A DNA stretch of 64,000 bases from Abditibacteriaceae bacterium. Its GTDB lineage: Bacteria > Armatimonadota > Abditibacteriia > Abditibacteriales > Abditibacteriaceae. Made by a program: the position numbers and the translations under genes. The notes beneath the pieces are model-generated. The model ran no database searches. It was given only the letters and a program-made list of their open reading frames with translations, and was not told the DNA's origin. This document shows positions 1 to 64,000 of the stretch, piece after piece (position 1 is the first letter of the stretch; each line of letters begins with the position of its first letter). The stretch lies in NCBI GenBank assembly GCA_031425655.1, contig JANPJS010000306.1, positions 1-64,000 of the forward strand, given 5' to 3'.

Positions 1-52
1 GGGGCTTGGGGGTCGCCGTTCCTCTCGTGTTGACAACCGCACGGTAACAAAC

Positions 53-82
53 AACGCGGCGAATGAAATCATTCGCCGCGTT
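53..82. terminator. Hairpin downstream of the 96..674 gene
   Basis: aacgcggcgaatga / tcattcgccgcgtt inverted repeat just past the stop codon. Confidence 0.6.
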
Positions 83-95
83 TCGAGGTTTGGGT

Positions 96-674
96 TTAGC
101 TGACGGCTTTGCCGGTCGCGCCGTCGTGCGTAATCGGACGCAGTTTGGTCGGCTCGTATTCGCTATCGGTGCAGAGGAAAATCTGGTCAACCCGGACGCC
201 GGTTTCGCGGTTTTTCACGATGATGGTGTTGAGGCCGGCTTTGAGGTCAACGCGCGTGCGCGAACCGACCCAGTGCCATTTGCCGTAACTGCCGTCCTCG
301 CCGAGCATTCGCTCCTGTCCGTTGACCGAAACGCCAATCGAGTTGCCGCAGCCGTTTTCCCAAAAAGTGCGCGCGAAAACGTAATAAGTGCCGGCTTTGG
401 CCAAGTTGACTTTCAAGGTCGCTTGTCCCTGGCCTTTGGTTTCGTTCTTGTCCCACGGAATGCTGACGAAGCCCTTGCCCGAATAATCTTTGCTGGAGCC
501 GAGCATTACTTTCTTGAGAACGGGCTGAACATCGGTGCCGGTTTCGGCTTCGACGCAGATTTTGCTGTTTTCCGCGTGCGCAACTGTGGAAATGAGCGCA
601 ACGCTTGCTGCCAATAGGCCAAAATGTGATTTTTTCATGAGTTTTCCTCCGAGATTTTCGTGGTTTTCAGACAT
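96..674 (-). CDS. Secreted beta-sandwich protein, CBM6/35-like (start may be 638, MKKSH)
   Basis: Signal peptide ending AHA; 'vEAE', 'AGTYYVFAR' and 'LKAGLNTI...GVRVDQI' pattern of CBM-like jelly rolls. Confidence 0.6.
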   Translation of the reverse strand: MSENHENLGGKLMKKSHFGLLAASVALISTVAHAENSKICVEAETGTDVQPVLKKVMLGSSKDYSGKGFVSIPWDKNETKGQGQATLKVNLAKAGTYYVFARTFWENGCGNSIGVSVNGQERMLGEDGSYGKWHWVGSRTRVDLKAGLNTIIVKNRETGVRVDQIFLCTDSEYEPTKLRPITHDGATGKAVS

Positions 675-2139
675 CCGCGTTCGCCGCGTGTTGCGCTTCG
701 CCGTCGAGTAAAGCGATCACGGCGAGGCTGAAAACGAATGCCAAAACCAAACCGGTGCCGCGGACGAACATCGCATGAAACAAGTTCACCAGAGCCACCG
801 AAAACAGCGCAGCCAACACGCCGGACGGCAGCCAATCGTGGGCGTTGCGTTGGCGCGCGTGCCACGCGAGGCCCGCGAAATGCGCCATCATCCACACGAT
901 AGCGCCCAATCCCAGAGCGCCCAGCGAAACTGCTTGCACCAGATACAAATTGTTGGAATCGGGCGGCATTTTTTCTTCGTTGGGCAGCGAATCGTAATAC
1001 GGCCCGATGTTGCCTTGATAATTGCCCGGCCCGACGCCGGTGCCGAACGCTTTGAGGCGTTCGCCGCTTTCGCTATCCGCCACGCGGCGCGGACTGGCCC
1101 AGCCAAACGCGGCATACCACTCGATATATTGCTTTTTCACTTCGGGCTTATCGCCCGGCTTTGGCGCCTTCGCGCCCGCATCATAAGCGGCTAATACTTC
1201 GTGATTTCCAAAAGGCGTCAGAAAATCACGGCGCAAAAGCTGCGATGTGCCGGGAAGACTCCATGCGACAAGAGAAACTACAAGCGCGATGGCTGCGACA
1301 ATCGCGCCGCGCGAGGTTTGCTTTTGCAGCAAAGCCGCTAAGGCGATGCCGATGAGAATCGCCAGCGTTGCCCACAACGAAACCGTCGTCAACAAAGCCA
1401 AAGCCAACGCCGCGAGAGTTGCGATAAGCGGCGGCAAAGGCTTGTTCCAAGTGTGCAGAATGTTGGCGACTGAAAGCGGCAAAGCCAGCGCGAGAAACGC
1501 CGCGTAAGCGTTCGGCGTGCCGAAAAGCGCGTTCGGCGCCGGAGTTTCGTGGCCGCTCAGCATTTCCACGAAGGCAATAACTGCGCTCAGCACGACGGCG
1601 CCGGAAAAAGCGTGCAGCGCCATTTTGCGCCGCGAAATCAGCACGCCGGTGCGCCAATCGTGCATCAGATTCACGAAAAGCAGCGGCGCGATCACGAAAT
1701 AAGCCGAGAATTGCACGATTTCGGCGACGGCTTCTTTCGATTCTTTTTCTTTGATCAGCGCCTTGATTAACGCTTTGAGGCCGCCTTCCTCCATTTTCAG
1801 GGCTAAGGCGTTGATAATCGTCGGCGAGTGCAGCGCCGCGATAATCATGGCGATAATCAGCGCCCAGCAGGCCAAAGGCGGCCACCAAACGCGATTCCAG
1901 GCGCGCAAAGCCGTGGTGCGAAGGCAAAACCAGACGAAAGTGCCGAGCAGCAAAACGTCGGAAACCGCGATGAAAAGCTGCTTGGTTGCGAAGCCCTGTC
2001 CCGTTTTTAGCGTGTTGATGCCGAGTTCGAGAATGTTCAACTGCGCGCACATCGCCAAAATCAGCACCGCTAACAAAATGGTGTCAAATTTGGCGGCGGG
2101 ACTTTGCGGCGCGCGAGTTTGGTTTGTCGTGTCGCTCAT
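667..2139 (-). CDS. O-antigen ligase (Wzy_C)-like membrane protein
   Basis: Many TM segments; 'FGTPNAYAAFL', 'GTGVGPGNY', 'NNLYLVQAVSLGALGL'. Confidence 0.7.
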   Translation of the reverse strand: MSDTTNQTRAPQSPAAKFDTILLAVLILAMCAQLNILELGINTLKTGQGFATKQLFIAVSDVLLLGTFVWFCLRTTALRAWNRVWWPPLACWALIIAMIIAALHSPTIINALALKMEEGGLKALIKALIKEKESKEAVAEIVQFSAYFVIAPLLFVNLMHDWRTGVLISRRKMALHAFSGAVVLSAVIAFVEMLSGHETPAPNALFGTPNAYAAFLALALPLSVANILHTWNKPLPPLIATLAALALALLTTVSLWATLAILIGIALAALLQKQTSRGAIVAAIALVVSLVAWSLPGTSQLLRRDFLTPFGNHEVLAAYDAGAKAPKPGDKPEVKKQYIEWYAAFGWASPRRVADSESGERLKAFGTGVGPGNYQGNIGPYYDSLPNEEKMPPDSNNLYLVQAVSLGALGLGAIVWMMAHFAGLAWHARQRNAHDWLPSGVLAALFSVALVNLFHAMFVRGTGLVLAFVFSLAVIALLDGEAQHAANADV

Positions 2140-2861
2140 TCGTCGTCCTCCACAACCGGCATCGTTTTATAGCGCATGGCTAACGCCAGCAGCAGCGCGG
2201 GCAAAATCAGCAGGGCCACACGCCGCGTTTTGGTGTTAGCCGCGACTGCCGCGCAGCACAGCGCAAGCGCGCCGAATTCGACGATTTGCGTCATCAAAAA
2301 CAGCAATGCCGTCGGGTCAACCGTTTCCGTTGCGCCAACCTTATAAAACAAACCTAAAAAGCGATAGCTGACCCAACCGAATAAAGCGATCAGCGACAAC
2401 GCGAAAATCGCGGCGCGCGTCCAGCCGCTGAAACTCTTGAGCCACGCCGGGGCGCCGATCAGCGCGCCGGCCAACACCGCGTAAGCCGCCAAACCCAATT
2501 TCACTTCGCCGCCGACCGCAAAAGCGTTTTCGGGCACGACGCGGCGCGCGAGGCCATAAATTACGAAGAACGCGGCGCAAAGCGCGAACGAAGCGGCATC
2601 GCGGTCTTCGCGCACGCGGCGCAAAAACGGCGCGTAAGCGAACAGCGCGGCCATCAGTGCTAAGGCCGCCATCGTGACGGTATCGGCGAGGCCGGGTTTG
2701 CCGGCACTCGAAAACGCCAAAGCGCACACGCCAAGCAGCGATAAGAGCGGCACGGCGCCGGCCCACAGCGGCGCTTCAGAAGCGGGTTTGATGGTATCGG
2801 TGGCAACGGGCGGCGCGCCGGGCGGCGGCGCCGAAGCCGGATATTGAAGAGTCTCAGGCAT
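2136..2861 (-). CDS. Hypothetical integral membrane protein
   Basis: About 7 hydrophobic segments; ATGA overlap with the downstream gene. Confidence 0.7.
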   Translation of the reverse strand: MPETLQYPASAPPPGAPPVATDTIKPASEAPLWAGAVPLLSLLGVCALAFSSAGKPGLADTVTMAALALMAALFAYAPFLRRVREDRDAASFALCAAFFVIYGLARRVVPENAFAVGGEVKLGLAAYAVLAGALIGAPAWLKSFSGWTRAAIFALSLIALFGWVSYRFLGLFYKVGATETVDPTALLFLMTQIVEFGALALCCAAVAANTKTRRVALLILPALLLALAMRYKTMPVVEDDE

Positions 2862-2915
2862 AGTTCGGGCAAGTTAGAACCGCGCGCGGCGAAGCGGTTG
2901 CTTGAAGCGTGTCAT

Positions 2916-3135
2916 AGAAGCTGTCTGAGAATTCATGACAACCTAATACCGAAGACTTTTCAATGGGACGCGGAGCTTCGCTACGCGGACGTTGTGCGCT
3001 GATTTTCGCTGATTTTTTCGGTAAAACCGCGCCTTCAAAGCTGTTTCGGGCGCCCTCTGGGCAGGAAAGCGAAGCTCCGCGTCCCATTGAAAAGTGGCTC
3101 AACTCACGATTAATGGCTATTCTCAGACAGTTTTT
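2916..3135. mobile_element. MITE-like nested palindromic element
   Basis: Outer IR ctgtctgagaat (2921-2932 / 3119-3130); inner perfect 28-bp IR (2955-2982 / 3068-3095). Confidence 0.65.
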
Positions 3136-3162
3136 TAGCAGAGGGAGGCTCAGGAGCATTAA

Positions 3163-3200
3163 GCTCAAGTGCCGGGCTTTGAAAAACCCGGCACTTGAGC
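3163..3200. terminator. Hairpin terminator after the 3208..5025 gene
   Basis: gctcaagtgccggg / cccggcacttgagc 14-bp stem. Confidence 0.65.
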
Positions 3201-3207
3201 CGGAATT

Positions 3208-5025
3208 TTACCCGGCGATTTGCCAACTTCCCATCTTCTGCCAGCCAGTGCGGGCGCCGGAAAGGTCAATCGCATAAAGCCACAAGTCATGGGATGTAAA
3301 TGCCCATTGTTTCGTCGGTTTCAGGCTCCAGTTCACGGTGAGAGTGTCACCGCTCATGCTAACGCTGGTAGAAGCGCAATCGAGACTGCCCTGCGCGTTG
3401 GAAATCACGTTCTGCGAGCCGGGCGCGAAGCCGCCTAAATACGAAGTCCCGGCGTCGTCCAGCAGATAAAGCTTATTTTGCTGCGCGTTGTAATAACCAC
3501 GCAGCGCGTCGGGCGGGCTTTGCGGATTGCCGGCGTGCAATAGCACATAGCGAATGTTTTCGGCGCCTTTTAAATCGCTGTGCGCGCTGGTGACGGCGTA
3601 ATCGTCGCCTGCTCCGCTGACGCCGTTGGCCGGCGACAAACTAAGGTTTTGCGGCGGCACGCTAATCGTCCAGGTGCCCAGCGATTTCCAGCCGACCGTC
3701 AGGCCCATCAAGTCGCGCGCGAAGCCGTAAATCCTATGCGGAGAACCGGCCCAACCCGGCGCAGCACTTACGTTCCAGCGCACGCGAATGCCGGAAGCGA
3801 TGTTCTCGACTTGCGTGGCGGCGCAGTTCAGTTGCCCGCGACCGTTGCTGATAATGTTCGCCGAACCCGGCGCGAAGCCGCCCAGCCATTGCGTGTTGGC
3901 GGCATTGCGCAGATAAAGTTTGCGCGCCGGCACGCTGTAAAGGCATTGCAATCCGATTTTGGCGTTGCCGGCTTCCCAATAAACGTATTGCAAATCGTTG
4001 TTGACATCGGTGTAAGGCACCGCGAATTCGCGCGGCGTGTTCACGGCATCCGTCGCGGTTTGAGGCGTCATGGCACCGATTTGCGGAGCGCGTGCGCCGA
4101 TGGTGAACGTCACGTCGTTGTTCGCGTTGGTGTCGTGATTGCCCTGCGCATCGTAATCTTCGGTCGCCAGCACGCCTTTCCAGTAGCCGCCGAGGGGAGT
4201 CGAGCTGTAGTTGTTGTGAAACGTTTCTTCGGTCAGAACAAAGCGGCATTTATAAACTCCGGCAGGCAGCACGACCGGATTCGGGCGGCCCGCTTCATAT
4301 TCGTAAAACAACTCGACGCTGCCGTTGGGTGCCGTCGAGCCGTAACCATAAAACCCGCTTGTTTGAACGCCGCCCTGCACGGAAAAAGTGCCGAAAGCCA
4401 CGTCCTGAATGCCCCCCTGCCACGAGGCCCATGTGATATGGTAAGCGATTTCACCACTAATAGCGGCGTTCACGTTGCCGAAGCGGTCGCTGACGACATC
4501 GCCCATGAATTGGTAGCCATAAATATCGTGTTCGGTGCCGGGCGCGGCGTTTTTGTAGAAATCCACGTAATGCGAATCGTCGAAGTTGGTTTGCGTGGCG
4601 TGCGATGAATCGCACCACCAGCGCCCGGCATATCCGATGCGCTCGTTGGAAAGGTCGTTGCCCATCGCGCCCCAGCCGCGCGTGCCGCGCTGTGGTTTGC
4701 CGATGAGTTTCAATTGATAAGCGAAGTTCGGTTTCAGCCCGCTGGCCTGAACTCGACCGACGAAATACGGCGCGCCCGGCGCGCGGTCGAAAGTGAGATT
4801 CACGTTCGCGTTGGCATAGGAAAATTGGCCGTTAGGCGCGCCGTTGGTGATCCAGGCGTCGAAAGGATTGTTGTCTATATCCCAAAATCGCTCGCGCGCG
4901 GCGGGCCACGGGTCGTTCATCGGCGCCATCGTCACGGTTTTAGGCAGTCGAATCGTGGTAGCGGCGGAAACGGGAAAAGCGAGTGCGCTGACGAGCGCGA
5001 CGGAAACGGCAAGAGTAAATTTCAT
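3208..5025 (-). CDS. Secreted protein: unrecognised N-terminal domain plus two ~125-aa beta-rich repeats (paralog of 15951..17237)
   Basis: Signal peptide MKFTLAVSVAL...VSA; repeated 'KLYL...LGGFAPGS.N.ISN..G.L.C' units; start chosen at the ATG at 5025. Confidence 0.75.
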   Translation of the reverse strand: MKFTLAVSVALVSALAFPVSAATTIRLPKTVTMAPMNDPWPAARERFWDIDNNPFDAWITNGAPNGQFSYANANVNLTFDRAPGAPYFVGRVQASGLKPNFAYQLKLIGKPQRGTRGWGAMGNDLSNERIGYAGRWWCDSSHATQTNFDDSHYVDFYKNAAPGTEHDIYGYQFMGDVVSDRFGNVNAAISGEIAYHITWASWQGGIQDVAFGTFSVQGGVQTSGFYGYGSTAPNGSVELFYEYEAGRPNPVVLPAGVYKCRFVLTEETFHNNYSSTPLGGYWKGVLATEDYDAQGNHDTNANNDVTFTIGARAPQIGAMTPQTATDAVNTPREFAVPYTDVNNDLQYVYWEAGNAKIGLQCLYSVPARKLYLRNAANTQWLGGFAPGSANIISNGRGQLNCAATQVENIASGIRVRWNVSAAPGWAGSPHRIYGFARDLMGLTVGWKSLGTWTISVPPQNLSLSPANGVSGAGDDYAVTSAHSDLKGAENIRYVLLHAGNPQSPPDALRGYYNAQQNKLYLLDDAGTSYLGGFAPGSQNVISNAQGSLDCASTSVSMSGDTLTVNWSLKPTKQWAFTSHDLWLYAIDLSGARTGWQKMGSWQIAG

Positions 5026-5283
5026 AAGCAACGTCGGACTCACCGACGATTGCAGTTTGACATTATGCGCCGGGCCGCGTTTTGATATGAAATATTTCAT
5101 AGAATCTAAACATGGGTGATTAAAACGACTTTTCGAAAACAACCGACTTGGTTTTTCAAACACAACATCACGCCGCTGTCGCCGGTCAGCGATTTCGCGC
5201 GCTTGGAAGAAACCGGCAAAGCGCAAAAGAAATTTTTCGCGCCAGGCTCATCCGCGCAAAAATAAAAAAACTCCTCTCTTCCC

Positions 5284-6261
5284 ATGAACTTGGATTTATT
5301 GCTGTCCAACCTCCTCAACCCGCCGGTCTTGTTTTTTTTCTTAGGCATGGTGGCGGTTTTCGTCGGCTCCGATTTGGACGTGCCGCAGCCGTTGCCCAAG
5401 TTTTTCTCCTTATATTTGCTGCTGTCAATCGGCTTCAAGGGCGGCGTGGAATTGAATCACAGCGGCATCGGCGCGCAAATTTTATGGACGATGGGGGGCG
5501 CCATTTTTATGGCTTTGCTGGTGCCGCTTTATGCCTTTTGGATTTTGCGGCGCAAATTGGACGTTCCCAACGCCGCCGCCATCGCCGCCACTTATGGCTC
5601 GGTCAGCGCCGTCACTTTCATCGCTGCAACCTCGTTTCTCAGCGAACTTGACATTCCTTATGGCGGCCATATGGTCGCCGCCATGGCCTTGATGGAATCG
5701 CCAGCCATTATCGTCGGCGTGGCGCTTTCGCGTTTGGGCGCGGGCGCGCAAGAAGGCGAAAAAGCCCACTTCGATACCAAGGAATTGCTGCGCGATGCCT
5801 TTTTCAACGGCTCGGTTTTAGTGTTGATCGGCAGCCTGATCATTGGGCTTCTTACCGGCGAAGAAGGCAAGAAGGCTTTGAATCCGTTTGTTAGCGATAT
5901 TTTTAAAGGGATGCTTTGCCTTTTCTTGCTGGACATGGGCTTGGTCAGCGCGCGGCGCTTGAACGGCTTGAAAAAATTAGGCACCTTTCCCATCGGCTTT
6001 TCCATGGCATTGCCGTTGTTCAACGCCGTGCTTGGGCTTTTGGTAGCGAATTGGCTCGGTTTGGGCAAAGGCGATGCTCTGCTGTTTTGCGTTTTGAGCG
6101 CCAGCGCCTCATATATTGCCGTTCCCGCCGCCATGCGCTTGGCCATTCCCAAAGCCAATCCCGGCATTTATGTGACGATGGCGCTGGCCCTGACTTTTCC
6201 GTTTAATGTCTTGCTGGGCTTGCCGATTTACTTGAGCATTATTAACCGTTTCTGGAGCTAA
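5284..6261 (+). CDS. sbtA: Sodium-dependent bicarbonate transporter SbtA family
   Basis: 'P.VLFFFLG', 'YLLLSIGFKGG', 'YGSVSAVTF', 'ASASYIAVPAA', 'TFPFN' motifs. Confidence 0.92.
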   Translation: MNLDLLLSNLLNPPVLFFFLGMVAVFVGSDLDVPQPLPKFFSLYLLLSIGFKGGVELNHSGIGAQILWTMGGAIFMALLVPLYAFWILRRKLDVPNAAAIAATYGSVSAVTFIAATSFLSELDIPYGGHMVAAMALMESPAIIVGVALSRLGAGAQEGEKAHFDTKELLRDAFFNGSVLVLIGSLIIGLLTGEEGKKALNPFVSDIFKGMLCLFLLDMGLVSARRLNGLKKLGTFPIGFSMALPLFNAVLGLLVANWLGLGKGDALLFCVLSASASYIAVPAAMRLAIPKANPGIYVTMALALTFPFNVLLGLPIYLSIINRFWS

Positions 6262-6274
6262 GCGAAGGAGTAGC

Positions 6275-6568
6275 GTGCAAAACGTCAAAAAACTGGAAAT
6301 CATCACTGACACGCTGGAAATGAAGGAAGTCTGCGCCGTCTTGGAAGCGCAGGGCGTGAGCGGCTATTCAATTGTGCGTGACGTGGTAGGGAAAGGCGAG
6401 CGGGGGTGGCAATCGGGCGATGAACTGACCGATGTTTTCAAAAATAGCTATCTCTTAACCACTTGCGATGCCAGTGAGGTGGAGCGCCTAATCGAAGCCG
6501 TGCGGCCTATACTGAAAAAGCGCGGCGGCATTTGTTTGGTTTCCGATGCGCAGTGGGTTATTCATTAG
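6275..6568 (+). CDS. sbtB: P-II-like regulator SbtB
   Basis: 'KKLEII...GVSGYSI...V.GKG.RG...GGIC.VSD'; adjacent to sbtA. Confidence 0.85.
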   Translation: MQNVKKLEIITDTLEMKEVCAVLEAQGVSGYSIVRDVVGKGERGWQSGDELTDVFKNSYLLTTCDASEVERLIEAVRPILKKRGGICLVSDAQWVIH

Positions 6569-6587
6569 TTTTTAATTCAAATTTTCA

Positions 6588-7226
6588 ATGCATCGTATCA
6601 AAAGACTTCTTGACAACAATCGTGCATGGGCGGCTCGCGTCGAGCAGGAACAGCCCGGCTTCTTTCACACACTGGCTGCCCAACAATCGCCGGATTTTTT
6701 GTGGATTGGCTGCTCCGATTCGCGCGTCCCGGCCAATGAAATCGTCGGCTTGCGCTCTGGCGAGGTCTTCGTGCATCGCAATGTCTCCAACGTCGTAGTG
6801 CATAGCGACTTGAATTGTTTATCGGTCATTCAATACGCCGTTGAAGTGCTGCGTGTTGAGCATATTATCGTTTGCGGACATTACGGCTGCGGCGGCGTGC
6901 GAGCGGCCACCGAAGACACCGAACACGGCCTGATTGACAACTGGTTGCGCCACATTTCGGACGTGCAGCGCAAGCATGAAACCGCGCTTAGCGCCATCGT
7001 TGATGCCGAAAAGCGCCTCGACCGATTGTGCGAAGTGAACGTGATTGAGCAAGTTTTCAACGTCTGCCAGACCACAGTTGTGCAAAGCGCATGGCGGCGC
7101 GGTCAGCCGCTCTCGGTGCACGGCTGGATTTACGATTTGCACGACGGTCTCATCCGCGATCTCAAAGTGTCCATCAGCGGATTGAGCGAAATCACGCCGG
7201 TTTACCGCGCGGCTGTCGAAAATTGA
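6588..7226 (+). CDS. can: Beta-class carbonic anhydrase
   Basis: 'GCSDSRVP', 'FVHRNVSN', 'GHYGCGGV' zinc-ligand motifs. Confidence 0.95.
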   Translation: MHRIKRLLDNNRAWAARVEQEQPGFFHTLAAQQSPDFLWIGCSDSRVPANEIVGLRSGEVFVHRNVSNVVVHSDLNCLSVIQYAVEVLRVEHIIVCGHYGCGGVRAATEDTEHGLIDNWLRHISDVQRKHETALSAIVDAEKRLDRLCEVNVIEQVFNVCQTTVVQSAWRRGQPLSVHGWIYDLHDGLIRDLKVSISGLSEITPVYRAAVEN

Positions 7227-7254
7227 TGAGCCATCACCAGAACCGAGCCGCCCG

Positions 7255-8763
7255 ATGAAACCACAGCGCACCTTCTGGCTGGTCGGCTTGGTGATCTTGG
7301 CAGCGGTTTTTCTGCGCTATTGGCCGTATCTTTTTAGCGGTTTCTGGGAAGACGACTTCGTCTTTTTGAAACAAGTGCCGCCGTTTCATCCGCGCGACCT
7401 GCCGGATTTTTTTAGTCCGTTGCGCGGTTGGTTTTACCGCCCGGTTTTTCTGGTTTATTTTTCGCTGATTTTGCGTGTTTTCGGCGCCGATCCGGTCGCT
7501 TTTCATGCCGCAAGTCTGGTTTTGCACGCGCTGAATCTCACCTTGCTGGCCTTCTTGATGCGCCGATTGGCGGGCAACAGTCGCAGCGTCAATTTCGCCA
7601 TCGTTTGTGCGCTGATCGGATTGCTCTTTTATCCCGGAATCGCGCCGACGGGCACGGGCTTTGGCGAACGCGGCATTTCCGCCGTCATTTGGATTTCTTC
7701 GGCCAGCACGCTGCTGGCGACGCTGTTTTCGCTGCTTTGCCTGCATCTCTGGCTGTCTTTTCAGCGGCACGGCGAGCGGCGTTTTTACCTTGCGGCGTGG
7801 GTTGCGTTTTTTGCAGCCTTGCTTTCCAAAGAAGATGCCGCCGCTTTGCCTTTGGCGCTTTTAAGCCTTGATTTGGCCTTCGGGCCGCCGAAAAAATGGG
7901 CCGCACGCGCTAAAGAATACGCGCCATTTGGCGTGGCGTTTTTGCTTTTTGCCATTCTCGACATCGTGGCTTACAAGCAATTTCAAGTGTTCGGCAGCGG
8001 CGAATTGGCGGGGCCGCTCAACTATGCGCGCTATCGGCTGGCATTGCAGTTTCTTGACGGTGTTTTGTTGAATATCTGGCCGCGCGCTGTGGTGTGGATC
8101 ATCGTTGGCGCAGCGGCGATCTTCGTCTGGGCGTGGCGTTACGACCGCAGTGTTGCGTTCTTTTGGGCTTGGTTATGCGCGTCGGCTTTTCCCTGTCCGC
8201 TGATGTCCGGGCCGCACGCTCTCGCCGCGAGGTTTTATTACTTGCCGGCTTTTGCCGCCGTCGCCGCGTTGGCGCTGTTGCTGCGAAATGTGGCGAACAA
8301 TGACGAAAAATACGCCCAGTTCGGGCGTTGTTTGCTACCGTTGACGCTTTTGGCCGGTTTCATCGCTTTGCCTATTGGCAAACACTATTTCGATCAAATT
8401 GCAGACCCCGCGCTCGTCTGGTTCTGCATTGCCGTTTTGATCGGGATGGCGTGGCTTTTCTGGCGCAGCGGACGTTGGCCGGGCGCGTTATTAGTGGCAC
8501 TGATTATCAGTTGCGTGGGTTCGCAGTGCGAAATTTACGGCTCCGACACCCTTAACTGGCCGCTGCTTTGCCTGTTTTTGGCAGCCGTTGCGTTGCGCGG
8601 CAGGCGCGGCGCGCCCGAAGCTTGGCTGGCGCTGGCGCTGGCGTGGTCGCAGCCGGTGCTTTACTGGTTGACTTTAGCGATGTTGGTAGAATCTCACCGA
8701 GCCGTTGGCGGCGCTTTAATGCGCAAAATGCAGCTCTTACCGGCCCCAGGGCAATCGCATTAG
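7255..8763 (+). CDS. GT-C fold membrane glycosyltransferase-like protein
   Basis: 'EDDF', 'FYRP', 'LH.LN', 'LLSKE', 'RFYYLP' with many TM helices; last codons lie inside a MITE end. Confidence 0.7.
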   Translation: MKPQRTFWLVGLVILAAVFLRYWPYLFSGFWEDDFVFLKQVPPFHPRDLPDFFSPLRGWFYRPVFLVYFSLILRVFGADPVAFHAASLVLHALNLTLLAFLMRRLAGNSRSVNFAIVCALIGLLFYPGIAPTGTGFGERGISAVIWISSASTLLATLFSLLCLHLWLSFQRHGERRFYLAAWVAFFAALLSKEDAAALPLALLSLDLAFGPPKKWAARAKEYAPFGVAFLLFAILDIVAYKQFQVFGSGELAGPLNYARYRLALQFLDGVLLNIWPRAVVWIIVGAAAIFVWAWRYDRSVAFFWAWLCASAFPCPLMSGPHALAARFYYLPAFAAVAALALLLRNVANNDEKYAQFGRCLLPLTLLAGFIALPIGKHYFDQIADPALVWFCIAVLIGMAWLFWRSGRWPGALLVALIISCVGSQCEIYGSDTLNWPLLCLFLAAVALRGRRGAPEAWLALALAWSQPVLYWLTLAMLVESHRAVGGALMRKMQLLPAPGQSH

Positions 8764-8944
8764 AATTTTTCGGTGTTTTACGAACTTGCCGGGCGAATAA
8801 ATTCGCGGCAATCCTGCCCAGAGGGCGCCCGCGGCGAAGTCCACCTTCGTGGACTAAAAACTAAGATTTTAGTCGCCGTAGGGCGACTTTGCCGCGTTGT
8901 TGCCGCGAATTTTTCGCCCGGCAAGTTCTAATGCGATTGCCCTG
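8747..8944. mobile_element. MITE with CAGGG-type (ISAs1-like) terminal IRs and a REP-like core
   Basis: Perfect 19-bp TIR cagggcaatcgcattagaa; flanking 9-bp near-duplication taccggccc / tatcggccc. Confidence 0.75.
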
Positions 8945-9000
8945 TATCGGCCCCGGAATGAGCAATTCGGGTTATATTGATAAAGAAAGGTGTCGAAGCT

Positions 9001-9612
9001 ATGAATCTCCCCGACGTGCCCAGCAATGGAAAATTTCGCATCCTCGTGGTTGAGGACGATGCTAATATCGCGCGGCTGATTTTGCTGAACTTAGCCAAAG
9101 CCAACATGGAATGCCTGCACGCCTCGGATGGGCTGTTGGGTTTGGCGCGTTTCAAGGAAGCCGATCCGCACCTGATCATCACCGATATTATGATGCCGAA
9201 CATGAACGGCATGGATATGTGCGCCAAGATTCGTGAGCATTCTTCGGTGCCGATCATTATGATGACCGCCGCCGATTCCGAAGAACGCGAAATGCAGGGC
9301 TTCAAGTCGGGCGCCGACGATTATGTGCCCAAGCCTTTCAATCCGAAATTGTTGCTGGCGCGCGTTTTGGCCAACCTGCGCCGCGTTTATCGCTACGATG
9401 CGTCCGCGCAGGCAACGCCGACGGCTTCGGTTACGGCGGCTGCCGAACCTGTTGAAATGGCTCCGCCCAGCACGCGCGGCGACTGGGTAACCTGCGATAG
9501 CTGCGGTTACATCGGCCCGCGCGCGAAATTTCAGCAAACCGATTCCACCGGCAAAGTTTCGATGACCTGCCCGGTTTGCAAGCAGAATCGGATTTCCTTT
9601 CCCATTGAGTGA
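9001..9612 (+). CDS. Response regulator: REC domain plus C-terminal zinc ribbon
   Basis: 'LVVEDD', 'TDIMMP', 'YVPKPF'; C-terminal CDSC...CPVC. Confidence 0.85.
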   Translation: MNLPDVPSNGKFRILVVEDDANIARLILLNLAKANMECLHASDGLLGLARFKEADPHLIITDIMMPNMNGMDMCAKIREHSSVPIIMMTAADSEEREMQGFKSGADDYVPKPFNPKLLLARVLANLRRVYRYDASAQATPTASVTAAAEPVEMAPPSTRGDWVTCDSCGYIGPRAKFQQTDSTGKVSMTCPVCKQNRISFPIE

Positions 9613-9639
9613 AGTGCTGGTGAAACAAAAAAGGGCACC

Positions 9640-9860
9640 CATAGGCATCAAGTTAAGTCATCGCGCGGCATCGCCCCGATTGAAATCGGGGTCTACGATT
9701 ACGAAGTCACCCGCCCAGGGGGCACCCAGTCGCGGACTCGAATTTCAGGCCGCGAAGGCGGACTTCGTAACATTAGCATCCCATTTTAATGGGGTGGGAG
9801 CGGCAAAGTCGCTTTTTGAAGATCGAAGATTACATTTCTTTGCTTAAATTGATGCGTATG
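9640..9860. mobile_element. MITE with IS4-like terminal IRs inserted at a terminator
   Basis: cataggcatcaagttaag ... cttaaattgatgcgtatg; aacaaaaaagggcaccc repeated at 9624-9640 and 9865-9881. Confidence 0.65.
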
Positions 9861-9867
9861 GGAGAAC

Positions 9868-9898
9868 AAAAAAGGGCACCCTTCGGGGTGCCTTTTTT
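9868..9898. terminator. Bidirectional intrinsic terminator
   Basis: aaaaaagggcaccc-ttcg-gggtgcctttttt between convergent genes. Confidence 0.8.
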
Positions 9899-11084
9899 AT
9901 TTGGCTTCGAGGTCTATCGCGCCGGGATCGTAAGCCAGCGGAGAAAGCACGCCTTGCTGTTTCAATTCCTGCACCAAACGCGACGATTCGGCGCAAATCA
10001 GGCGCACTAAATCGGGGTTTTGGCCGTTTTTATAAAGCTGTTGTGCAATGGCGCAAATCGCCGCGATGGGATTGAGCAGGGTGTCTTCGACCGAGGCTTG
10101 CGGCGGGAGCGCGGCAATGGCCGACACAACAGCAGGAGGCTGGGCAGAAGACGCGCCCATTGCGGCGCGGTCGGCGATTTCGGCTAAGGCGATAGCACCC
10201 CAATCGTCATCGGAACTGGCCATAAGTGGGTCTCCGGTAAGGCGCGGCGGCAAACCTGCGAAACTGCGCAGTTGGGCGCCAACCGCCAGATAAAGCGGTG
10301 TGTTTTCCATATCACGTTCGCGGCTGACGCCATAATCGTCGCGGTGCGTGCCGTAAAAAACCGGCTCGGTCGCGGCGTAAGTCACGAATAAAAGCGCGAT
10401 GAATTGCTGAAATATCTTCTTGTCGAAAGTGTAGCGATTGAGGTAATTTTCGTCTTCGAGCACACTGTCCAGCACATCGGAAAACAAAGCCACTAAAAAG
10501 TCGCGCTCGGACACTCGTGCGATGCGCGCAGCGGTTTCGCTGTTGTGAAATTCGTAAAGATAACGCGGCGAAGCGTTCATGCCGTTGGCCTGCTCGAAGC
10601 TGGCGACCGACGAAAACACGTTGACTTTCATCGCCGTATCAATATCGTAACGCGAAATTCCGTGTTCAATCAGCTTAAGCGTCCACGCCTTGAAACTCGT
10701 CAGATCAGTGCCAAGAAAATGCGCTTTTTTGGCGATTAATCGCTCCAGAAGTTCCATTAAGCGCCACGTCAGGTTGCGGCGCGCATCCTGAATCATTTCG
10801 CCCAGTTCCACTTGCATTTCCGGGTCGTTGGGAAACAATTCCAACGTCTCGAAAGAAGTGCGAATGACCGCGAAATCGTTCAAATCGTCTTCGAGGCAGG
10901 GATAAGCGATGCCGAGTTGCAGATCGTGGGGAATTTCCTGCACGGTTCCCGCGTTGGTGATGCCGGAATCGGGCGGCGCAAGCGTATAAAAGCGATTATT
11001 GGTCGAGAGACTTTTGATGAGCGCCACCCGCGCGTCGTCGCGGTGATGGGCGGCGCGATGCGAGGAAGAGGACGCGGTGTTCAC
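9897..11084 (-). CDS. Hypothetical protein with a degenerate HisKA-like C-terminal helical hairpin
   Basis: 395-aa ORF directly downstream of the GGDEF-EAL gene; no family recognised for the main body. Confidence 0.65.
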   Translation of the reverse strand: MNTASSSSHRAAHHRDDARVALIKSLSTNNRFYTLAPPDSGITNAGTVQEIPHDLQLGIAYPCLEDDLNDFAVIRTSFETLELFPNDPEMQVELGEMIQDARRNLTWRLMELLERLIAKKAHFLGTDLTSFKAWTLKLIEHGISRYDIDTAMKVNVFSSVASFEQANGMNASPRYLYEFHNSETAARIARVSERDFLVALFSDVLDSVLEDENYLNRYTFDKKIFQQFIALLFVTYAATEPVFYGTHRDDYGVSRERDMENTPLYLAVGAQLRSFAGLPPRLTGDPLMASSDDDWGAIALAEIADRAAMGASSAQPPAVVSAIAALPPQASVEDTLLNPIAAICAIAQQLYKNGQNPDLVRLICAESSRLVQELKQQGVLSPLAYDPGAIDLEAK

Positions 11085-11123
11085 AAATAATCACTCGTTT
11101 GGGCAGGGTGTCTAACTTGCGGC

Positions 11124-14100
11124 TTACCACGTTGGATTGCGCTGGATCAATTTGAAAGCGTCTTCGGCAGTCAGAGGGCGCGAAAAGAGATAGCCCTGGC
11201 CGTAATCGCAGTCCAGTTTACGCAAAATATCGAGTTGTTCCTGCGTTTCCACGCCTTCGGCCACCACAGCCATCGCCAAATTCTTTGACAGCATGATAAT
11301 GGTGCGCACGATTTCTTCTTCGCCGTGGTCGCCCATGCGGGCCACGAAACTGCGATCTATTTTCAGCGTATCGAGCGGGAAGCGATGCAGATAACTCAGA
11401 CTCGAATAACCGGTGCCGAAGTCGTCAATCGAAAGCTGAATGCCCATTTCGCGCATTTCCAGTAGCATGGAGGCTGCGGTTTCGGCGTTGTCCATGATGG
11501 CGCTTTCCGTGATCTCCAATTTCAGACGCCGCGGCTCGAAGTTTGTGGCGGTGAGCGCTTGTTGAACTTGTTCCACAAGATCGCTGCTTGAGAATTGCTT
11601 GCTCGACAAATTGACGCTCATAAAAAGCGGCAAATTCCCGCCGGCGCGCTCCTGCCATTCCATCATCTGGCGGCAGGATTCGCGCAGCATCCACTGATCG
11701 AGCGGGACAATCAGACCGGTATCTTCGGCTACGGGAATGAAATCGCCGGGCGAAATCATGCCACGCGACGGATGAAGCCAGCGCGCCAAGGCTTCAAAGC
11801 CGGCGATGCGCCCGCTTTTTAGCTCGACAATCGCCTGATAATAGACTTCGAACGATTGCTTTTCCAGCGCGCGGCGCAAGTCGCTTTCCAGGCGCAGCAA
11901 GCGCACGGCGCGCTCGTGCATCGCGGTGTCGAAAATTTCGCGCCGCCCCATGCCCAAGGATTTGGCGCGAGCGACCGCGATTTCCGCATCGCGCAATACG
12001 TCGGCGGCGTGCTCGTAGCCGGTCGTGGAAAGAGCGATGCCCACGCTGATCGAAGGCGCAAATTCGTGTTCGCCAAGCATGAAAACCTGCGACAATTCTT
12101 GTTGAAACCGCTCGGCAACGCGCGTGGCATCGTTGGCATCGGCGATGTCGTCGAGCAAAACCGCGAACTCGTCTCCGCCGATGCGTGCTGGTGTGTCGCC
12201 AAGGCGCAGACAACCCGCAATGCGGCGCGCCATTTCTTTAATCATCAAGTCGCCGGACGCGTGGCCCAAACTGTCATTGATGTTTTTAAAGCGATCCACA
12301 TCCAAGAACAGCACAGCGAATTTGTAATCGGATTTGCGTTGCGCACGGCCCACGGCCTGATCCAGGCGATTTATAAATAGCGCGCGGTTGGGCAGACCGG
12401 TGAGCGTATCGTAAAAAGCGTTGCGGTGGAGCTGTTTTTCGGCTTGTTTGCGTCCGGTGACATCGGTGTGCGAGCCGGCCATGCGCACCGCTCGGCCTTC
12501 CTCGTTGCGAATGACGAGGCCACGGCTGAGCATCCAACGATAAGTGCCGTTTTTGTGCAGCATTTGATATTCCTGCTCGAAATGCGGCGTTTTTCCGCTG
12601 ATGTGCGCGCTGAGAGTGTCGCGCAGAAGGCCGATTTCTTCAGGATGCACGCGGCGGAACCATTCGTCGGGATTTTGACTGATTTCGTTGTCCTCGCAGC
12701 CCATCATTTCTTTCCAGCGCGGCGAGAAATACATCGCGTTGGAAATTAAATTCCAGTCCCACAGGCCGTCGTTGGCGCCGCGCACCGCCAACGCGTAGCG
12801 TTCTTCGGCCAATCGAAGCTGCTGAGAATCGGCGATTTGCTGAATGCCGAGGGCCGCGGCGCAGGCGATGGCCGCGCCCACGAGAGCGATTCCGACCGGC
12901 AAATAATAATTACCGAACGCGAGTAGCATAGCGGACAACGTGTAAACGCTGAAGCACAGCAGGCCGAACAAAACAGCGGTGGATTTGGCGTTGCGACCAG
13001 AGGCCATAAGTCCGGCCAAAGCGGACAGCATCAAGATCAAAGCGACTTGAAGCCAGTCCGGCGCTTCTCGGAGCAGGCGGTTGCTGAGAATATCGTCGAG
13101 CGCATTGGCCTGCACCAGCACGGCGGGAAAATTCGGCGAAAACGGCGTGGCGTGATGCTCGTAGGCGCCCGCCGCCGCGATGCCGATGAGGATGACTTTG
13201 CCTTTGAATTCCTCATCGCGGTGAGCGTTGGTATCGAGCGCTTCGCGGAAAGTAAGCGGGTTGAATCGGACATTTTGCCCGACCCAGTTGATCAGCGTTT
13301 CGCCGTCGGAGTTGAGTGGAATGCGTCTTTTCTCGCCGCCGGGCAACGGCAGCACAACTTCGCCGCCCGCTTGGCCGTGCGATTCGACGCGAATCGCGGA
13401 ACGTGGCACATCCAAAAAATGTGCGGCAGTCGCTAAGGCCAGCGAAGGATAAAGCCGTTCCTGCTCGCCGATTTCACGGCTCCCGGTTTCAACACGTTGC
13501 ACAAATCGAATGACATTGGGCACCCGGCGCAGAGCGCCGTCCCATTCGGGATAAACCGTGACGTGCCCGATGCCCACAGCGCCTGCTAACAATTGCGGAC
13601 GCGCCGTATAACCCGACGTCGCGGTCAGACACGAAAGATCATTCGGCAAGGCCAGGCTGAAGCGTTCCGGCACACGACTGAGTCTGTCGCGCGGGGCTTG
13701 GCCGGAAGGATAGTCGGTCTCCGGGCGAATGGGTTGCAACGCCAGGGGATCAATTTGCGCCTGCAAATAAAAGTTGGCGGCATGAACGACGTTACCGGCG
13801 TTGGCAATCGCGTCGCCCAGAGCGATATCTTCCAACGGCAGGGCTTTCGGGCCTTTGCCAGCGGCCTCATCGCGCTCGGTTTTGGGCGCGTCTTGTTGAA
13901 ACAGAATATCGAACGCAATCGTTTTTGTGCCCGCTTTATGAAATCGCTCGACCAAACGTGCGTAAATCGAGCGCGGAAGCGGCCAGCCGCCCAACTTTTC
14001 GATGTCGCCTTCTTCCGCTCGCACCACGACGATGTCGCGCGAAAGAGACCGCTTGCCCCGAAACTGGAACATGGTGTCCATAGCCGCGCGGTCGAGCGGT

Positions 14101-14210
14101 TGCAGCCGGTCGGTTGGCCGGATTAAGGTCAGCAAAAGTCCGCAGAGCAGACCGGTGGTCAAGCCTTGCTTTAGGCGGATGGAAAGCGACGGCAGGCGAA
14201 GAAAACGCAT
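11124..14210 (-). CDS. CHASE2-PAS-GGDEF-EAL diguanylate cyclase/phosphodiesterase
   Basis: 'WPLPRS.YA', 'DG.LRR', 3 TM, PAS 'NDGLWDWN', 'RIGGDEF', 'GFEALARW', 'IDDFGTGYSSL'. Confidence 0.95.
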   Translation of the reverse strand: MRFLRLPSLSIRLKQGLTTGLLCGLLLTLIRPTDRLQPLDRAAMDTMFQFRGKRSLSRDIVVVRAEEGDIEKLGGWPLPRSIYARLVERFHKAGTKTIAFDILFQQDAPKTERDEAAGKGPKALPLEDIALGDAIANAGNVVHAANFYLQAQIDPLALQPIRPETDYPSGQAPRDRLSRVPERFSLALPNDLSCLTATSGYTARPQLLAGAVGIGHVTVYPEWDGALRRVPNVIRFVQRVETGSREIGEQERLYPSLALATAAHFLDVPRSAIRVESHGQAGGEVVLPLPGGEKRRIPLNSDGETLINWVGQNVRFNPLTFREALDTNAHRDEEFKGKVILIGIAAAGAYEHHATPFSPNFPAVLVQANALDDILSNRLLREAPDWLQVALILMLSALAGLMASGRNAKSTAVLFGLLCFSVYTLSAMLLAFGNYYLPVGIALVGAAIACAAALGIQQIADSQQLRLAEERYALAVRGANDGLWDWNLISNAMYFSPRWKEMMGCEDNEISQNPDEWFRRVHPEEIGLLRDTLSAHISGKTPHFEQEYQMLHKNGTYRWMLSRGLVIRNEEGRAVRMAGSHTDVTGRKQAEKQLHRNAFYDTLTGLPNRALFINRLDQAVGRAQRKSDYKFAVLFLDVDRFKNINDSLGHASGDLMIKEMARRIAGCLRLGDTPARIGGDEFAVLLDDIADANDATRVAERFQQELSQVFMLGEHEFAPSISVGIALSTTGYEHAADVLRDAEIAVARAKSLGMGRREIFDTAMHERAVRLLRLESDLRRALEKQSFEVYYQAIVELKSGRIAGFEALARWLHPSRGMISPGDFIPVAEDTGLIVPLDQWMLRESCRQMMEWQERAGGNLPLFMSVNLSSKQFSSSDLVEQVQQALTATNFEPRRLKLEITESAIMDNAETAASMLLEMREMGIQLSIDDFGTGYSSLSYLHRFPLDTLKIDRSFVARMGDHGEEEIVRTIIMLSKNLAMAVVAEGVETQEQLDILRKLDCDYGQGYLFSRPLTAEDAFKLIQRNPTW

Positions 14211-14266
14211 GAAGGTTGCGCTTGATTTTACTAAAAGCGTGAAAACCTGAGGTGTTTTTTACTCAT

Positions 14267-14464
14267 TCACCTTACGCAGTGGGATGTGTTAGGCGGATCA
14301 ACCACTGAGGCAGTGAGTCATTCTGAGCTTGCGAAGAATCTCTGCGTAAGCGGCTCCACACTCAGCATGAGCAAAAGCACCGCAGAGGCCGGGATTCTTC
14401 GCAAGCTCAGAATGACAGCGCTTCTTGAATTTGCCTGCCTAACACATCCCACTGCGTAAGGTGA
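14267..14464. mobile_element. MITE-like element with a gtcattctgagc REP-like core
   Basis: Perfect 28-bp outer IR (14267-14294 / 14437-14464); inner 24-bp IR (14317-14340 / 14393-14416); ttactcat repeated on both flanks. Confidence 0.7.
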
Positions 14465-14482
14465 GTTACTCATAAAGCGACA

Positions 14483-14515
14483 AAGAGGCCCGGCGCAAAA
14501 TGCGCCGGGCCTCTT
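14483..14515. terminator. Hairpin terminator after the pilin-FecR gene
   Basis: aagaggcccggcgca / tgcgccgggcctctt. Confidence 0.7.
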
Positions 14516-14548
14516 GTTACGTTTGAGTTCGGAGGATTAGAAGTCGTC

Positions 14549-15601
14549 TCATTTTCCGCCGCCGCCGCCCAGGCCGCCGCCGCTGTTGCAGGGCGTTGCT
14601 GTTGGCTGCGGTGTCGCTGTGGGTTGAGGCGTTGCTGTAGCTGTTGGAACAGGCGTTGGCGTGACGGCAGGATTGGGATTCAAACCCGGTGATGTAGAAA
14701 CTGTCGAACCAGTAAGTGGCACCGTCGAGCCGGTGTTCACAATGATATGGCTTTTCAGGGTGCTGAGGTAAACCCGGCTTTCCAGCACAGTCAGAGTTCC
14801 GCTTCCATTCGCGTTCATGGAGATACGAAATTCAGTTCCCAGCGCACCCGCCGTAGCGGTTGGGGTGGCCACGTCAAATTTTGAGCCGTGATTGATGGTG
14901 TAGAGAATCGTGCCCAGAGTTTGGCGCACAACCGTGTAAAGCGGCCCGCTCGAATTGTTGGCCTTGAACGATTGCAAAACCGTGGTGTCGGCCTGACCCT
15001 GCAAGGTGCAAGTGGAATTGTCGGCGAAGCGAATAACGGCGCCTCCGCCGGCAGCGGTGCGAATGCGGTCGCCGCCATGAAGCACCATGCCGGAAATCGC
15101 CGTTACCTGACTTTGGCCGGGGCGTTCGACCGTAGCACCACTCGCCTCGTCTAAACGTGCGGGTTTGGTGGCGAACTGGCGAGTGTATTTGCCCTTGAAT
15201 GCCTGCGCGCCGTGGCCGTTGGTGTTCTCATGGAAAGGACAAACCAAAGTTGGGAAATCGGGATCGTCGTGAGCGGCACGGATCATATAAAAGTCGCCAT
15301 ACGAGCCGTCGTCCCGCACGTCCTGCGGGCAGCGCAGATCATCGTCGTCATGCAGATAATGCTTGGTGCGCAGTTCCGTCAAATTGGCTGGAAAAGCGCC
15401 GGTTTCCTGGCGCCGCGCATCCAGTGCCAAAGCGATGGTTTTAAGCCGCGCATCACATTGTGCCCGTCGCGCCGACGCGCGCCCATCGCTAAAGGCACTG
15501 AAAAGCAGTGTGGTCAGCATTGAGCAGATGCCCAGAGTGACCACCAACTGCACCAGAGTGAAACCCCGTTGTGGTGCGGATCGCCGTGTCGTGTGTCGCA
15601 T
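14549..15601 (-). CDS. Prepilin-type N-terminal protein fused to a FecR-like domain with a Pro/Thr tail
   Basis: 'RG|FTLVQLVV...ARRAQC'; 'GDRIRT...A.IRFAD.S...L', 'F.V.TPTA.AG..GTEF'. Confidence 0.8.
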   Translation of the reverse strand: MRHTTRRSAPQRGFTLVQLVVTLGICSMLTTLLFSAFSDGRASARRAQCDARLKTIALALDARRQETGAFPANLTELRTKHYLHDDDDLRCPQDVRDDGSYGDFYMIRAAHDDPDFPTLVCPFHENTNGHGAQAFKGKYTRQFATKPARLDEASGATVERPGQSQVTAISGMVLHGGDRIRTAAGGGAVIRFADNSTCTLQGQADTTVLQSFKANNSSGPLYTVVRQTLGTILYTINHGSKFDVATPTATAGALGTEFRISMNANGSGTLTVLESRVYLSTLKSHIIVNTGSTVPLTGSTVSTSPGLNPNPAVTPTPVPTATATPQPTATPQPTATPCNSGGGLGGGGGK

Positions 15602-15950
15602 AAAATAAATCCTCTGCCTGATAGCAAATCTTGCCTGTTCCCATCCCGCAGGCGGGCGCTTAACATTTACCTTGAAAGCGCCTGCACGGGTCGTTTTACG
15701 CTACGCATTTAAATTGCCAATCGCCATTAACAAGCTGCGAAAATGATTTTCTTATTTCCTCAAGCCATGTACAGATTGCGCGCAGTGGGCGCAGTCGTCA
15801 TCAATCAGGGGCACTATAATTGTTGCCGAACTGCTTGATCTTTGCAAAGTAGCCGCGTAAAAAACGGTGTTGTCGGCCATGTTTTGGAGCCGTTTCCCGC
15901 GCTACACCTTGCAAGGCGCGGCGCGAAGACATAGAAACAAAAGTGTGCCT

Positions 15951-17237
15951 ATGAAATGTCTCGGCTTCGCCGCATTACTTCTCATTTGTCCCGCGTTGGC
16001 GCAGAACGCGCCGGATGCCGTGAGCGCTCCGGTCATGCCGCCGTTGGATAGCATGGTTGCTTTGGTGCCGTGCCACGATCCGTGGCAGGCGGCGCGCGAA
16101 CGCTGGTTCGATGTCGCCGACAACCCGTTTGAAGGGTTTATGGACGGCACGCCAGCCTTTAATTACGCCAAGGCGCAGGTCACGCTGCACTATGCCAAAA
16201 CGCCGCCGGTGCCGTATTTTTTGGGACGCATTGTAGCGCGCGGCCTGAAGCCGAATTTCTCGTATCAACTGAAATTAACGGGCAAGCCCGGCAAAGGCGT
16301 CTGGAATTGGGGCGCCCAAAGCGATGAATGGGCCAATCAGCAGCTTGGATTTGCGGGCCGCTGGTTTTGCGGCCATCCCGTGCATAAAAGCGGCACGAAC
16401 TTTGACGACAATCACTTCCGCGAATACTATCAAAATGCCTTGCCGGGCGCCGAACACAACATCGGCGGCTACATTTTTATGGGCGAATTCGTGACCGACG
16501 GGCAGGGCAACGCCGATGAGCAATTCTGGGGCGAACATCCGTATCACATTAAATGGCTGTCGTGGCAAAGTGGCGCAAAAGACGTTTGGGCCGGCCAATC
16601 GGTGTTACAGCCGACGAGTTACGGCTATGGCGCCGCGCCGCCGCCGCCCGGCGCGGTTGGAGCCTATTACGAAAACGAGCCGGGACGCGCGCAGCCGCTA
16701 ACCCTCGCACCCGGCAGCTACAATTGCCGCTTTGTCGTTACCGAGGAGTCGTTTCACAATCCGGTCAACGCGCGCGGCGCCGGAGGCTACTGGAAAACCG
16801 TTTTGGCCAGCGAAGATTATCTTTACAATGCCGACGGGCACATGATCGGCCACGATACCAACCCGAAAAACGACGTGCTCTTCACCATCGGCGATGCTCC
16901 CGCGCTGCGCGAGATGAAGGTTTATGTCACTGGCGTTGCGGGCACCAAACACGGCGATAAATGGCACGCTCAGGCGCGCGTCGTGGTCACGGACGCGCTC
17001 AATCGGCGCATTCGCGGCGCGCGAGTGCAAGGCGTTTGGTCGGGGCCGGCGAGCAATGCTTTAGCGTCCGCCACCACGGGCGCCGATGGACGCAGCGACG
17101 GCTTCGCACTGCTGGACGCGCCCGCTATTGAAGCGAAATCCGGTGCGGTTTTCAAATTCACCGTGACCAAAGTCGAAAAAACAGGCCGCACTTGGAATTA
17201 CGCGCAGTTTCCCGCCGCTGCGGCGCGCGTGCCGTGA
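15951..17237 (+). CDS. Secreted protein: unrecognised domain (paralog of 3208..5025) plus an Ig-like C-terminal domain
   Basis: Signal peptide MKCLGFAALL...ALA; extensive visible identity to the paralog. Confidence 0.75.
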   Translation: MKCLGFAALLLICPALAQNAPDAVSAPVMPPLDSMVALVPCHDPWQAARERWFDVADNPFEGFMDGTPAFNYAKAQVTLHYAKTPPVPYFLGRIVARGLKPNFSYQLKLTGKPGKGVWNWGAQSDEWANQQLGFAGRWFCGHPVHKSGTNFDDNHFREYYQNALPGAEHNIGGYIFMGEFVTDGQGNADEQFWGEHPYHIKWLSWQSGAKDVWAGQSVLQPTSYGYGAAPPPPGAVGAYYENEPGRAQPLTLAPGSYNCRFVVTEESFHNPVNARGAGGYWKTVLASEDYLYNADGHMIGHDTNPKNDVLFTIGDAPALREMKVYVTGVAGTKHGDKWHAQARVVVTDALNRRIRGARVQGVWSGPASNALASATTGADGRSDGFALLDAPAIEAKSGAVFKFTVTKVEKTGRTWNYAQFPAAAARVP

Positions 17238-17257
17238 ATTTTCAGGAGACAAAACCC

Positions 17258-18418
17258 ATGAACGATTTCTCTCGCCGTTCCTTTCTGCGCGCCGCCGCCG
17301 CAAGCTTGCCTGTGGCGCTTTCGGCACACGAGCTTTTCGCGCAGAACGCGCAAAGCCAGGCCAGCGTGCCCATTTTGCGTGGGCGTGACCCAGAAAACTA
17401 TGAATTTCCCTTCGATCTCGATGCGTTCTGGACGCACAAAGACCGCTTCTTCGTCAACAGCACTTTTGGCATCGCGCGCCAGGGCCAGCGCGAATGGCGT
17501 TTGCAAGTCGAAGGCGCCGTCACGCGCCCATTCGAGCTAACTTACGATGATTTGCTGACCATGCCCTCGCGCACCGTTGGCGCGGTGCTGGAAGACCCCG
17601 GCAATAATCGTATGTCCATCAACGAGCGCGGCACGCCGTGGGGAATCGGCGCCGTCGGCTGCGCGCAATGGACGGGCGTGTCGCTCAGCGATGTGCTGAA
17701 CCGCGCCGGGCTGCGGCCCGAAGGCATCGAAGTCATCTTCGAGAGCGCCGAAGCCGGCGAAATTAAAGACGAGCCGCGCTCGCCGGGCCGCGTTAATATC
17801 GCGCGCAGCATTCCCATCAAAAAGGCGCTCAGCAGCGAGGTTTTGCTGGCTTATAAGATGAACGGCGAAGATTTGCGGCAGGAACTCGGCGGGCCTGTGC
17901 GCCTTGTTGTGCCTGGATGGTATGGAAATGCGTGGGTCAAATGGCTGCAACGCTTGGTCGTGACCGGCGCGCCGTTCGAGGGCTATTTCCAAAAGTTCGA
18001 CAACACAATTTGGGAGCGGCGCAACGGTTTTGCGATTCTTTCGCCCGTCACGGAATTGCAACCCAAAGCGCAGATCGCGGCGCCAATTATATATCAACGT
18101 GTCAAAGCCAAAAATACGCACCGCGTTTTCGGCGCGGCGTGGGCGGGCGAAGCCGAAGTCACCGCCGTAGATATTTCCGCCGACGACGGCAAAACCTGGC
18201 AAAGCGCGCGATTACTCGATTCGCCGACCGGCGCCGGGCCGTTTGCGTGGAAATTCTGGGAATATCAATGGATGGCGCCGCCCAAAGGCGGGCGCATCAA
18301 CTTACAAGCCCGCGCCACAGACGCGCGAGGCCGCGTCCAACCCACCCAGCGCGATTCCGACCGTCGTAACGTAATGATTAGCCACGTTTTGCCAGTTCCG
18401 GTGGAGGTGTATGAATGA
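17258..18418 (+). CDS. Tat-exported sulfite oxidase/SoxC-like molybdopterin protein lacking the Mo-ligating Cys
   Basis: 'SRRSFL' Tat motif; 'WTGVSLSDVL', 'AYKMNGE', 'PVRLVVPGWYG..WVKWL', 'ARATD..G.VQP'. Confidence 0.85.
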   Translation: MNDFSRRSFLRAAAASLPVALSAHELFAQNAQSQASVPILRGRDPENYEFPFDLDAFWTHKDRFFVNSTFGIARQGQREWRLQVEGAVTRPFELTYDDLLTMPSRTVGAVLEDPGNNRMSINERGTPWGIGAVGCAQWTGVSLSDVLNRAGLRPEGIEVIFESAEAGEIKDEPRSPGRVNIARSIPIKKALSSEVLLAYKMNGEDLRQELGGPVRLVVPGWYGNAWVKWLQRLVVTGAPFEGYFQKFDNTIWERRNGFAILSPVTELQPKAQIAAPIIYQRVKAKNTHRVFGAAWAGEAEVTAVDISADDGKTWQSARLLDSPTGAGPFAWKFWEYQWMAPPKGGRINLQARATDARGRVQPTQRDSDRRNVMISHVLPVPVEVYE

Positions 18419-18959
18419 AACGGCAGTCGGAGAAGTGTTCGTGAGAGAGAAAGAAGTTTTAGTAATGCTGCTGCCGTGCCTTTTATTAGGTGGCGCGGGA
18501 TTTTTTGCTGCGAGGCGCGAATCTGAGCAGGCTAAAATTGATGCGGCCAACGCTAAGATTGGCGCCGCCCAATCTAAAATTGGCACCGCCCCATCTAAGA
18601 TTGCCGTTGCCCAAGCTCAACCCTGGCTTAATGCAACTACCAAACTTATCGTAAAAGAATTGAAAATTGGCAATGGGACGGTAGCGACCAACGGTAAAAG
18701 ATTAACCGTGCATTACAGCGGCAGGTTCACTAATGGCGTCAAGTTCGATGCATCTCTGGATCGCGGTGAACCTTTTGATTTTCAGTTAGGCGCCGGCGAG
18801 GTTATAGCGGGTTGGGATCGGGGTTTGGTTGGCATGAAAGTCAATGGCAGGCGAGAGCTAATCATTCCTCCTGCATTGGCCTATGGAAAGACCGCCACAG
18901 GAGGCATTCCACCCAACTCAGTTTTAATTTACACCGTTCAATTGTTGCAAGTGGATTAG
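18411..18959 (+). CDS. Membrane-anchored FKBP-type peptidyl-prolyl isomerase
   Basis: 'VHYSG.F.NG.KFD.S.DRG.PF.F.LG.G.VI.GWD', 'IPP.LAYG'. Confidence 0.92.
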   Translation: MNETAVGEVFVREKEVLVMLLPCLLLGGAGFFAARRESEQAKIDAANAKIGAAQSKIGTAPSKIAVAQAQPWLNATTKLIVKELKIGNGTVATNGKRLTVHYSGRFTNGVKFDASLDRGEPFDFQLGAGEVIAGWDRGLVGMKVNGRRELIIPPALAYGKTATGGIPPNSVLIYTVQLLQVD

Positions 18960-18976
18960 ACTTTTCAGTTCTCCTC

Positions 18977-20503
18977 ATGCCCGGAATTCCGCTGCTCACG
19001 CTCACCGACGTTTGGCACAACACGGTCGCAAAATTCCCTAATAAAACCGCGCTGGTGATGGACGGCGCGCGATGGACGTATCGCGCACTGGATGCCGACA
19101 TCACGCGCCTCGCCGGGCACTTGAAAACGCTTAATGTCGCGCCCGGCGACCGCGTTGCCATCGCGATGCCTAATTGTCGGGAATTTTACGTGGCGTATTG
19201 GGCGGCACTGCGCACCGGGGCGATTTTGGCGCCGGTGAATTATCGCTTGGGCGCGAAAGAAATGGCCTATGTTTTCGGAAATATCGCGCCGAAAGTAGTC
19301 TGTTCGCACGCCGAGGTCTGGCAATCCGTCGCGCCGGTATTGAGCGAATCCGCTCCGCAAGCGCACGTCATCGGCGTCAAGATCGAAGGCGTCGAATCAT
19401 TTGAAACGGCGCTTCAAGCCGAACCGGCGCAAGCGGTTCCGGTTGACACCAACGACATTGCGATCATCGCGCACACGTCGGGCACGACGGGCGTGCCCAA
19501 AGGCGCGATGATGCGGCATGGCGATTTGCTGTTTAACATCAAAAACACGGTTATCCCGTTCAGTTGGCGCCACGAAGACGTGAATTTGCTGCTATCGCCG
19601 CTGTTTCACGTCGTCGCGCTGTATTCAATTGTGCCGTCCAGCGTTTATTTGGGAGCTACGGTCGTTGTCGCGCCGCGTCCTGATCCGCGCGAAGTGGTGG
19701 ACTTAATCGAAACCGAGCGCGTCACGAATTTTCTCAGCGTGCCGACGCTTCATCAGTTGGTTTCGTCGTTGCCGGCCATCGAAGAGCGCGATTTGAAATC
19801 GCTTCGCATGATTGGTTACAGTGGCTCGCCGATGCCGATTCGTGCTATCGAACGGCTACGCCACCTTTTTCCTCACGCGCGCCTGCACAACTTTTTCGGA
19901 CTGACGGAAACGATTTCGCTAACGCACATCACGCCTTCGGATGCGGCGGTTTCGCACGCGGATTCCATCGGCAAAACCATTCCTGATGTCGGCATGAAAA
20001 TCCTGCGCGACGACGGCGTTGAATGCGATTTCGGCGAACCCGGCATTCTGCATATTCATCGAGAAAACACCATCCGGGGCTACTGGAATCGGCCCGGTTT
20101 GCTTGAAGAATCGCTGACAAGCGACGGGCAATGGTTCAACACCGGCGACTTGGCGCGCGTGGACGAAGACGGCTTCGTTTATCTTGAAGGCCGCAAAAAA
20201 GAGATGATTATCGTCGCGGGCGAAAACGTCTTTGCGCTGGAAGTCGAGCGCTGCATTCTCGATCTCGACGGCGTGAAAGAAGCCGCCGTCGTCGGCATTC
20301 CGGCGACGGGAGTGCGAACGGCGCTCGGCGAATTGATTAAAGCCGTCGTGGTGAAACAGGACGACGCGGAACTGGCCGAGCGCGATATTAAACGCCACTG
20401 TGTTGAGCGTCTCGCGTCTTATAAAGTCCCGCACATGGTCGAATTCCGCGACGCCTTGCCGCGTAATTCATCGGGTAAAGTGCTAAAAAACGAGTTGAAA
20501 TGA
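18977..20503 (+). CDS. AMP-dependent acyl-CoA ligase (ANL superfamily)
   Basis: 'HTSGTTGVPKG', 'FGLTE', 'WFNTGD', 'GRKKEMI', 'LPRNSSGKV'. Confidence 0.93.
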   Translation: MPGIPLLTLTDVWHNTVAKFPNKTALVMDGARWTYRALDADITRLAGHLKTLNVAPGDRVAIAMPNCREFYVAYWAALRTGAILAPVNYRLGAKEMAYVFGNIAPKVVCSHAEVWQSVAPVLSESAPQAHVIGVKIEGVESFETALQAEPAQAVPVDTNDIAIIAHTSGTTGVPKGAMMRHGDLLFNIKNTVIPFSWRHEDVNLLLSPLFHVVALYSIVPSSVYLGATVVVAPRPDPREVVDLIETERVTNFLSVPTLHQLVSSLPAIEERDLKSLRMIGYSGSPMPIRAIERLRHLFPHARLHNFFGLTETISLTHITPSDAAVSHADSIGKTIPDVGMKILRDDGVECDFGEPGILHIHRENTIRGYWNRPGLLEESLTSDGQWFNTGDLARVDEDGFVYLEGRKKEMIIVAGENVFALEVERCILDLDGVKEAAVVGIPATGVRTALGELIKAVVVKQDDAELAERDIKRHCVERLASYKVPHMVEFRDALPRNSSGKVLKNELK

Positions 20504-21486
20504 CGCTCATTTTGCCGCCCGTTGACCACGACCGATTATTCAAAGAGCTTCTGACGACGTTTTTCTGGGAGCTTTTGCAATTGTTCTACCCGGAAATGCC
20601 GCCGCAGTTGGAGCGCAAGTCGTTGCATTTTCTCGATAAAGAAGTCTTCACCGACGTAACGTTGGGCGCGAAACACGAGGCTGATCTTATCGCGCAGGTG
20701 TCGTGGAAAGACGGCAAGCGGCGCCCGGCGTGGTTTTTAATCCACGTCGAGCACCAATCCAGCGCCCAGGCCCAATTCGGCAAGAGGATGTTTCAATATT
20801 TTGCGCGCTTGCACGAAAAATACGATGCGCCGATTTTTCCGATTGTCATCTTTTCCTACGACAGGCCGCATCGCGCGGAACCCAATCGCTATCGCGTTGA
20901 GTTTCCCCCGCGCACCGTTTTGGATTTTCAATTTGAGGTGATACAACTCAATCGCCTGCAATGGCGCGACTTCGTAAAACATGAAAATCCAGTCGCTTCG
21001 GCCTTAATGGCAAAAATGCAAATCGCGCCGCAAGACCGGCCAAAAGTGAAACTGGAATGTCTGCGTCTGCTGGTAACTTTGAAACTCAATCCCGCGAAGA
21101 TGCAACTTATTTCAGGATTCGTAGACTCTTACCTGAGATTGAACCGCGAAGAGAACACACATTTCGAGCGGGAATTGGAAAAGGAACAGCCGAAAAAGCA
21201 GGAGGCCATGATGGAAATCGTGACGAGTTGGATGCTTGAAGGCATGGAAAAAGGTCTGGAGAAAGGCTTGGAGCAAGGCTTGAAGCAAGGTCGGCAGGAA
21301 GGCCGGCAGGAAGGCGAAGCGGCACTGGTGCTGCGTTTGTTGCAACGCCGCGTCGGGGCGCTGACGCCGATGCAGGAAAAACGTGTTCGGCGTCTCAATG
21401 TGGAGCAACTCGAAGAACTTGGCGAGGCGCTGCTTGATTTTTCGGCGGCCAAAGATTTAAAGGTTTGGTTGGCCGCGCACAAGTAA
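20500..21486 (+). CDS. Rpn/YhgA-like PD-(D/E)xK nuclease with a DUF4351-type C-terminus
   Basis: 'DHDRLFKELL', 'ADL', 'IHVEHQS', 'RMFQY', G-x-x-x repeats, 'QLE.L.EALLDF'. Confidence 0.9.
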   Translation: MTLILPPVDHDRLFKELLTTFFWELLQLFYPEMPPQLERKSLHFLDKEVFTDVTLGAKHEADLIAQVSWKDGKRRPAWFLIHVEHQSSAQAQFGKRMFQYFARLHEKYDAPIFPIVIFSYDRPHRAEPNRYRVEFPPRTVLDFQFEVIQLNRLQWRDFVKHENPVASALMAKMQIAPQDRPKVKLECLRLLVTLKLNPAKMQLISGFVDSYLRLNREENTHFERELEKEQPKKQEAMMEIVTSWMLEGMEKGLEKGLEQGLKQGRQEGRQEGEAALVLRLLQRRVGALTPMQEKRVRRLNVEQLEELGEALLDFSAAKDLKVWLAAHK

Positions 21487-21489
21487 ATC

Positions 21490-23193
21490 ATGCCCAGTGA
21501 AGTCGCCGGATTTTTGGAAACCTCGCCGCCGCTTTATGCGATGGCGCATCGCGCCGACGGTGCGGTGAAGGGCGTGGTCGTCATCGTCGCGCCGTTCGCC
21601 GAAGAGAAAAAGGCCGCGCAGCGTGCCTTAGTCGCGGCCTCGCGCGCGTTCGCGGGCGCCGGATTCGAGGTGTTGCGCTTCGATTTGCGCGGAACTGGCG
21701 ACAGCGGCGGCGAGTTCTCGCAAGCCGATATTGCCAGTTGGCTCAACGATGTGCGCGATGCGATTGCCTCGGCGCGCGAAATGAGCGGCGCCCTTCCGCT
21801 GACGCTGCTTGGCCTGCGTTTCGGAGCGGCGTTGGCGTGGCTGGCCGCTTGCGACGAATCGCTGAAAGTTGACAATTTAGTGCTCTGGGAGCCGGTCACT
21901 TCGGGCGCGACTTATGTGCGCCAAAATCGGCAGCGCGCCCAGATTCGCGCGCAAATGACTTCGGGCCAAAGTGCGGCACCTGCGGGTTCAAGCGAGGAGT
22001 ATCCCGCGTTCGATTTCGACGGTTTCGCTATTAATTCCAAGCTGCACCGGGAAATGGCGCAGTTGGATTTACCGGCGCTTTCGCCGAAAATAAAGCGCTT
22101 GTTGATTTTGCAAATATCCGGCTCCGCGCGCTTGAAAAAGCCGTTTGAGGATTTAAAAACGCACGCGCAAAATATCGGCATCGAAACCGAAATCGAAAGC
22201 GTTGCCGTGGAAGCGTTTTGGAGCAGCATCGGCTTGATAGAAACCGACTTGGTTCGGAATCGCACTTTGCAATGGCTGGAAAAATATTCGTCGGAAACCG
22301 CTGATGAAAAGCGCGACTGCGCAATGGCGCAGCGGGCGGAAATTATTCCCGATATTTATGCCGAAATTTTGGGCTGGAAGAGTGGAAACGAAAATATTTA
22401 CGGCGTGCTTTACACGCCGAAAAATCAAAAGCCGGAGCGCGCCGTTTTCTTGTTGCATGGCTGGAGCGGCTATCGTGTCGGGCCGGGCCAATTGCTGTCC
22501 GAAACGGCGCGGGCTTTGGCGAAAAATGGCTACGCAGCCTATTCGTTCGACTTTCGAGGGCGCGGCGAAAGCCAGCTCGATGTAGCACAAGCCAGCTTGA
22601 ATTCGATGATTCTCGACGCGACGCGCGCTGTGCCGGTGCTGCGCGAGAAGCTCGGTGTTGAAAACGTGACGATGCTGGGCCTGTGTTCGGGCGGCGAAGT
22701 AGCGCTGGGCGCTGCACTCTCGCATTCGCGCATTGATAGCCTTGCGCTGTGGTCGGCGCCGGTTTTTTCGGGCGCCTTCACGATTAGTCGTCAAGCACGG
22801 CGCAGCCGTTCGGCGCTGCAAAAATATGCTCAGAAAATTCTAAAAGCCGACAGTTGGGCCAAACTTTTCAGCGGCCAGCTCAACTGGAAAATGATCGTGC
22901 GCGCCGTCACCGGCGGGCGTTCTAACGAAGACGCTGCCGTCACCGACAAAGCGCCCGACACGCAAAGCCAAATGAAGGCTTTTGAGGCATTTTCCGGCAA
23001 ATTATTCTTTATTTACGGCGGCAATGACCCGGAAACGCCGCCTTCGCGCGAGTTTTATCGTGAGTTCACCGAACGCGCCAAAATGCCCGCAGAGTTTCAC
23101 GAAATCGCCGGGGCTAACCACAATTATTATTCGGTCGAATGGAAGCGCGAAGTGATTCATCTTACGCTGGCGTGGCTGAAAAAATTGGATTAA
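21490..23193 (+). CDS. Tandem alpha/beta hydrolase fusion resembling exosortase-system hydrolase 2 plus hydrolase 1
   Basis: Domain 1 'PFAEE', 'G.GDS.G', 'GLRFG', 'LWEPV'; domain 2 'GYRVG', 'FDFRG.G.S', 'GLCSGG', 'GANH'. Confidence 0.8.
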   Translation: MPSEVAGFLETSPPLYAMAHRADGAVKGVVVIVAPFAEEKKAAQRALVAASRAFAGAGFEVLRFDLRGTGDSGGEFSQADIASWLNDVRDAIASAREMSGALPLTLLGLRFGAALAWLAACDESLKVDNLVLWEPVTSGATYVRQNRQRAQIRAQMTSGQSAAPAGSSEEYPAFDFDGFAINSKLHREMAQLDLPALSPKIKRLLILQISGSARLKKPFEDLKTHAQNIGIETEIESVAVEAFWSSIGLIETDLVRNRTLQWLEKYSSETADEKRDCAMAQRAEIIPDIYAEILGWKSGNENIYGVLYTPKNQKPERAVFLLHGWSGYRVGPGQLLSETARALAKNGYAAYSFDFRGRGESQLDVAQASLNSMILDATRAVPVLREKLGVENVTMLGLCSGGEVALGAALSHSRIDSLALWSAPVFSGAFTISRQARRSRSALQKYAQKILKADSWAKLFSGQLNWKMIVRAVTGGRSNEDAAVTDKAPDTQSQMKAFEAFSGKLFFIYGGNDPETPPSREFYREFTERAKMPAEFHEIAGANHNYYSVEWKREVIHLTLAWLKKLD

Positions 23194-23236
23194 ATATTTA
23201 TCCGGTGACAAAATCAGCCTCAAGTATTCAGCGTAA

Positions 23237-23365
23237 CTATGGTTTTCTTGGCATTAACGCATTGTCAATGACGCGGTTGACCACAGGCGCTATGACAGCG
23301 GCAGCCAATGTCAGCACTACCAGAACACGAATCACAATAGTCAATGAAAAACCCCGACGTTTCAT
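23237..23365 (-). CDS. 42-aa prepilin-like peptide
   Basis: Strong SD aggaggt; MKRRG|FSLTIVIRVLVVLTLAAAVIAP. Confidence 0.6.
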   Translation of the reverse strand: MKRRGFSLTIVIRVLVVLTLAAAVIAPVVNRVIDNALMPRKP

Positions 23366-23414
23366 AACAGCACCTCCTCTGCCTATTGTAAATCCCTTCC
23401 AATACGCCGTCTTC

Positions 23415-26162
23415 CTATTCCAGTCGCAATTTTTCTGCTGCGTCCGGCGCGACGGTGAGGCGATACTTTTTAGCGCCGACTTGCGCCTGTGTCGAAAAGA
23501 CATTTTCGTTTTGCATCACTGCGATTGAGGTCGCGGCTCCGTTTAACGAAATCAGCCACGCGACGGCGACCTGCTTGCCGCGAACGCGCTGCACCAGCAT
23601 CGGCACACGATCCGTCGTGTTTTTGCCGACACCCGTGCCCGCGAAGAGTTCGCCTGTCTGCGTCGAAGCAGTGCTGAGCGCGATCTCTAATTTGTCCGTG
23701 ACGCGAATCGGCGGCACGCGCAGCACTTTTGTCGCGCCCTGAAAATGCTGGTAGCCGGGTTTATCGGGCAGCGTAACGGTGGTTCCCGCCAGCGGCGCTG
23801 TCCATTGACCGGCATTGTGATAGGCGAAATCGTAAGTGTGTTCTGTGGCCGAATCGGCCATATCCAGCACCAAAATCGTGTCTTCGCCGAAAAGCGCGAC
23901 GGCGCGGCGATAAATCACGCCGTCGTAGATATTTCCGGCTTCCGCTAAGGCCGCCGACACGCCGGGACGTGAGATAAAGGCCAGAGATTTGCCTTCGGCG
24001 GGCTTCTGGTTGGCCTCGTCCACGGCCAGCGTGTTGTGCGCGAGCGTGGATTTATACCATTCGTTTTGAATCGGCACGCCGTAAGCTGCCGTGCCGGGGT
24101 CAACGCCTAAAATCTGGCCGCGCGAATACAGCACGAAATTCAATTTGTCGGGATGGCCGTGGCCTCCGCCGTGCGGGCCGTATTTCAGGCACAGCCACGT
24201 CGCGTCGGGGCCGGATGAATTTTGCAAAATCGCGTAGCCCGTCGCCGGATAGTTGCGGCTGGCACCACTCGTTGCCGCCGTTGCCGGCAATGCTTTATCG
24301 CCGAGCAAAAGGGCATCCAGTGAATCGCGCTTGCCGGTTTTTAAGACTTCGGCAAAGCGCGCATCGCCGTAGCGCGCGAAGGCAAGCTCATAAAGCCCTT
24401 GCTGCGGCGCGACGTTGACGGTTCCCGAATCGTTGAAGGCCGGCAGCAGCAAATTCGGCATGGCGAAGCTCAGCGGCCCCTCGAAAAGCTGCTTGAAACT
24501 GCGCCCATTTGGCGCCTTGTATTCGTAAAGGCCGAGGCCACAGCGCGCCCCGGCTTCGGCGAGCGGCACCGTCGCGTTCATGGTGTAAACGTGGTAGCCC
24601 CACGCGCCTTCATACCACTGGCCGTCGGCGCTGATGCCCTTTTCGATTTGCTTCTTGAAACCGACCGGCCCGTTGACTGCTTCGGCCACTAAATCAGCGT
24701 CGTTTAGCAGCAAACCGACTAAGCCCACTGCCGAATTCTTCCAACACTGAATGTTGTGAATCGGCATTTTATGCTGCCGAATCACCTGTGCGGCGGGACG
24801 CAGTAAATCGTTGCCGATATGCGTTTTATCGGCTGCGGAAAGCGTGTCCCAGATGAGATCGGCGCCCTGCGCGACGGGAATCGTCCAGGTGGATTCGTCC
24901 AGTGTTTGCGGCCCGATTTTACCGCCGCCGATATTGGGTTTGCCCTGCGTGTCGTGTAGCGGATAGCTCGCATATTTGTCGGCGTAAGCCAGCAAAATTT
25001 CGCGCGCTTTGGCTGCGTATTTTTTGTTGCCGCTTAAACGGTAGGCCAGTCCGAGGTTTTTCACATCGCGTGAATACGCATCGTGAATAGTCGAAAGATA
25101 AACGTCGTCGTAGGGATAACCGCTGTAAATCGTGCCGCAAATCTCGCATTTATGCTCGGTCGGCGATTGCGCTTTCAAACGCGCGCCGTCTTTTTTGCAG
25201 GCATACCAGTGATACCATTGCCCGCCGCGCGACGGCAGATTCAGCGGCTTGGCGAAAGCCGTATCGGCATCTTTAAGCAGCGTTTCGTAGCGCGCTTTGA
25301 GTTGCGGCTGCGCGGCCATGCGCGCTTTAATAGCGGGAATTTCGGCGTCGGATAAAAGCAGGCGTGGCGAGGGCGGCAAAGCCAGCGGTGGGGTAAAAAC
25401 GGCTTCGAGTTGCTTGGCAGAATCGGCGTCACCAGCCACCGCGACGGAAATCGGTAACCGCACACTTTGCAGCGGCGCGGCGTTTTGAGTAGATAGCGGC
25501 AACGCGATTTCGTGCGTGTGAATCGCGCCGGGCGCGAGCAGAATTTGCTGTCCGGCCACGTCCAACGTCAGAGGCGCGTCGGTGCGGTTTTTGACTTCGA
25601 TTTGCGTGCGCAGCGTGCCGTTCAGCACTTGCGATGATTTAATTTTCGCGTCGAAGTGTGCCGGACCGAAAGTGATGTCATCAAGATCGAGCGTCATGTT
25701 GGAATTCTCCGAACCTTCGGTGCGAAACGTGAGTGATTTGCCAACTAAATCCGGCTTTTCGCCCCACGTTAAAAAGGGTGACGCTAAATCAACAACTGCG
25801 CGATGCCATTGCCCGTCGGCTTCGAGAGTGGGCGCGATGTCCCACACCGCCTGCATTCCGCCCGCAAGGGGCGCCGCGACGATTTTTAGCATCAAATTGG
25901 AGCTTCCCGTGCCCGAAAAGCGATACCAGAAGCGCAATTCGCCGCCTTTTGTGAAATCCGGCGCGTTTTTGAGCGCCACGCTAGGCCCGCCGGGGCCTGC
26001 TGGCACGAAAAAGCGCGCGGCGTGTCCTGCGGCTTTGGCGCCGTCCGCCAACGTGGCGCCTTTGCTCCAACCATCCAGCGATTCGGCATCGTTCAAAACC
26101 GTCTGCGCCTGCGCGTGGCCGGTTAGAATAGCAATTGCGCCCCATATACAGATTTTTCGCAT
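23415..26162 (-). CDS. Secreted heparinase II/III-like polysaccharide lyase with an alginate-lyase-like toroid and N-terminal CBM-like domain
   Basis: 'QTLDE', 'HNIQCW', 'DG.WYEG..GYH.Y', 'PAFND', 'HGGGHGHPD', 'DPG..YG', 'T.AHNT'. Confidence 0.85.
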   Translation of the reverse strand: MRKICIWGAIAILTGHAQAQTVLNDAESLDGWSKGATLADGAKAAGHAARFFVPAGPGGPSVALKNAPDFTKGGELRFWYRFSGTGSSNLMLKIVAAPLAGGMQAVWDIAPTLEADGQWHRAVVDLASPFLTWGEKPDLVGKSLTFRTEGSENSNMTLDLDDITFGPAHFDAKIKSSQVLNGTLRTQIEVKNRTDAPLTLDVAGQQILLAPGAIHTHEIALPLSTQNAAPLQSVRLPISVAVAGDADSAKQLEAVFTPPLALPPSPRLLLSDAEIPAIKARMAAQPQLKARYETLLKDADTAFAKPLNLPSRGGQWYHWYACKKDGARLKAQSPTEHKCEICGTIYSGYPYDDVYLSTIHDAYSRDVKNLGLAYRLSGNKKYAAKAREILLAYADKYASYPLHDTQGKPNIGGGKIGPQTLDESTWTIPVAQGADLIWDTLSAADKTHIGNDLLRPAAQVIRQHKMPIHNIQCWKNSAVGLVGLLLNDADLVAEAVNGPVGFKKQIEKGISADGQWYEGAWGYHVYTMNATVPLAEAGARCGLGLYEYKAPNGRSFKQLFEGPLSFAMPNLLLPAFNDSGTVNVAPQQGLYELAFARYGDARFAEVLKTGKRDSLDALLLGDKALPATAATSGASRNYPATGYAILQNSSGPDATWLCLKYGPHGGGHGHPDKLNFVLYSRGQILGVDPGTAAYGVPIQNEWYKSTLAHNTLAVDEANQKPAEGKSLAFISRPGVSAALAEAGNIYDGVIYRRAVALFGEDTILVLDMADSATEHTYDFAYHNAGQWTAPLAGTTVTLPDKPGYQHFQGATKVLRVPPIRVTDKLEIALSTASTQTGELFAGTGVGKNTTDRVPMLVQRVRGKQVAVAWLISLNGAATSIAVMQNENVFSTQAQVGAKKYRLTVAPDAAEKLRLE

Positions 26163-26211
26163 AGAAAAATAGACAGATGTTCCAGCGTTTCGGGGCGTAA
26201 AGGAAGCCATA

Positions 26212-26973
26212 ATGCAAACCAAATTAACGTTTCTCGGTATCGCTTCAGCGGTGCCGCAGGCGAGCGAAGACACCGCCAGCTTTTTAGTCAACGGGCATCT
26301 GCTTTTCGACTGCGGCTGGTGCAACGTGCTGAAAATGCTGGAATTCGGCTACGATCCGCTACATGTGGACACGCTGTTTTTCACGCACTGCCACCACGAT
26401 CATTATCTTGGCTTACCGGCGCTGCTTTTTTACCGCGCGATGCGTGGCGCCAAAACGCCGCTGCGAATCGTCGGCCCGCCCGACGATTTGCCGACTGTCG
26501 CGGATTTGGCGCAGAAATTTTTACAGTGCGAACGCTTCGACGGCTTGCGTCAAGATTTAGAATTAGAACCGCTGGAACCGGGCCACACTTGGGAAAGCGA
26601 AGGCTACGAGATTCAAACTATTCGCGCTTTGCATCCGGTGACCGGCGTCTGCGGGCGTTTGACTGACAAGCGAAGCGGCGCCGTTATCGCTTTCAGCGGC
26701 GACACCTCGCCGCATCCCGACTTAGCGAATCTCGCGCGCGGCGCCGACCTGCTCATTCACGAAGCCAGCATTGCGCCGACCGGAAATTTGGATGCGCGTT
26801 GGGGCCATTCGCGCGCCGAAGATGCCGCGCGCATCGCGCTGGAAGCGAATGTGAAATCGCTGCGCCTCGTTCACGCCGGCGCGGGCCACCGCGCGGCATC
26901 GTTGGTCGCCGCGCAAGCCGTTTTTCCAGCTACGGAGTTGGCTGCGATGGGCGAGACGCTGATTTTGGGTTAA
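26212..26973 (+). CDS. MBL-fold hydrolase, RNase Z-like
   Basis: 'LFDCG', 'THCHHDH', 'FSGDT', 'LIHEA', 'GHS', 'LVH'. Confidence 0.85.
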   Translation: MQTKLTFLGIASAVPQASEDTASFLVNGHLLFDCGWCNVLKMLEFGYDPLHVDTLFFTHCHHDHYLGLPALLFYRAMRGAKTPLRIVGPPDDLPTVADLAQKFLQCERFDGLRQDLELEPLEPGHTWESEGYEIQTIRALHPVTGVCGRLTDKRSGAVIAFSGDTSPHPDLANLARGADLLIHEASIAPTGNLDARWGHSRAEDAARIALEANVKSLRLVHAGAGHRAASLVAAQAVFPATELAAMGETLILG

Positions 26974-27020
26974 TCCGTATTCTTCGCGGCTTTGGAGTGT
27001 GGCCCGCCTTTCGCTCTATC

Positions 27021-27139
27021 GAGCGCACTAAAATGCCGGGTGAATTTCACGAAATCGAAGGCGCCAACCACAACCATTATTCGGTCGAATTAAAGCGCGA
27101 GTTGAGTGATCTCACGGTGGATTTGGTTGAAGAAACTCT
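27021..27139 (+). pseudogene. Degenerate copy of the 3' end of the 21490..23193 hydrolase
   Basis: ERTKMPGEFHEIEGANHNHYSVELKRELSDLT vs ERAKMPAEFHEIAGANHNYYSVEWKREVIHLT (24/32 identical), then a 1-nt shift. Confidence 0.8.
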
Positions 27140-27188
27140 GGCTGCACCGCGAAGGTCGAATTTTAGATAATTAGTTGTAAAGTGCCCT

Positions 27189-28277
27189 ATGTCTCCTGAG
27201 ATAGCAGATCGTAAGCAAAAATTGAGTCGCGCTGAAAAATGGCTTTTTGCGGCTCCGTTGCTTGTAGGACTAACGTTTTTTCTCATGCCATCAGGTCAAA
27301 ATGTAATCTCTGCCTACTATCCGCAAAGGCTTGTTGGGCACACCAACAGCATTTATGCCGTCAAATTTTCGCCGGATGGAAAGCTGCTGGCGACGGGCAG
27401 TGACGACGGGACGATTAGAGTGTGGGATGTGCAAACCAAAGCTACAAAATACGTCCTGAATTCTCCCAGTTGGTGGTCGGGAATTGATTTTTCGCCGGAT
27501 GGGAAAATAATGGCAACCGGCGGACAGAATAAAAACATCACGTTATGGGACGTTGCGACGAGCCACAAATTGAAGTCATGGACAGCGCATCAGGCGGGCG
27601 TGGAATCCGTTGTTTTCTCTCCTATTGACCCAATTATTGCCAGCTCTGGCTGGGACGGTAGCGTCAAGGTCTGGAACAAAAACACAGGACGCTTGATAAA
27701 GACTTTATTTCCTGATCGAGCTGGGACTGGGATGGGGCCTCCAATTAATACCAGTTACGCGGCAAAACCTATTGCTTTTTCACCAAAGGGTGATGTGTTC
27801 GCTGGCACTGATCTGATAGTCGCAAAAGGTAATAGCAAATCCATGATACGCTTTTGGAACACCAAAAATTTCCATTTAGATCGAACTATTGTGATACCAA
27901 ATTATCAGAATGAAATATGGTCATTTTGCTTTTCTCCCGATGGTAGAAAGTTAGCTGTTTATGGGGGCGATATTTTAATCTTCGATCCTGCTTTGGGACA
28001 TATTATTTCCAAAATGGAAGCAAACGGTTTCGCTCTGAAATTCTTTCCCGATGGGAAACATCTCGCGGGAACAAACATGGGTTCCAAATCAACAGTGGAT
28101 GTTTTTAGTCTTGAAACAAAATTGGCAGCGCGAGCATTTTCTGATTCGGACAATATCGGCAGCAATCATAGGCTGGACATTTCGCCTGATGGCAGCACTT
28201 TGGCTTTTGGGGTTTATTCGGAAACCAAAAATACTGATGTTGAGCTATGGAAAATTGATACGACGCCTGAACACTAA
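27189..28277 (+). CDS. Membrane-anchored WD40-repeat protein
   Basis: 'GH...V.FSPDG..LATGS.D.TIRVWD' repeats; visibly more AT-rich than its neighbours. Confidence 0.92.
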   Translation: MSPEIADRKQKLSRAEKWLFAAPLLVGLTFFLMPSGQNVISAYYPQRLVGHTNSIYAVKFSPDGKLLATGSDDGTIRVWDVQTKATKYVLNSPSWWSGIDFSPDGKIMATGGQNKNITLWDVATSHKLKSWTAHQAGVESVVFSPIDPIIASSGWDGSVKVWNKNTGRLIKTLFPDRAGTGMGPPINTSYAAKPIAFSPKGDVFAGTDLIVAKGNSKSMIRFWNTKNFHLDRTIVIPNYQNEIWSFCFSPDGRKLAVYGGDILIFDPALGHIISKMEANGFALKFFPDGKHLAGTNMGSKSTVDVFSLETKLAARAFSDSDNIGSNHRLDISPDGSTLAFGVYSETKNTDVELWKIDTTPEH

Positions 28278-28364
28278 AGCCTATATTCCTCACGTTCGGC
28301 GTTATAGAGACGCGATATTTCTGGGCGGCACACCGAGTCTTTCGCTCTATACTAATTCCGCACC

Positions 28365-28859
28365 ATGCCCAAAATTACCGTGGAAACTCTTATCGCCGCG
28401 CCGCCGCAGGCTGTTTTCGATTTAGCGCGCGACATCGGCTTGCATTGCCAGACGTTGCGCGAAACTGGCGAGCGCGCCGTCGCGGGCACGACCAGCGGAC
28501 GCATCGGTTTGGACGAGTGGGTGACGTTTGAAGGCAAGCATCTTGGCTTGCGGCGGCGCCTGACCGGCAAAATCACCGAGTTTGAGGCGCCACATCGCTT
28601 TACCGACGAAATGACGGAAGGCGCTTTTAAATCGCTGAAGCACCTTCACGAATTCGAGGCCGCGCCGAACGGAACGCTGATGCGCGACACGCTCGAATGG
28701 AAGGCTCCGCTTGGCCCAGTCGGCTCCATAGCGAATCTGCTGGTGCTGGGCCGGCATTTGAAAAGCATACTGACGCGGCGTAACGCGCGCCTGAAAGACA
28801 TCGCCGAAGGCAAGGCGCCGGGGCAATCGCGGAAACCTGCGCGACGCGGCGCCGTCTAA
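28365..28859 (+). CDS. SRPBCC family protein
   Basis: 'I.APP..VFDL.R.I..H', 'F.DEM.EG.FK...H.H.F', 'GTLM.D'. Confidence 0.85.
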   Translation: MPKITVETLIAAPPQAVFDLARDIGLHCQTLRETGERAVAGTTSGRIGLDEWVTFEGKHLGLRRRLTGKITEFEAPHRFTDEMTEGAFKSLKHLHEFEAAPNGTLMRDTLEWKAPLGPVGSIANLLVLGRHLKSILTRRNARLKDIAEGKAPGQSRKPARRGAV

Positions 28860-28884
28860 AGGCGCCGTTGTTCGGCGAGCGAGT

Positions 28885-28893
28885 TGCTATACT
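28885..28893 (+). promoter_or_regulatory. Extended -10 promoter candidate for uORF-secA
   Basis: TGcTATACT about 32 nt upstream of the ATG at 28926. Confidence 0.5.
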
Positions 28894-28925
28894 GGGCAAC
28901 GCTTTCTTGAGTTTTGACTTTTATT

Positions 28926-29345
28926 ATGCGACGGCACGCGGCACTCTTTTTCCAAACACGACAGCGGCGGGGCGAATGGAACGCTCTGCTGCTGGTGATG
29001 TTTGCTCTGCTGGCGTCGGCGCCCTCAGTTTTAGCCGCTACGCCGCTGCGCGATGCCGCTTCGCAGCCGCAAGCTGTGTGGCAGTGGCTCCAATCCCCTG
29101 AAGGCGCTCCCACGCGCGATTTGCTGGCACGCACAATCCAGTGCGGAGTGACGAGTGACGAGTGCGGAATCGAGAATCCGCTTTCGCATCTCACATCGCA
29201 CATTACCTGTCTGCCCCTTGCCGAACCAGTTCCGGCATTTTCACATTCGTCATTCGTCACTCGTCGTTCGTCATTTCTTCTTGCGTTGTCGCCCCACGAA
29301 GCCGCTTTTCGGTCGGGAACCCGCACCAATAATTGGTTGGAATAG
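28926..29345 (+). CDS. Small signal-peptide ORF upstream of secA (candidate secretion monitor)
   Basis: Basic N-region, hydrophobic ALLLVMFALLASAPSVLA, low-complexity middle; same strand, 155 nt before secA. Confidence 0.5.
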   Translation: MRRHAALFFQTRQRRGEWNALLLVMFALLASAPSVLAATPLRDAASQPQAVWQWLQSPEGAPTRDLLARTIQCGVTSDECGIENPLSHLTSHITCLPLAEPVPAFSHSSFVTRRSSFLLALSPHEAAFRSGTRTNNWLE

Positions 29346-29417
29346 CTCATTTGGTTTTAGGTGTTGGGTTTTAGGTGTTAGTAGCGTTTCGCGCTACTCC
29401 GCCTTCGCTTTCGCGTG

Positions 29418-29480
29418 CCCAACACCCAACACCCAACACCCAACACCCAACACCCAACACCCAACACCCAACACCCAAAA
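29418..29480. repeat. Heptamer tandem repeat (CCCAACA)8 + CCCAAAA
   Basis: Counted directly; complementary heptamer tract at 29352-29381. Confidence 0.95.
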
Positions 29481-29500
29481 CCTGTCGTTAAGGAGTTTTT

Positions 29501-32500
29501 ATGTCACTTTTACAGAATCTGTTCGGCAAGCGCGCCGAAACGCCCGGCGAGCAATCGTCGGGATTAGCCGGCGCCTTTTCAAAATTAATTGATCGTAACG
29601 AAAAAGAAGTCGCCAAAATTCGTCCCATCGTGGACAAAGTCAACGCGCTGGGCGACGAACTCAAGGCGCTCTCCGACGAAGAATTGAAAGCTCGCTCGGC
29701 GGCTCTCAAAAAGAAGTTCAAAGACAAAGTTTCGGAAAATCTGGCCAAAATCAAAGACCCGAAAAGCGGCGAAGCGTTCGGCTGGCAGGAACTCGAAACT
29801 GAGCTTTCGTGGAGCGACGATTATGCCCGCTCGCGCCGCGAGATCGAAAAAGCAACGCTCGACGAGCTTTTGCCCGAAGCCTTCGCGCTGACACGCGAAG
29901 CCGGCGTGCGCACCATCGGCCTGCGCCATTATGACGTGCAGCTTATCGGCGGCGCGGTGCTGCATTCGGGGCGCATCGGCGAAATGCGAACCGGCGAAGG
30001 CAAAACCTTAGTCGCCACGCTGCCGTGCTACCTCAACGCGCTCACCGGGCGCGGCGTTCACGTCATCACGGTCAACGATTACCTGGCTGAGCGCGATGCC
30101 AACTGGATGCGCCCGATTCACGAGTTTCTGGGTATGAAGGTCGCGTTTTTGACCAACGACATGGAAAACGAGGCGCGTCAGGAAGCTTATAAATCGGACA
30201 TTCTTTACGCGACCAACAGCGAAGTCGGCTTCGATTACTTGCGCGACAACATGGCGCGCACCGACGACGACATGGTGCAGCGCGCTCTCAACTTCGCCAT
30301 CGTGGACGAAGTGGACAATATCCTGATTGACGAAGCGCGCACGCCTCTGATTATTTCGGCGCAAGTCGCCAAAACCGAGCGCGCCCTGCGCCGCCAGCAA
30401 ATGGCGCAAACCTGCGACGGCCTGGCGCGCAAACTTATGCCCGCCGTGACGGTTGCCGAAGTCGAAAACCTCATTGATGCCTGCTCGGCCAAAAACCGCG
30501 TGGACATCGGCGCGCTACTCGCCGCCATTCAAAAACGCGGCGCGTTTCATCAGGCTATCAGCTACTTGATTGACTCGTATTTGCTGTCCGAAAAAAGCGC
30601 GCGTGTCGAAAACGCCGCACATTTGCTGGATGTCGCCGAAGAATTTCATACGGACGGCTTAATCTCCGACGCGGGCCGCGCGCAATTGGAATCGCTGGCC
30701 ACTAATGCGGTGCGTTCGCATGGATTGCGCGAAACGTGGCGCAAAGAAATCAACCATTTGGCCCTGCCGTATGCCACGGCGTATGCCAACGCCGCGACAC
30801 TTGGCTTCGATGGCAATCGCATGGCGAGCGACCTCGGTTTGTCGCCGGACGCTTACGCAGAAGTCGAGGAAAGCGCTGATCCGGCGCGTCTTGTCGCTGA
30901 AGAAATGGCGCGGCGCGGTTTAGTCGAAGAAAGTGCTGTTGAAGCGATGCGAGCCGCTTTTGCAGCCGTCGAACGGCCCGAATCCGGCGGTGAAAAAGGC
31001 GCGCAGCAGTTTCAAGCTGCGCTGCTTCCGGCGCTGGTGGATGCCGTTCTCGAAACGCCGGGCGGCGCGCACGACGCCGAAACGATGTTGCTGGACGCCG
31101 TGCCCGAAGTCGAATCGCTGGACGTGGCGCAGGTGCGCGGCGTAGTCAATGCCTTAGAGCAAATTTCGTTGCGCGGCCTGCTACCCTTCGAGATGACCGA
31201 AAAGCTGTGGGAGCAAGTGCGCCTAACGCAAGGCAGCGACGGTTTGCGCCGCGAAATCGCCCACGCGATTACACAGCATCCGGGCGATGCGGCGCGCAAA
31301 ATTGCCGATTTAGTCGAGAATTACGGTAAGGAACGCGAAGATTTTCTGGACGAGCAAGCCCAAACTCTGCGCTCGCAGTTGCCCGGACACGAGCCGATTG
31401 CCAAACGCGCCGCATCCGGCGAAAGCGCCGATGAACTGGCCCGCGCGCTGCAAAACGAACTCACCAAAAGTGGGCCGTTCGGTGAGGCCGCCAAAGCCGC
31501 GAAGCAATTCGTCGCCGAGCAAAAGCGCGCTCACGATCAGGTCGCCGAGCATCTCGTCGAGGAAATGGAACAATGGGTCGAAGTGCCGCGCGATGCGCGC
31601 AAGTCCATCGCTGCCTTAATCAGCGAAGGTGGCACACCGGAACAAGTGCGCGAGCGCATTTTGCTTGCCGTGCGCGATTTGCCGGGCGAAAACACCGAAT
31701 TGCCGGCTCTGGTTGGCGAAGGCACGCGGCAATTGCAGGCGTGGCGCCACGAAAACGGCGAGGCATTAGTGCAGAAAATTCAGTCTGCCGTGCAGTTGCC
31801 GGACGCATCTGCGACCGTAATTCGTGACGCCATCACCGACGGCACTTATTCGACCGGTTTTGAGGCCTTCGTCGGCCATCAATTATTGAGCGCGCCCGCC
31901 GCCGCCGCGCAGGCTAAAGCCATCGAAGATTGGGGCGGACGCTGGGACGAATTCAAGCAAAAGCAGAACGCGCAATTGCTGCAAAACATCGGCGCCAGTC
32001 TGGAAATGACCGGCGACGCGCGGGAATCGTTGGCCGAACTGCTGGATAAGCCGGTTGCCGGCCCGCTGCAAAATGCGCTCTTCGCCGAAATCGCGCGCGA
32101 TGCCGCCAGTCGCCATTTGGAGCCGCTGCTCACCGAAGAAAACGCCGTGGCGTTCGTAGATGAAGTCAAGCGCCGTGTGCCGTTGGCGAAAGAAACGCAA
32201 AACAAAGTCAAGCCGGCGGACTTTGCAGGACGCAGCGCCGAACAATTGGAGCGTCAGGTTTGGCGCCTTGTCGAGCGCAGCTTTCAAGTCACGGAGTTCG
32301 ATCAATATAAGCGATTGGTGACGAGTTTGGGCTGGCTGGCGGATAAAGACGAAAAGCGCCGCCAGGCATCCTTAACTGACATGGGCACGCTCCTCGCCGA
32401 GCGCGAAGCCGGCAGTCCGGCTTTCACTGACCCGGAAAACTTTCTGGATTCTTTAATCACCTCGGAAATCATCGCCGAAGAAGAAGCCGCGCTGATTCGC

Positions 32501-35500
32501 CGCGCCCAAGCCGAAACGCCGCAGCAGAACCTCTCGACGGTCATTGACCGCGTCTTGCGCTTGCCCGCCGAGCGTCGCCGCAGGTTGAGCGAAGCCAAGT
32601 TGCAGGAAGTGCAGTCGGTGCTTGACCAGTCGGTTCGCGCGCACGCATTATTTCACCGCGAAGTGCATTACGTCGTGGAAAATGGGCGCGAAATCGTCAT
32701 CGTTGACGAGTTCACGGGCCGCAAAATGCCGGGCCGTCGCTTTTCGGAAGGCTTGCACGAGGCGCTCGAAGCCAAACACGGGCTGGAAGTGCAGCTCGAA
32801 TCGCAAACCGTGGCCACGATTACGATTCAGAATTATTTCCGTCTTTACTCGAAGTTAGCCGGCATGACTGGCACGGCCAAAACCGAAGAGCAGGAGTTCG
32901 CCAAAACCTACGGCATCGAAGTCGTTTCGATTCCCACCAACCGCACCGTGACCCGCAAAGACGCGCCGGACGTGGTTTATAAAACCGTCGAAGCCAAGTT
33001 CCGCGCGATTACTTTGGAGATTCTCGAACGCCACGCCGCCGGACAGCCGGTTCTGGTCGGCACGCGCTCGGTTGAAGTTTCCGAGCGCACTTCCGAGCGC
33101 CTCAAAGCGCAGCCTCTGCAAACTTTGGCCTTGTCGCACCTCATCAAATGGGCGATGTGGCAGGACAAAAACATGGGCGGCGATCAGCGCGAGGCCATGC
33201 TGAACACGCTGCGTTTGCCGATTCAGCAGTTGCCGCTGATGCAGGTGAAAAACATCGCCAAGATGGTCGGCTTTAATTCCGATCCGGTTTCCGACGAGAA
33301 TATCAACAAGCTGCTCGGTCTGTTTACGGTTGAAAATCCTGACCGCGAACGCTTGGCCTCGGCGCTTCGCAATGGCTTGCCGCACAACGTCTTAAACGCC
33401 AAAAACCATCGCAACGAAGCGCGCATTATCGCCGAAGCGGCCCGGCCCGGCTCCGTTACTATCGCCACCAACATGGCCGGACGCGGCGTGGACATTCTGC
33501 TCGGCGGCACTTTAGACGGCGAATCGCGCTGGCGCGTGATGACGCTGCAAGTGCTGTTTCGCCAACTCGAAGGCAAAGGCGTCCACGTCCGTTCGCGCAC
33601 GACCGAAACTACGGCCAAGCTCGAAGAACGCTTCACGCCGCAGAATTTACAGGATTTGGCGTGGGTTTTAGCGGTGCAGGCGGCGACCGAAGAACTCGAA
33701 AACAGCGGCCAGCTTTTTGGCCAGAACGCCAAGGAAATCCGCGACACGCTGGGCCAGGAACTAACCACGCCCGACTTGAAGCAAAAAGTGAAGTCGCGCG
33801 CCCGACGTTTGGGTATTCTCGAAAAACTGCCGCTCGAAGCCGATCCGTTGAACGATAAAGAGCCGATGGACGCGCTCAACGCTAACCTCAATCGCTTAAT
33901 GGGCCGCACTTTTTCCCCGGCGCAAATCCGCGATTTACTGGAAAAAGGCATCGCAACCCAGGCCACAGGCCGCGATTTCGGCGAAATGCTGACGCTGAAC
34001 GCATTGGGCTTTCCGCTGCGCCAAAATCTCGAAGCTGTCAATGCTCTGGCTCATGTTCTGATTGACTTGCCCGATCTCGACCGCGTGCTTTTGCAGCACG
34101 CCAAAGAAAGCGGCGCGCAATCGCAAAGCGAGTTCAACGTCGAAGAGTTGGCCGGAAAAGTCGAAAACGTCATGCCCGAATGGGTGGCGAGCCGCTTGAA
34201 AGCGTTGAATATCACCAGCGCGCAGGCGGCGAACGAAAAGTGGTCGTCGCTGTCGTCGGATGACATCGAGATCAACGAAATTCAAATTTTAGTCGCGCTC
34301 GGCATCGAAGGCCTCACCGCCGGATGGCTGCGCGAATTTATCGCGCGCTGGAAAGTGACTTCGGATGAGCGCGCTTTTCAAGCGCCCGAAACCGTTCAAG
34401 AGGCGATTGGCGACAACGCGATTGTGCATTATCGCCTCAATGTTTTAGCCGCGCGCAAGTTTTTGCGCCAATGGGAAAAGGACTCCAAATTCCGCTACGA
34501 ACACGTTCAAGTGGACGCTCCGAACTTGCTGGTGCTGGGCCAGATGGCGCAAATGCTGGGCGGCGAGGCGCCGTTCCTCAACCCCGAATGGCTGCACGAA
34601 ACGATGCAGAACATGGCGCTCGTGGACGAAAACAGCATCTTTCAAGCGCAAATGACCGGTCAGGCCGAAGACGAGCAGGGCAACGTCAGCGAAATGCCGG
34701 TTGACGTGCTGATTTATCGCGTCGGGCTGGAACGCGCGCTGCTCGCGCTTGATCCGACGCTGCGCGAAGCCGCCCAAAGCGTGGGCCGCGACCCGCAAAA
34801 AGTGCGCGAATACCTGGAAAAGAACGCGCAATGGGCCACACCGCTGATTTTGGACGAATGGCTGGCCGAACGCCTGCCGACTTTCGACGAAAGCGTGCTG
34901 GAACTGGCGCCGGGCGAAGCCAAAGTCGTGATCGAAACCGGCGTGGCCGGCCAAAGTTCCGACATCGTGCTGGAAAGCGAGCCGCGTCCCGAAGACATCG
35001 CGCACACCAGCGAACAAGAGGCCGTGAAAGCGTTGGGCGGTCTGCATATCATCGGCACCGAGCGGCACGAATCGCGGCGCATTGACAACCAGTTGCGTGG
35101 TCGCGCCGGGCGTCAGGGCGATCCCGGCTCCTCGAAATTCTACGTTTCACTCGAAGACGAATTATGGCGTTTGTTCGGCGTGCGCGGCCAGTTTTTACTC
35201 AAAAACTGGGACGAAGACGAGCCGGTCGAAGCAAAAATCATCTCGAAATCCATCGAACGCGCGCAAAAGAAAGTGGAATTGAACCACTTCGAATCGCGCA
35301 AGCACGTTTTGCAATACGACGACGTGATGAACGTGCAGCGCGAAGTGATTTACCGCGAGCGCCGCCGCGCTCTTTTGGGTGGCGACTTGCGCGAAACCGT
35401 GCTCGACATGGCGCAGCACGCGGCGACTTCGGAAGCCGAAAAGTTCTGCCCCCGCGAAGTTCGCAGCGAAGAATGGGACACTCATAAATTGTATGCGAGC

Positions 35501-36274
35501 CTGGCGAAATTGTTCGGCGCCTCGCTGTTGCACAAGCACTTGAAGGCGCAGGAACTGGAAGATTTACAGTGGTTCGCGCTGCCCGCCGAAGGCATCATGG
35601 GCCAGCCGGTCTATGATGTGCGGTTGGAGGATAATCGCACTTTTTACGGCCTGGTCGAAGAGCTTTATGCCGACCGCGAAGCGCAAATTGGCGTGGAAAC
35701 CATGCGCTCGCTGGAACGCTGGCAGGTCACGCGCTCCATTGACGATCATTGGATGGAACACTTGGCCGAAATGGACTATTTGCGCGACGCCATCTGGCAG
35801 GAAGGCTACGCGCAGAAAGACCCGGTTCACGTTTACCGTCAGGAAGGCCACGCCCTGTTTCATAAGATGCTCGGCGAAATCCGTAAGGAAGTCGCCGAAG
35901 AACTCTTCGCCATGCAGATGGACGCCGCGCCGACCTTCACCTATGGCGGCCCCGACTTTCACGGCCTGACCGAAGAACGCATCACGACTGATTTTCCAAT
36001 GCTGATGGCCGACGATGAGGAAACCGAGGACGATGGCGGCCAACTCGCCCTCGCCGCGCCGGGCGGCCATTCGATGCGCGTGACGCCCGCGCAACCGTCG
36101 CCGCAATCGCCCTCGCCGCGCCCGGTTTCGCAATCGCGCCCATTGCCTTCGCCGCGTTCGCAAAGCGCGACGAACGCGCCTTTGGAGCCGCAATATCCGA
36201 AGGCCGGACGCAACGACCCGTGTCCGTGCGGCAGCGGCAAGAAGTTCAAAAAGTGCCACGGCCAAAATGCGTAA
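29501..36274 (+). CDS. secA: Preprotein translocase SecA, giant form (2257 aa) with large insertions
   Basis: 'MRTGEGKT', 'VTVNDYLA.RD', '[18 protein letters not shown]', 'GMTGTA', '[10 protein letters not shown]', '[25 protein letters not shown]', SEC-C '[14 protein letters not shown]'. Confidence 0.97.
36194..36270 (+). repeat. Direct repeat copy 1 (secA 3' end)
   Basis: 74/77 identical to 42524..42600. Confidence 0.95.
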
Positions 36275-36277
36275 GCA

Positions 36278-36329
36278 AAAGCGGGGAACTGTCAGCGGCA
36301 TTTAAGTGCCGCTGACAGTTCCCCGCTTT
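36278..36329. terminator. Strong hairpin after secA
   Basis: Perfect 23-bp stem aaagcggggaactgtcagcggca / tgccgctgacagttccccgcttt. Confidence 0.8.
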
Positions 36330-36453
36330 AATGAGTCTGCTTTGCTGGCTTAAAACTGAGATAGTCGGCAGACATTGCCGCTTATCTCAGTTGATAACAT
36401 ATTATTCGGCCCCGTTCTGCGTCACAAAGCACAGCGGGGCCAAACTTTTGATT

Positions 36454-38433
36454 ATGGAAACTACAAAACCAAATCCCAAAACCAAAACCAAAGCCGCGCC
36501 ACACCCTTTAGGGCATTACAGTCACGAGCAACTGATTCATCTTGTTGAAGAATTGCAAGAAGAAAAGCGCATGAGCGAAGCCTTCGGGCAAATTTCGGAA
36601 ACCGGCTCCAACGATGCCGCTTTAATGTGGCAGGGGCGCAACCGCTTTTTAGCAGAGAATGTTCCGCCCGTAAGTTTGCAGCCCGACGCGGCGCGTTCGT
36701 TTCAAAGTGAACGCGGCGAACATCGCATCATTGACGGCAATAACTTGGCGGTCATGCGTTCGCTGCTCACCGATTTTCGCGGTGGGCCAAATACCGGCTT
36801 CGACGTGATTTATTTCGATCCGCCTTACAATACCGGCGAAGACACTTTTGCTTATAACGACAACTATCGTTTTTCCACAGCCGAATTGGGTAAGCATCGC
36901 AACAAAGTGCGACAGGTTGACCGCAAAGTTGGGCTTGACGACCCGTCGCGCCACACCAAATGGATTAATCACATCGCGCCCCGCTTGTGGGCTGCGCGCA
37001 AGCTGATGAAGCATTCGGGCGTGATCATCGTTTCGATTGACGAACACGAATTGCCGCGTTTGTGGATGTTGCTGGGAGAAATGTTCGGCGAGCACAACCG
37101 TTTGGCGACGCTTATCTGGGAACGCTCGCGCAAAAACGATGCGAAATACATCTCTGAGGGCCACGAATATATGCTCGTCTGGGCGCGCGATAAATCCGCG
37201 CTTGATGAAGTATCGCGCAAAAAAGGTAAATGGCGAGAGCGTAAACCCGGCTTAGAGCCATTTCTCGCTGAGTTCAATCGCTTGCGAGAGTTTTTAGAAG
37301 ACGATTATGAAGCCATCTCTGCCGGGTTGAAGACTTTCGTGCGAGGCATTAAGAAGGGTAGCCCGCTGTGGACAATTCGCCAATATGTCGGCGTAGATGC
37401 AAAGTGTGGAGAGTTAGGGCCATACATTGAGGACAACCCTACATGGCCAAGCGGACAAGGCCCTACTTTCGATGTCCCTCATCCTGAAACTGGCATTCCT
37501 GTTCGCACTCCGCCGAAAGGGTGGAGAATCTCTTCATTAAAGAAATTCATGGATTTACACGCCGCCGACAGAATTGAATGGAAAGGTGCAGGCACGCCGA
37601 AAATCAAAAAGTATTTATTGGAAGGCCGCGAAAACGATGTATTTACATCAGTCATCCAAAAAGAGGCGCGGCAATCTGTAATGATGCTTGATGCTTTATT
37701 GGGGTTTGGTGATGCTATCAATCATCCCAAAGACCATTTGGTTTTGAAGCGTTTGTTTAACCTTGTAACTTGGAGCAATCCCAACGCGCAGATATTGGAC
37801 GCTTACGCCGGTTCGGGCACAACCGGGCACGCGGTTTTAGAAATGAACGCCGAAGACGGCCCTGCTGGGCAACGGCGCTGTGTGCTTATCGAATACGGCG
37901 ACCCGTCCAACAAAAAGCTGCCGCGCGACGAATACACCGACCGCCTCACCGCCGAGCGCCTCCGGCGCGTCATCAGCGGGCAATGGGCCGACGGCAAAGA
38001 GCATCCGACTTTAGACAGCGGCTTCACGTTTTATCAGGGCAAAGAAGAAATGTCGCGCGCCTACATCATGGCGGCAACGCGCGAAAACCTGGCCGACATC
38101 ATTTTGCAGATTGTCGAAGAAGACTCCAATCGCATTGATTGCCGCATGGACGGCTACAAATATCTCATCGGGCGCACGCGCAACGGCTTCGGCATCGCGC
38201 TTTTGTGGGAAAACGGCGCCAACGGCAAAAACCAACCGCTTACAGCGGAAATTCTCGATATTATCATTGACGAAGCGCACGCGGCGGGCGTGGTCAAGCC
38301 GGTTTTCGTTTACGCCACACAAAACATCGCTCCGTTCAGCGACGATTTATACCGCTTTCAACAAATTCCCGACTCGATTTTAGCGCGCCTTTTGATACTC
38401 CACGAAGCGCCGAGCGACGAGGAGGGCGCATGA
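36454..38433 (+). CDS. mod: Site-specific amino-DNA methyltransferase, type III Mod-like (beta class)
   Basis: 'IYFDPPYNTG', 'VSIDEHE', 'HPK', 'ILDAYAGSGTTGHAV'. Confidence 0.9.
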   Translation: METTKPNPKTKTKAAPHPLGHYSHEQLIHLVEELQEEKRMSEAFGQISETGSNDAALMWQGRNRFLAENVPPVSLQPDAARSFQSERGEHRIIDGNNLAVMRSLLTDFRGGPNTGFDVIYFDPPYNTGEDTFAYNDNYRFSTAELGKHRNKVRQVDRKVGLDDPSRHTKWINHIAPRLWAARKLMKHSGVIIVSIDEHELPRLWMLLGEMFGEHNRLATLIWERSRKNDAKYISEGHEYMLVWARDKSALDEVSRKKGKWRERKPGLEPFLAEFNRLREFLEDDYEAISAGLKTFVRGIKKGSPLWTIRQYVGVDAKCGELGPYIEDNPTWPSGQGPTFDVPHPETGIPVRTPPKGWRISSLKKFMDLHAADRIEWKGAGTPKIKKYLLEGRENDVFTSVIQKEARQSVMMLDALLGFGDAINHPKDHLVLKRLFNLVTWSNPNAQILDAYAGSGTTGHAVLEMNAEDGPAGQRRCVLIEYGDPSNKKLPRDEYTDRLTAERLRRVISGQWADGKEHPTLDSGFTFYQGKEEMSRAYIMAATRENLADIILQIVEEDSNRIDCRMDGYKYLIGRTRNGFGIALLWENGANGKNQPLTAEILDIIIDEAHAAGVVKPVFVYATQNIAPFSDDLYRFQQIPDSILARLLILHEAPSDEEGA

Positions 38434-40784
38434 TTCTCAATTCCGACGCCGTTACGCGCGACCGTCTCAAACCCTTTCAATGGCGTGCCGCCGATGCCAT
38501 TATGGATATGCTGAGTAGCTATCCTACCGCCCAAAACGGCGAATTTCCGCCCTTTTTCGATCAACAAACCGGCGAGTTAGTGCCGTTTTTGTGTCGTCTG
38601 CGCGCTATTACCGGAGCCGGAAAAACGCCGATGTTAGCTTTATGCGCGCACGCTCTCAGCGATGCCGTTATTTTGTGGACAACCAACCGTTCTTCGATCA
38701 TTTCGCAAACCGCGAGCAATCTGCGCGCGGGCGGCAAATACGCTTCGCTCTTGCCCGAAGATTCGACGGTGCAATTAGTCAATGAAATGACTCCCACTGA
38801 TTGGGCCGACATGACCAGTAGCGAACACGGCTTGACGATTTTGCTTTCGACCGTCGCCGCTTTCAATCAGGAAAGCGACAAATTGCGGATTCATCAGCCG
38901 CGTGGCGATACATCCTACTGGCAAATGTTGGCCGGTGAAGGCCCGGACGCCCGCCGTCGCCCGCTTTATGTGTTCTATGATGAAGGACACGGCGCCAGCG
39001 CCGCCCAATTTCGCCGTTTGCTCGAACTCAAGCCGCAAGCCTTTGTTTTAGCGTCTGCTTCCGAATTGCCCGCTGAACTCGCTTACTTGTTGCCGGGCCG
39101 CACCGATGCCGAGCGCACGACCGCTTATCAAAAGCGCACGATTCACGTCCCCACGCGCGAAGTCGTCGAAGCCGGGTTGCTCAAAAGCCGCTTGTTTCTT
39201 ACCGATTGCAACATTGAAGAAGTCGAAGCCATCCGCGAAGCGCAGGAAAAGTGGTTGTCGCTTTTCCATAAAATGCTACCGACCGGGCAAATTCCCATTG
39301 CCTGCTTCATTGTTAATAGCACCCAGCGCGGCGTCGAAGTGTGGGACGCCCTGACGGCGTTGGGCGTTGACAAAGCGCGCATCGCAGTGCATTTAAGCAA
39401 GGCCGAAGACCTTATTGTTGAGCGCGACGGCGCCACGATGGGATTAGTTGATACCTACAAAGCCAAGAAAACGCCCGAACAACTGCGCTCCGACGGCTAC
39501 ACCCATTTAATCTGGAATCTGACCTTGCGCGAAGGTTGGGACGAGCCTCTGGCTTACGTGGCCTATATTGACGATACCGGCAAATCGAACATTGACATGG
39601 TGCAAAAGATCGGTCGCTTTTTGCGCCAGCCCAATGCGCGCCCTTTCGATGACGGCGATTTGAACGCCGCGTATTTTTATTTCAACGTCTCCGACGAAGA
39701 GTTTTCCGGTCTCATTCGCGCCACTCAAGACGAAATGGAGTCCGCAGGTTATGAATTTATCGCGCTTAAAGGTGGCACTGCGCCGCGAGATTCGCGCGAA
39801 AGCCCCGTTGTGCGTTCGCAAACTCTGCCCGGCGTCACGGTCACTTTAGGCACCGATGTGCCAAAGCTTGACCGCATTTTGTTAAATGCTGTGCCGCTCT
39901 TCGACGATGAAGATAAACAATCGCGGGGCGGCGTGAAGCAGCGCGTTTTAGATTTGCGGCGCAATCAAGAGGACTTTTCTCTGCGCCGCGACGAAGAACG
40001 CGGCGGCAACGTCTCGATTACAGCATGGGATTATCTCAGCCGCCGCCTGGCATCCATTGACAGCCGCGTGGTCGGCAAAAGCGGCCATCGTTTTTCGCCT
40101 GAATTGCGCTTACACAAGCGAATGCAACAAGTTTTGCAATTCGGTTCCCCCGCCATGCAAGCTATCAGCGCCAATATCGAAGGCGTGCGCGAAAAATTAA
40201 ACGATGAGTTTCGCTTTGTTTACAAAGGTCGTCACGGTGATTACCAGATCAAGCCTTTCAACCTTGTCGCGCCCGACTTGGAAACTGACGACGATAAAAA
40301 ACGCGACAAATATCGCGTGCGTCACTTCGATAATTCTGTCCACGCCGAATACAACGGCATGAATGAATTTGAAATAAAGGTTGCCAATGCGCTTGATGCC
40401 TTAGGTTTAGCGTGGTGCCGCAATCCATCGCGCACCGGCTATGGCATCCCTATTCCCGAACTGGGAGCGGGCACGACCGACTTTTACCCCGACTTTCTTC
40501 TGTGGACAGACAACGAAATCTGGGCTATTGACCCCAAAGGCGCGCACTTGGCGCAAGAAGCGACGCATAAAAAATTGCTTGGCTTGTCCGGCATCGTAGG
40601 AATGCCGCAGCCGATGCGCGTTGCGTTGGTTTTAGAAGGGCATTATGCTTTGGGCGCTGGCGAATCAGTCAATAAGCGCGGCACCGATGGCGTCACACTC
40701 ATTCGCCGCACCACAACCGGCCCTAAAGCGACACCTTTCGCGGCGTTGAGTGAACTCATGTTCGCTTTGCGTGAGAGTCAGTGA
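38430..40784 (+). CDS. res: Type III Res-like SF2 helicase-nuclease
   Basis: 'TGAGKT', 'YDEGH', 'SAS', 'LREGWD', 'Q.IGRFLR', C-terminal 'FYPDFL...IDPKG'; ATGA overlap with mod. Confidence 0.85.
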   Translation: MILNSDAVTRDRLKPFQWRAADAIMDMLSSYPTAQNGEFPPFFDQQTGELVPFLCRLRAITGAGKTPMLALCAHALSDAVILWTTNRSSIISQTASNLRAGGKYASLLPEDSTVQLVNEMTPTDWADMTSSEHGLTILLSTVAAFNQESDKLRIHQPRGDTSYWQMLAGEGPDARRRPLYVFYDEGHGASAAQFRRLLELKPQAFVLASASELPAELAYLLPGRTDAERTTAYQKRTIHVPTREVVEAGLLKSRLFLTDCNIEEVEAIREAQEKWLSLFHKMLPTGQIPIACFIVNSTQRGVEVWDALTALGVDKARIAVHLSKAEDLIVERDGATMGLVDTYKAKKTPEQLRSDGYTHLIWNLTLREGWDEPLAYVAYIDDTGKSNIDMVQKIGRFLRQPNARPFDDGDLNAAYFYFNVSDEEFSGLIRATQDEMESAGYEFIALKGGTAPRDSRESPVVRSQTLPGVTVTLGTDVPKLDRILLNAVPLFDDEDKQSRGGVKQRVLDLRRNQEDFSLRRDEERGGNVSITAWDYLSRRLASIDSRVVGKSGHRFSPELRLHKRMQQVLQFGSPAMQAISANIEGVREKLNDEFRFVYKGRHGDYQIKPFNLVAPDLETDDDKKRDKYRVRHFDNSVHAEYNGMNEFEIKVANALDALGLAWCRNPSRTGYGIPIPELGAGTTDFYPDFLLWTDNEIWAIDPKGAHLAQEATHKKLLGLSGIVGMPQPMRVALVLEGHYALGAGESVNKRGTDGVTLIRRTTTGPKATPFAALSELMFALRESQ

Positions 40785-40817
40785 AGCGACGCTACAGCGA
40801 TAATCATCGCGTAGAAC

Positions 40818-40985
40818 ACTCCAAAGTCGTGAACTATGGCTTTGGTGCCTTGAATTATCGCTTTGGTGCCTTGAATTATCGCTTTGGCGTCGTGAATTAT
40901 CGTCATAATAATGTGACGTATTGCTTTGGCGCTTGTGATTAACGCTGTGGCGTCGAAGATAAAGGCTGTGATCAAGGCAGCTACG
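40818..40985. repeat. Degenerate 21-bp tandem repeat, about 8 units
   Basis: gctttggtgccttgaattatc twice exactly (40839-40880) with diverged units in register on both sides. Confidence 0.8.
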
Positions 40986-41048
40986 AATCTCGTGTTTTGA
41001 AATATGGCATAATTTGAATGCCGCAAAATCTTGTTTGTGGGAGCCAAT

Positions 41049-41405
41049 ATGCCCAAGCCGACGATTGATGGAACTGTGGTTTATTTAGACGATGTGTTGA
41101 CGTTGTGGGACGAACTCGCTTTGCCCGCCGACTTCAAAGTGGGCGAGCGCAACAAAGCCCAAGTGACGGCCTTGCGCGATGCGTATTCCGCGTTAGTCGA
41201 AGCCGCCAACACGCTGCAAACTCAGCTCGATTTAAAAGTGGACGAGCGCAATCAGATGTCGCCCCAGGTCAGCGACTTTGCGGTGCAGTTTCGCGCCGCA
41301 CTAATCGCTAAATACGGCTCGCGTTCGACGCAGGTGAGCCGCGTGCCGAAGTTTTATAAAGCGGCGCCGAAAAAGCGCACTCCCGCGCCAGGCACCACGC
41401 CTTAA
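41049..41405 (+). CDS. Small helical protein with a basic C-terminal tail
   Basis: GGAG SD; amphipathic helices; 'KYGSRS....VP...PKKR' tail. Confidence 0.7.
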   Translation: MPKPTIDGTVVYLDDVLTLWDELALPADFKVGERNKAQVTALRDAYSALVEAANTLQTQLDLKVDERNQMSPQVSDFAVQFRAALIAKYGSRSTQVSRVPKFYKAAPKKRTPAPGTTP

Positions 41406-41497
41406 CGGTGATGAATCTCGAAGAAACGGCGCAACGAAATCTCATCGCGCCATAACTCCGCGTTTGAAAACGCCCGTGCCGAAACAGGAGGTTTGAC

Positions 41498-42504
41498 ATG
41501 AAAACCAATAATGTTCAACAACAGGTGCCGAACAAAAGCATTTGGGATTTGCCGCGTCAAGGGCCTTATTCCAACGAAGAAAAGTTGCAATGGGAAGTCG
41601 CTAAATTGCAACAAGACGTTTCCAATTTGCAAAAGCCATGGATACGCCAGCCGGGGTCGTGGATTTCCATCGTCACCACTCTACTGGCTTTAGTCGTGGG
41701 AGGCTACAACTTGAATTTGGCTTCTTACCAAAAAGAACGGAATTTATGGGCGGCGGACAAGGCACAGAAAGAGGCCATCGAGGCCAGCGAACTGAGAGAC
41801 AAGACCTTGGCGGAAAAGAAAAGAGCGCAGGTGGATGTGCAAGACGCGCAAAATCAACTGAAAAACATCAAGCAGCAGGCACACTCACTCAAGCGCGCAG
41901 CGTGGAGTTCAAGGACATTTTTGATCGTCTCTTGGTAGTGTTGGCCAAGAGCGATGATCCGCGCCTGAAAGAGGAAGCCGCCCAGTTGAAAACCGAGAGC
42001 AACGCAATATTCAATGAAAGGGAGCAATCTAATCGCGCGTCGTTGAGTGCCTTGCAATCTATTGACAGCAATTTGAAAGGAATTGAGGGCAGCTTATCCG
42101 GTAAAAACGACCCTGCGACGGCCAATGGCCTACCTGTCCAAAGCGTCTCAAGCATTGATGCAATCTTGTTGAAAAATGCGCGGGGCATTTTCAATGAGAA
42201 CTATCAAGTGCGCCGGCAATCGTTCAACGACCTCATGCGCTACTGGCGCTCAGACCCAAATACTATTCCAGCACTGCTTCAAGCAGCCAACGAGCAGCCT
42301 AACCTCAACAAAAAGCTGGATGGCGTTACGAATGCGATTCGCATCATGCGTTATGTGGAGCGTCGCTTTCTCAAACCCAACACCACAAACGTAAGTGAAC
42401 TGGTCAAGAAAATCGAAGATTTGCCCGGCACAAAAGGCGCAATTCTCGCCAGAGAGCTTCGATTTATGAAAGACCGTCTGCGGCGAGCGGCGACCGGTGT
42501 GTGA
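41498..42504 (+). pseudogene. Frameshifted TM/coiled-coil protein (join near 41875-41890)
   Basis: aggagg SD before 41498; protein-like sequence continues in the -1 frame (TQARSVEFKDIFDRLL...) to 42504. Confidence 0.6.
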
Positions 42505-42523
42505 TTACAGAAAAAAACTGTAG

Positions 42524-42600
42524 TATCCGAAGGCCGGACGCAACGATCCGTGCCCGTGCGGCAGCGGCAAGAAGTTCAAAAAGTGCCACGGCCAGAATGC
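42524..42600 (+). repeat. Direct repeat copy 2 (orphan secA SEC-C 3' end)
   Basis: Encodes [26 protein letters not shown] with no start; preceded by an in-frame TAG. Confidence 0.95.
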
Positions 42601-42617
42601 TTGAGAAAGAGAAACCA

Positions 42618-42884
42618 ATGGCGCATGGCTTTCGTATTTCACGGCACGCACACGAAGAGATGATGCGGCGCGACATCCCACTGGATTTCGTGGAAGCCGT
42701 GCTGCAAAATCCTGAACAGGTAGTGCCCGCCAATAATGACAATGTGACTTATCAGTCGCAGTTTGACTTTGGCGGCGGGCGCCTTTTTCTGGTGCGCGTC
42801 GTTGTGGATGAGAGCCGGGTGCCGCCGGTTGTCGTCACGGTTTACCGCACGAGCAAAATCGAGAAGTATTGGAGGTCGCCATGA
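42618..42884 (+). CDS. DUF4258-like putative toxin
   Basis: 'S.HA.EEM.RR.I....VE.VL.NPEQ', 'RV.V......VVTVYRTSKI.KYW'. Confidence 0.8.
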   Translation: MAHGFRISRHAHEEMMRRDIPLDFVEAVLQNPEQVVPANNDNVTYQSQFDFGGGRLFLVRVVVDESRVPPVVVTVYRTSKIEKYWRSP

Positions 42885-43084
42885 AGGTGGTTTATGACGT
42901 AGAAGTTGATATTATTCGCATCACGCTAAACGAAGCTGTCATCGAAGAAAGCGACGAAGAAAAGCCGGGTCTGATTCTTGATTATGATGCAGAGGGCAAC
43001 GTGGTCGGCATGGAAATTCTCAACGCCTCACAACGCACGTCAAACCCCCGTTCGCTCGAATACGCTGTCGCCGAAGCGGCGTGA
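42881..43084 (+). CDS. DUF2283-like putative antitoxin
   Basis: 'MKV.YD.E.DI..I', 'G.ILDYD..GNVVG.EILNAS'; ATGA overlap with the toxin. Confidence 0.85.
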   Translation: MKVVYDVEVDIIRITLNEAVIEESDEEKPGLILDYDAEGNVVGMEILNASQRTSNPRSLEYAVAEAA

Positions 43085-43178
43085 GATTCAGATGACAAAC
43101 TCAGCAGTGGCGTGGGAGGCATACTCCCGCGCCGCTGTGCTTTTTCTGGCTTATACTTTCGTTGTGAGGTGATGACGC

Positions 43179-43751
43179 ATGGTTTCGATGCCGCAAGTTA
43201 TGGCTCCGCCTTCCAACAAGACCGGAATGACGGCGGAAGAGTTCGCCTTGCTCAATGGCGATGAGCCGATGGAGTTGATTAACGGCGAGGTGATTGTTCT
43301 GAGTAGACCGGGTTTTGAACACGGTGAGATTGTAAGTGCTTTGATAGAACATTTACGACCTTTCATCCGGCGTAACGATTTAGGCCGCGTTGTAACTGAG
43401 AGTGGTTTTCGTTTGAGCCGCAACCCCGATATGGTTCGTGGCCCGGATGTGGCGTTTGTCGAAAAAGCGCGTTTGCCTGAAGGCACCAGACCAACCGGCT
43501 TTATCGAAGGCGCCCCAACGCTGGCCGTCGAAGTCAATTCGCCCAACGATTTATGGTCGGAAGTCGAAGCCAAAGCGCGGCTTTATCTCAGCGCCGGCTC
43601 GCGCAGCGTGTGGATTGTGGACGCCGAGACCAAAACCATCACCATCCGTCGCGCCGACGGCACGTCGCGCGTGTTCGGCGAAAACGATACGCTGCGCGAC
43701 GACGAGATTCTGCCCGGTTTTGAAATCGCGCTGGGCGAGATTTTCGACTAA
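43179..43751 (+). CDS. Uma2 family endonuclease
   Basis: 'MT.EEF', 'ELINGE', 'RGPDVAFV', 'P.LAVEV.SP', 'Y..AG...VWIVD', 'LPGF'. Confidence 0.92.
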   Translation: MVSMPQVMAPPSNKTGMTAEEFALLNGDEPMELINGEVIVLSRPGFEHGEIVSALIEHLRPFIRRNDLGRVVTESGFRLSRNPDMVRGPDVAFVEKARLPEGTRPTGFIEGAPTLAVEVNSPNDLWSEVEAKARLYLSAGSRSVWIVDAETKTITIRRADGTSRVFGENDTLRDDEILPGFEIALGEIFD

Positions 43752-43946
43752 AAACGCCTGAATAAAAGAGATTTGAACCACTGATGAATCCGCCCAGAGG
43801 GCACCCGATGGACACGGATGACAAGCGGGTTGGGGCTTGCGCTGCCAAAGGCTCAAGGCGAAATCAACACATCGAAATTAACACATCGAAATCTGTGTTT
43901 ATCGGTGTTCATCAGTGGTTCAAATCTCTTTTATTTAGGCGCTTTA
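43751..43946. mobile_element. Palindromic MITE/REP-like element
   Basis: Perfect 28-bp IR aataaaagagatttgaaccactgatgaa (43761-43788 / 43908-43935), extending outward imperfectly. Confidence 0.65.
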
Positions 43947-44160
43947 AGGTGTCGCTCACACCGATTCCTCCTCAACTTCACCCAAAACCAAAGGCCGCGC
44001 GTCCATTGCGCAGGCTTGATAATTCGCATCCAACTGCGCGCCCAATGACCACAGCGCTACCAAACGACGCGTGGGGTTTCAACCCCCGGCGAGCGGCAAA
44101 GCGTTCTATGCCGGCCCAATATCGCGTTTCTTTCTTAGCTTAATGACTATAGGTGCCAAA

Positions 44161-44203
44161 CAAAAAGGCGCTCCGACTGTGTTCCAGTCAGAGCGCCTTT
44201 TTG
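44161..44203. terminator. Bidirectional terminator
   Basis: caaaaaggcgctc...gagcgcctttttg. Confidence 0.8.
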
Positions 44204-44219
44204 AGATTAAAACAGCCGC

Positions 44220-47200
44220 TTAACGCTCGGTTTGAAGCGTTGTCGAACCGCTAATCAAGCGCGATTGGGCGTCCGGCACGTTTGTCCACGCTACCGAAAC
44301 TTTGTCGCCGGTGTGCAGGGTTCCGGCGGGTAAAGATAACACGACGCGATTCGCGGCGGCGTCATAAGCAGCTTCTTGAACAGCAACCAGAACGCCGTTG
44401 ACCGAAACCGCGTAATGCGCTGCATCGCCGGCTGCGGCGCCCAAAGCGCCGTCAAAAGTCAGCGTAACAGTTGCCGCTTCGCTATTTGCATCGGCGGTCG
44501 AGACTTGCACCGGCGAAGATGAGGCTGCGCTATTCGTGGCTCCAGCTTTCAAGGCACCGCCCGCCGTGAACGTCCAATTCAATTGGATAGACCCTTGATC
44601 CGGCGCGGTCAGGTTGTAGCCATCTACGGCGATGCGATAAATCGTGCCGGCGGTGACGCTGATCGTGACGTTGCTGGCCGGCGGCGAAGTGCCATCGTCG
44701 TTGCTGCCATTGAGGACGCCTGTCAGCGCACTGACGCTGGTGCCGGTGTAGACCGCCAGAATTGTATCGAAATTCGACCCAATCGTGGTAATCGCCAGAG
44801 TGCCGTTGGAAGGCGCCGTCCAGCGATACCAGACCGATGCGCCGCCCTCGTTGCCGTCATGATCCGGCTCGCCGGTCTCTTTAGTTGCCCCGATGTTGCT
44901 GCCCACAACGCTGCTGTTATTGCCCGTTATCACTTGTGCGTTGGCGAAGTTGTTATTGGGCACGTTGGTGTTGGTGTATTTGACCGTGACCCACGGGGCT
45001 TGATTGCCTGTCGTCGAGTTGTCCAGAGCCGTAACCCACACTTCATAGTTGCCGGCGCCTACGGCGGGCAGAGGCTTGCTCCAACTGGTGGTGCCGGTAG
45101 CCAGTGTTGTGGTGTTGGGATCGTTGCCGTCCGCGATCCAGATTTGGTTGACCCAATCCCACCAGCCTGTGAGCGTAGTGCCCGCCGCATCATATTGGGC
45201 CAGCGCCACGTAGACACTGTTGACGCCCGTGCCCGCATCGCTGGCCGTGCCGCTGGCCGTAGCCAGCGCGGCATAGGTGCCATTGACCGTCGGCGCCGTC
45301 ACTGTGACTGTCGGCGGTGTGGTGTCGGTGCCGGCGGTCACCGTGAAACTGGCGGCGCTGGTCGCGGTGCCGTTCGGTGTGGTCACGCTGAGCGTGCCGG
45401 TTGTTACGCCGGCGGGCGCTGTCGCGTTGAGCGAGGTCGCTGTTACAGTGTTGAAAGTCGCCGTCGTGCCGTTGAACCTCACGGATGTGGCGCCGGTAAA
45501 GTTGGTGCCGCTAATCGTAACGACGGTGCCTGCTGCGCCGCTTGTGGGCGTGAAAGTCGAAATCGTCGGCGGCGAGCCGGCAACGGTGAAGTTGGCGGCG
45601 CTGGTTGCAGTGCCGTTAGGTGTGGTTAGGGTGATCTTGCCGGTCGTTACACCGGCGGGCGCCGTGGCTTTGAGCGAAGTCGCCGTGACAGTGTTAAACG
45701 TGGCGGTTACTCCGTTGAACTTGACGCCGGTCGCGCCGGTGAATTTAGTTCCGGTGACGGTGACGATGGTGCCCGCCGCGCCGCTGGTGGGCGTGAAACT
45801 GGTTATCGTCGGCGCGAGGCTGGTGGCCGAGAAGTTAATCCCGCTGACATTGGCGGTGCCGACGGTGGCCGGTTTGGAAGTTGGTGCAAACGTATAGCCG
45901 GTGAGGGCGGGCGTTATCGTATAAGTGCCGCCTGCCACGCCGGTTAAAGTGAAGTTGCCGCTGGTGTTGGTTGTGGCCGAAGTCGCGCTGCCGGTTCGCG
46001 TCACTTGCACTCCGGCGACACCCGTCGTAGTGCCGGCCAAAGTGATTTGGCCGCTGATCGAATACGTTGGGGTCGTGCTCTTGAGATACAGGTTGATAAC
46101 CCGGCTGGCGCTGTTGCCCGCCCCATCAATGGCGATGGCGGCCAGAGCGTAGGTGCCGTCCGGCAAATCGGTGCCGGCGGGTAGTGGGCCGCTGTAGCTC
46201 CACGCCGCATCGGCGTTGGGACGCGCCGCATCGGTGTCGAATCTGACCAGAGTCGGCCCCCAGGCCGGCGGATTGGCCAACGGATTCCAGTATTGGAAGG
46301 CGCCATTGAAGGTGCGGCGCAGCCAAAGCCGCACAGCCGTGACGTTGGTAATGGCAATGTTATCCGACACCGTGCCGGTAATCGTCGCCGGTAGTGCGGC
46401 GAGGCGGGCGCCGCCGACCAGAGGCGCATCTATAAACACACGCGGCGCCGTCAGGTCAATGGTAAAGCGTTCCACGCTGTCAACCGAGCCGGCGGGTGTG
46501 ACGACGGTGATTTTGCCGCTTCTGGCTTCTTCGGGCACTTTGGCGGTGATTTTATTGACGGAATTGAGCGTGAAGGTCGTCGCGTTGACGCCGCCGAATT
46601 TCACGAACATGGCGCCGGTAAAATTGCTGCCAAGAATTGTAACCGAAGTGTTGGTTTTGCCGATGGACGGCGAAAAACTGGTAATGCCGGGATAGATGAG
46701 GAAATCCGTCGCGCTAAAGGCCGTGCCCAGTCCCGCCGTGACCGAAATCGGGCCGGTGACGGCGCCAACGGGCACCGTTGCGGTGATTTTCGTGGCCGAA
46801 TTCACCGTAAAGGCCGTTGCTGCCAGCGTGCCGTTATTGAATTTAACCCCTGTGACATTCACGAAGTTGCCGCCGTTAATCGCCACCGCACTGCCTACCG
46901 CGCCGCCTATTGGCGCCAGACTGCCGATCCACGGGCCGGGAATGAAATTACTGGTGCTGACTGCCGAGCCGGCATCGTTCGTCGTGGTGATTTTGCCGGT
47001 TGTGGCTCCAGCGGGCACCGTCGCGGTGATTTGCGTCGAGGAATTGACCGTGAAAGCCGTGGCGCTCGTGGTGTTGAATTTCACGGTCGTCACGCCGATG
47101 AAGTTTTTGCCGGTAATAACGACCGGTGCCCCGACTGCGCCTTGAAGCGGCGTAAAGGATGTAATGGACGGCCCGACCGTAAAAGTATCGGCGCTGGTGC

Positions 47201-50200
47201 CGGTGCCGTTCGCCGTCGTAACTGAAATCTGGCCGGTTACCGCATTTGCAGGCACCGTCGCCGTGATTTGCGTCGTGGAATTGACCGTTGCCGTCGCCGT
47301 CACGCCACCGAATTTCACGGTTGAGGCGCCCACGATGAAACTGGTGCCGGTAATGATGACCGTGGTGCCAGCCACGCCCTTTTGCGGGCTGAAACTGGTG
47401 ACGGTTGGCGTATTGATCGGCACGCCGTTGAGCGACCAGTTCAACCGGTAATTGCCCATTGTTTCGTCATAGTTGGAGGCGCCGGTGTCAACGGAAATGT
47501 GATATGTGGTTCCCGCTACTGCCGTAAGACTTACGCTGCTGGTCGTCAAGCCGGGGGCGTCGTTGTTGGCAGCCATTCGGGTCAGAGAGCCAATAGCACT
47601 GCCCTCCCACACACTAAGCGAAGTGTTGAACAGCGTGCCGGCCATATTGTTGCCGCTCCCGGCTGTATCGAAGACAACGGTGCCTCCGCTGGGCGCCGTC
47701 CACCTAAACCAGACCGAAGCAGTTTGTGTGTAAGCGCCATACTGCTCGCCTGCCTCAGTATTAGCGCCGATTGTGGTGCCGGTAGCTCGACCGGAGTTGC
47801 CTGTGATAACAGTGCGATTGGCGAATAGGTCGTTAGCCGGTGCCGGCGTCAATTTCCAATTCAACGCATAGTCGCCCATCGTTTCGTCGTAATTGGAGGC
47901 ACCCGTATCAACGGAGATGTAATAAGTTGTGCCGCCGACTGCCGTCCATTTGACCTGACTGGTCACTTGACCAAGTGCATCGTTATTAGCAGCCATCCGG
48001 GTCAGAGAGCCGATGCCGCCGCCCGTCCAAATGCTAAGCGAGGTGTTGAAGGGTGTCCCGGACTGGTTATTACCGCTACCAAAGGTGTCGAAGACCGCCA
48101 TGCCGTTGGTCGGCGCTGTCCACTTGAACCAGACCGAAGCCGTTTGTGTGTAAGCGCCATACTGCTCGCTTGTCTCAGTATTAGCGCCGAGATTGGTGCC
48201 ACCAATCTTGCCTGACTGACCGGTGATCAACTGCGCGTTGGCAAACAAATCATTGGCGGGCGCGCCGATGAACTTCCAGTTCAGCGCGAAGCGCCCGTGA
48301 GCGTCACGCCAACTGGAACCAGCGCCTGCATCAACGGAGATGTAATAAGTCGTCCCGCCGACAGCCGTCCATTTGACCTGACTGGTCACTTGACCAAGTG
48401 CATCGTTATTAGCAGCCATTCGGGTCAGAGAGCCAAGAGCGCTGCCCGTCCAAATGCTAAGCGAAGTGTTAAAGAGTGTTCCGGCTTCGTTGTTGCCGCT
48501 GCCGAAAGTGTCCATTGTGACAATGCCACTGCCGGGCGCTGTCCATTTATACCAGACCGAAGCCGTTTGTGTGTAAGCGCCATACTGCTCGCTTGTTTGT
48601 GTGCTGGCGCCAATGTTGGAAGCAGTTAATCCGCCTTGCGTGCCCGTAATCAACTGCGCGCTGGCGAAAGGATCGTTGGCCGGAGCGACAACGGTGCGCC
48701 AGTTCAACTTGATGGCGCCGCGTGCGCCGTCGAAGCCATTGCCGCCGCTGACTGCGATGTAATAGGTGGTGCCGCCGACGGTCGTGAAGGGCATATGGCT
48801 GAGGGTGCCGGTGCCGCTATCGGCGTCATACTCCTGCTTTGTCAATTGGCTGATGCCGGTGCCGGTGCATACCAGCAGGTTCGTGTCGAAATCGCTGCCT
48901 TCGGTATCAAAATAAGCGGCGCCGTTTGTAGGCGCGACCCATTTATACCAAACCCCCGACTCGTTGTTGCTGTAATATGGCTCGCTTGTCTCGTCGTAAG
49001 CGCCAAGTGTCGTGCCGGTTGCGGTGCCTGCCGCGCCGGTCAGCAGTTGAGCGTTGGCCCAGAAGTCGTTTGGTGGCGACACGATGTTATTCCAGGTCAG
49101 CCTGAAGTTGCCGGTTTCCGTCGGGGTCGCGGTATCTTTTTTGTAGCCATCTACCGCGATGTAATAACTGGTGTTGGCGATGGCGCGGAACGTCAGGCGG
49201 CTGGTATAAATCCCGCCGTAATAATCTTCGTCATCGTTGGACTCAACTTTAGTTAGCGTGCCGACGCTGCCGCCGGTATAAACCGCCAGACTGGTGTCGA
49301 AAGGCGTGGTGCGCGTGTCGAACGTAACATTGCCGGTCGAGGCCGGCACCCATTTATACCAGACCGAAGCTCCGCCCGTGCCTTGTCCGTGATTTGGCTC
49401 GTTGGTTTCCTTGGTCGCTCCGATGTTGAAGCCGGGAATGCTGTCGCCGTTGCCGGTAATGACTTGAGCCGAGGCGAAGTTGTTGTTGGCCGGCCCTCCG
49501 GTGGTGCGGAACGTGAAAACGTAGTCGTCTGTGGGCGAACCTTGACTCGTTTCGCTAAAGTTGCCGTCCAGCGTCAAAGCGGCATTGGCCGAGCTTGGCG
49601 CCGTGCCGAGAATTTTTACTTGATACGCCGTGCCGCTCGCCAGCGCTGCGGGCGTGAAGGTTACGGTTTGATTGCCGTTCGACCAAGCGTAAGTGCCGGT
49701 CAGCGCCGGCGCGAAGCGAAAAGCCGCTTGCGTGGTGGCCGGGTTCATCGGCTTGGAAAACGAGACCGCGAAGCCGGTGCCGGTAATCGTTGCGGTGTCC
49801 GTATTGCCCGGCAATGTTACGACGGGCGGGTCGGCGGTATTGGTGCCCACCAGCCAGCCGCTTAGCACGTTGTTGATCCATCCGTGCATCAAGCCCATTT
49901 GTTGCGGCGTGAAGTGATTGATGCAGTCATCGTCTGCATAGCCCATGAAGTTTGTGTAGTCGGTCGTGCCCCATGGGATGCTGTTGCACGGGTCAATCGC
50001 TTCATTTTCCGGCGTGCCCGGATCGTCTTGTGGCGGGCCGCAAGCAAAGTTGCGCGGTGTCGGCGGTGTATCACTGCATAAATCGCCGGTAGTATCGCCG
50101 TCGGCAGCCGAGCGCCCCGCGTATTCGGCGCAAGCCACTGAGCAGTGATCTCCATAATTGTTTTCCATGTCGGAAACGCCGTAATGAGGGTGAAACACGC

Positions 50201-51074
50201 CGAAGTTGTGACCGATCTCGTGCGTAGCCGTTCTTTCGCCCGCTCCAAAGGCATCGTTGTCGCAAAAGAAGCCGCCCGGCGCTCCGGTTGCGTTCGGGTC
50301 GGAGGGAAAATAGCCGGCTCCCAACAAGGTTGCGTCAAAGCCGTCGGCTTCAAACACATACATATTAAGGTTGCGCGCCGGGTCTACGTTGTGGGCGGTT
50401 TTCATAGCGTCTATTTCCGAACCGCCGTTGACGGGACGGCGAAAACGCGTGGAGTTAATGATTCTTGCGCCGTTATTGATAAAGCGAATGCGTGCAGGCG
50501 CAAAATCGGCATTGAGTTGGGCAACCTGTTTATCAGCGTCGGCTAAAGACGCCGCCGGGCTGCTGCCATCGTCGTTAGCAAAAATGTTAATCTTGACGCG
50601 AACCGTTTTGAAAGGCGTGCTGGCGGTCGGAATCTGTGCGTTGCGGTTCGCCGGCAAATCGGCGGGGCCATTGGTGCAGTGATTGGTAGCGCCAATAAAA
50701 CCAATCCGTTTGGTCTGGGCCATGGTGCCGCACCATTCGACGCGATTGGAAGTGAGAATCTGTTTGGTTTGCTTAGGGTTGGCCCGCAATTGTTGCGCGA
50801 TGGAAAGGGCACGTTTTGAATTGGCCCGCAACAGTGACGGCATCTCTCCGACCAGAATATCGCCGCCTTTTTCAACGCGCGCGATGGCCTGCGCACTCAG
50901 TTGCGCCTGCGCGGGTTGGTCTAAGCCCATCAGAGCAGAAAACGCACTGAGCAGACAAAAGCCAAGTCCCGCAACTTTGAAGGGTTTGAGTTGCTTAAAA
51001 GAGTTCAGCGGTTGTAAAGATGCGCTAAGTTGCGCGGAATCCGACTTAACGAGTGTGCATTTTGTGTTTGACAT
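44220..51074 (-). CDS. Giant secreted M43 (pappalysin/ulilysin-like) metalloprotease with Ig-like, six PPC-like and six IPT/TIG repeats
   Basis: 'HEIGHNFGVFH', 'D.C.DTPP', Met-turn 'NFMGY', prodomain 'WCGT'; 'N..FA.AQ.ITG' x6; 'P.ITSF.P' x6; start uncertain. Confidence 0.88.
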   Translation of the reverse strand: MSNTKCTLVKSDSAQLSASLQPLNSFKQLKPFKVAGLGFCLLSAFSALMGLDQPAQAQLSAQAIARVEKGGDILVGEMPSLLRANSKRALSIAQQLRANPKQTKQILTSNRVEWCGTMAQTKRIGFIGATNHCTNGPADLPANRNAQIPTASTPFKTVRVKINIFANDDGSSPAASLADADKQVAQLNADFAPARIRFINNGARIINSTRFRRPVNGGSEIDAMKTAHNVDPARNLNMYVFEADGFDATLLGAGYFPSDPNATGAPGGFFCDNDAFGAGERTATHEIGHNFGVFHPHYGVSDMENNYGDHCSVACAEYAGRSAADGDTTGDLCSDTPPTPRNFACGPPQDDPGTPENEAIDPCNSIPWGTTDYTNFMGYADDDCINHFTPQQMGLMHGWINNVLSGWLVGTNTADPPVVTLPGNTDTATITGTGFAVSFSKPMNPATTQAAFRFAPALTGTYAWSNGNQTVTFTPAALASGTAYQVKILGTAPSSANAALTLDGNFSETSQGSPTDDYVFTFRTTGGPANNNFASAQVITGNGDSIPGFNIGATKETNEPNHGQGTGGASVWYKWVPASTGNVTFDTRTTPFDTSLAVYTGGSVGTLTKVESNDDEDYYGGIYTSRLTFRAIANTSYYIAVDGYKKDTATPTETGNFRLTWNNIVSPPNDFWANAQLLTGAAGTATGTTLGAYDETSEPYYSNNESGVWYKWVAPTNGAAYFDTEGSDFDTNLLVCTGTGISQLTKQEYDADSGTGTLSHMPFTTVGGTTYYIAVSGGNGFDGARGAIKLNWRTVVAPANDPFASAQLITGTQGGLTASNIGASTQTSEQYGAYTQTASVWYKWTAPGSGIVTMDTFGSGNNEAGTLFNTSLSIWTGSALGSLTRMAANNDALGQVTSQVKWTAVGGTTYYISVDAGAGSSWRDAHGRFALNWKFIGAPANDLFANAQLITGQSGKIGGTNLGANTETSEQYGAYTQTASVWFKWTAPTNGMAVFDTFGSGNNQSGTPFNTSLSIWTGGGIGSLTRMAANNDALGQVTSQVKWTAVGGTTYYISVDTGASNYDETMGDYALNWKLTPAPANDLFANRTVITGNSGRATGTTIGANTEAGEQYGAYTQTASVWFRWTAPSGGTVVFDTAGSGNNMAGTLFNTSLSVWEGSAIGSLTRMAANNDAPGLTTSSVSLTAVAGTTYHISVDTGASNYDETMGNYRLNWSLNGVPINTPTVTSFSPQKGVAGTTVIITGTSFIVGASTVKFGGVTATATVNSTTQITATVPANAVTGQISVTTANGTGTSADTFTVGPSITSFTPLQGAVGAPVVITGKNFIGVTTVKFNTTSATAFTVNSSTQITATVPAGATTGKITTTNDAGSAVSTSNFIPGPWIGSLAPIGGAVGSAVAINGGNFVNVTGVKFNNGTLAATAFTVNSATKITATVPVGAVTGPISVTAGLGTAFSATDFLIYPGITSFSPSIGKTNTSVTILGSNFTGAMFVKFGGVNATTFTLNSVNKITAKVPEEARSGKITVVTPAGSVDSVERFTIDLTAPRVFIDAPLVGGARLAALPATITGTVSDNIAITNVTAVRLWLRRTFNGAFQYWNPLANPPAWGPTLVRFDTDAARPNADAAWSYSGPLPAGTDLPDGTYALAAIAIDGAGNSASRVINLYLKSTTPTYSISGQITLAGTTTGVAGVQVTRTGSATSATTNTSGNFTLTGVAGGTYTITPALTGYTFAPTSKPATVGTANVSGINFSATSLAPTITSFTPTSGAAGTIVTVTGTKFTGATGVKFNGVTATFNTVTATSLKATAPAGVTTGKITLTTPNGTATSAANFTVAGSPPTISTFTPTSGAAGTVVTISGTNFTGATSVRFNGTTATFNTVTATSLNATAPAGVTTGTLSVTTPNGTATSAASFTVTAGTDTTPPTVTVTAPTVNGTYAALATASGTASDAGTGVNSVYVALAQYDAAGTTLTGWWDWVNQIWIADGNDPNTTTLATGTTSWSKPLPAVGAGNYEVWVTALDNSTTGNQAPWVTVKYTNTNVPNNNFANAQVITGNNSSVVGSNIGATKETGEPDHDGNEGGASVWYRWTAPSNGTLAITTIGSNFDTILAVYTGTSVSALTGVLNGSNDDGTSPPASNVTISVTAGTIYRIAVDGYNLTAPDQGSIQLNWTFTAGGALKAGATNSAASSSPVQVSTADANSEAATVTLTFDGALGAAAGDAAHYAVSVNGVLVAVQEAAYDAAANRVVLSLPAGTLHTGDKVSVAWTNVPDAQSRLISGSTTLQTER

Positions 51075-51357
51075 AACGATTTTGAACCTGTCAAGCGAGG
51101 GCCGGGTTTCATGCAATTTGCACGAAAAAGTGGTTGGAGATGCGAGAAAACCATGCGGGATGGCTGAGCTACGTTATAGCACTTTTGCATCAAATAATCA
51201 AGGTTGCGACAATACCCTTTTTATGAGGAAAAACGACCTCTGAAATTCCACGTCGCCGCGTCCTAAGTCACGCAATTGGCCATCTCGATTCTCCGTTGAT
51301 TCTTATGGCGAGCGGCGCCCAAGTCACTCATACTTGCGGCGGATTTAAGGACATTTT

Positions 51358-52185
51358 ATGCGCGAAGCCACACCTTCAGACGATTTTTTCTTCGACCTTA
51401 ACGGTTACCTGATTCTCAAAGGCGCTCTCGACGCCGATTTGCTGGCGCGGCTGAACGCCGAGTTCGACCAGTTCCCGCGCGATTTGCCGACCGGCGAATG
51501 GTATCGCGGCGCTCAGCGGCGCGATTACACCAAAGAAACCGGACTCGAACTGCACAGTTGTGTGGAAATCGGCGCGCCTTTCGAGGAACTGATAGATCAT
51601 CCCTCGTGGATCAATCTGGTGAGGCGCTTTTGCGGCGAAGAGCAATCCTACGTTTCGGGTTTGTTCATTGACGAGTGCATCGCTTCGATTCGCACGTCGG
51701 GCGGGCATCATCCCGTGCATTCGGGTGGCTATCGCGGCGCTTTGCGGGGCCGATTTCTTTACGAACACGGCGTTTTTCGCTGCGGTCAGGTGAACATCAT
51801 TCCCGCGCTGACCGACATCGGCCCCGGCGACGGCCCGACGATGGTCATTCCCGGCTCGCACAAAAGCAATTTCGAGCATCCGGGCAAGGGCGATTATCAG
51901 CGCGGCGACCGTATGGACGCACTCGAAGGCGCGATTCCGGCCTATCTCGAAGCCGGCGATGCGCTGCTATTCGTGGATGGAATCATGCACGGCGGCTCAT
52001 CGCGCACTAACCCCGGCGAACGCCGCATTGTGATTCAACGCTACGGCCCGCTTTGGGGCGCATCGCGCTTTGGCTATCAATATTCGGAGCAATTGCTGGC
52101 GCGCCTTACGCCCGAACGCCGCAAGATTTTGCAGCCCGTCCCGCCGATTACAGCCGGAGAAAACCGCATCCCGCGCGAAAGCTAA
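51358..52185 (+). CDS. Phytanoyl-CoA dioxygenase (PhyH) family protein
   Basis: 'FD.NGYL', 'ALTDIGP.DG.T.VIPGSHK', 'AGD.LLF....MHG', 'N...RR'. Confidence 0.88.
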   Translation: MREATPSDDFFFDLNGYLILKGALDADLLARLNAEFDQFPRDLPTGEWYRGAQRRDYTKETGLELHSCVEIGAPFEELIDHPSWINLVRRFCGEEQSYVSGLFIDECIASIRTSGGHHPVHSGGYRGALRGRFLYEHGVFRCGQVNIIPALTDIGPGDGPTMVIPGSHKSNFEHPGKGDYQRGDRMDALEGAIPAYLEAGDALLFVDGIMHGGSSRTNPGERRIVIQRYGPLWGASRFGYQYSEQLLARLTPERRKILQPVPPITAGENRIPRES

Positions 52186-52744
52186 CAGCACTAAGCGGGG
52201 CTAACGGCCAATAGAAGCGAACCTGTTTTCAATCTGCCAGTTACGCGGCGTGTTCTAAACCCGCTTTAGCCGGCAGATTGCCGAAAGCGGCGCGGGCTTT
52301 GTCCGGTTGCGTGCCGTAATGTCGGCGTGCCGACGACGGGAAAATCCGTCACGCGCAGCATTTGCGAGCCGAAAGGCACCAGTTCGAGGCTTTGAAGCGG
52401 CGTTTGCGAATGGTTTCTTCAAAGGGATAATTGGTGTCGCAGACGAACAGTGGCTTTTCGTTACGACTAAAAACCGCGCCGCCCAATTCAGCGACATCAA
52501 AGTTCACGAATTGCATAGCGCATGGAAAATACGCTGACGGCTCGGACACACGCGGAGAGCGTGATTTTTCGCGTGAATTAGCAACTTTCGATGCTTGGAC
52601 AAAGCCTGTTTATGAACAAGCATGGCTTGTGAGGCTTGAGGGAAAGAGAAGAGTTCAAGATGACTGATCTTGAATCTGTTTATCTGAGACGGCGTGGAAT
52701 TGAACCTGCAAATTGATGCTTCTGCCGGCTTCTCTGTAATTTTA

Positions 52745-52816
52745 TGGGCGATAGAGGATTTGAACCTCTGACCTCTTCGGTGTCAACGAAGCGCTCTCCC
52801 CCTGAGCTAATCGCCC
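52745..52816 (-). tRNA. tRNA-Val(GAC)
   Basis: gggcgattagctcagggggagagcgcttcgttGACaccgaagaggtcagaggttcaaatcctctatcgccca folds as a cloverleaf; CCA not encoded. Confidence 0.95.
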
Positions 52817-52934
52817 TTATTAACAACAATATGCGCTGTTTTTCTGCGCACGGCAAATGATTCTAACCCATTCTTAGAGTTTCTGCCACGTTCCGCGAAA
52901 CAGGCTTTATCTGCGGAGAATGGGAGGCGTTGCG

Positions 52935-53396
52935 TTACTGTGAGGCTTGAGCATTAATCCAGTCGCCGCTTTTGCCGCCGCGTTTTTCCAAGAGGCGCAC
53001 GGTTTGAATTTCCAGAGTATCGTCCACGCCTTTGGTCATGTCGTAAAGCGTCAGCAGTGCGGCGACGGCGGCGGTCAGGGCTTCCATTTCGACGCCGGTT
53101 TTGCCGTTGCAACGCACGCGCGTCGTGACGATGATGCGTCCGTTTTCGGCCTCGCAGACGAAGTCGCAACTCGCGTGCGTGAGGAGCAAAGGATGGCAAA
53201 GCGGTATGAAATCCGGCGTGCGTTTGGCGGCCATGATCGCCGCCACGCGCGCGGTTTCCAAAGCGTTGCCTTTGGGCAGCGTTGCGGTTGCCACCATTTC
53301 CACGGTTTCGGGCTTCATGCGAATTTCGCCGCCGGCCACGGCTTCGCGTCGCGTTTCGGATTTATCGCCCACGTCAATCATGTGCGTCTGGTTCAT
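52935..53396 (-). CDS. moaC: Cyclic pyranopterin monophosphate synthase
   Basis: 'MIDVGDK..T.R.A.A', 'AAK.T...IPLCHP', 'TGVEMEAL', 'YDM.K', 'K.GGKSG'. Confidence 0.95.
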   Translation of the reverse strand: MNQTHMIDVGDKSETRREAVAGGEIRMKPETVEMVATATLPKGNALETARVAAIMAAKRTPDFIPLCHPLLLTHASCDFVCEAENGRIIVTTRVRCNGKTGVEMEALTAAVAALLTLYDMTKGVDDTLEIQTVRLLEKRGGKSGDWINAQASQ

Positions 53397-53474
53397 GGAA
53401 TGGTTCATAAAATGGCTCGTAATGTGGAAAAACCAGTTTACGCTGCGCGGAATTGCGCGCGAGGAGAATGGACG

Positions 53475-53642
53475 ATGAACTCGAACTGGTTTTTCCGAAT
53501 GCTCAACGCGATGGACGAGGCTATTGACCTTTCGTTGGTGATCGCTATTGTGTTGATTTTGGTCTTGTTTTGCTGCATGCTCACGCAAATGAACGGCGTG
53601 GAGAACGTGAAAAGCCTGCTGCTTCCGATTAGCTCCAGATAA
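53475..53642 (+). CDS. 55-aa single-TM small protein
   Basis: gaggag SD; MNSNWFFRML...LSLVIAIVLILVLFCCML; fills the moaC-lptD gap. Confidence 0.55.
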   Translation: MNSNWFFRMLNAMDEAIDLSLVIAIVLILVLFCCMLTQMNGVENVKSLLLPISSR

Positions 53643-53655
53643 CGCTGTTGTGCGT

Positions 53656-56175
53656 TTATTGAAGTTGCCCGAAAAACGGATTGAAGCCGGTGCCGTTCTC
53701 GTTGCGGCCATAACGCGAATCCACGAATGGAAACGCTTTTAAGGCCAAATCGAGGCGAAATTCCTTGCGTTGCTGGTCGTAAGTCGCATACAAATTGAAG
53801 CAATGCAAATCGCGCACGACGCGAATCTGCGTGAAATCGAACTTCTTGGAAAAGCCGTTATAACTCGTGAGAGCCTGCACGCGCGTTTTCTTGGTCACCA
53901 GCACGTCGGCAGCGGCATTGAGGCTCGAAAGTTGGCCGGTCGAAGGCGTGTAACGCACGCCGAGATCGAAACTGCCCGCGAAAAACCGGCTTTTGGGCCG
54001 GCTCAGATGAAAATTGCCGACGACATCGCCGAATTCGTTAGTCTGGCGCGAAAGGCTGGCGCCTAAAGCGAAATACAAATTGGGATTCGGCTGCACGCGC
54101 AGTTGCGCTGTGTAATCGCGGGGAATTTTATTTTGAATGTCCTGCCCGCCGGTGATGTCCAATTGCAGGCGGTCGGCTAAACGATAAGCGAGCGTGGCAT
54201 CGAAGGTTTCGCTGGGAAACAAAAAGTCGAATTGAAACGGTGTGAAGCCGCGAAACTGATTCTTGACATAGTCCACGCGCAGCGAAAGCGGCCCAAATTC
54301 GTTGGTCATGTTCAAAAAGCCGTCGTAGTTGTAGCGCGCCGTATTATTGGAATAAAACGCCTGCTCGAAGCGTCCGGCCAAATTGACCTGCGAATTGAAT
54401 TTGCCGCGTTTGAGCAGTTGCAAAGTGCGCGGCCTGAAACCGTAAGACAACAGCGAGCGAAACACCCGCTGCCCCGACGACGGCTCATTGAACTGGCCAA
54501 ACGACATCGTGATGTCGCCCGGCGCGAATTTGCTGAAAAACGGCAGAGGCGTGCGCGTGGTGTCGGTCGTGAAGCCGAATTCCGGCAGCCTTTCGAGCTG
54601 ATAAGCGCCGTTTCTTTGAATAACTCCCGTCAAATCGTCGTGGTTTTCGGCGCGCAGAAAAGTATCGAGCCGTTTCTGCCGCCAAGTCAGCAAAACCGTG
54701 TTATCAAGCGTCGCCGATTCGTTGCCGCCGCCGAACGAGTTGCGATTGTAAAGCGTTCCCAAATCCAAATCCACGCTGCCGAAGGTCTGGCGATGCTGAA
54801 AAGTCGCGCCTAAATCGTTGTAACTGCTTTCTCCACTGCCGCTCGAACCGGTGCGCAGCAGCAAATTCGTGTTCACATTGGGCCGCTGATACAGAAACGA
54901 CACGTCGCCGTTTTGCGATTTGTTGCTGAAACCCGGCGAACTGCTGCTCGAAGACTGAAAGTTGACAACCGCGTTCAGCGCTGGCGTGATTTTCCAAGTG
55001 CGATTGAAGCGCGCATCCATTTGTCGCCCGGTTTTGCTGCCGGTCAGCGCGTAGAGATAAAGCAATCCGGCGCCTTCAGCCAATTCGCGGTTGAAACCCA
55101 AGCCCAATCCGCGTTTTTGCAATAAATCAACGAGCAGAGAATCGGTGCGTTTGGCGGTCGCAGCCAGCGAATATGTGGTTTTCACGAAGACGCCGTCTAC
55201 CGCGTTTTGCCCGACGATAGGCTGTAGCGGCACGCGGCGACTGATGCCGCTGGTGAGATTTACCGTGAAAACCGGAAGCGGTATCAAGCGCCGGCCCAGA
55301 GCATAAAGCGCGTTGCGACGCAGCACGATGCGCGTCGGCTCGGAGTTTTGATCCTGATAAAAGCGCACTTCTTTGCACTGGAAATAATAATGGCCCCGGT
55401 CGCACGAGGAAACGCGGAAATCCTGCCCCGTGACGCGGCCTGCGGCTCCGGTTACCGCGCCGCCGGTGATGAAAATCGGCTCGATCACGCTGTTATTGGG
55501 AAATAATTCCGGCGGCAGCGTGATGGCGATTTGCGAAAGCGTCCACACCTTCGTATCAATGTTGAAACTGAGTGATTGGCCGGTCAGCACGCGGTCGCGC
55601 GTTTTGACGGTTAATTTGCCGCTCAGCGTGGCCAGACGAGTGTTGAAATCTACCACGCCGCGCTCGCCGGTCACGACGAGCGAGCCATATTTCAGCGTCA
55701 CGCCGCTGCGCGCGACGGCTAAGCCGCGTTCCATGTCGTAAACCACGCCTTCGGGCGAGGTGAGAATAAATTCGCCGCCCGCCGGCTCGGTTTCCGTGAC
55801 GACAGCCGCTTTTGAATCTGGCGGCAGCGCACCGGGCAGCGTCGGCAAAGTCGGCGCGGTTGTGGTGTCGCCGGGCGAAAGATTTTCCTCGCCGTCGGGC
55901 GCGCTGAAGTTCGCCGTGGGAAATTCCGTTCCGGTGCGATAAGGCTGCGTGATCGGCTGCTGAATAATCGGCTGCGTTGCCGGGCTGAGATCAGGAACCT
56001 GTGCCGTCGCTGATTCCTGAGGCACAACGGGCGCGTTCGGCGGCTGCGGATTCGGCGTTGTGGCCGGGACATTTGGCGCTGTCGTAGGCGGGGCCGCAGT
56101 TTGTGCGTTTGCCGCCGTTGTCATCACCAAAACGGCGGCAATTTGCGATAAACCAAGCTTGATTTTAGAAGTCAA
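53656..56175 (-). CDS. lptD: LptD-like LPS assembly outer-membrane protein
   Basis: Signal peptide, OstA-like jellyroll, 'SSCD..HY', 'LERLPE', beta-strand-rich barrel, 'RDLHC'; TTG start overlaps the lptF/G stop. Confidence 0.7.
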   Translation of the reverse strand: MTSKIKLGLSQIAAVLVMTTAANAQTAAPPTTAPNVPATTPNPQPPNAPVVPQESATAQVPDLSPATQPIIQQPITQPYRTGTEFPTANFSAPDGEENLSPGDTTTAPTLPTLPGALPPDSKAAVVTETEPAGGEFILTSPEGVVYDMERGLAVARSGVTLKYGSLVVTGERGVVDFNTRLATLSGKLTVKTRDRVLTGQSLSFNIDTKVWTLSQIAITLPPELFPNNSVIEPIFITGGAVTGAAGRVTGQDFRVSSCDRGHYYFQCKEVRFYQDQNSEPTRIVLRRNALYALGRRLIPLPVFTVNLTSGISRRVPLQPIVGQNAVDGVFVKTTYSLAATAKRTDSLLVDLLQKRGLGLGFNRELAEGAGLLYLYALTGSKTGRQMDARFNRTWKITPALNAVVNFQSSSSSSPGFSNKSQNGDVSFLYQRPNVNTNLLLRTGSSGSGESSYNDLGATFQHRQTFGSVDLDLGTLYNRNSFGGGNESATLDNTVLLTWRQKRLDTFLRAENHDDLTGVIQRNGAYQLERLPEFGFTTDTTRTPLPFFSKFAPGDITMSFGQFNEPSSGQRVFRSLLSYGFRPRTLQLLKRGKFNSQVNLAGRFEQAFYSNNTARYNYDGFLNMTNEFGPLSLRVDYVKNQFRGFTPFQFDFLFPSETFDATLAYRLADRLQLDITGGQDIQNKIPRDYTAQLRVQPNPNLYFALGASLSRQTNEFGDVVGNFHLSRPKSRFFAGSFDLGVRYTPSTGQLSSLNAAADVLVTKKTRVQALTSYNGFSKKFDFTQIRVVRDLHCFNLYATYDQQRKEFRLDLALKAFPFVDSRYGRNENGTGFNPFFGQLQ

Positions 56176-57371
56176 CGCTCCCTCCACAAGAGAAAAGCGC
56201 CGGCTACCAAGAAAAGGAAATTCGTCAGCCACGCCGCGACGAACGGCATTAATTTTCCGGCCAAACCCAGCGCGCGAAACCAGCCGTCGAAGCCCTGCCA
56301 GAAAAAAGCCAGCGCGAATGCCAACACCAAACCGGCGAACGAGCCGTGTTTGGCAAAGCGCAAGGCCAGAGGCGCGGCCACCAAAGCCATCACGAAGCAG
56401 GCGAAAGCCAAAGCGAAGCGGCGATGATATTCCACGCGCATCTCCTGCAACTTTTGCGGGTCGAAAGCGGCATCCGAAAGGTCTTTGATTTTCGATGAAA
56501 GCTCGCCGCTGTTCATGGAAAACGGGTCTTTGGCGTCGGCCCAGTAAGTCGAAAGCTCGCGGCCCACATAAATCGCGGTTTCCTGAAAAGGCGCTTCTCC
56601 GGTCAGCCTGCCGCCGTCGGCGTAGCTGTGCATCACGCCGTCGCGGAAAACCCAGCGATTAGGCTTTTTTTTGTCTTCCTGCGCGGTTTTAGCGATGATA
56701 ACAGTTGGATAATTCACGCCCGCTTCGCTGCCGAAAATTCCGCTTTCTGCGCGCACGTAAACCATGACATTGTTCAAAACGTGCGTATTTGGATCAACAC
56801 TGCCGACGTAAAAGCAATATTGTCCGGCTCGAAAATACATATCATTCTGGAAGATTTTCTCCGGCGCCCGCGACATCATCGTATAAAGGGTTTTCTTGGC
56901 GAGATCGTTGGTAATCGGCGCCACTTTTTCGACGACGACCCAATCGAGCAAGCTGGCAATTAACGCCATGAAAAGAAATGGCGTCAGCACGCGCGGCAGC
57001 GACGCGCCGGCCACGCGCAAGGCCGTAATTTCGTTGTCGCGCACGGCGCGGTTCAGCACCAGACAGACCGCTAAAATCACGCCCGCCGGCACGCCTTGAA
57101 CCGCGAAACCGGGCATCGCCAAGAGGAAAAGGCGCAGCACCGGCGCCGCGCTCATGCCTTGATTTACGATGGAATAAATGGCCCAATAAACGAAATTTCC
57201 GGCCAGCGCCAGCATCAGCGCGAGGACCCCGATGCTCATCGGCAAAAGCATTTCGCGGGCATAGGAATAATCCCAGATGACGGGCCGAAAGCGGCGCTTG
57301 CCACGAGATTTCGGTGGTGCGACGGCGACGGAAACCGGCGTGGGAGGTGGGGACGAAGCGATAAAAGACAT
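56172..57371 (-). CDS. LptF/LptG family permease
   Basis: 'Y..REM..P', 'DNEITALR.AG.SL', 'P..M...EL', 'AL.FAC....L...PL', 'P..AAW..N'. Confidence 0.9.
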   Translation of the reverse strand: MSFIASSPPPTPVSVAVAPPKSRGKRRFRPVIWDYSYAREMLLPMSIGVLALMLALAGNFVYWAIYSIVNQGMSAAPVLRLFLLAMPGFAVQGVPAGVILAVCLVLNRAVRDNEITALRVAGASLPRVLTPFLFMALIASLLDWVVVEKVAPITNDLAKKTLYTMMSRAPEKIFQNDMYFRAGQYCFYVGSVDPNTHVLNNVMVYVRAESGIFGSEAGVNYPTVIIAKTAQEDKKKPNRWVFRDGVMHSYADGGRLTGEAPFQETAIYVGRELSTYWADAKDPFSMNSGELSSKIKDLSDAAFDPQKLQEMRVEYHRRFALAFACFVMALVAAPLALRFAKHGSFAGLVLAFALAFFWQGFDGWFRALGLAGKLMPFVAAWLTNFLFLVAGAFLLWRER

Positions 57372-57437
57372 GAAGGCCGGACGAGAACGTCGCGCAGAAA
57401 ATTATAGCACGATGGCGGCTTTTATTCGGTTTAAGGC

Positions 57438-57662
57438 CAGGGAAATCGCATTAGAAAATTGGGAGGCCAAAGAGAGTGTCATTCCGAGCGGGCGCCCTCT
57501 GGGCAGGGTTTGCGAGTGGAGCGAGCTAACGGAGTCGAGGAATCTTTAAGGAGAGTGCCTTACAGCAAGATTCCTCGACTGCGTTTTGCTCGTTCCACTC
57601 GCAAACTTCGCTCGGAATGACACTCCTCTTTGGCTCTTGAAAATCCTAACGCGTTTGCCCTA
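57438..57662. mobile_element. MITE with CAGGG-type TIR and a gtcattccgagc core
   Basis: cagggaaatcgcattagaa ... atcctaacgcgtttgcccta; inner IR gtcattccgagc / gctcggaatgac. Confidence 0.65.
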
Positions 57663-57822
57663 CTTCGGAGCGAGCGTCTGCGCGGTGCGCGCCATGTAGT
57701 CCTCGAACTCTTCGCGGTCGGCAAATGTCCACAATGGCAAATCCCAGCGCCCTTTCGTCAAAGTGTCGGGCACTGAATTTTCGGCAAAAGCGAAAATTTG
57801 CGAAGTGTGTTCACGCCGTCAT

Positions 57823-57882
57823 TTGTAGGGACATGGCTTGCCGTGTTCAACGCAGCGGACAAGACAAACCATGTCCCTACAA
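57823..57882. repeat. GTAG-type REP-like palindrome
   Basis: ttgtagggacatgg ... ccatgtccctacaa. Confidence 0.7.
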
Positions 57883-57888
57883 CAGCGA

Positions 57889-59232
57889 TCACGCATCCAA
57901 CTTGTTCAGCACGAATTTCTCGACTTGATCCAGAGAAACTCGCTCTTGCAGCATGGTGTCGCGGTCGCGCACGGTCACGGCGTTGTCTTTTTCGATGGTC
58001 TCGAAGTCCACCGTGATGCAAAACGGCGTGCCGATTTCGTCTTGACGCCGATAAAGCTTGCCGATGGCGCCCGTGTCGTCGTATTGCGCCATCATCTTTT
58101 TGGCGAGTTGCGCTTTCAGTTTCTTAGCCACTTCGACAATCGGCGGTTTGTTTTTAGCCAGCGGCAAAACCGCGACTTTAATCGGCGCCAACTTCGGATG
58201 AAATTTCAAAACCGTGCGCATATCGCCCGGCTTGACTTCTTCTTCGTGATAAGCGTCCACCAAAAACGCCAGAGTGGCGCGGTCGGCGCCCGCCGACGGC
58301 TCGATGACGTAAGGAACAACGTGTTCATTGGTCGTCGGGTCGAAGTAGGTGATGCGCTGACCGGAGAATTTCGCGTGCTGCGTCAAGTCGAAATCGGCGC
58401 GGTTGGCGATGCCTTCGAGTTCGCTCGGCGCTTCCATGAAGGGAAATTGATATTCGATGTCGGTCGTGCCGGTTGAGGCTTCGCTTTGCGCGTAGTGCGC
58501 CAATTCGTCTTTTTCGTGTGGGCGCAGCGACAAATTTTCCGGCTTCAATCCGAGCGATAAATACCAATCGTAGCGCGCCTGAATCCATTCCTGATGCACA
58601 CGCGGCGCGTCTTCGGGCCGGCAAAAGTATTCGATTTCCATCTGCTCGAATTCGCGCGTGCGAAACGTAAAGTTGCCGGGCGTAATTTCGTTGCGAAACG
58701 CTTTGCCAATCTGCGCGATGCCAAACGGCAATTTTTTGCGACTCGTCGTCTGCACGTTGAGAAAGTTAACGAAGATGCCCTGCGCCGTTTCGGGCCGAAG
58801 ATAGGCGATGTTCGAGCCGTCTTCTTTGTCCACCGGCCCAACGCTGGTTTTGAACATCAAATTGAACTGGCGCGCTTCGGTAAACGAATTTTTGGCGCCG
58901 CAAGTCGGGCAGGGCGCGCTCACGTCAACGTGATCGGCGCGAAATCGGCCTTTGCATTCTTTGCAGTCCACCAGCGGATCGTTGAACGTAGCGACGTGGC
59001 CGGATGCTTCCCAAATGCGCGGATGCATCAAAATTGCGGCGTCAAGGCCAACCATGTCGTCGCGCTCGCGCACCACGCTTTGCCACCACGCATCCTTGAC
59101 GTTGCGCTTCAGTTCCACGCCGAGCGGGCCGTAATCCCACGTCGAAGCGAAGCCGCCATAAATTTCCGATGATTGAAATACGAAACCGCGCCGCTTGCAC
59201 AGCGACACAATATCTTCCATTTTTAAAGCCAC
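57889..59232 (-). CDS. glyQS: Glycine--tRNA ligase, dimeric (alpha2) type
   Basis: 'L.KRRGF...SSEIYGG', '[11 protein letters not shown]', '[20 protein letters not shown]', 'VIEPS.G', anticodon-binding domain. Confidence 0.97.
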
Positions 59233-59376
59233 TTGCGATTACTCCTGTTTGTTTTCAGATTCGCCTCAGTGTAACGAAAGCCAGTGTGCGAAAGGATTTT
59301 AATTCTCGGAGACCCTTCGATATTAACTTGTCACAATCCATAAAATAATATCAGGTTGATTATGACTCTCAAGCAC

Positions 59377-59408
59377 AAACGGCGCTGAGCAATTGCTCAG
59401 CGCCGTTT
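59377..59408. terminator. Hairpin terminator after xylA
   Basis: aaacggcgctgagca / tgctcagcgccgttt. Confidence 0.75.
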
Positions 59409-59423
59409 ATTTTTACGAGATTT

Positions 59424-60584
59424 TTAGCGCACGCCGAGCAGCAGTTCGACGACGAGTTGGTCGAGCTTTTCGTAGGGCAGGGAACGATTGGTCAGCGCGT
59501 CCACGTTGAACTTGGTAGCTTTCAGCTTTTGCGCGATTTCAAGCGAATAGCCGCCCGCGAAAGCCGCATCGCCGCCGTTGTTGAGTTGCTGCACGATGGC
59601 TTGGATTTCCGCGTCCTGATTGAAGCGCGCGGCTTTTTCCTTGAGGATGAGATAGGTTCTCATGCAGCCTTTGGCGAACTCGTAAACGTCCTCGGCATCC
59701 GACGTGCGGAGCGCGTGCGCATCGAAGTGGCGCGAGCCGCTATATCCGTTGTCTTCGAGCAACTTCACGAGGAAGAAGTTAGTTTTCTGGTCTTCCTGAC
59801 CAAAGCGCAAATCCTGATCGAAGCGGCCCGGCTTCTGGCCGTTGAGGTCAACGTGGAACAGTTTGCCGGCGTCCATCGCCTGCGCGACGTTGTGCATGAA
59901 ATTCAAGCCGGAAATGGTGTCGTGCGCGAATTCCGGGTTGACGCCGACGTTTTCAGGGTGATCCAGCGTTTCGATGAAGGCTAAAGCGTGGCCTGTGGTT
60001 GCCAGATAAATATCGCCGCGCGGCTCGTTGGGTTTGGGTTCGAGCGCGAGTTTGAAATTGTAGCCCTGCGCGTCCTGATAGGCGTTCAGAAAATTCAGCG
60101 CCTCGCGGAACCATTTCAAGGTGTCGAGCGGGTTTTTGGCGGCGTCTACTTCGCTGCCTTCGCGCCCGCCCCAGAAAACGTAGACTTCGGCGCCTAAATC
60201 GGCACCTAAATCCATCGCGCGCATAGTTTTGCGCACGGCGAAATCGCGCACTCTGGGGTCGCTGGAAGTGAAGGCGCCGTCTTTGAAAATCGGCTGCGAA
60301 AACAAGTTGGTCGTGGCCATCGGCACTTTCATGCCGGTTTCTTTCAAAGTCTTTTTGAAAGTTTTGACGATGGCCTTTTTCTCGGCTTCGCTGGAGCCGA
60401 ACGGCACAAGGTCGTCGTCGTGCAAATTGACTCCGTAAGCGCCGATTTCCGACAAGCGGCGCACGCTATCATTTGGGTCAACAGCGGCACGCACGGCCTC
60501 GCCGAAGGGGTCGCGGCCCGGATTGCCGACCGTCCACAGGCCGAACGTAAATTTGTGTTCCGGTTGGGGCTGATAATCGCTCAT
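59424..60584 (-). CDS. xylA: Xylose isomerase, class I
   Basis: '[15 protein letters not shown]', 'VFWGGREG', '[12 protein letters not shown]', 'NPE..H', 'DQDLRFG', 'HFD'. Confidence 0.97.
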
Positions 60585-60615
60585 TTTGGGTTCCTTTGGG
60601 TGAAATGACACGCCG

Positions 60616-60646
60616 ATTTTAACCGCTTAGCCGCTGTTGAGTCAAC
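60616..60646 (-). promoter_or_regulatory. Sigma70-like xylA promoter with a palindrome over the -35
   Basis: TTGACT-18-TAAAAT on the minus strand; gttgagtcaac palindrome at 60636-60646. Confidence 0.5.
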
Positions 60647-60676
60647 GGCACGGGAGCGATTTGGACGCCTGTCAAC

Positions 60677-60685
60677 TGTTATAAT
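60677..60685 (+). promoter_or_regulatory. Extended -10 for ricT, probably leaderless
   Basis: TGtTATAAT ending 8 nt before the ATG; no SD visible. Confidence 0.55.
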
Positions 60686-60693
60686 TATTCCTT

Positions 60694-61656
60694 ATGCCCA
60701 TTCTTGCTCCCTGCATTTTCCGCGAACCCGCGAAAACATATTTTCTCGATCCCGGCGACTTAGAAATACTCGCCGGAGACAAAATCGTGGCCGAAACCGC
60801 ACGCGGCCTTGAACTTGGAGTCGTCAAATTCCGCCCGCGTCCGATGGACGACGATAAAGTCGTGCCGCCCATTCGTCGCATTGTGCGCGTGGCCACTGCC
60901 GCCGACTTAGAACGCGACGCTGAAAACCGCACGCTTGAAGCCGAAGCGATGATTTTGGTGCGCGAGTGTATCAAGTTTTACGAACTGAACATGAAGCCGA
61001 TTCGCGCCGACATCATGGTTGACCGCGCGAAAATGTATTTTTATTACGAAAGCGAAGACCGCGTGGATTTTCGTGAATTGCTGCGTGATTTATCGAGCCG
61101 TTTGAATATGCGAATGCACTTTCAGCAAGTCGGGCCGCGCGATGCCGCCAAAGTGCTGGGTGGCTGCGGGCCGTGCGGACAGCCGCTTTGCTGCGCGACG
61201 TTTCTGACCGGGATGCCGCCGGTCACGCTGCGCATGGCCAAAGAGCAAGGCCTGGCTTTGACGCCGCATAAAATATCGGGCGCCTGCGGCAGACTGATGT
61301 GCTGCCTGCGCTACGAAGTGGATTTCTACCGCGACATGAACCAGATTTTGCCCGGCCCGCGTTCGCCGGTTGATACGCCCGAAGGCCCCGGCTACGTCAG
61401 CGAAGTGCGGCATTTGAAAGACGAAGTCGTGGTTTCGCTGGGCGATGGCCGCCGCATTGTCGTTCCCGGCGAAGATTTGCGCTCGCTGCGCGCCGAGCGC
61501 GGCCCGGTTCATGCCTGCAAAAACAGCATCAAAAACGGAGGCTCATGCGGCGGCGCCGAAGGCAAAGGCGGAGGCTGCAAAACGGGCGGCTGCGGCAAAG
61601 ATGGCGGCTGCGGCTGCAATTACAAGAAGAAATCGCCGGCAATGGCGAGCGCATAA
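60694..61656 (+). CDS. ricT: PSP1/RicT (YaaT) family protein
   Basis: 'ET.RGLELG', 'RVDFRELL', 'G.GPCG..LCC..FL', 'MAKEQ.L.L.P.KISG.CGRLMCCLRYE'. Confidence 0.92.
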   Translation: MPILAPCIFREPAKTYFLDPGDLEILAGDKIVAETARGLELGVVKFRPRPMDDDKVVPPIRRIVRVATAADLERDAENRTLEAEAMILVRECIKFYELNMKPIRADIMVDRAKMYFYYESEDRVDFRELLRDLSSRLNMRMHFQQVGPRDAAKVLGGCGPCGQPLCCATFLTGMPPVTLRMAKEQGLALTPHKISGACGRLMCCLRYEVDFYRDMNQILPGPRSPVDTPEGPGYVSEVRHLKDEVVVSLGDGRRIVVPGEDLRSLRAERGPVHACKNSIKNGGSCGGAEGKGGGCKTGGCGKDGGCGCNYKKKSPAMASA

Positions 61657-61662
61657 AGGTAA

Positions 61663-61828
61663 TAATCCAAGTTGCTACCCATCAAGCCTGGCGAATAAAT
61701 TCGCGGCAACCAAGCGGCAAAGTCGCCCTGCGGCGACTAAAATCTTTGTTTTTAGTCCGCGAAGGCGGACTTCGCTGCGTTGTTGCCCGCGATTTCAATC
61801 GCCGGGACATTGGTGGCAACTTGGCTTA
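61663..61828. mobile_element. MITE-like element with a REP core related to 8785-8925
   Basis: TIR taatccaagttgctacc / ggtggcaacttggctta; core ggcgaataaattcgcggcaa... Confidence 0.65.
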
Positions 61829-61830
61829 AT

Positions 61831-61862
61831 AAGAAAGGCGGGGCGCAAGCCCCGCCTTTCTT
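61831..61862. terminator. Bidirectional terminator
   Basis: aagaaaggcggggc-gcaa-gccccgcctttctt. Confidence 0.8.
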
Positions 61863-62040
61863 GTGTATCGTAGCTTCACGGCGACGGCACGTTCAAAAAT
61901 TTGCCAAGCACCTCGGCATAACGAGTTGCATCGTCCTTATTGTTTGAGACGAGGTAGCTCGTCAGATATTCACCACCGTTCAAAACGAAATCAGTTTTAT
62001 AATGAGCGCGTCTCGTATTATCCGTCCCCCTGATTCGTTT

Positions 62041-62367
62041 TCAGCTTTGAATTGTCTGTTTCCAACCGCAGACGAGTTCTCGAAGTTGTAGGACTTGCTC
62101 CATTTCATGCCGCAGAACGCGCAAGCGTTCATAAGGCGGGGCGCGGCGGTCGGACTGCCGCCGGTCGCTGCCGCCCTCGCGCTTGCCGCGCCGGTCGAAG
62201 CCGCTGCGCCGCGTTTCCTGCGCGCGACGATCCGCGCAGGGCAGCAAAAAATCGAGAAAGGTGCCGATAGCCGAATCAAGCTCCTTCTGACGAAGCGACA
62301 AAGCCCGCAAAGCGGCCTCAATATCATCCTTCGACTGGAAAAGCACCGTTTTCTGGTTCTCGTTCAT
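62041..62367 (-). CDS. Small protein with repeated DRR motifs
   Basis: MNENQKT...; DRRAQETRRSGFDRR...GSDRRQSDRR flanked by amphipathic helices. Confidence 0.6.
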   Translation of the reverse strand: MNENQKTVLFQSKDDIEAALRALSLRQKELDSAIGTFLDFLLPCADRRAQETRRSGFDRRGKREGGSDRRQSDRRAPPYERLRVLRHEMEQVLQLRELVCGWKQTIQS

Positions 62368-62467
62368 GAGAAAAATGGAAAAGCAAGTTCGATACCCGCA
62401 GTTAACAACCGCGTAATAATTCTGGCAATGCGGGCCGAAATTCACTTTAAAGCCGCGAACAACTTGG

Positions 62468-62694
62468 CAGGGCAAAGGCATGAGAATTTTGTGGAAAGTA
62501 GGAGAGTTGTCATTCCGAGCGAAAAAACGAGCCTCAGCGAGGTTTGGAGTCGAGGAATCTCTAACCAACCGGGCCGCAGAATAGATTCCTCGACTGCGTT
62601 TTGCTCGTTCCTCGTCCTGCCCGCAAGCGGGCGCCCGCTTCGCTCGGAATGACAACTCTCCTACTTTCCACAGAATCCTCATGCCTTTGCCCTG
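62468..62694. mobile_element. MITE with CAGGG-type TIR and a gtcattccgagc core
   Basis: Near-perfect ~55-bp IR starting cagggcaaaggcatgag; flanks aacaacttgg / aacacctcgg (8/10). Confidence 0.75.
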
Positions 62695-62762
62695 AACACC
62701 TCGGAGCGCAAACGGGTTGGCGAGGTGCCTTTTGTTAAACTGGGCGAGTCTTGGAGGTTGAA

Positions 62763-64000
62763 GTGTTACAAGAAGTAGAGCGCCCGTCGCTTGCACCTGA
62801 AGAATTCGAATTTGAAGCCGCACCGCGCAGGCCGCGCCGCAAGCGTAAAACTGGTTGGAAAATGGTTTTGGCGGTGCTTTTGGTCGCGGGCGGCTGGATG
62901 GTTTATAAAAAGACCGGCAACATGGTGCCCACGCTGATCGGTCTGCAACAGCATCCCCACGCGCTTTTCGACAATATCGGCAACGAACGCGCCAATATTT
63001 TGCTAATCGGCGAAGATTACAACTGGACGATCAAGCCGGTTTTCAACGCGCGGACGGGCAAAGCGGCGCCGTATCAAGTGATAGACACCAAAGCGCCGCC
63101 GCGCTCGGATACGATGATCGTTTTTTCGTTTGATAAAACGCGCCGCACTGTGCGCATGTTGTCGCTGCCGCGCGATGCCCGCGTGACTTATACCGATTTG
63201 GAAGGCCAGATTCACGAAAGCAAAAAGTTTAATTCCGTCTATGCAAGTGGCGGCATTGACCCGAAAAAGCGCGAAATTCTGCTGAAAAACGTGCTGCGCG
63301 ATGAGTTCGGCATTCGCATAGATCGCGTTGCGGTGATTAAGCCCAATAGTTTTAAAAAGCTGGTGGACATGGTTGGCGGCGTTTACGTCAACGTGGACGG
63401 CGCCTTAAAACGCGACCGAAGCACTGGAAAAACCTATCGTGGCCCGATTGAATACCGTGATAACTGGGCGAACTGGGAAGTTGATCTGAAACCCGGCGCG
63501 CAGTGGCTAAACGGCGAAAAAGCGCATGGTTACGTGCGTTTTCGCAAGGATTTAGAAGGCGATCCGGGCCGCATCCGGCGCCAGCAGGACGTTATGAAAG
63601 CCATCGCGCGGCGCGTGATGAGCAAGCCGCTTTTGCAGGTGCCGGGCTTGGTGCAGGATGTGCGGCGCCAGTTCCGCACCGATATGGACGACCTTGAATT
63701 GGGTTCTGCGGCGCTTTTTGCCAAAAATCTGGGCAGCGCTGAGAAAATCCAGCCGCTGACGCTGTTTGGCCGCTACGCCGCGAATGGCGACATAGTGTTG
63801 AATAAGGCCAAAAACGAAAAGCTGCTGACCGCGCTTTTTGGTGACAGCTTCGATTCCAGCAACTTTTTAGCGCAGTCGCCGTGGACGCGGCGCGATGATA
63901 TTGGCCCGCACAATAACGCCAGTCCCGGCGCGTTGGAAGTGCTAAAAGAAGCCGGACTTTTGCCCGGCGGCAACCGCGAAGCGGCTTCTGAACCGCGAAC
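62763..64000 (+). CDS. LCP (LytR-CpsA-Psr) family protein, truncated by the window end
   Basis: ggagg SD + GTG; TM; 'NILLIGED', 'RSDTMIV', 'SLPRD', 'YVRFRKD..GD.GRIRRQQ'; absent from the ORF track because there is no stop in the window. Confidence 0.9.
   Translation, partial: MLQEVERPSLAPEEFEFEAAPRRPRRKRKTGWKMVLAVLLVAGGWMVYKKTGNMVPTLIGLQQHPHALFDNIGNERANILLIGEDYNWTIKPVFNARTGKAAPYQVIDTKAPPRSDTMIVFSFDKTRRTVRMLSLPRDARVTYTDLEGQIHESKKFNSVYASGGIDPKKREILLKNVLRDEFGIRIDRVAVIKPNSFKKLVDMVGGVYVNVDGALKRDRSTGKTYRGPIEYRDNWANWEVDLKPGAQWLNGEKAHGYVRFRKDLEGDPGRIRRQQDVMKAIARRVMSKPLLQVPGLVQDVRRQFRTDMDDLELGSAALFAKNLGSAEKIQPLTLFGRYAANGDIVLNKAKNEKLLTALFGDSFDSSNFLAQSPWTRRDDIGPHNNASPGALEVLKEAGLLPGGNREAASEPR

What the first reader, a model, noticed from the sequence alone, without database searches (positions are those of the whole stretch)
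3048..62636. An ~18-nt micro-element (CCTGCCCAGAGGGCGCCC) inside six palindromic elements of several families
Seen: exact copies at 3048-3065 (-), 8813-8830 (+) and 57490-57507 (-); variants at 9710-9727, 43789-43806 and 62616-62636. At 8813, 43789 and 57490 it occurs in one arm only and breaks otherwise good symmetry. For example, the left arm gtcattccgagc[18-mer]gtttgcgagtgg faces a right arm reading gtcattccgagcgaagtttgcgagtgg. It folds as a tiny GCCC-AGA-GGGC hairpin with a GCCC tail. Known analogy: very small dispersed repeats in cyanobacteria and HUH-mobilised REPs. Inference: a minimal mobile unit that targets other repeats, by an unknown mechanism.
Basis: partly seen in the sequence, partly recalled or inferred. 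Interest (0 to 1): 0.78.

Follow-up and report, generated by a model that had tools for sequence, protein, structure and literature searches.

The report
Twenty-base element replacing five target bases
A 20-base hairpin of DNA has copied itself into hundreds of sites in this bacterium, and into distant bacteria, usually by swapping out five bases that start with C, which makes it one of the smallest mobile DNAs seen and points to an insertion chemistry whose enzyme is still unknown.

Summary
The unit is 20 nt (H-CCYGCCC-ARR-GGGC-R-CCCG; a 19-nt form exists), with about 300 copies in this Abditibacteriaceae genome. It does not simply insert. In 117 of 142 contexts with an empty allele it replaces 5 target bases, and 116 of those 117 start with C. 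There is no target duplication, the 3' G is fixed, and the 5' base varies with the preceding host base. Most copies sit in repeats of many families, but some sit in frame in unique genes (TyrRS, empty in 3 of 3 orthologues). The same sequence has 47-96 copies in five Chloroflexota genomes. An IS110 whose bridge RNA spells the element's hairpin inserts into it, as a hitchhiker rather than its mover. No tested enzyme family (RT, Y1/HUH, GIY-YIG, GxxExxY, DUF559, IS110) tracks it. Most likely mechanism (inferred): nick-primed copy-in with loss of a 5-nt flap. Closest known are the cyanobacterial SDR repeats. This scan has noted similar micro-elements, with other sequences, in other genomes.

The parts
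3047..3066 (-). Micro-element, 20-nt form (5' base T); replaces CGCGG of the host
   Evidence: empty alleles CGCGG x12, CACGG x2
2955..3095 (.). Host palindrome (28-nt perfect arms); similar inverted ends flank GxxExxY (PDDEXK_3) genes elsewhere in the genome
   Evidence: (I10)
8812..8831 (+). Micro-element, 20-nt form (5' base T), in one arm only; replaces CCACG or a similar C-first 5-mer
8747..8944 (.). Host palindromic element; one contig of run X3 joins across 8740-8948, so the whole host is absent there
   Evidence: (I20)
61697..61787 (.). Same host family without the micro-element (empty allele inside the window)
   Evidence: (D14, I1)
9709..9728 (+). Micro-element variant (AGG loop, last base A) in a RAYT-associated repeat family; the empty allele gives CGCC here and CGCCT for sister copies
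43789..43807 (+). Micro-element, 19-nt short form, in one arm only; replaces CACCG/CACGG (net +14)
43748..43948 (.). Host palindrome (41-nt arms) downstream of a Uma2 gene
   Evidence: (I4)
57489..57508 (-). Micro-element, 20-nt form (5' base C), in one arm only; replaces CTCCG/CTTCG
62615..62637 (+). Micro-element with a GCAAGC loop (23 nt); replaces a C-first 5-mer (CTCCA or CGTCA, one empty copy each)
62468..62694 (.). Host palindrome of the GTCATT family (56-nt arms); this family flanks a small GIY-YIG gene elsewhere in the genome
   Evidence: (I2)

Best explanation
A non-autonomous 19-20-nt mobile element, copied in trans by an enzyme that has not been identified. Shown: it enters new sites by replacing a segment that starts with C and is usually 5 nt long; its 3' end is exact; its 5' end is sloppy (first base T, C or A depending on the preceding host base, sometimes 1 nt shorter); it keeps a 4-bp CCC/GGG hairpin between CC and CCCG ends. 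Inferred: a nuclease cuts the target at a C and about 5 nt away on the other strand. The recessed 3'-OH at the right junction primes synthesis on an existing copy, starting exactly at the terminal G. The new strand ends in a loosely templated base that is joined at the C, and the displaced target bases are trimmed as a flap. Hairpin-rich repeats are favoured, probably because they are often nicked or single-stranded, and filled hosts then amplify further. An IS110 has programmed its bridge RNA against the element as a safe target. Confidence that it is mobile: about 0.9; in this chemistry: about 0.4.
For: Replaced length is 5 nt in 117 of 142 contexts (4 nt in 7, 6 nt in 8); C comes first in 116 of 117, and in 55 of 56 collapsed target classes against about 40% C in the flanks (binomial 4e-21). 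The 3' base is G in 118 of 120 event classes and in 33 of 33 in Chloroflexota loci; the 5' base depends on the preceding base, p=8e-4. The TyrRS copy adds 5 residues against 3 of 3 orthologues, with a C-first 5-mer in 2 of 3. The rule holds in other genomes: C-first in 17 of 18, 5 of 5 and 13 of 18 (Chloroflexota) net +14/15 cases. 23 copies carry a compensatory ACCC/GGGT stem, and in the one host family with empty alleles they replace a C-first 5-mer too. Half-elements with one target-derived end, expected from a staggered ligation with duplication, are rare: 8 and 7 among 307 cores, mostly point variants.
Against: No enzyme was found. RT, Y1, GIY-YIG, GxxExxY, DUF559 and IS110 do not separate carriers from non-carriers. 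The chemistry is read from end products only. 101 of 243 contexts had no empty allele, and 25 of 142 gave a length other than 5. A net +13 class (6 nt replaced) makes up 6 of 11 contexts in genera g2/g6. Target Cs are not less paired than other Cs in folded empty hosts (p=0.37 and 0.07). Event classes are not fully independent because hosts amplify. No polymorphic filled/empty site turned up in 4 runs of contigs.
Confidence: 0.5

Rival explanations
1. Single-strand transfer by an HUH/Y1-type (RAYT-like) enzyme: the hairpin is excised as ssDNA, joined at a nick 5' of C, and host repair removes the 5-nt flap.
For: A short hairpin with fixed tails resembles REP substrates. G000 has 6 Y1 genes. 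The only G012 copy and one G009 copy lie inside Y1 transposase genes.
Against: No copy within 450 nt of any G000 Y1 gene or in 30 Y1 loci from relatives. No Y1 hit in G041-G043, which carry 84-96 copies (these are MAGs). A transferred oligo would not have a first base that depends on the host base. IS200/IS605-type insertion deletes nothing (recalled).
Confidence: 0.2
2. Target-primed reverse transcription of a short RNA by an RT acting in trans, with the second cut placed to give a target deletion (R2-like geometry, recalled).
For: The exact 3' junction and variable 5' base fit it. The outer stem pair is T-G or T-A in 245 of 261 copies, which fits folding of the top strand. A retron-like RT is common in the family.
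Against: No RT in G000, G001 or G002, the genomes with 273, 169 and 51 copies (85-97% complete). The family RT is present in non-carriers too, and no good template copy lies in 12 RT loci. A 5'-truncation series was not seen.
Confidence: 0.15
3. The element is a footprint or cargo of the IS110 that is flanked by its two halves.
For: In G000, 9 of 9 left-end and 10 of 12 right-end IS junctions are flanked by element halves. In G016, 8 of 8 examined copies are too.
Against: The halves vary (loops AGA 5, AAA 2, GGA 1) while the guide is constant, so the targets existed first. Occupied copies favour the guide-matching variant, 7 of 9 against 40% expected (p=0.027). The G005 sister IS has other guides and hits another repeat. 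No close IS110 was found in G011 (1 contig, 38 copies), G009 (3 contigs, 49 copies) or five Chloroflexota carriers. IS110 recombines at a CT core with no deletion.
Confidence: 0.06
4. Not mobile on its own: a variable module spread only by gene conversion among related repeats, or a protein-binding site kept by selection.
For: 79% of copies flank repeats; 58 of 313 have an opposite-strand partner within 250 nt, which suggests conversion between arms.
Against: 56 target classes in unrelated hosts follow one rule. Copies lie in unique genes with empty orthologues and in a phage prohead gene. The sequence is shared across phyla.
Confidence: 0.05

Closest known systems
Small dispersed repeats (SDR) of Nostocaceae (Elhai et al. 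2008). The paper is not held; seen through passages of PMC5861425, PMC4390886 and PMC2884548; other details recalled.
   Same: About 20 nt, dispersed, apparently mobile, no known enzyme. Found in heptamer repeats and small transposon-like hosts, with a conserved fold (the last two points recalled).
   Different: Different sequence and phyla (Armatimonadota and Chloroflexota; SDRs are reported only from Nostocaceae per PMC5861425). SDR5 inserts precisely between bases 3 and 4 of HIP1 (PMC4390886), whereas this element replaces 5 bases and needs only a C. Whether other SDRs delete target bases could not be checked.
REP/REPIN with RAYT (Bertels and Rainey 2011, PMC3116915; Di Nocera et al. 2013, PMC3733652; passages)
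   Same: Short stem-loop, high copy number, some in-frame copies in genes, target of an IS110.
   Different: No GTAG/CGTC tag, no flanking RAYT, no doublet as the unit; it sits inside REP-like repeats and deletes 5 target bases. Di Nocera's Thermomicrobium roseum small palindromes CCGSSCC(n3,4)GGSSCGG look similar but are symmetric and were described as targets.
Rickettsia palindromic elements (RPE; passage in PMC3733652)
   Same: In-frame presence in housekeeping genes such as tRNA synthetases.
   Different: RPE-1 is described there as a longer palindromic insertion; no C-anchored replacement rule appears in the passages seen.
IS621-type IS110 bridge recombinases (Durrant 2024 PMC11208160 and Hiraizumi 2024 PMC11208158, passages; ISPpu10 preprint 10.64898/2026.03.19.712850, abstract)
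   Same: Describes the hitchhiking IS: DEDD plus Transposase_20 domains, CT core, left and right target guides matching the element, target is a repeated hairpin.
   Different: It explains insertion INTO the micro-element, not the spread of the micro-element.

Membership tests
SDR-type very small mobile repeats | Dispersed repeat of about 20-27 nt, far above background | tested here: met
   19-20 nt; 98 exact and 134 one-mismatch copies against 0 for 8 shuffles
SDR-type very small mobile repeats | Filled and empty alleles in diverse contexts | tested here: met
   142 of 243 contexts, 56 target classes; TyrRS orthologues
SDR-type very small mobile repeats | Fold supported by compensatory change (feature recalled) | tested here: met
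   23 ACCC/GGGT-stem copies; folding energy alone is not significant
SDR-type very small mobile repeats | Clean insertion without loss of target bases (as for SDR5 in HIP1) | tested here: not met
   5 nt replaced in 117 of 142
SDR-type very small mobile repeats | Sequence kinship with SDR1-8 | not testable with these tools
   paper not held
REP/REPIN (RAYT-mobilised) | GTAG/CGTC terminal tag | tested here: not met
   ends are H-CC and CCCG
REP/REPIN (RAYT-mobilised) | Copies flank a RAYT gene | tested here: not met
   0 of 6 G000 Y1 loci, 0 of 30 relative loci; two copies lie inside Y1 genes
MITE | Terminal inverted repeats and target duplication; parent IS with the same ends | tested here: not met
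   no duplication; the only long element bounded by the halves is an IS110 inserted at the CT core
Retroelement (TPRT) | RT in carrier genomes, with a template nearby | tested here: inconclusive
   none in G000, G001, G002 (incomplete MAGs); family RT also in non-carriers
IS110 bridge recombinase (the hitchhiking IS, outside the window) | PF01548 plus PF02371 recombinase | tested here: met
   on the G006 copy; C-terminal remains at 69-82% identity on 10 G000 contigs
IS110 bridge recombinase (the hitchhiking IS, outside the window) | Left-end RNA with guides matching the target around a CT core, covarying with the target | tested here: met
   guides GGGTGCCCT and CCCAGAG; CCCAAAG in L246, whose target has an AAA loop; other guides and another target in G005
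IS110 bridge recombinase (the hitchhiking IS, outside the window) | Circle formation and RNA expression | not tested
   no RNA run listed

The most novel reading that the evidence does not exclude
A distinct integration chemistry, not described for any mobile element in the papers searched. A trans-acting enzyme, shared by Armatimonadota and Chloroflexota, writes a 20-nt hairpin into almost any C-N4 site by replacement, with no homology and no duplication. It may be the missing motor of SDR-like micro-elements generally, and it is successful enough that an RNA-guided IS110 lineage has specialised on its product.
Probability: 0.45. Interest if true: 0.88.

Novelty: new variant of a known kind. 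Interest (0 to 1): 0.74.

Why it matters
How repeats shorter than 30 nt move has been open since the SDR report. This element gives a sharp, testable signature: C-anchored 5-nt replacement, exact 3' end, context-dependent 5' base, seen at 56 target classes and in two phyla. It also comes with near-complete carrier and non-carrier genomes in one family for finding the enzyme. If the enzyme exists, it is a near sequence-independent short-oligo writer, and it adds 5-residue peptides to housekeeping proteins. The nesting (nuclease-cassette repeat, then micro-element, then bridge-RNA IS110) shows an IS110 guide tracking a target that is itself mobile.

Tried and rejected
RT as mover: 0 hits in G000 (tblastn with 12 relative RTs also empty); 26 of 31 genomes have an RT regardless of carrier state. 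Y1/HUH: 26 of 31, none in G041-G043. GIY-YIG: 31 of 31, mostly large proteins; small ones occur in carriers and non-carriers, and no copy of the element lies in 30 loci. GxxExxY: 17 of 21. DUF559: 15 of 21, none in carriers G011, G017, G019. Four-helix-bundle (IVP) genes were checked in G000 only. Neighbour-gene clustering of 356 genes showed no enriched family. The long element with the element's ends turned out to be an IS110 inserted into it. The 41-nt remnant at C64 fits a deletion over an 8-nt microhomology, not a TPRT truncation (inference). The second control pattern was the reverse complement of the query and is not a control. The 13-mer repeat control was saturated and was replaced by 16-mers. 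The paralogue search for empty in-gene alleles was mostly noise, and the genome-wide module screen collapsed into one cluster. Target pairing state gave no signal. Rfam: only a tRNA in the window. Sequencing runs: no RNA holder listed, and no contig showed a host without the element. Metagenome scan: 5 of 119 loci held had an IS110 hit, the rest look like chance. Viral scan: 10 single-copy loci; no mover gene was apparent in the 2 whose ORFs I read. Paper searches that found nothing relevant on this element or on a replacement rule; two searches found only papers citing the SDR report. Supplements were not read, and the SDR paper itself may describe target loss.
Full report
OBSERVATION. The genome (G000, 5.98 Mb, 327 contigs) holds 98 exact, 134 one-mismatch and 52 two-mismatch copies; eight shuffled 18-mers gave none at <=1 mismatch. 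The family is Abditibacteriaceae by record titles of hits and an earlier scan note on this genome.

BOUNDARIES AND RULE. I anchored 11 nt on each side of 313 copies (286 long, 27 short; the pattern allowed one mismatch, so a few, such as C39, C128:4242 and C292, are probably chance coding matches) and searched for empty alleles with any gap of 0-13 nt. 142 of 243 distinct contexts had one. The replaced segment was 5 nt in 117, 4 nt in 7, 6 nt in 8 and another length in 10. 116 of the 117 five-mers start with C, as do 55 of 56 collapsed target classes, while flanks are about 40% C (binomial 4e-21). The base after that C is rarely C (8 of 55 against 210 of 503). The unit is therefore 20 nt, H-CCYGCCC-ARR-GGGC-R-CCCG, net +15, with a 19-nt form at net +14. 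No target is duplicated. The last base is G in 118 of 120 event classes. The first base is T, C or A and depends on the preceding host base (A in 24 of 68 after a pyrimidine, 2 of 52 after a purine; chi-square p=8e-4; classes not fully independent). Half-elements are rare. The hairpin is weak on its own, but 23 copies carry an ACCC/GGGT stem, and in the one of four tested host patterns that had empty alleles they replace a C-first 5-mer.

WHERE IT SITS. 247 of 313 copies have a flanking 16-mer seen four or more times, against 20% of random intergenic Cs and 4% of coding Cs. The hosts are unrelated families, several of which form the inverted or heptameric ends of small-gene cassettes: GxxExxY, four-helix-bundle, DUF559, GIY-YIG and RAYT. 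21 of 313 copies fall in genes called by my own rough gene finder. In the TyrRS-like gene (name from my reading of the sequence) the copy adds 5 residues relative to 3 of 3 same-genus orthologues, whose replaced 5-mers are CACTG, CAAAG and AGAAA. Two more copies lie in Calx-beta-like repeats (recalled motif) and one in a phage prohead gene.

SPREAD. With the pattern CYGCCCNNNGGGCRCCCG, 20 of 26 other genomes of the family have a match and 9 have 26-169 copies. 34 genomes from the rest of the phylum have 0-6, and reversed controls give 0-3. Five of them, chosen because they had hits, hold 47-96 copies against 0-2 for the control. From fetched loci the rule holds: Chloroflexota 20 of 63 contexts had an empty allele, 18 at net +14/15, 13 of those C-first; a same-family locus set 20 of 52, 18, 17; genera g2/g6 11 of 21, with 5 of 5 C-first at net +14/15 and 6 at net +13, which read as C-first 6-mers, mostly from one host. 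The 3' G is present in 33 of 33 Chloroflexota classes.

THE IS110. Contig ends revealed a long element bounded by the two halves of the micro-element. Relatives show it is a 1.2-1.3-kb IS110 (PF01548 plus PF02371) with a CT core, as in IS621 (PMC11208158 and PMC11208160, passages). Its left end carries guides GGGTGCCCT and CCCAGAG, which spell the micro-element's bottom strand around the core. In G000, 9 of 9 left-end and 10 of 12 right-end matches are flanked by element halves. In G016, 8 of 8 loci examined (of 10 hits) are too, with three different loops under one guide. A metagenomic copy has guide CCCAAAG and an AAA-loop target. The G005 sister has other guides and another target, and one G003 copy sits in a near-match. 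No close IS110 was found in G001, G002, G009, G011, G019, G047 or the five Chloroflexota genomes. Recent abstracts report copy-out excision, which leaves no footprint. I read the IS as a hitchhiker.

MECHANISM. The left target cut is set by sequence (C) and the right one by distance (mostly 5 nt), while the element's right end is exact and its left end sloppy. This asymmetry fits synthesis primed at the right junction and closed with a loosely templated base at the C, with the displaced bases trimmed (inference, about 0.4). Strand transfer by an HUH-type enzyme (0.2) and RT-primed synthesis (0.15) remain. Against all of them, no enzyme family tracks the element, target Cs show no pairing bias, and four runs of contigs showed no host without the element, so present activity is unshown.

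COMPARISON AND NOVELTY. It works like the Nostocaceae SDRs. I could not read that paper and know it from passages in PMC5861425, PMC4390886 and PMC2884548 and from recall. It fails the clean-insertion feature described for SDR5, and it fails the REP and MITE tests. Searches found no description of this element or of a replacement rule; the library is partial and supplements were not read. The scan's own notes list similar micro-elements of other sequence, one said to replace 3-5 bases; these are unchecked leads, and a look-up by sequence found nothing. Verdict: a new variant of a known but unexplained kind, with an unusually exact signature. Interest 0.74.

Noticed in passing
G000 contig ends C65, C66, C70, C88, C170, C189, C212, C220 (left ends) and C15, C23, C58, C71, C97, C101, C154, C205, C248, C302 (right ends); full copies L301, L303: A multicopy IS621-like IS110 whose bridge RNA is programmed against the micro-element; the sister element in G005 is programmed against a DUF559-type repeat.
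   Followed up: yes
window 9639-9860: A MITE-like element with inverted ends beginning CATAGGCATCAAGTTAAG sits in a terminator hairpin with an apparent duplication of about 15 nt. A related family (ends CAATGGCATTAAGTTA) is common at contig ends and has entered the micro-element's hairpin twice (C13, C109).
   Followed up: partly
G000, loci: Small genes (GxxExxY, four-helix-bundle, DUF559, GIY-YIG, RAYT) are each bracketed by their own inverted or heptameric repeat family, whose free copies are the hosts of the micro-element.
   Followed up: partly
L379 (G012) and L380 (G009): Micro-element copies interrupt Y1 transposase genes; the G012 copy is the only one in that genome, which suggests a route of transfer.
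   Followed up: partly
L381:1002-1035 (G017, minus strand): Two copies 15 nt apart, in frame in a priA-like gene (name recalled from motif); simplest as slippage across the element's 5-nt terminal near-repeat.
   Followed up: partly
L332-L336, L338-L340: A retron-like RT of about 480-560 aa with a long N-terminal extension (class from my reading of its motifs) is shared by many genomes of the family but was not found in G000, G001 or G002.
   Followed up: partly
window 57540-57620, 62580-62650: A second short module (GCTCGTTCCWCTCGC-like) recurs in the loops of GTCATT-family hosts and may be another micro-insertion.
   Followed up: no
window 36194-36281 and 42524-42611: An 88-nt, 92% identical direct repeat of a gene end 6.3 kb apart (SEC-C-like motif, recalled); resembles the displaced gene ends noted earlier in this genome.
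   Followed up: no
G000 C29 (minus strand, near 3179) and C16:49113: Element-like sequence inside attC-like repeats (label recalled), with a longer stem variant.
   Followed up: no
L165:2301-2319, L166:2501-2519: Single copies in phage head-gene regions, one in frame in a prohead protease-like gene.
   Followed up: partly
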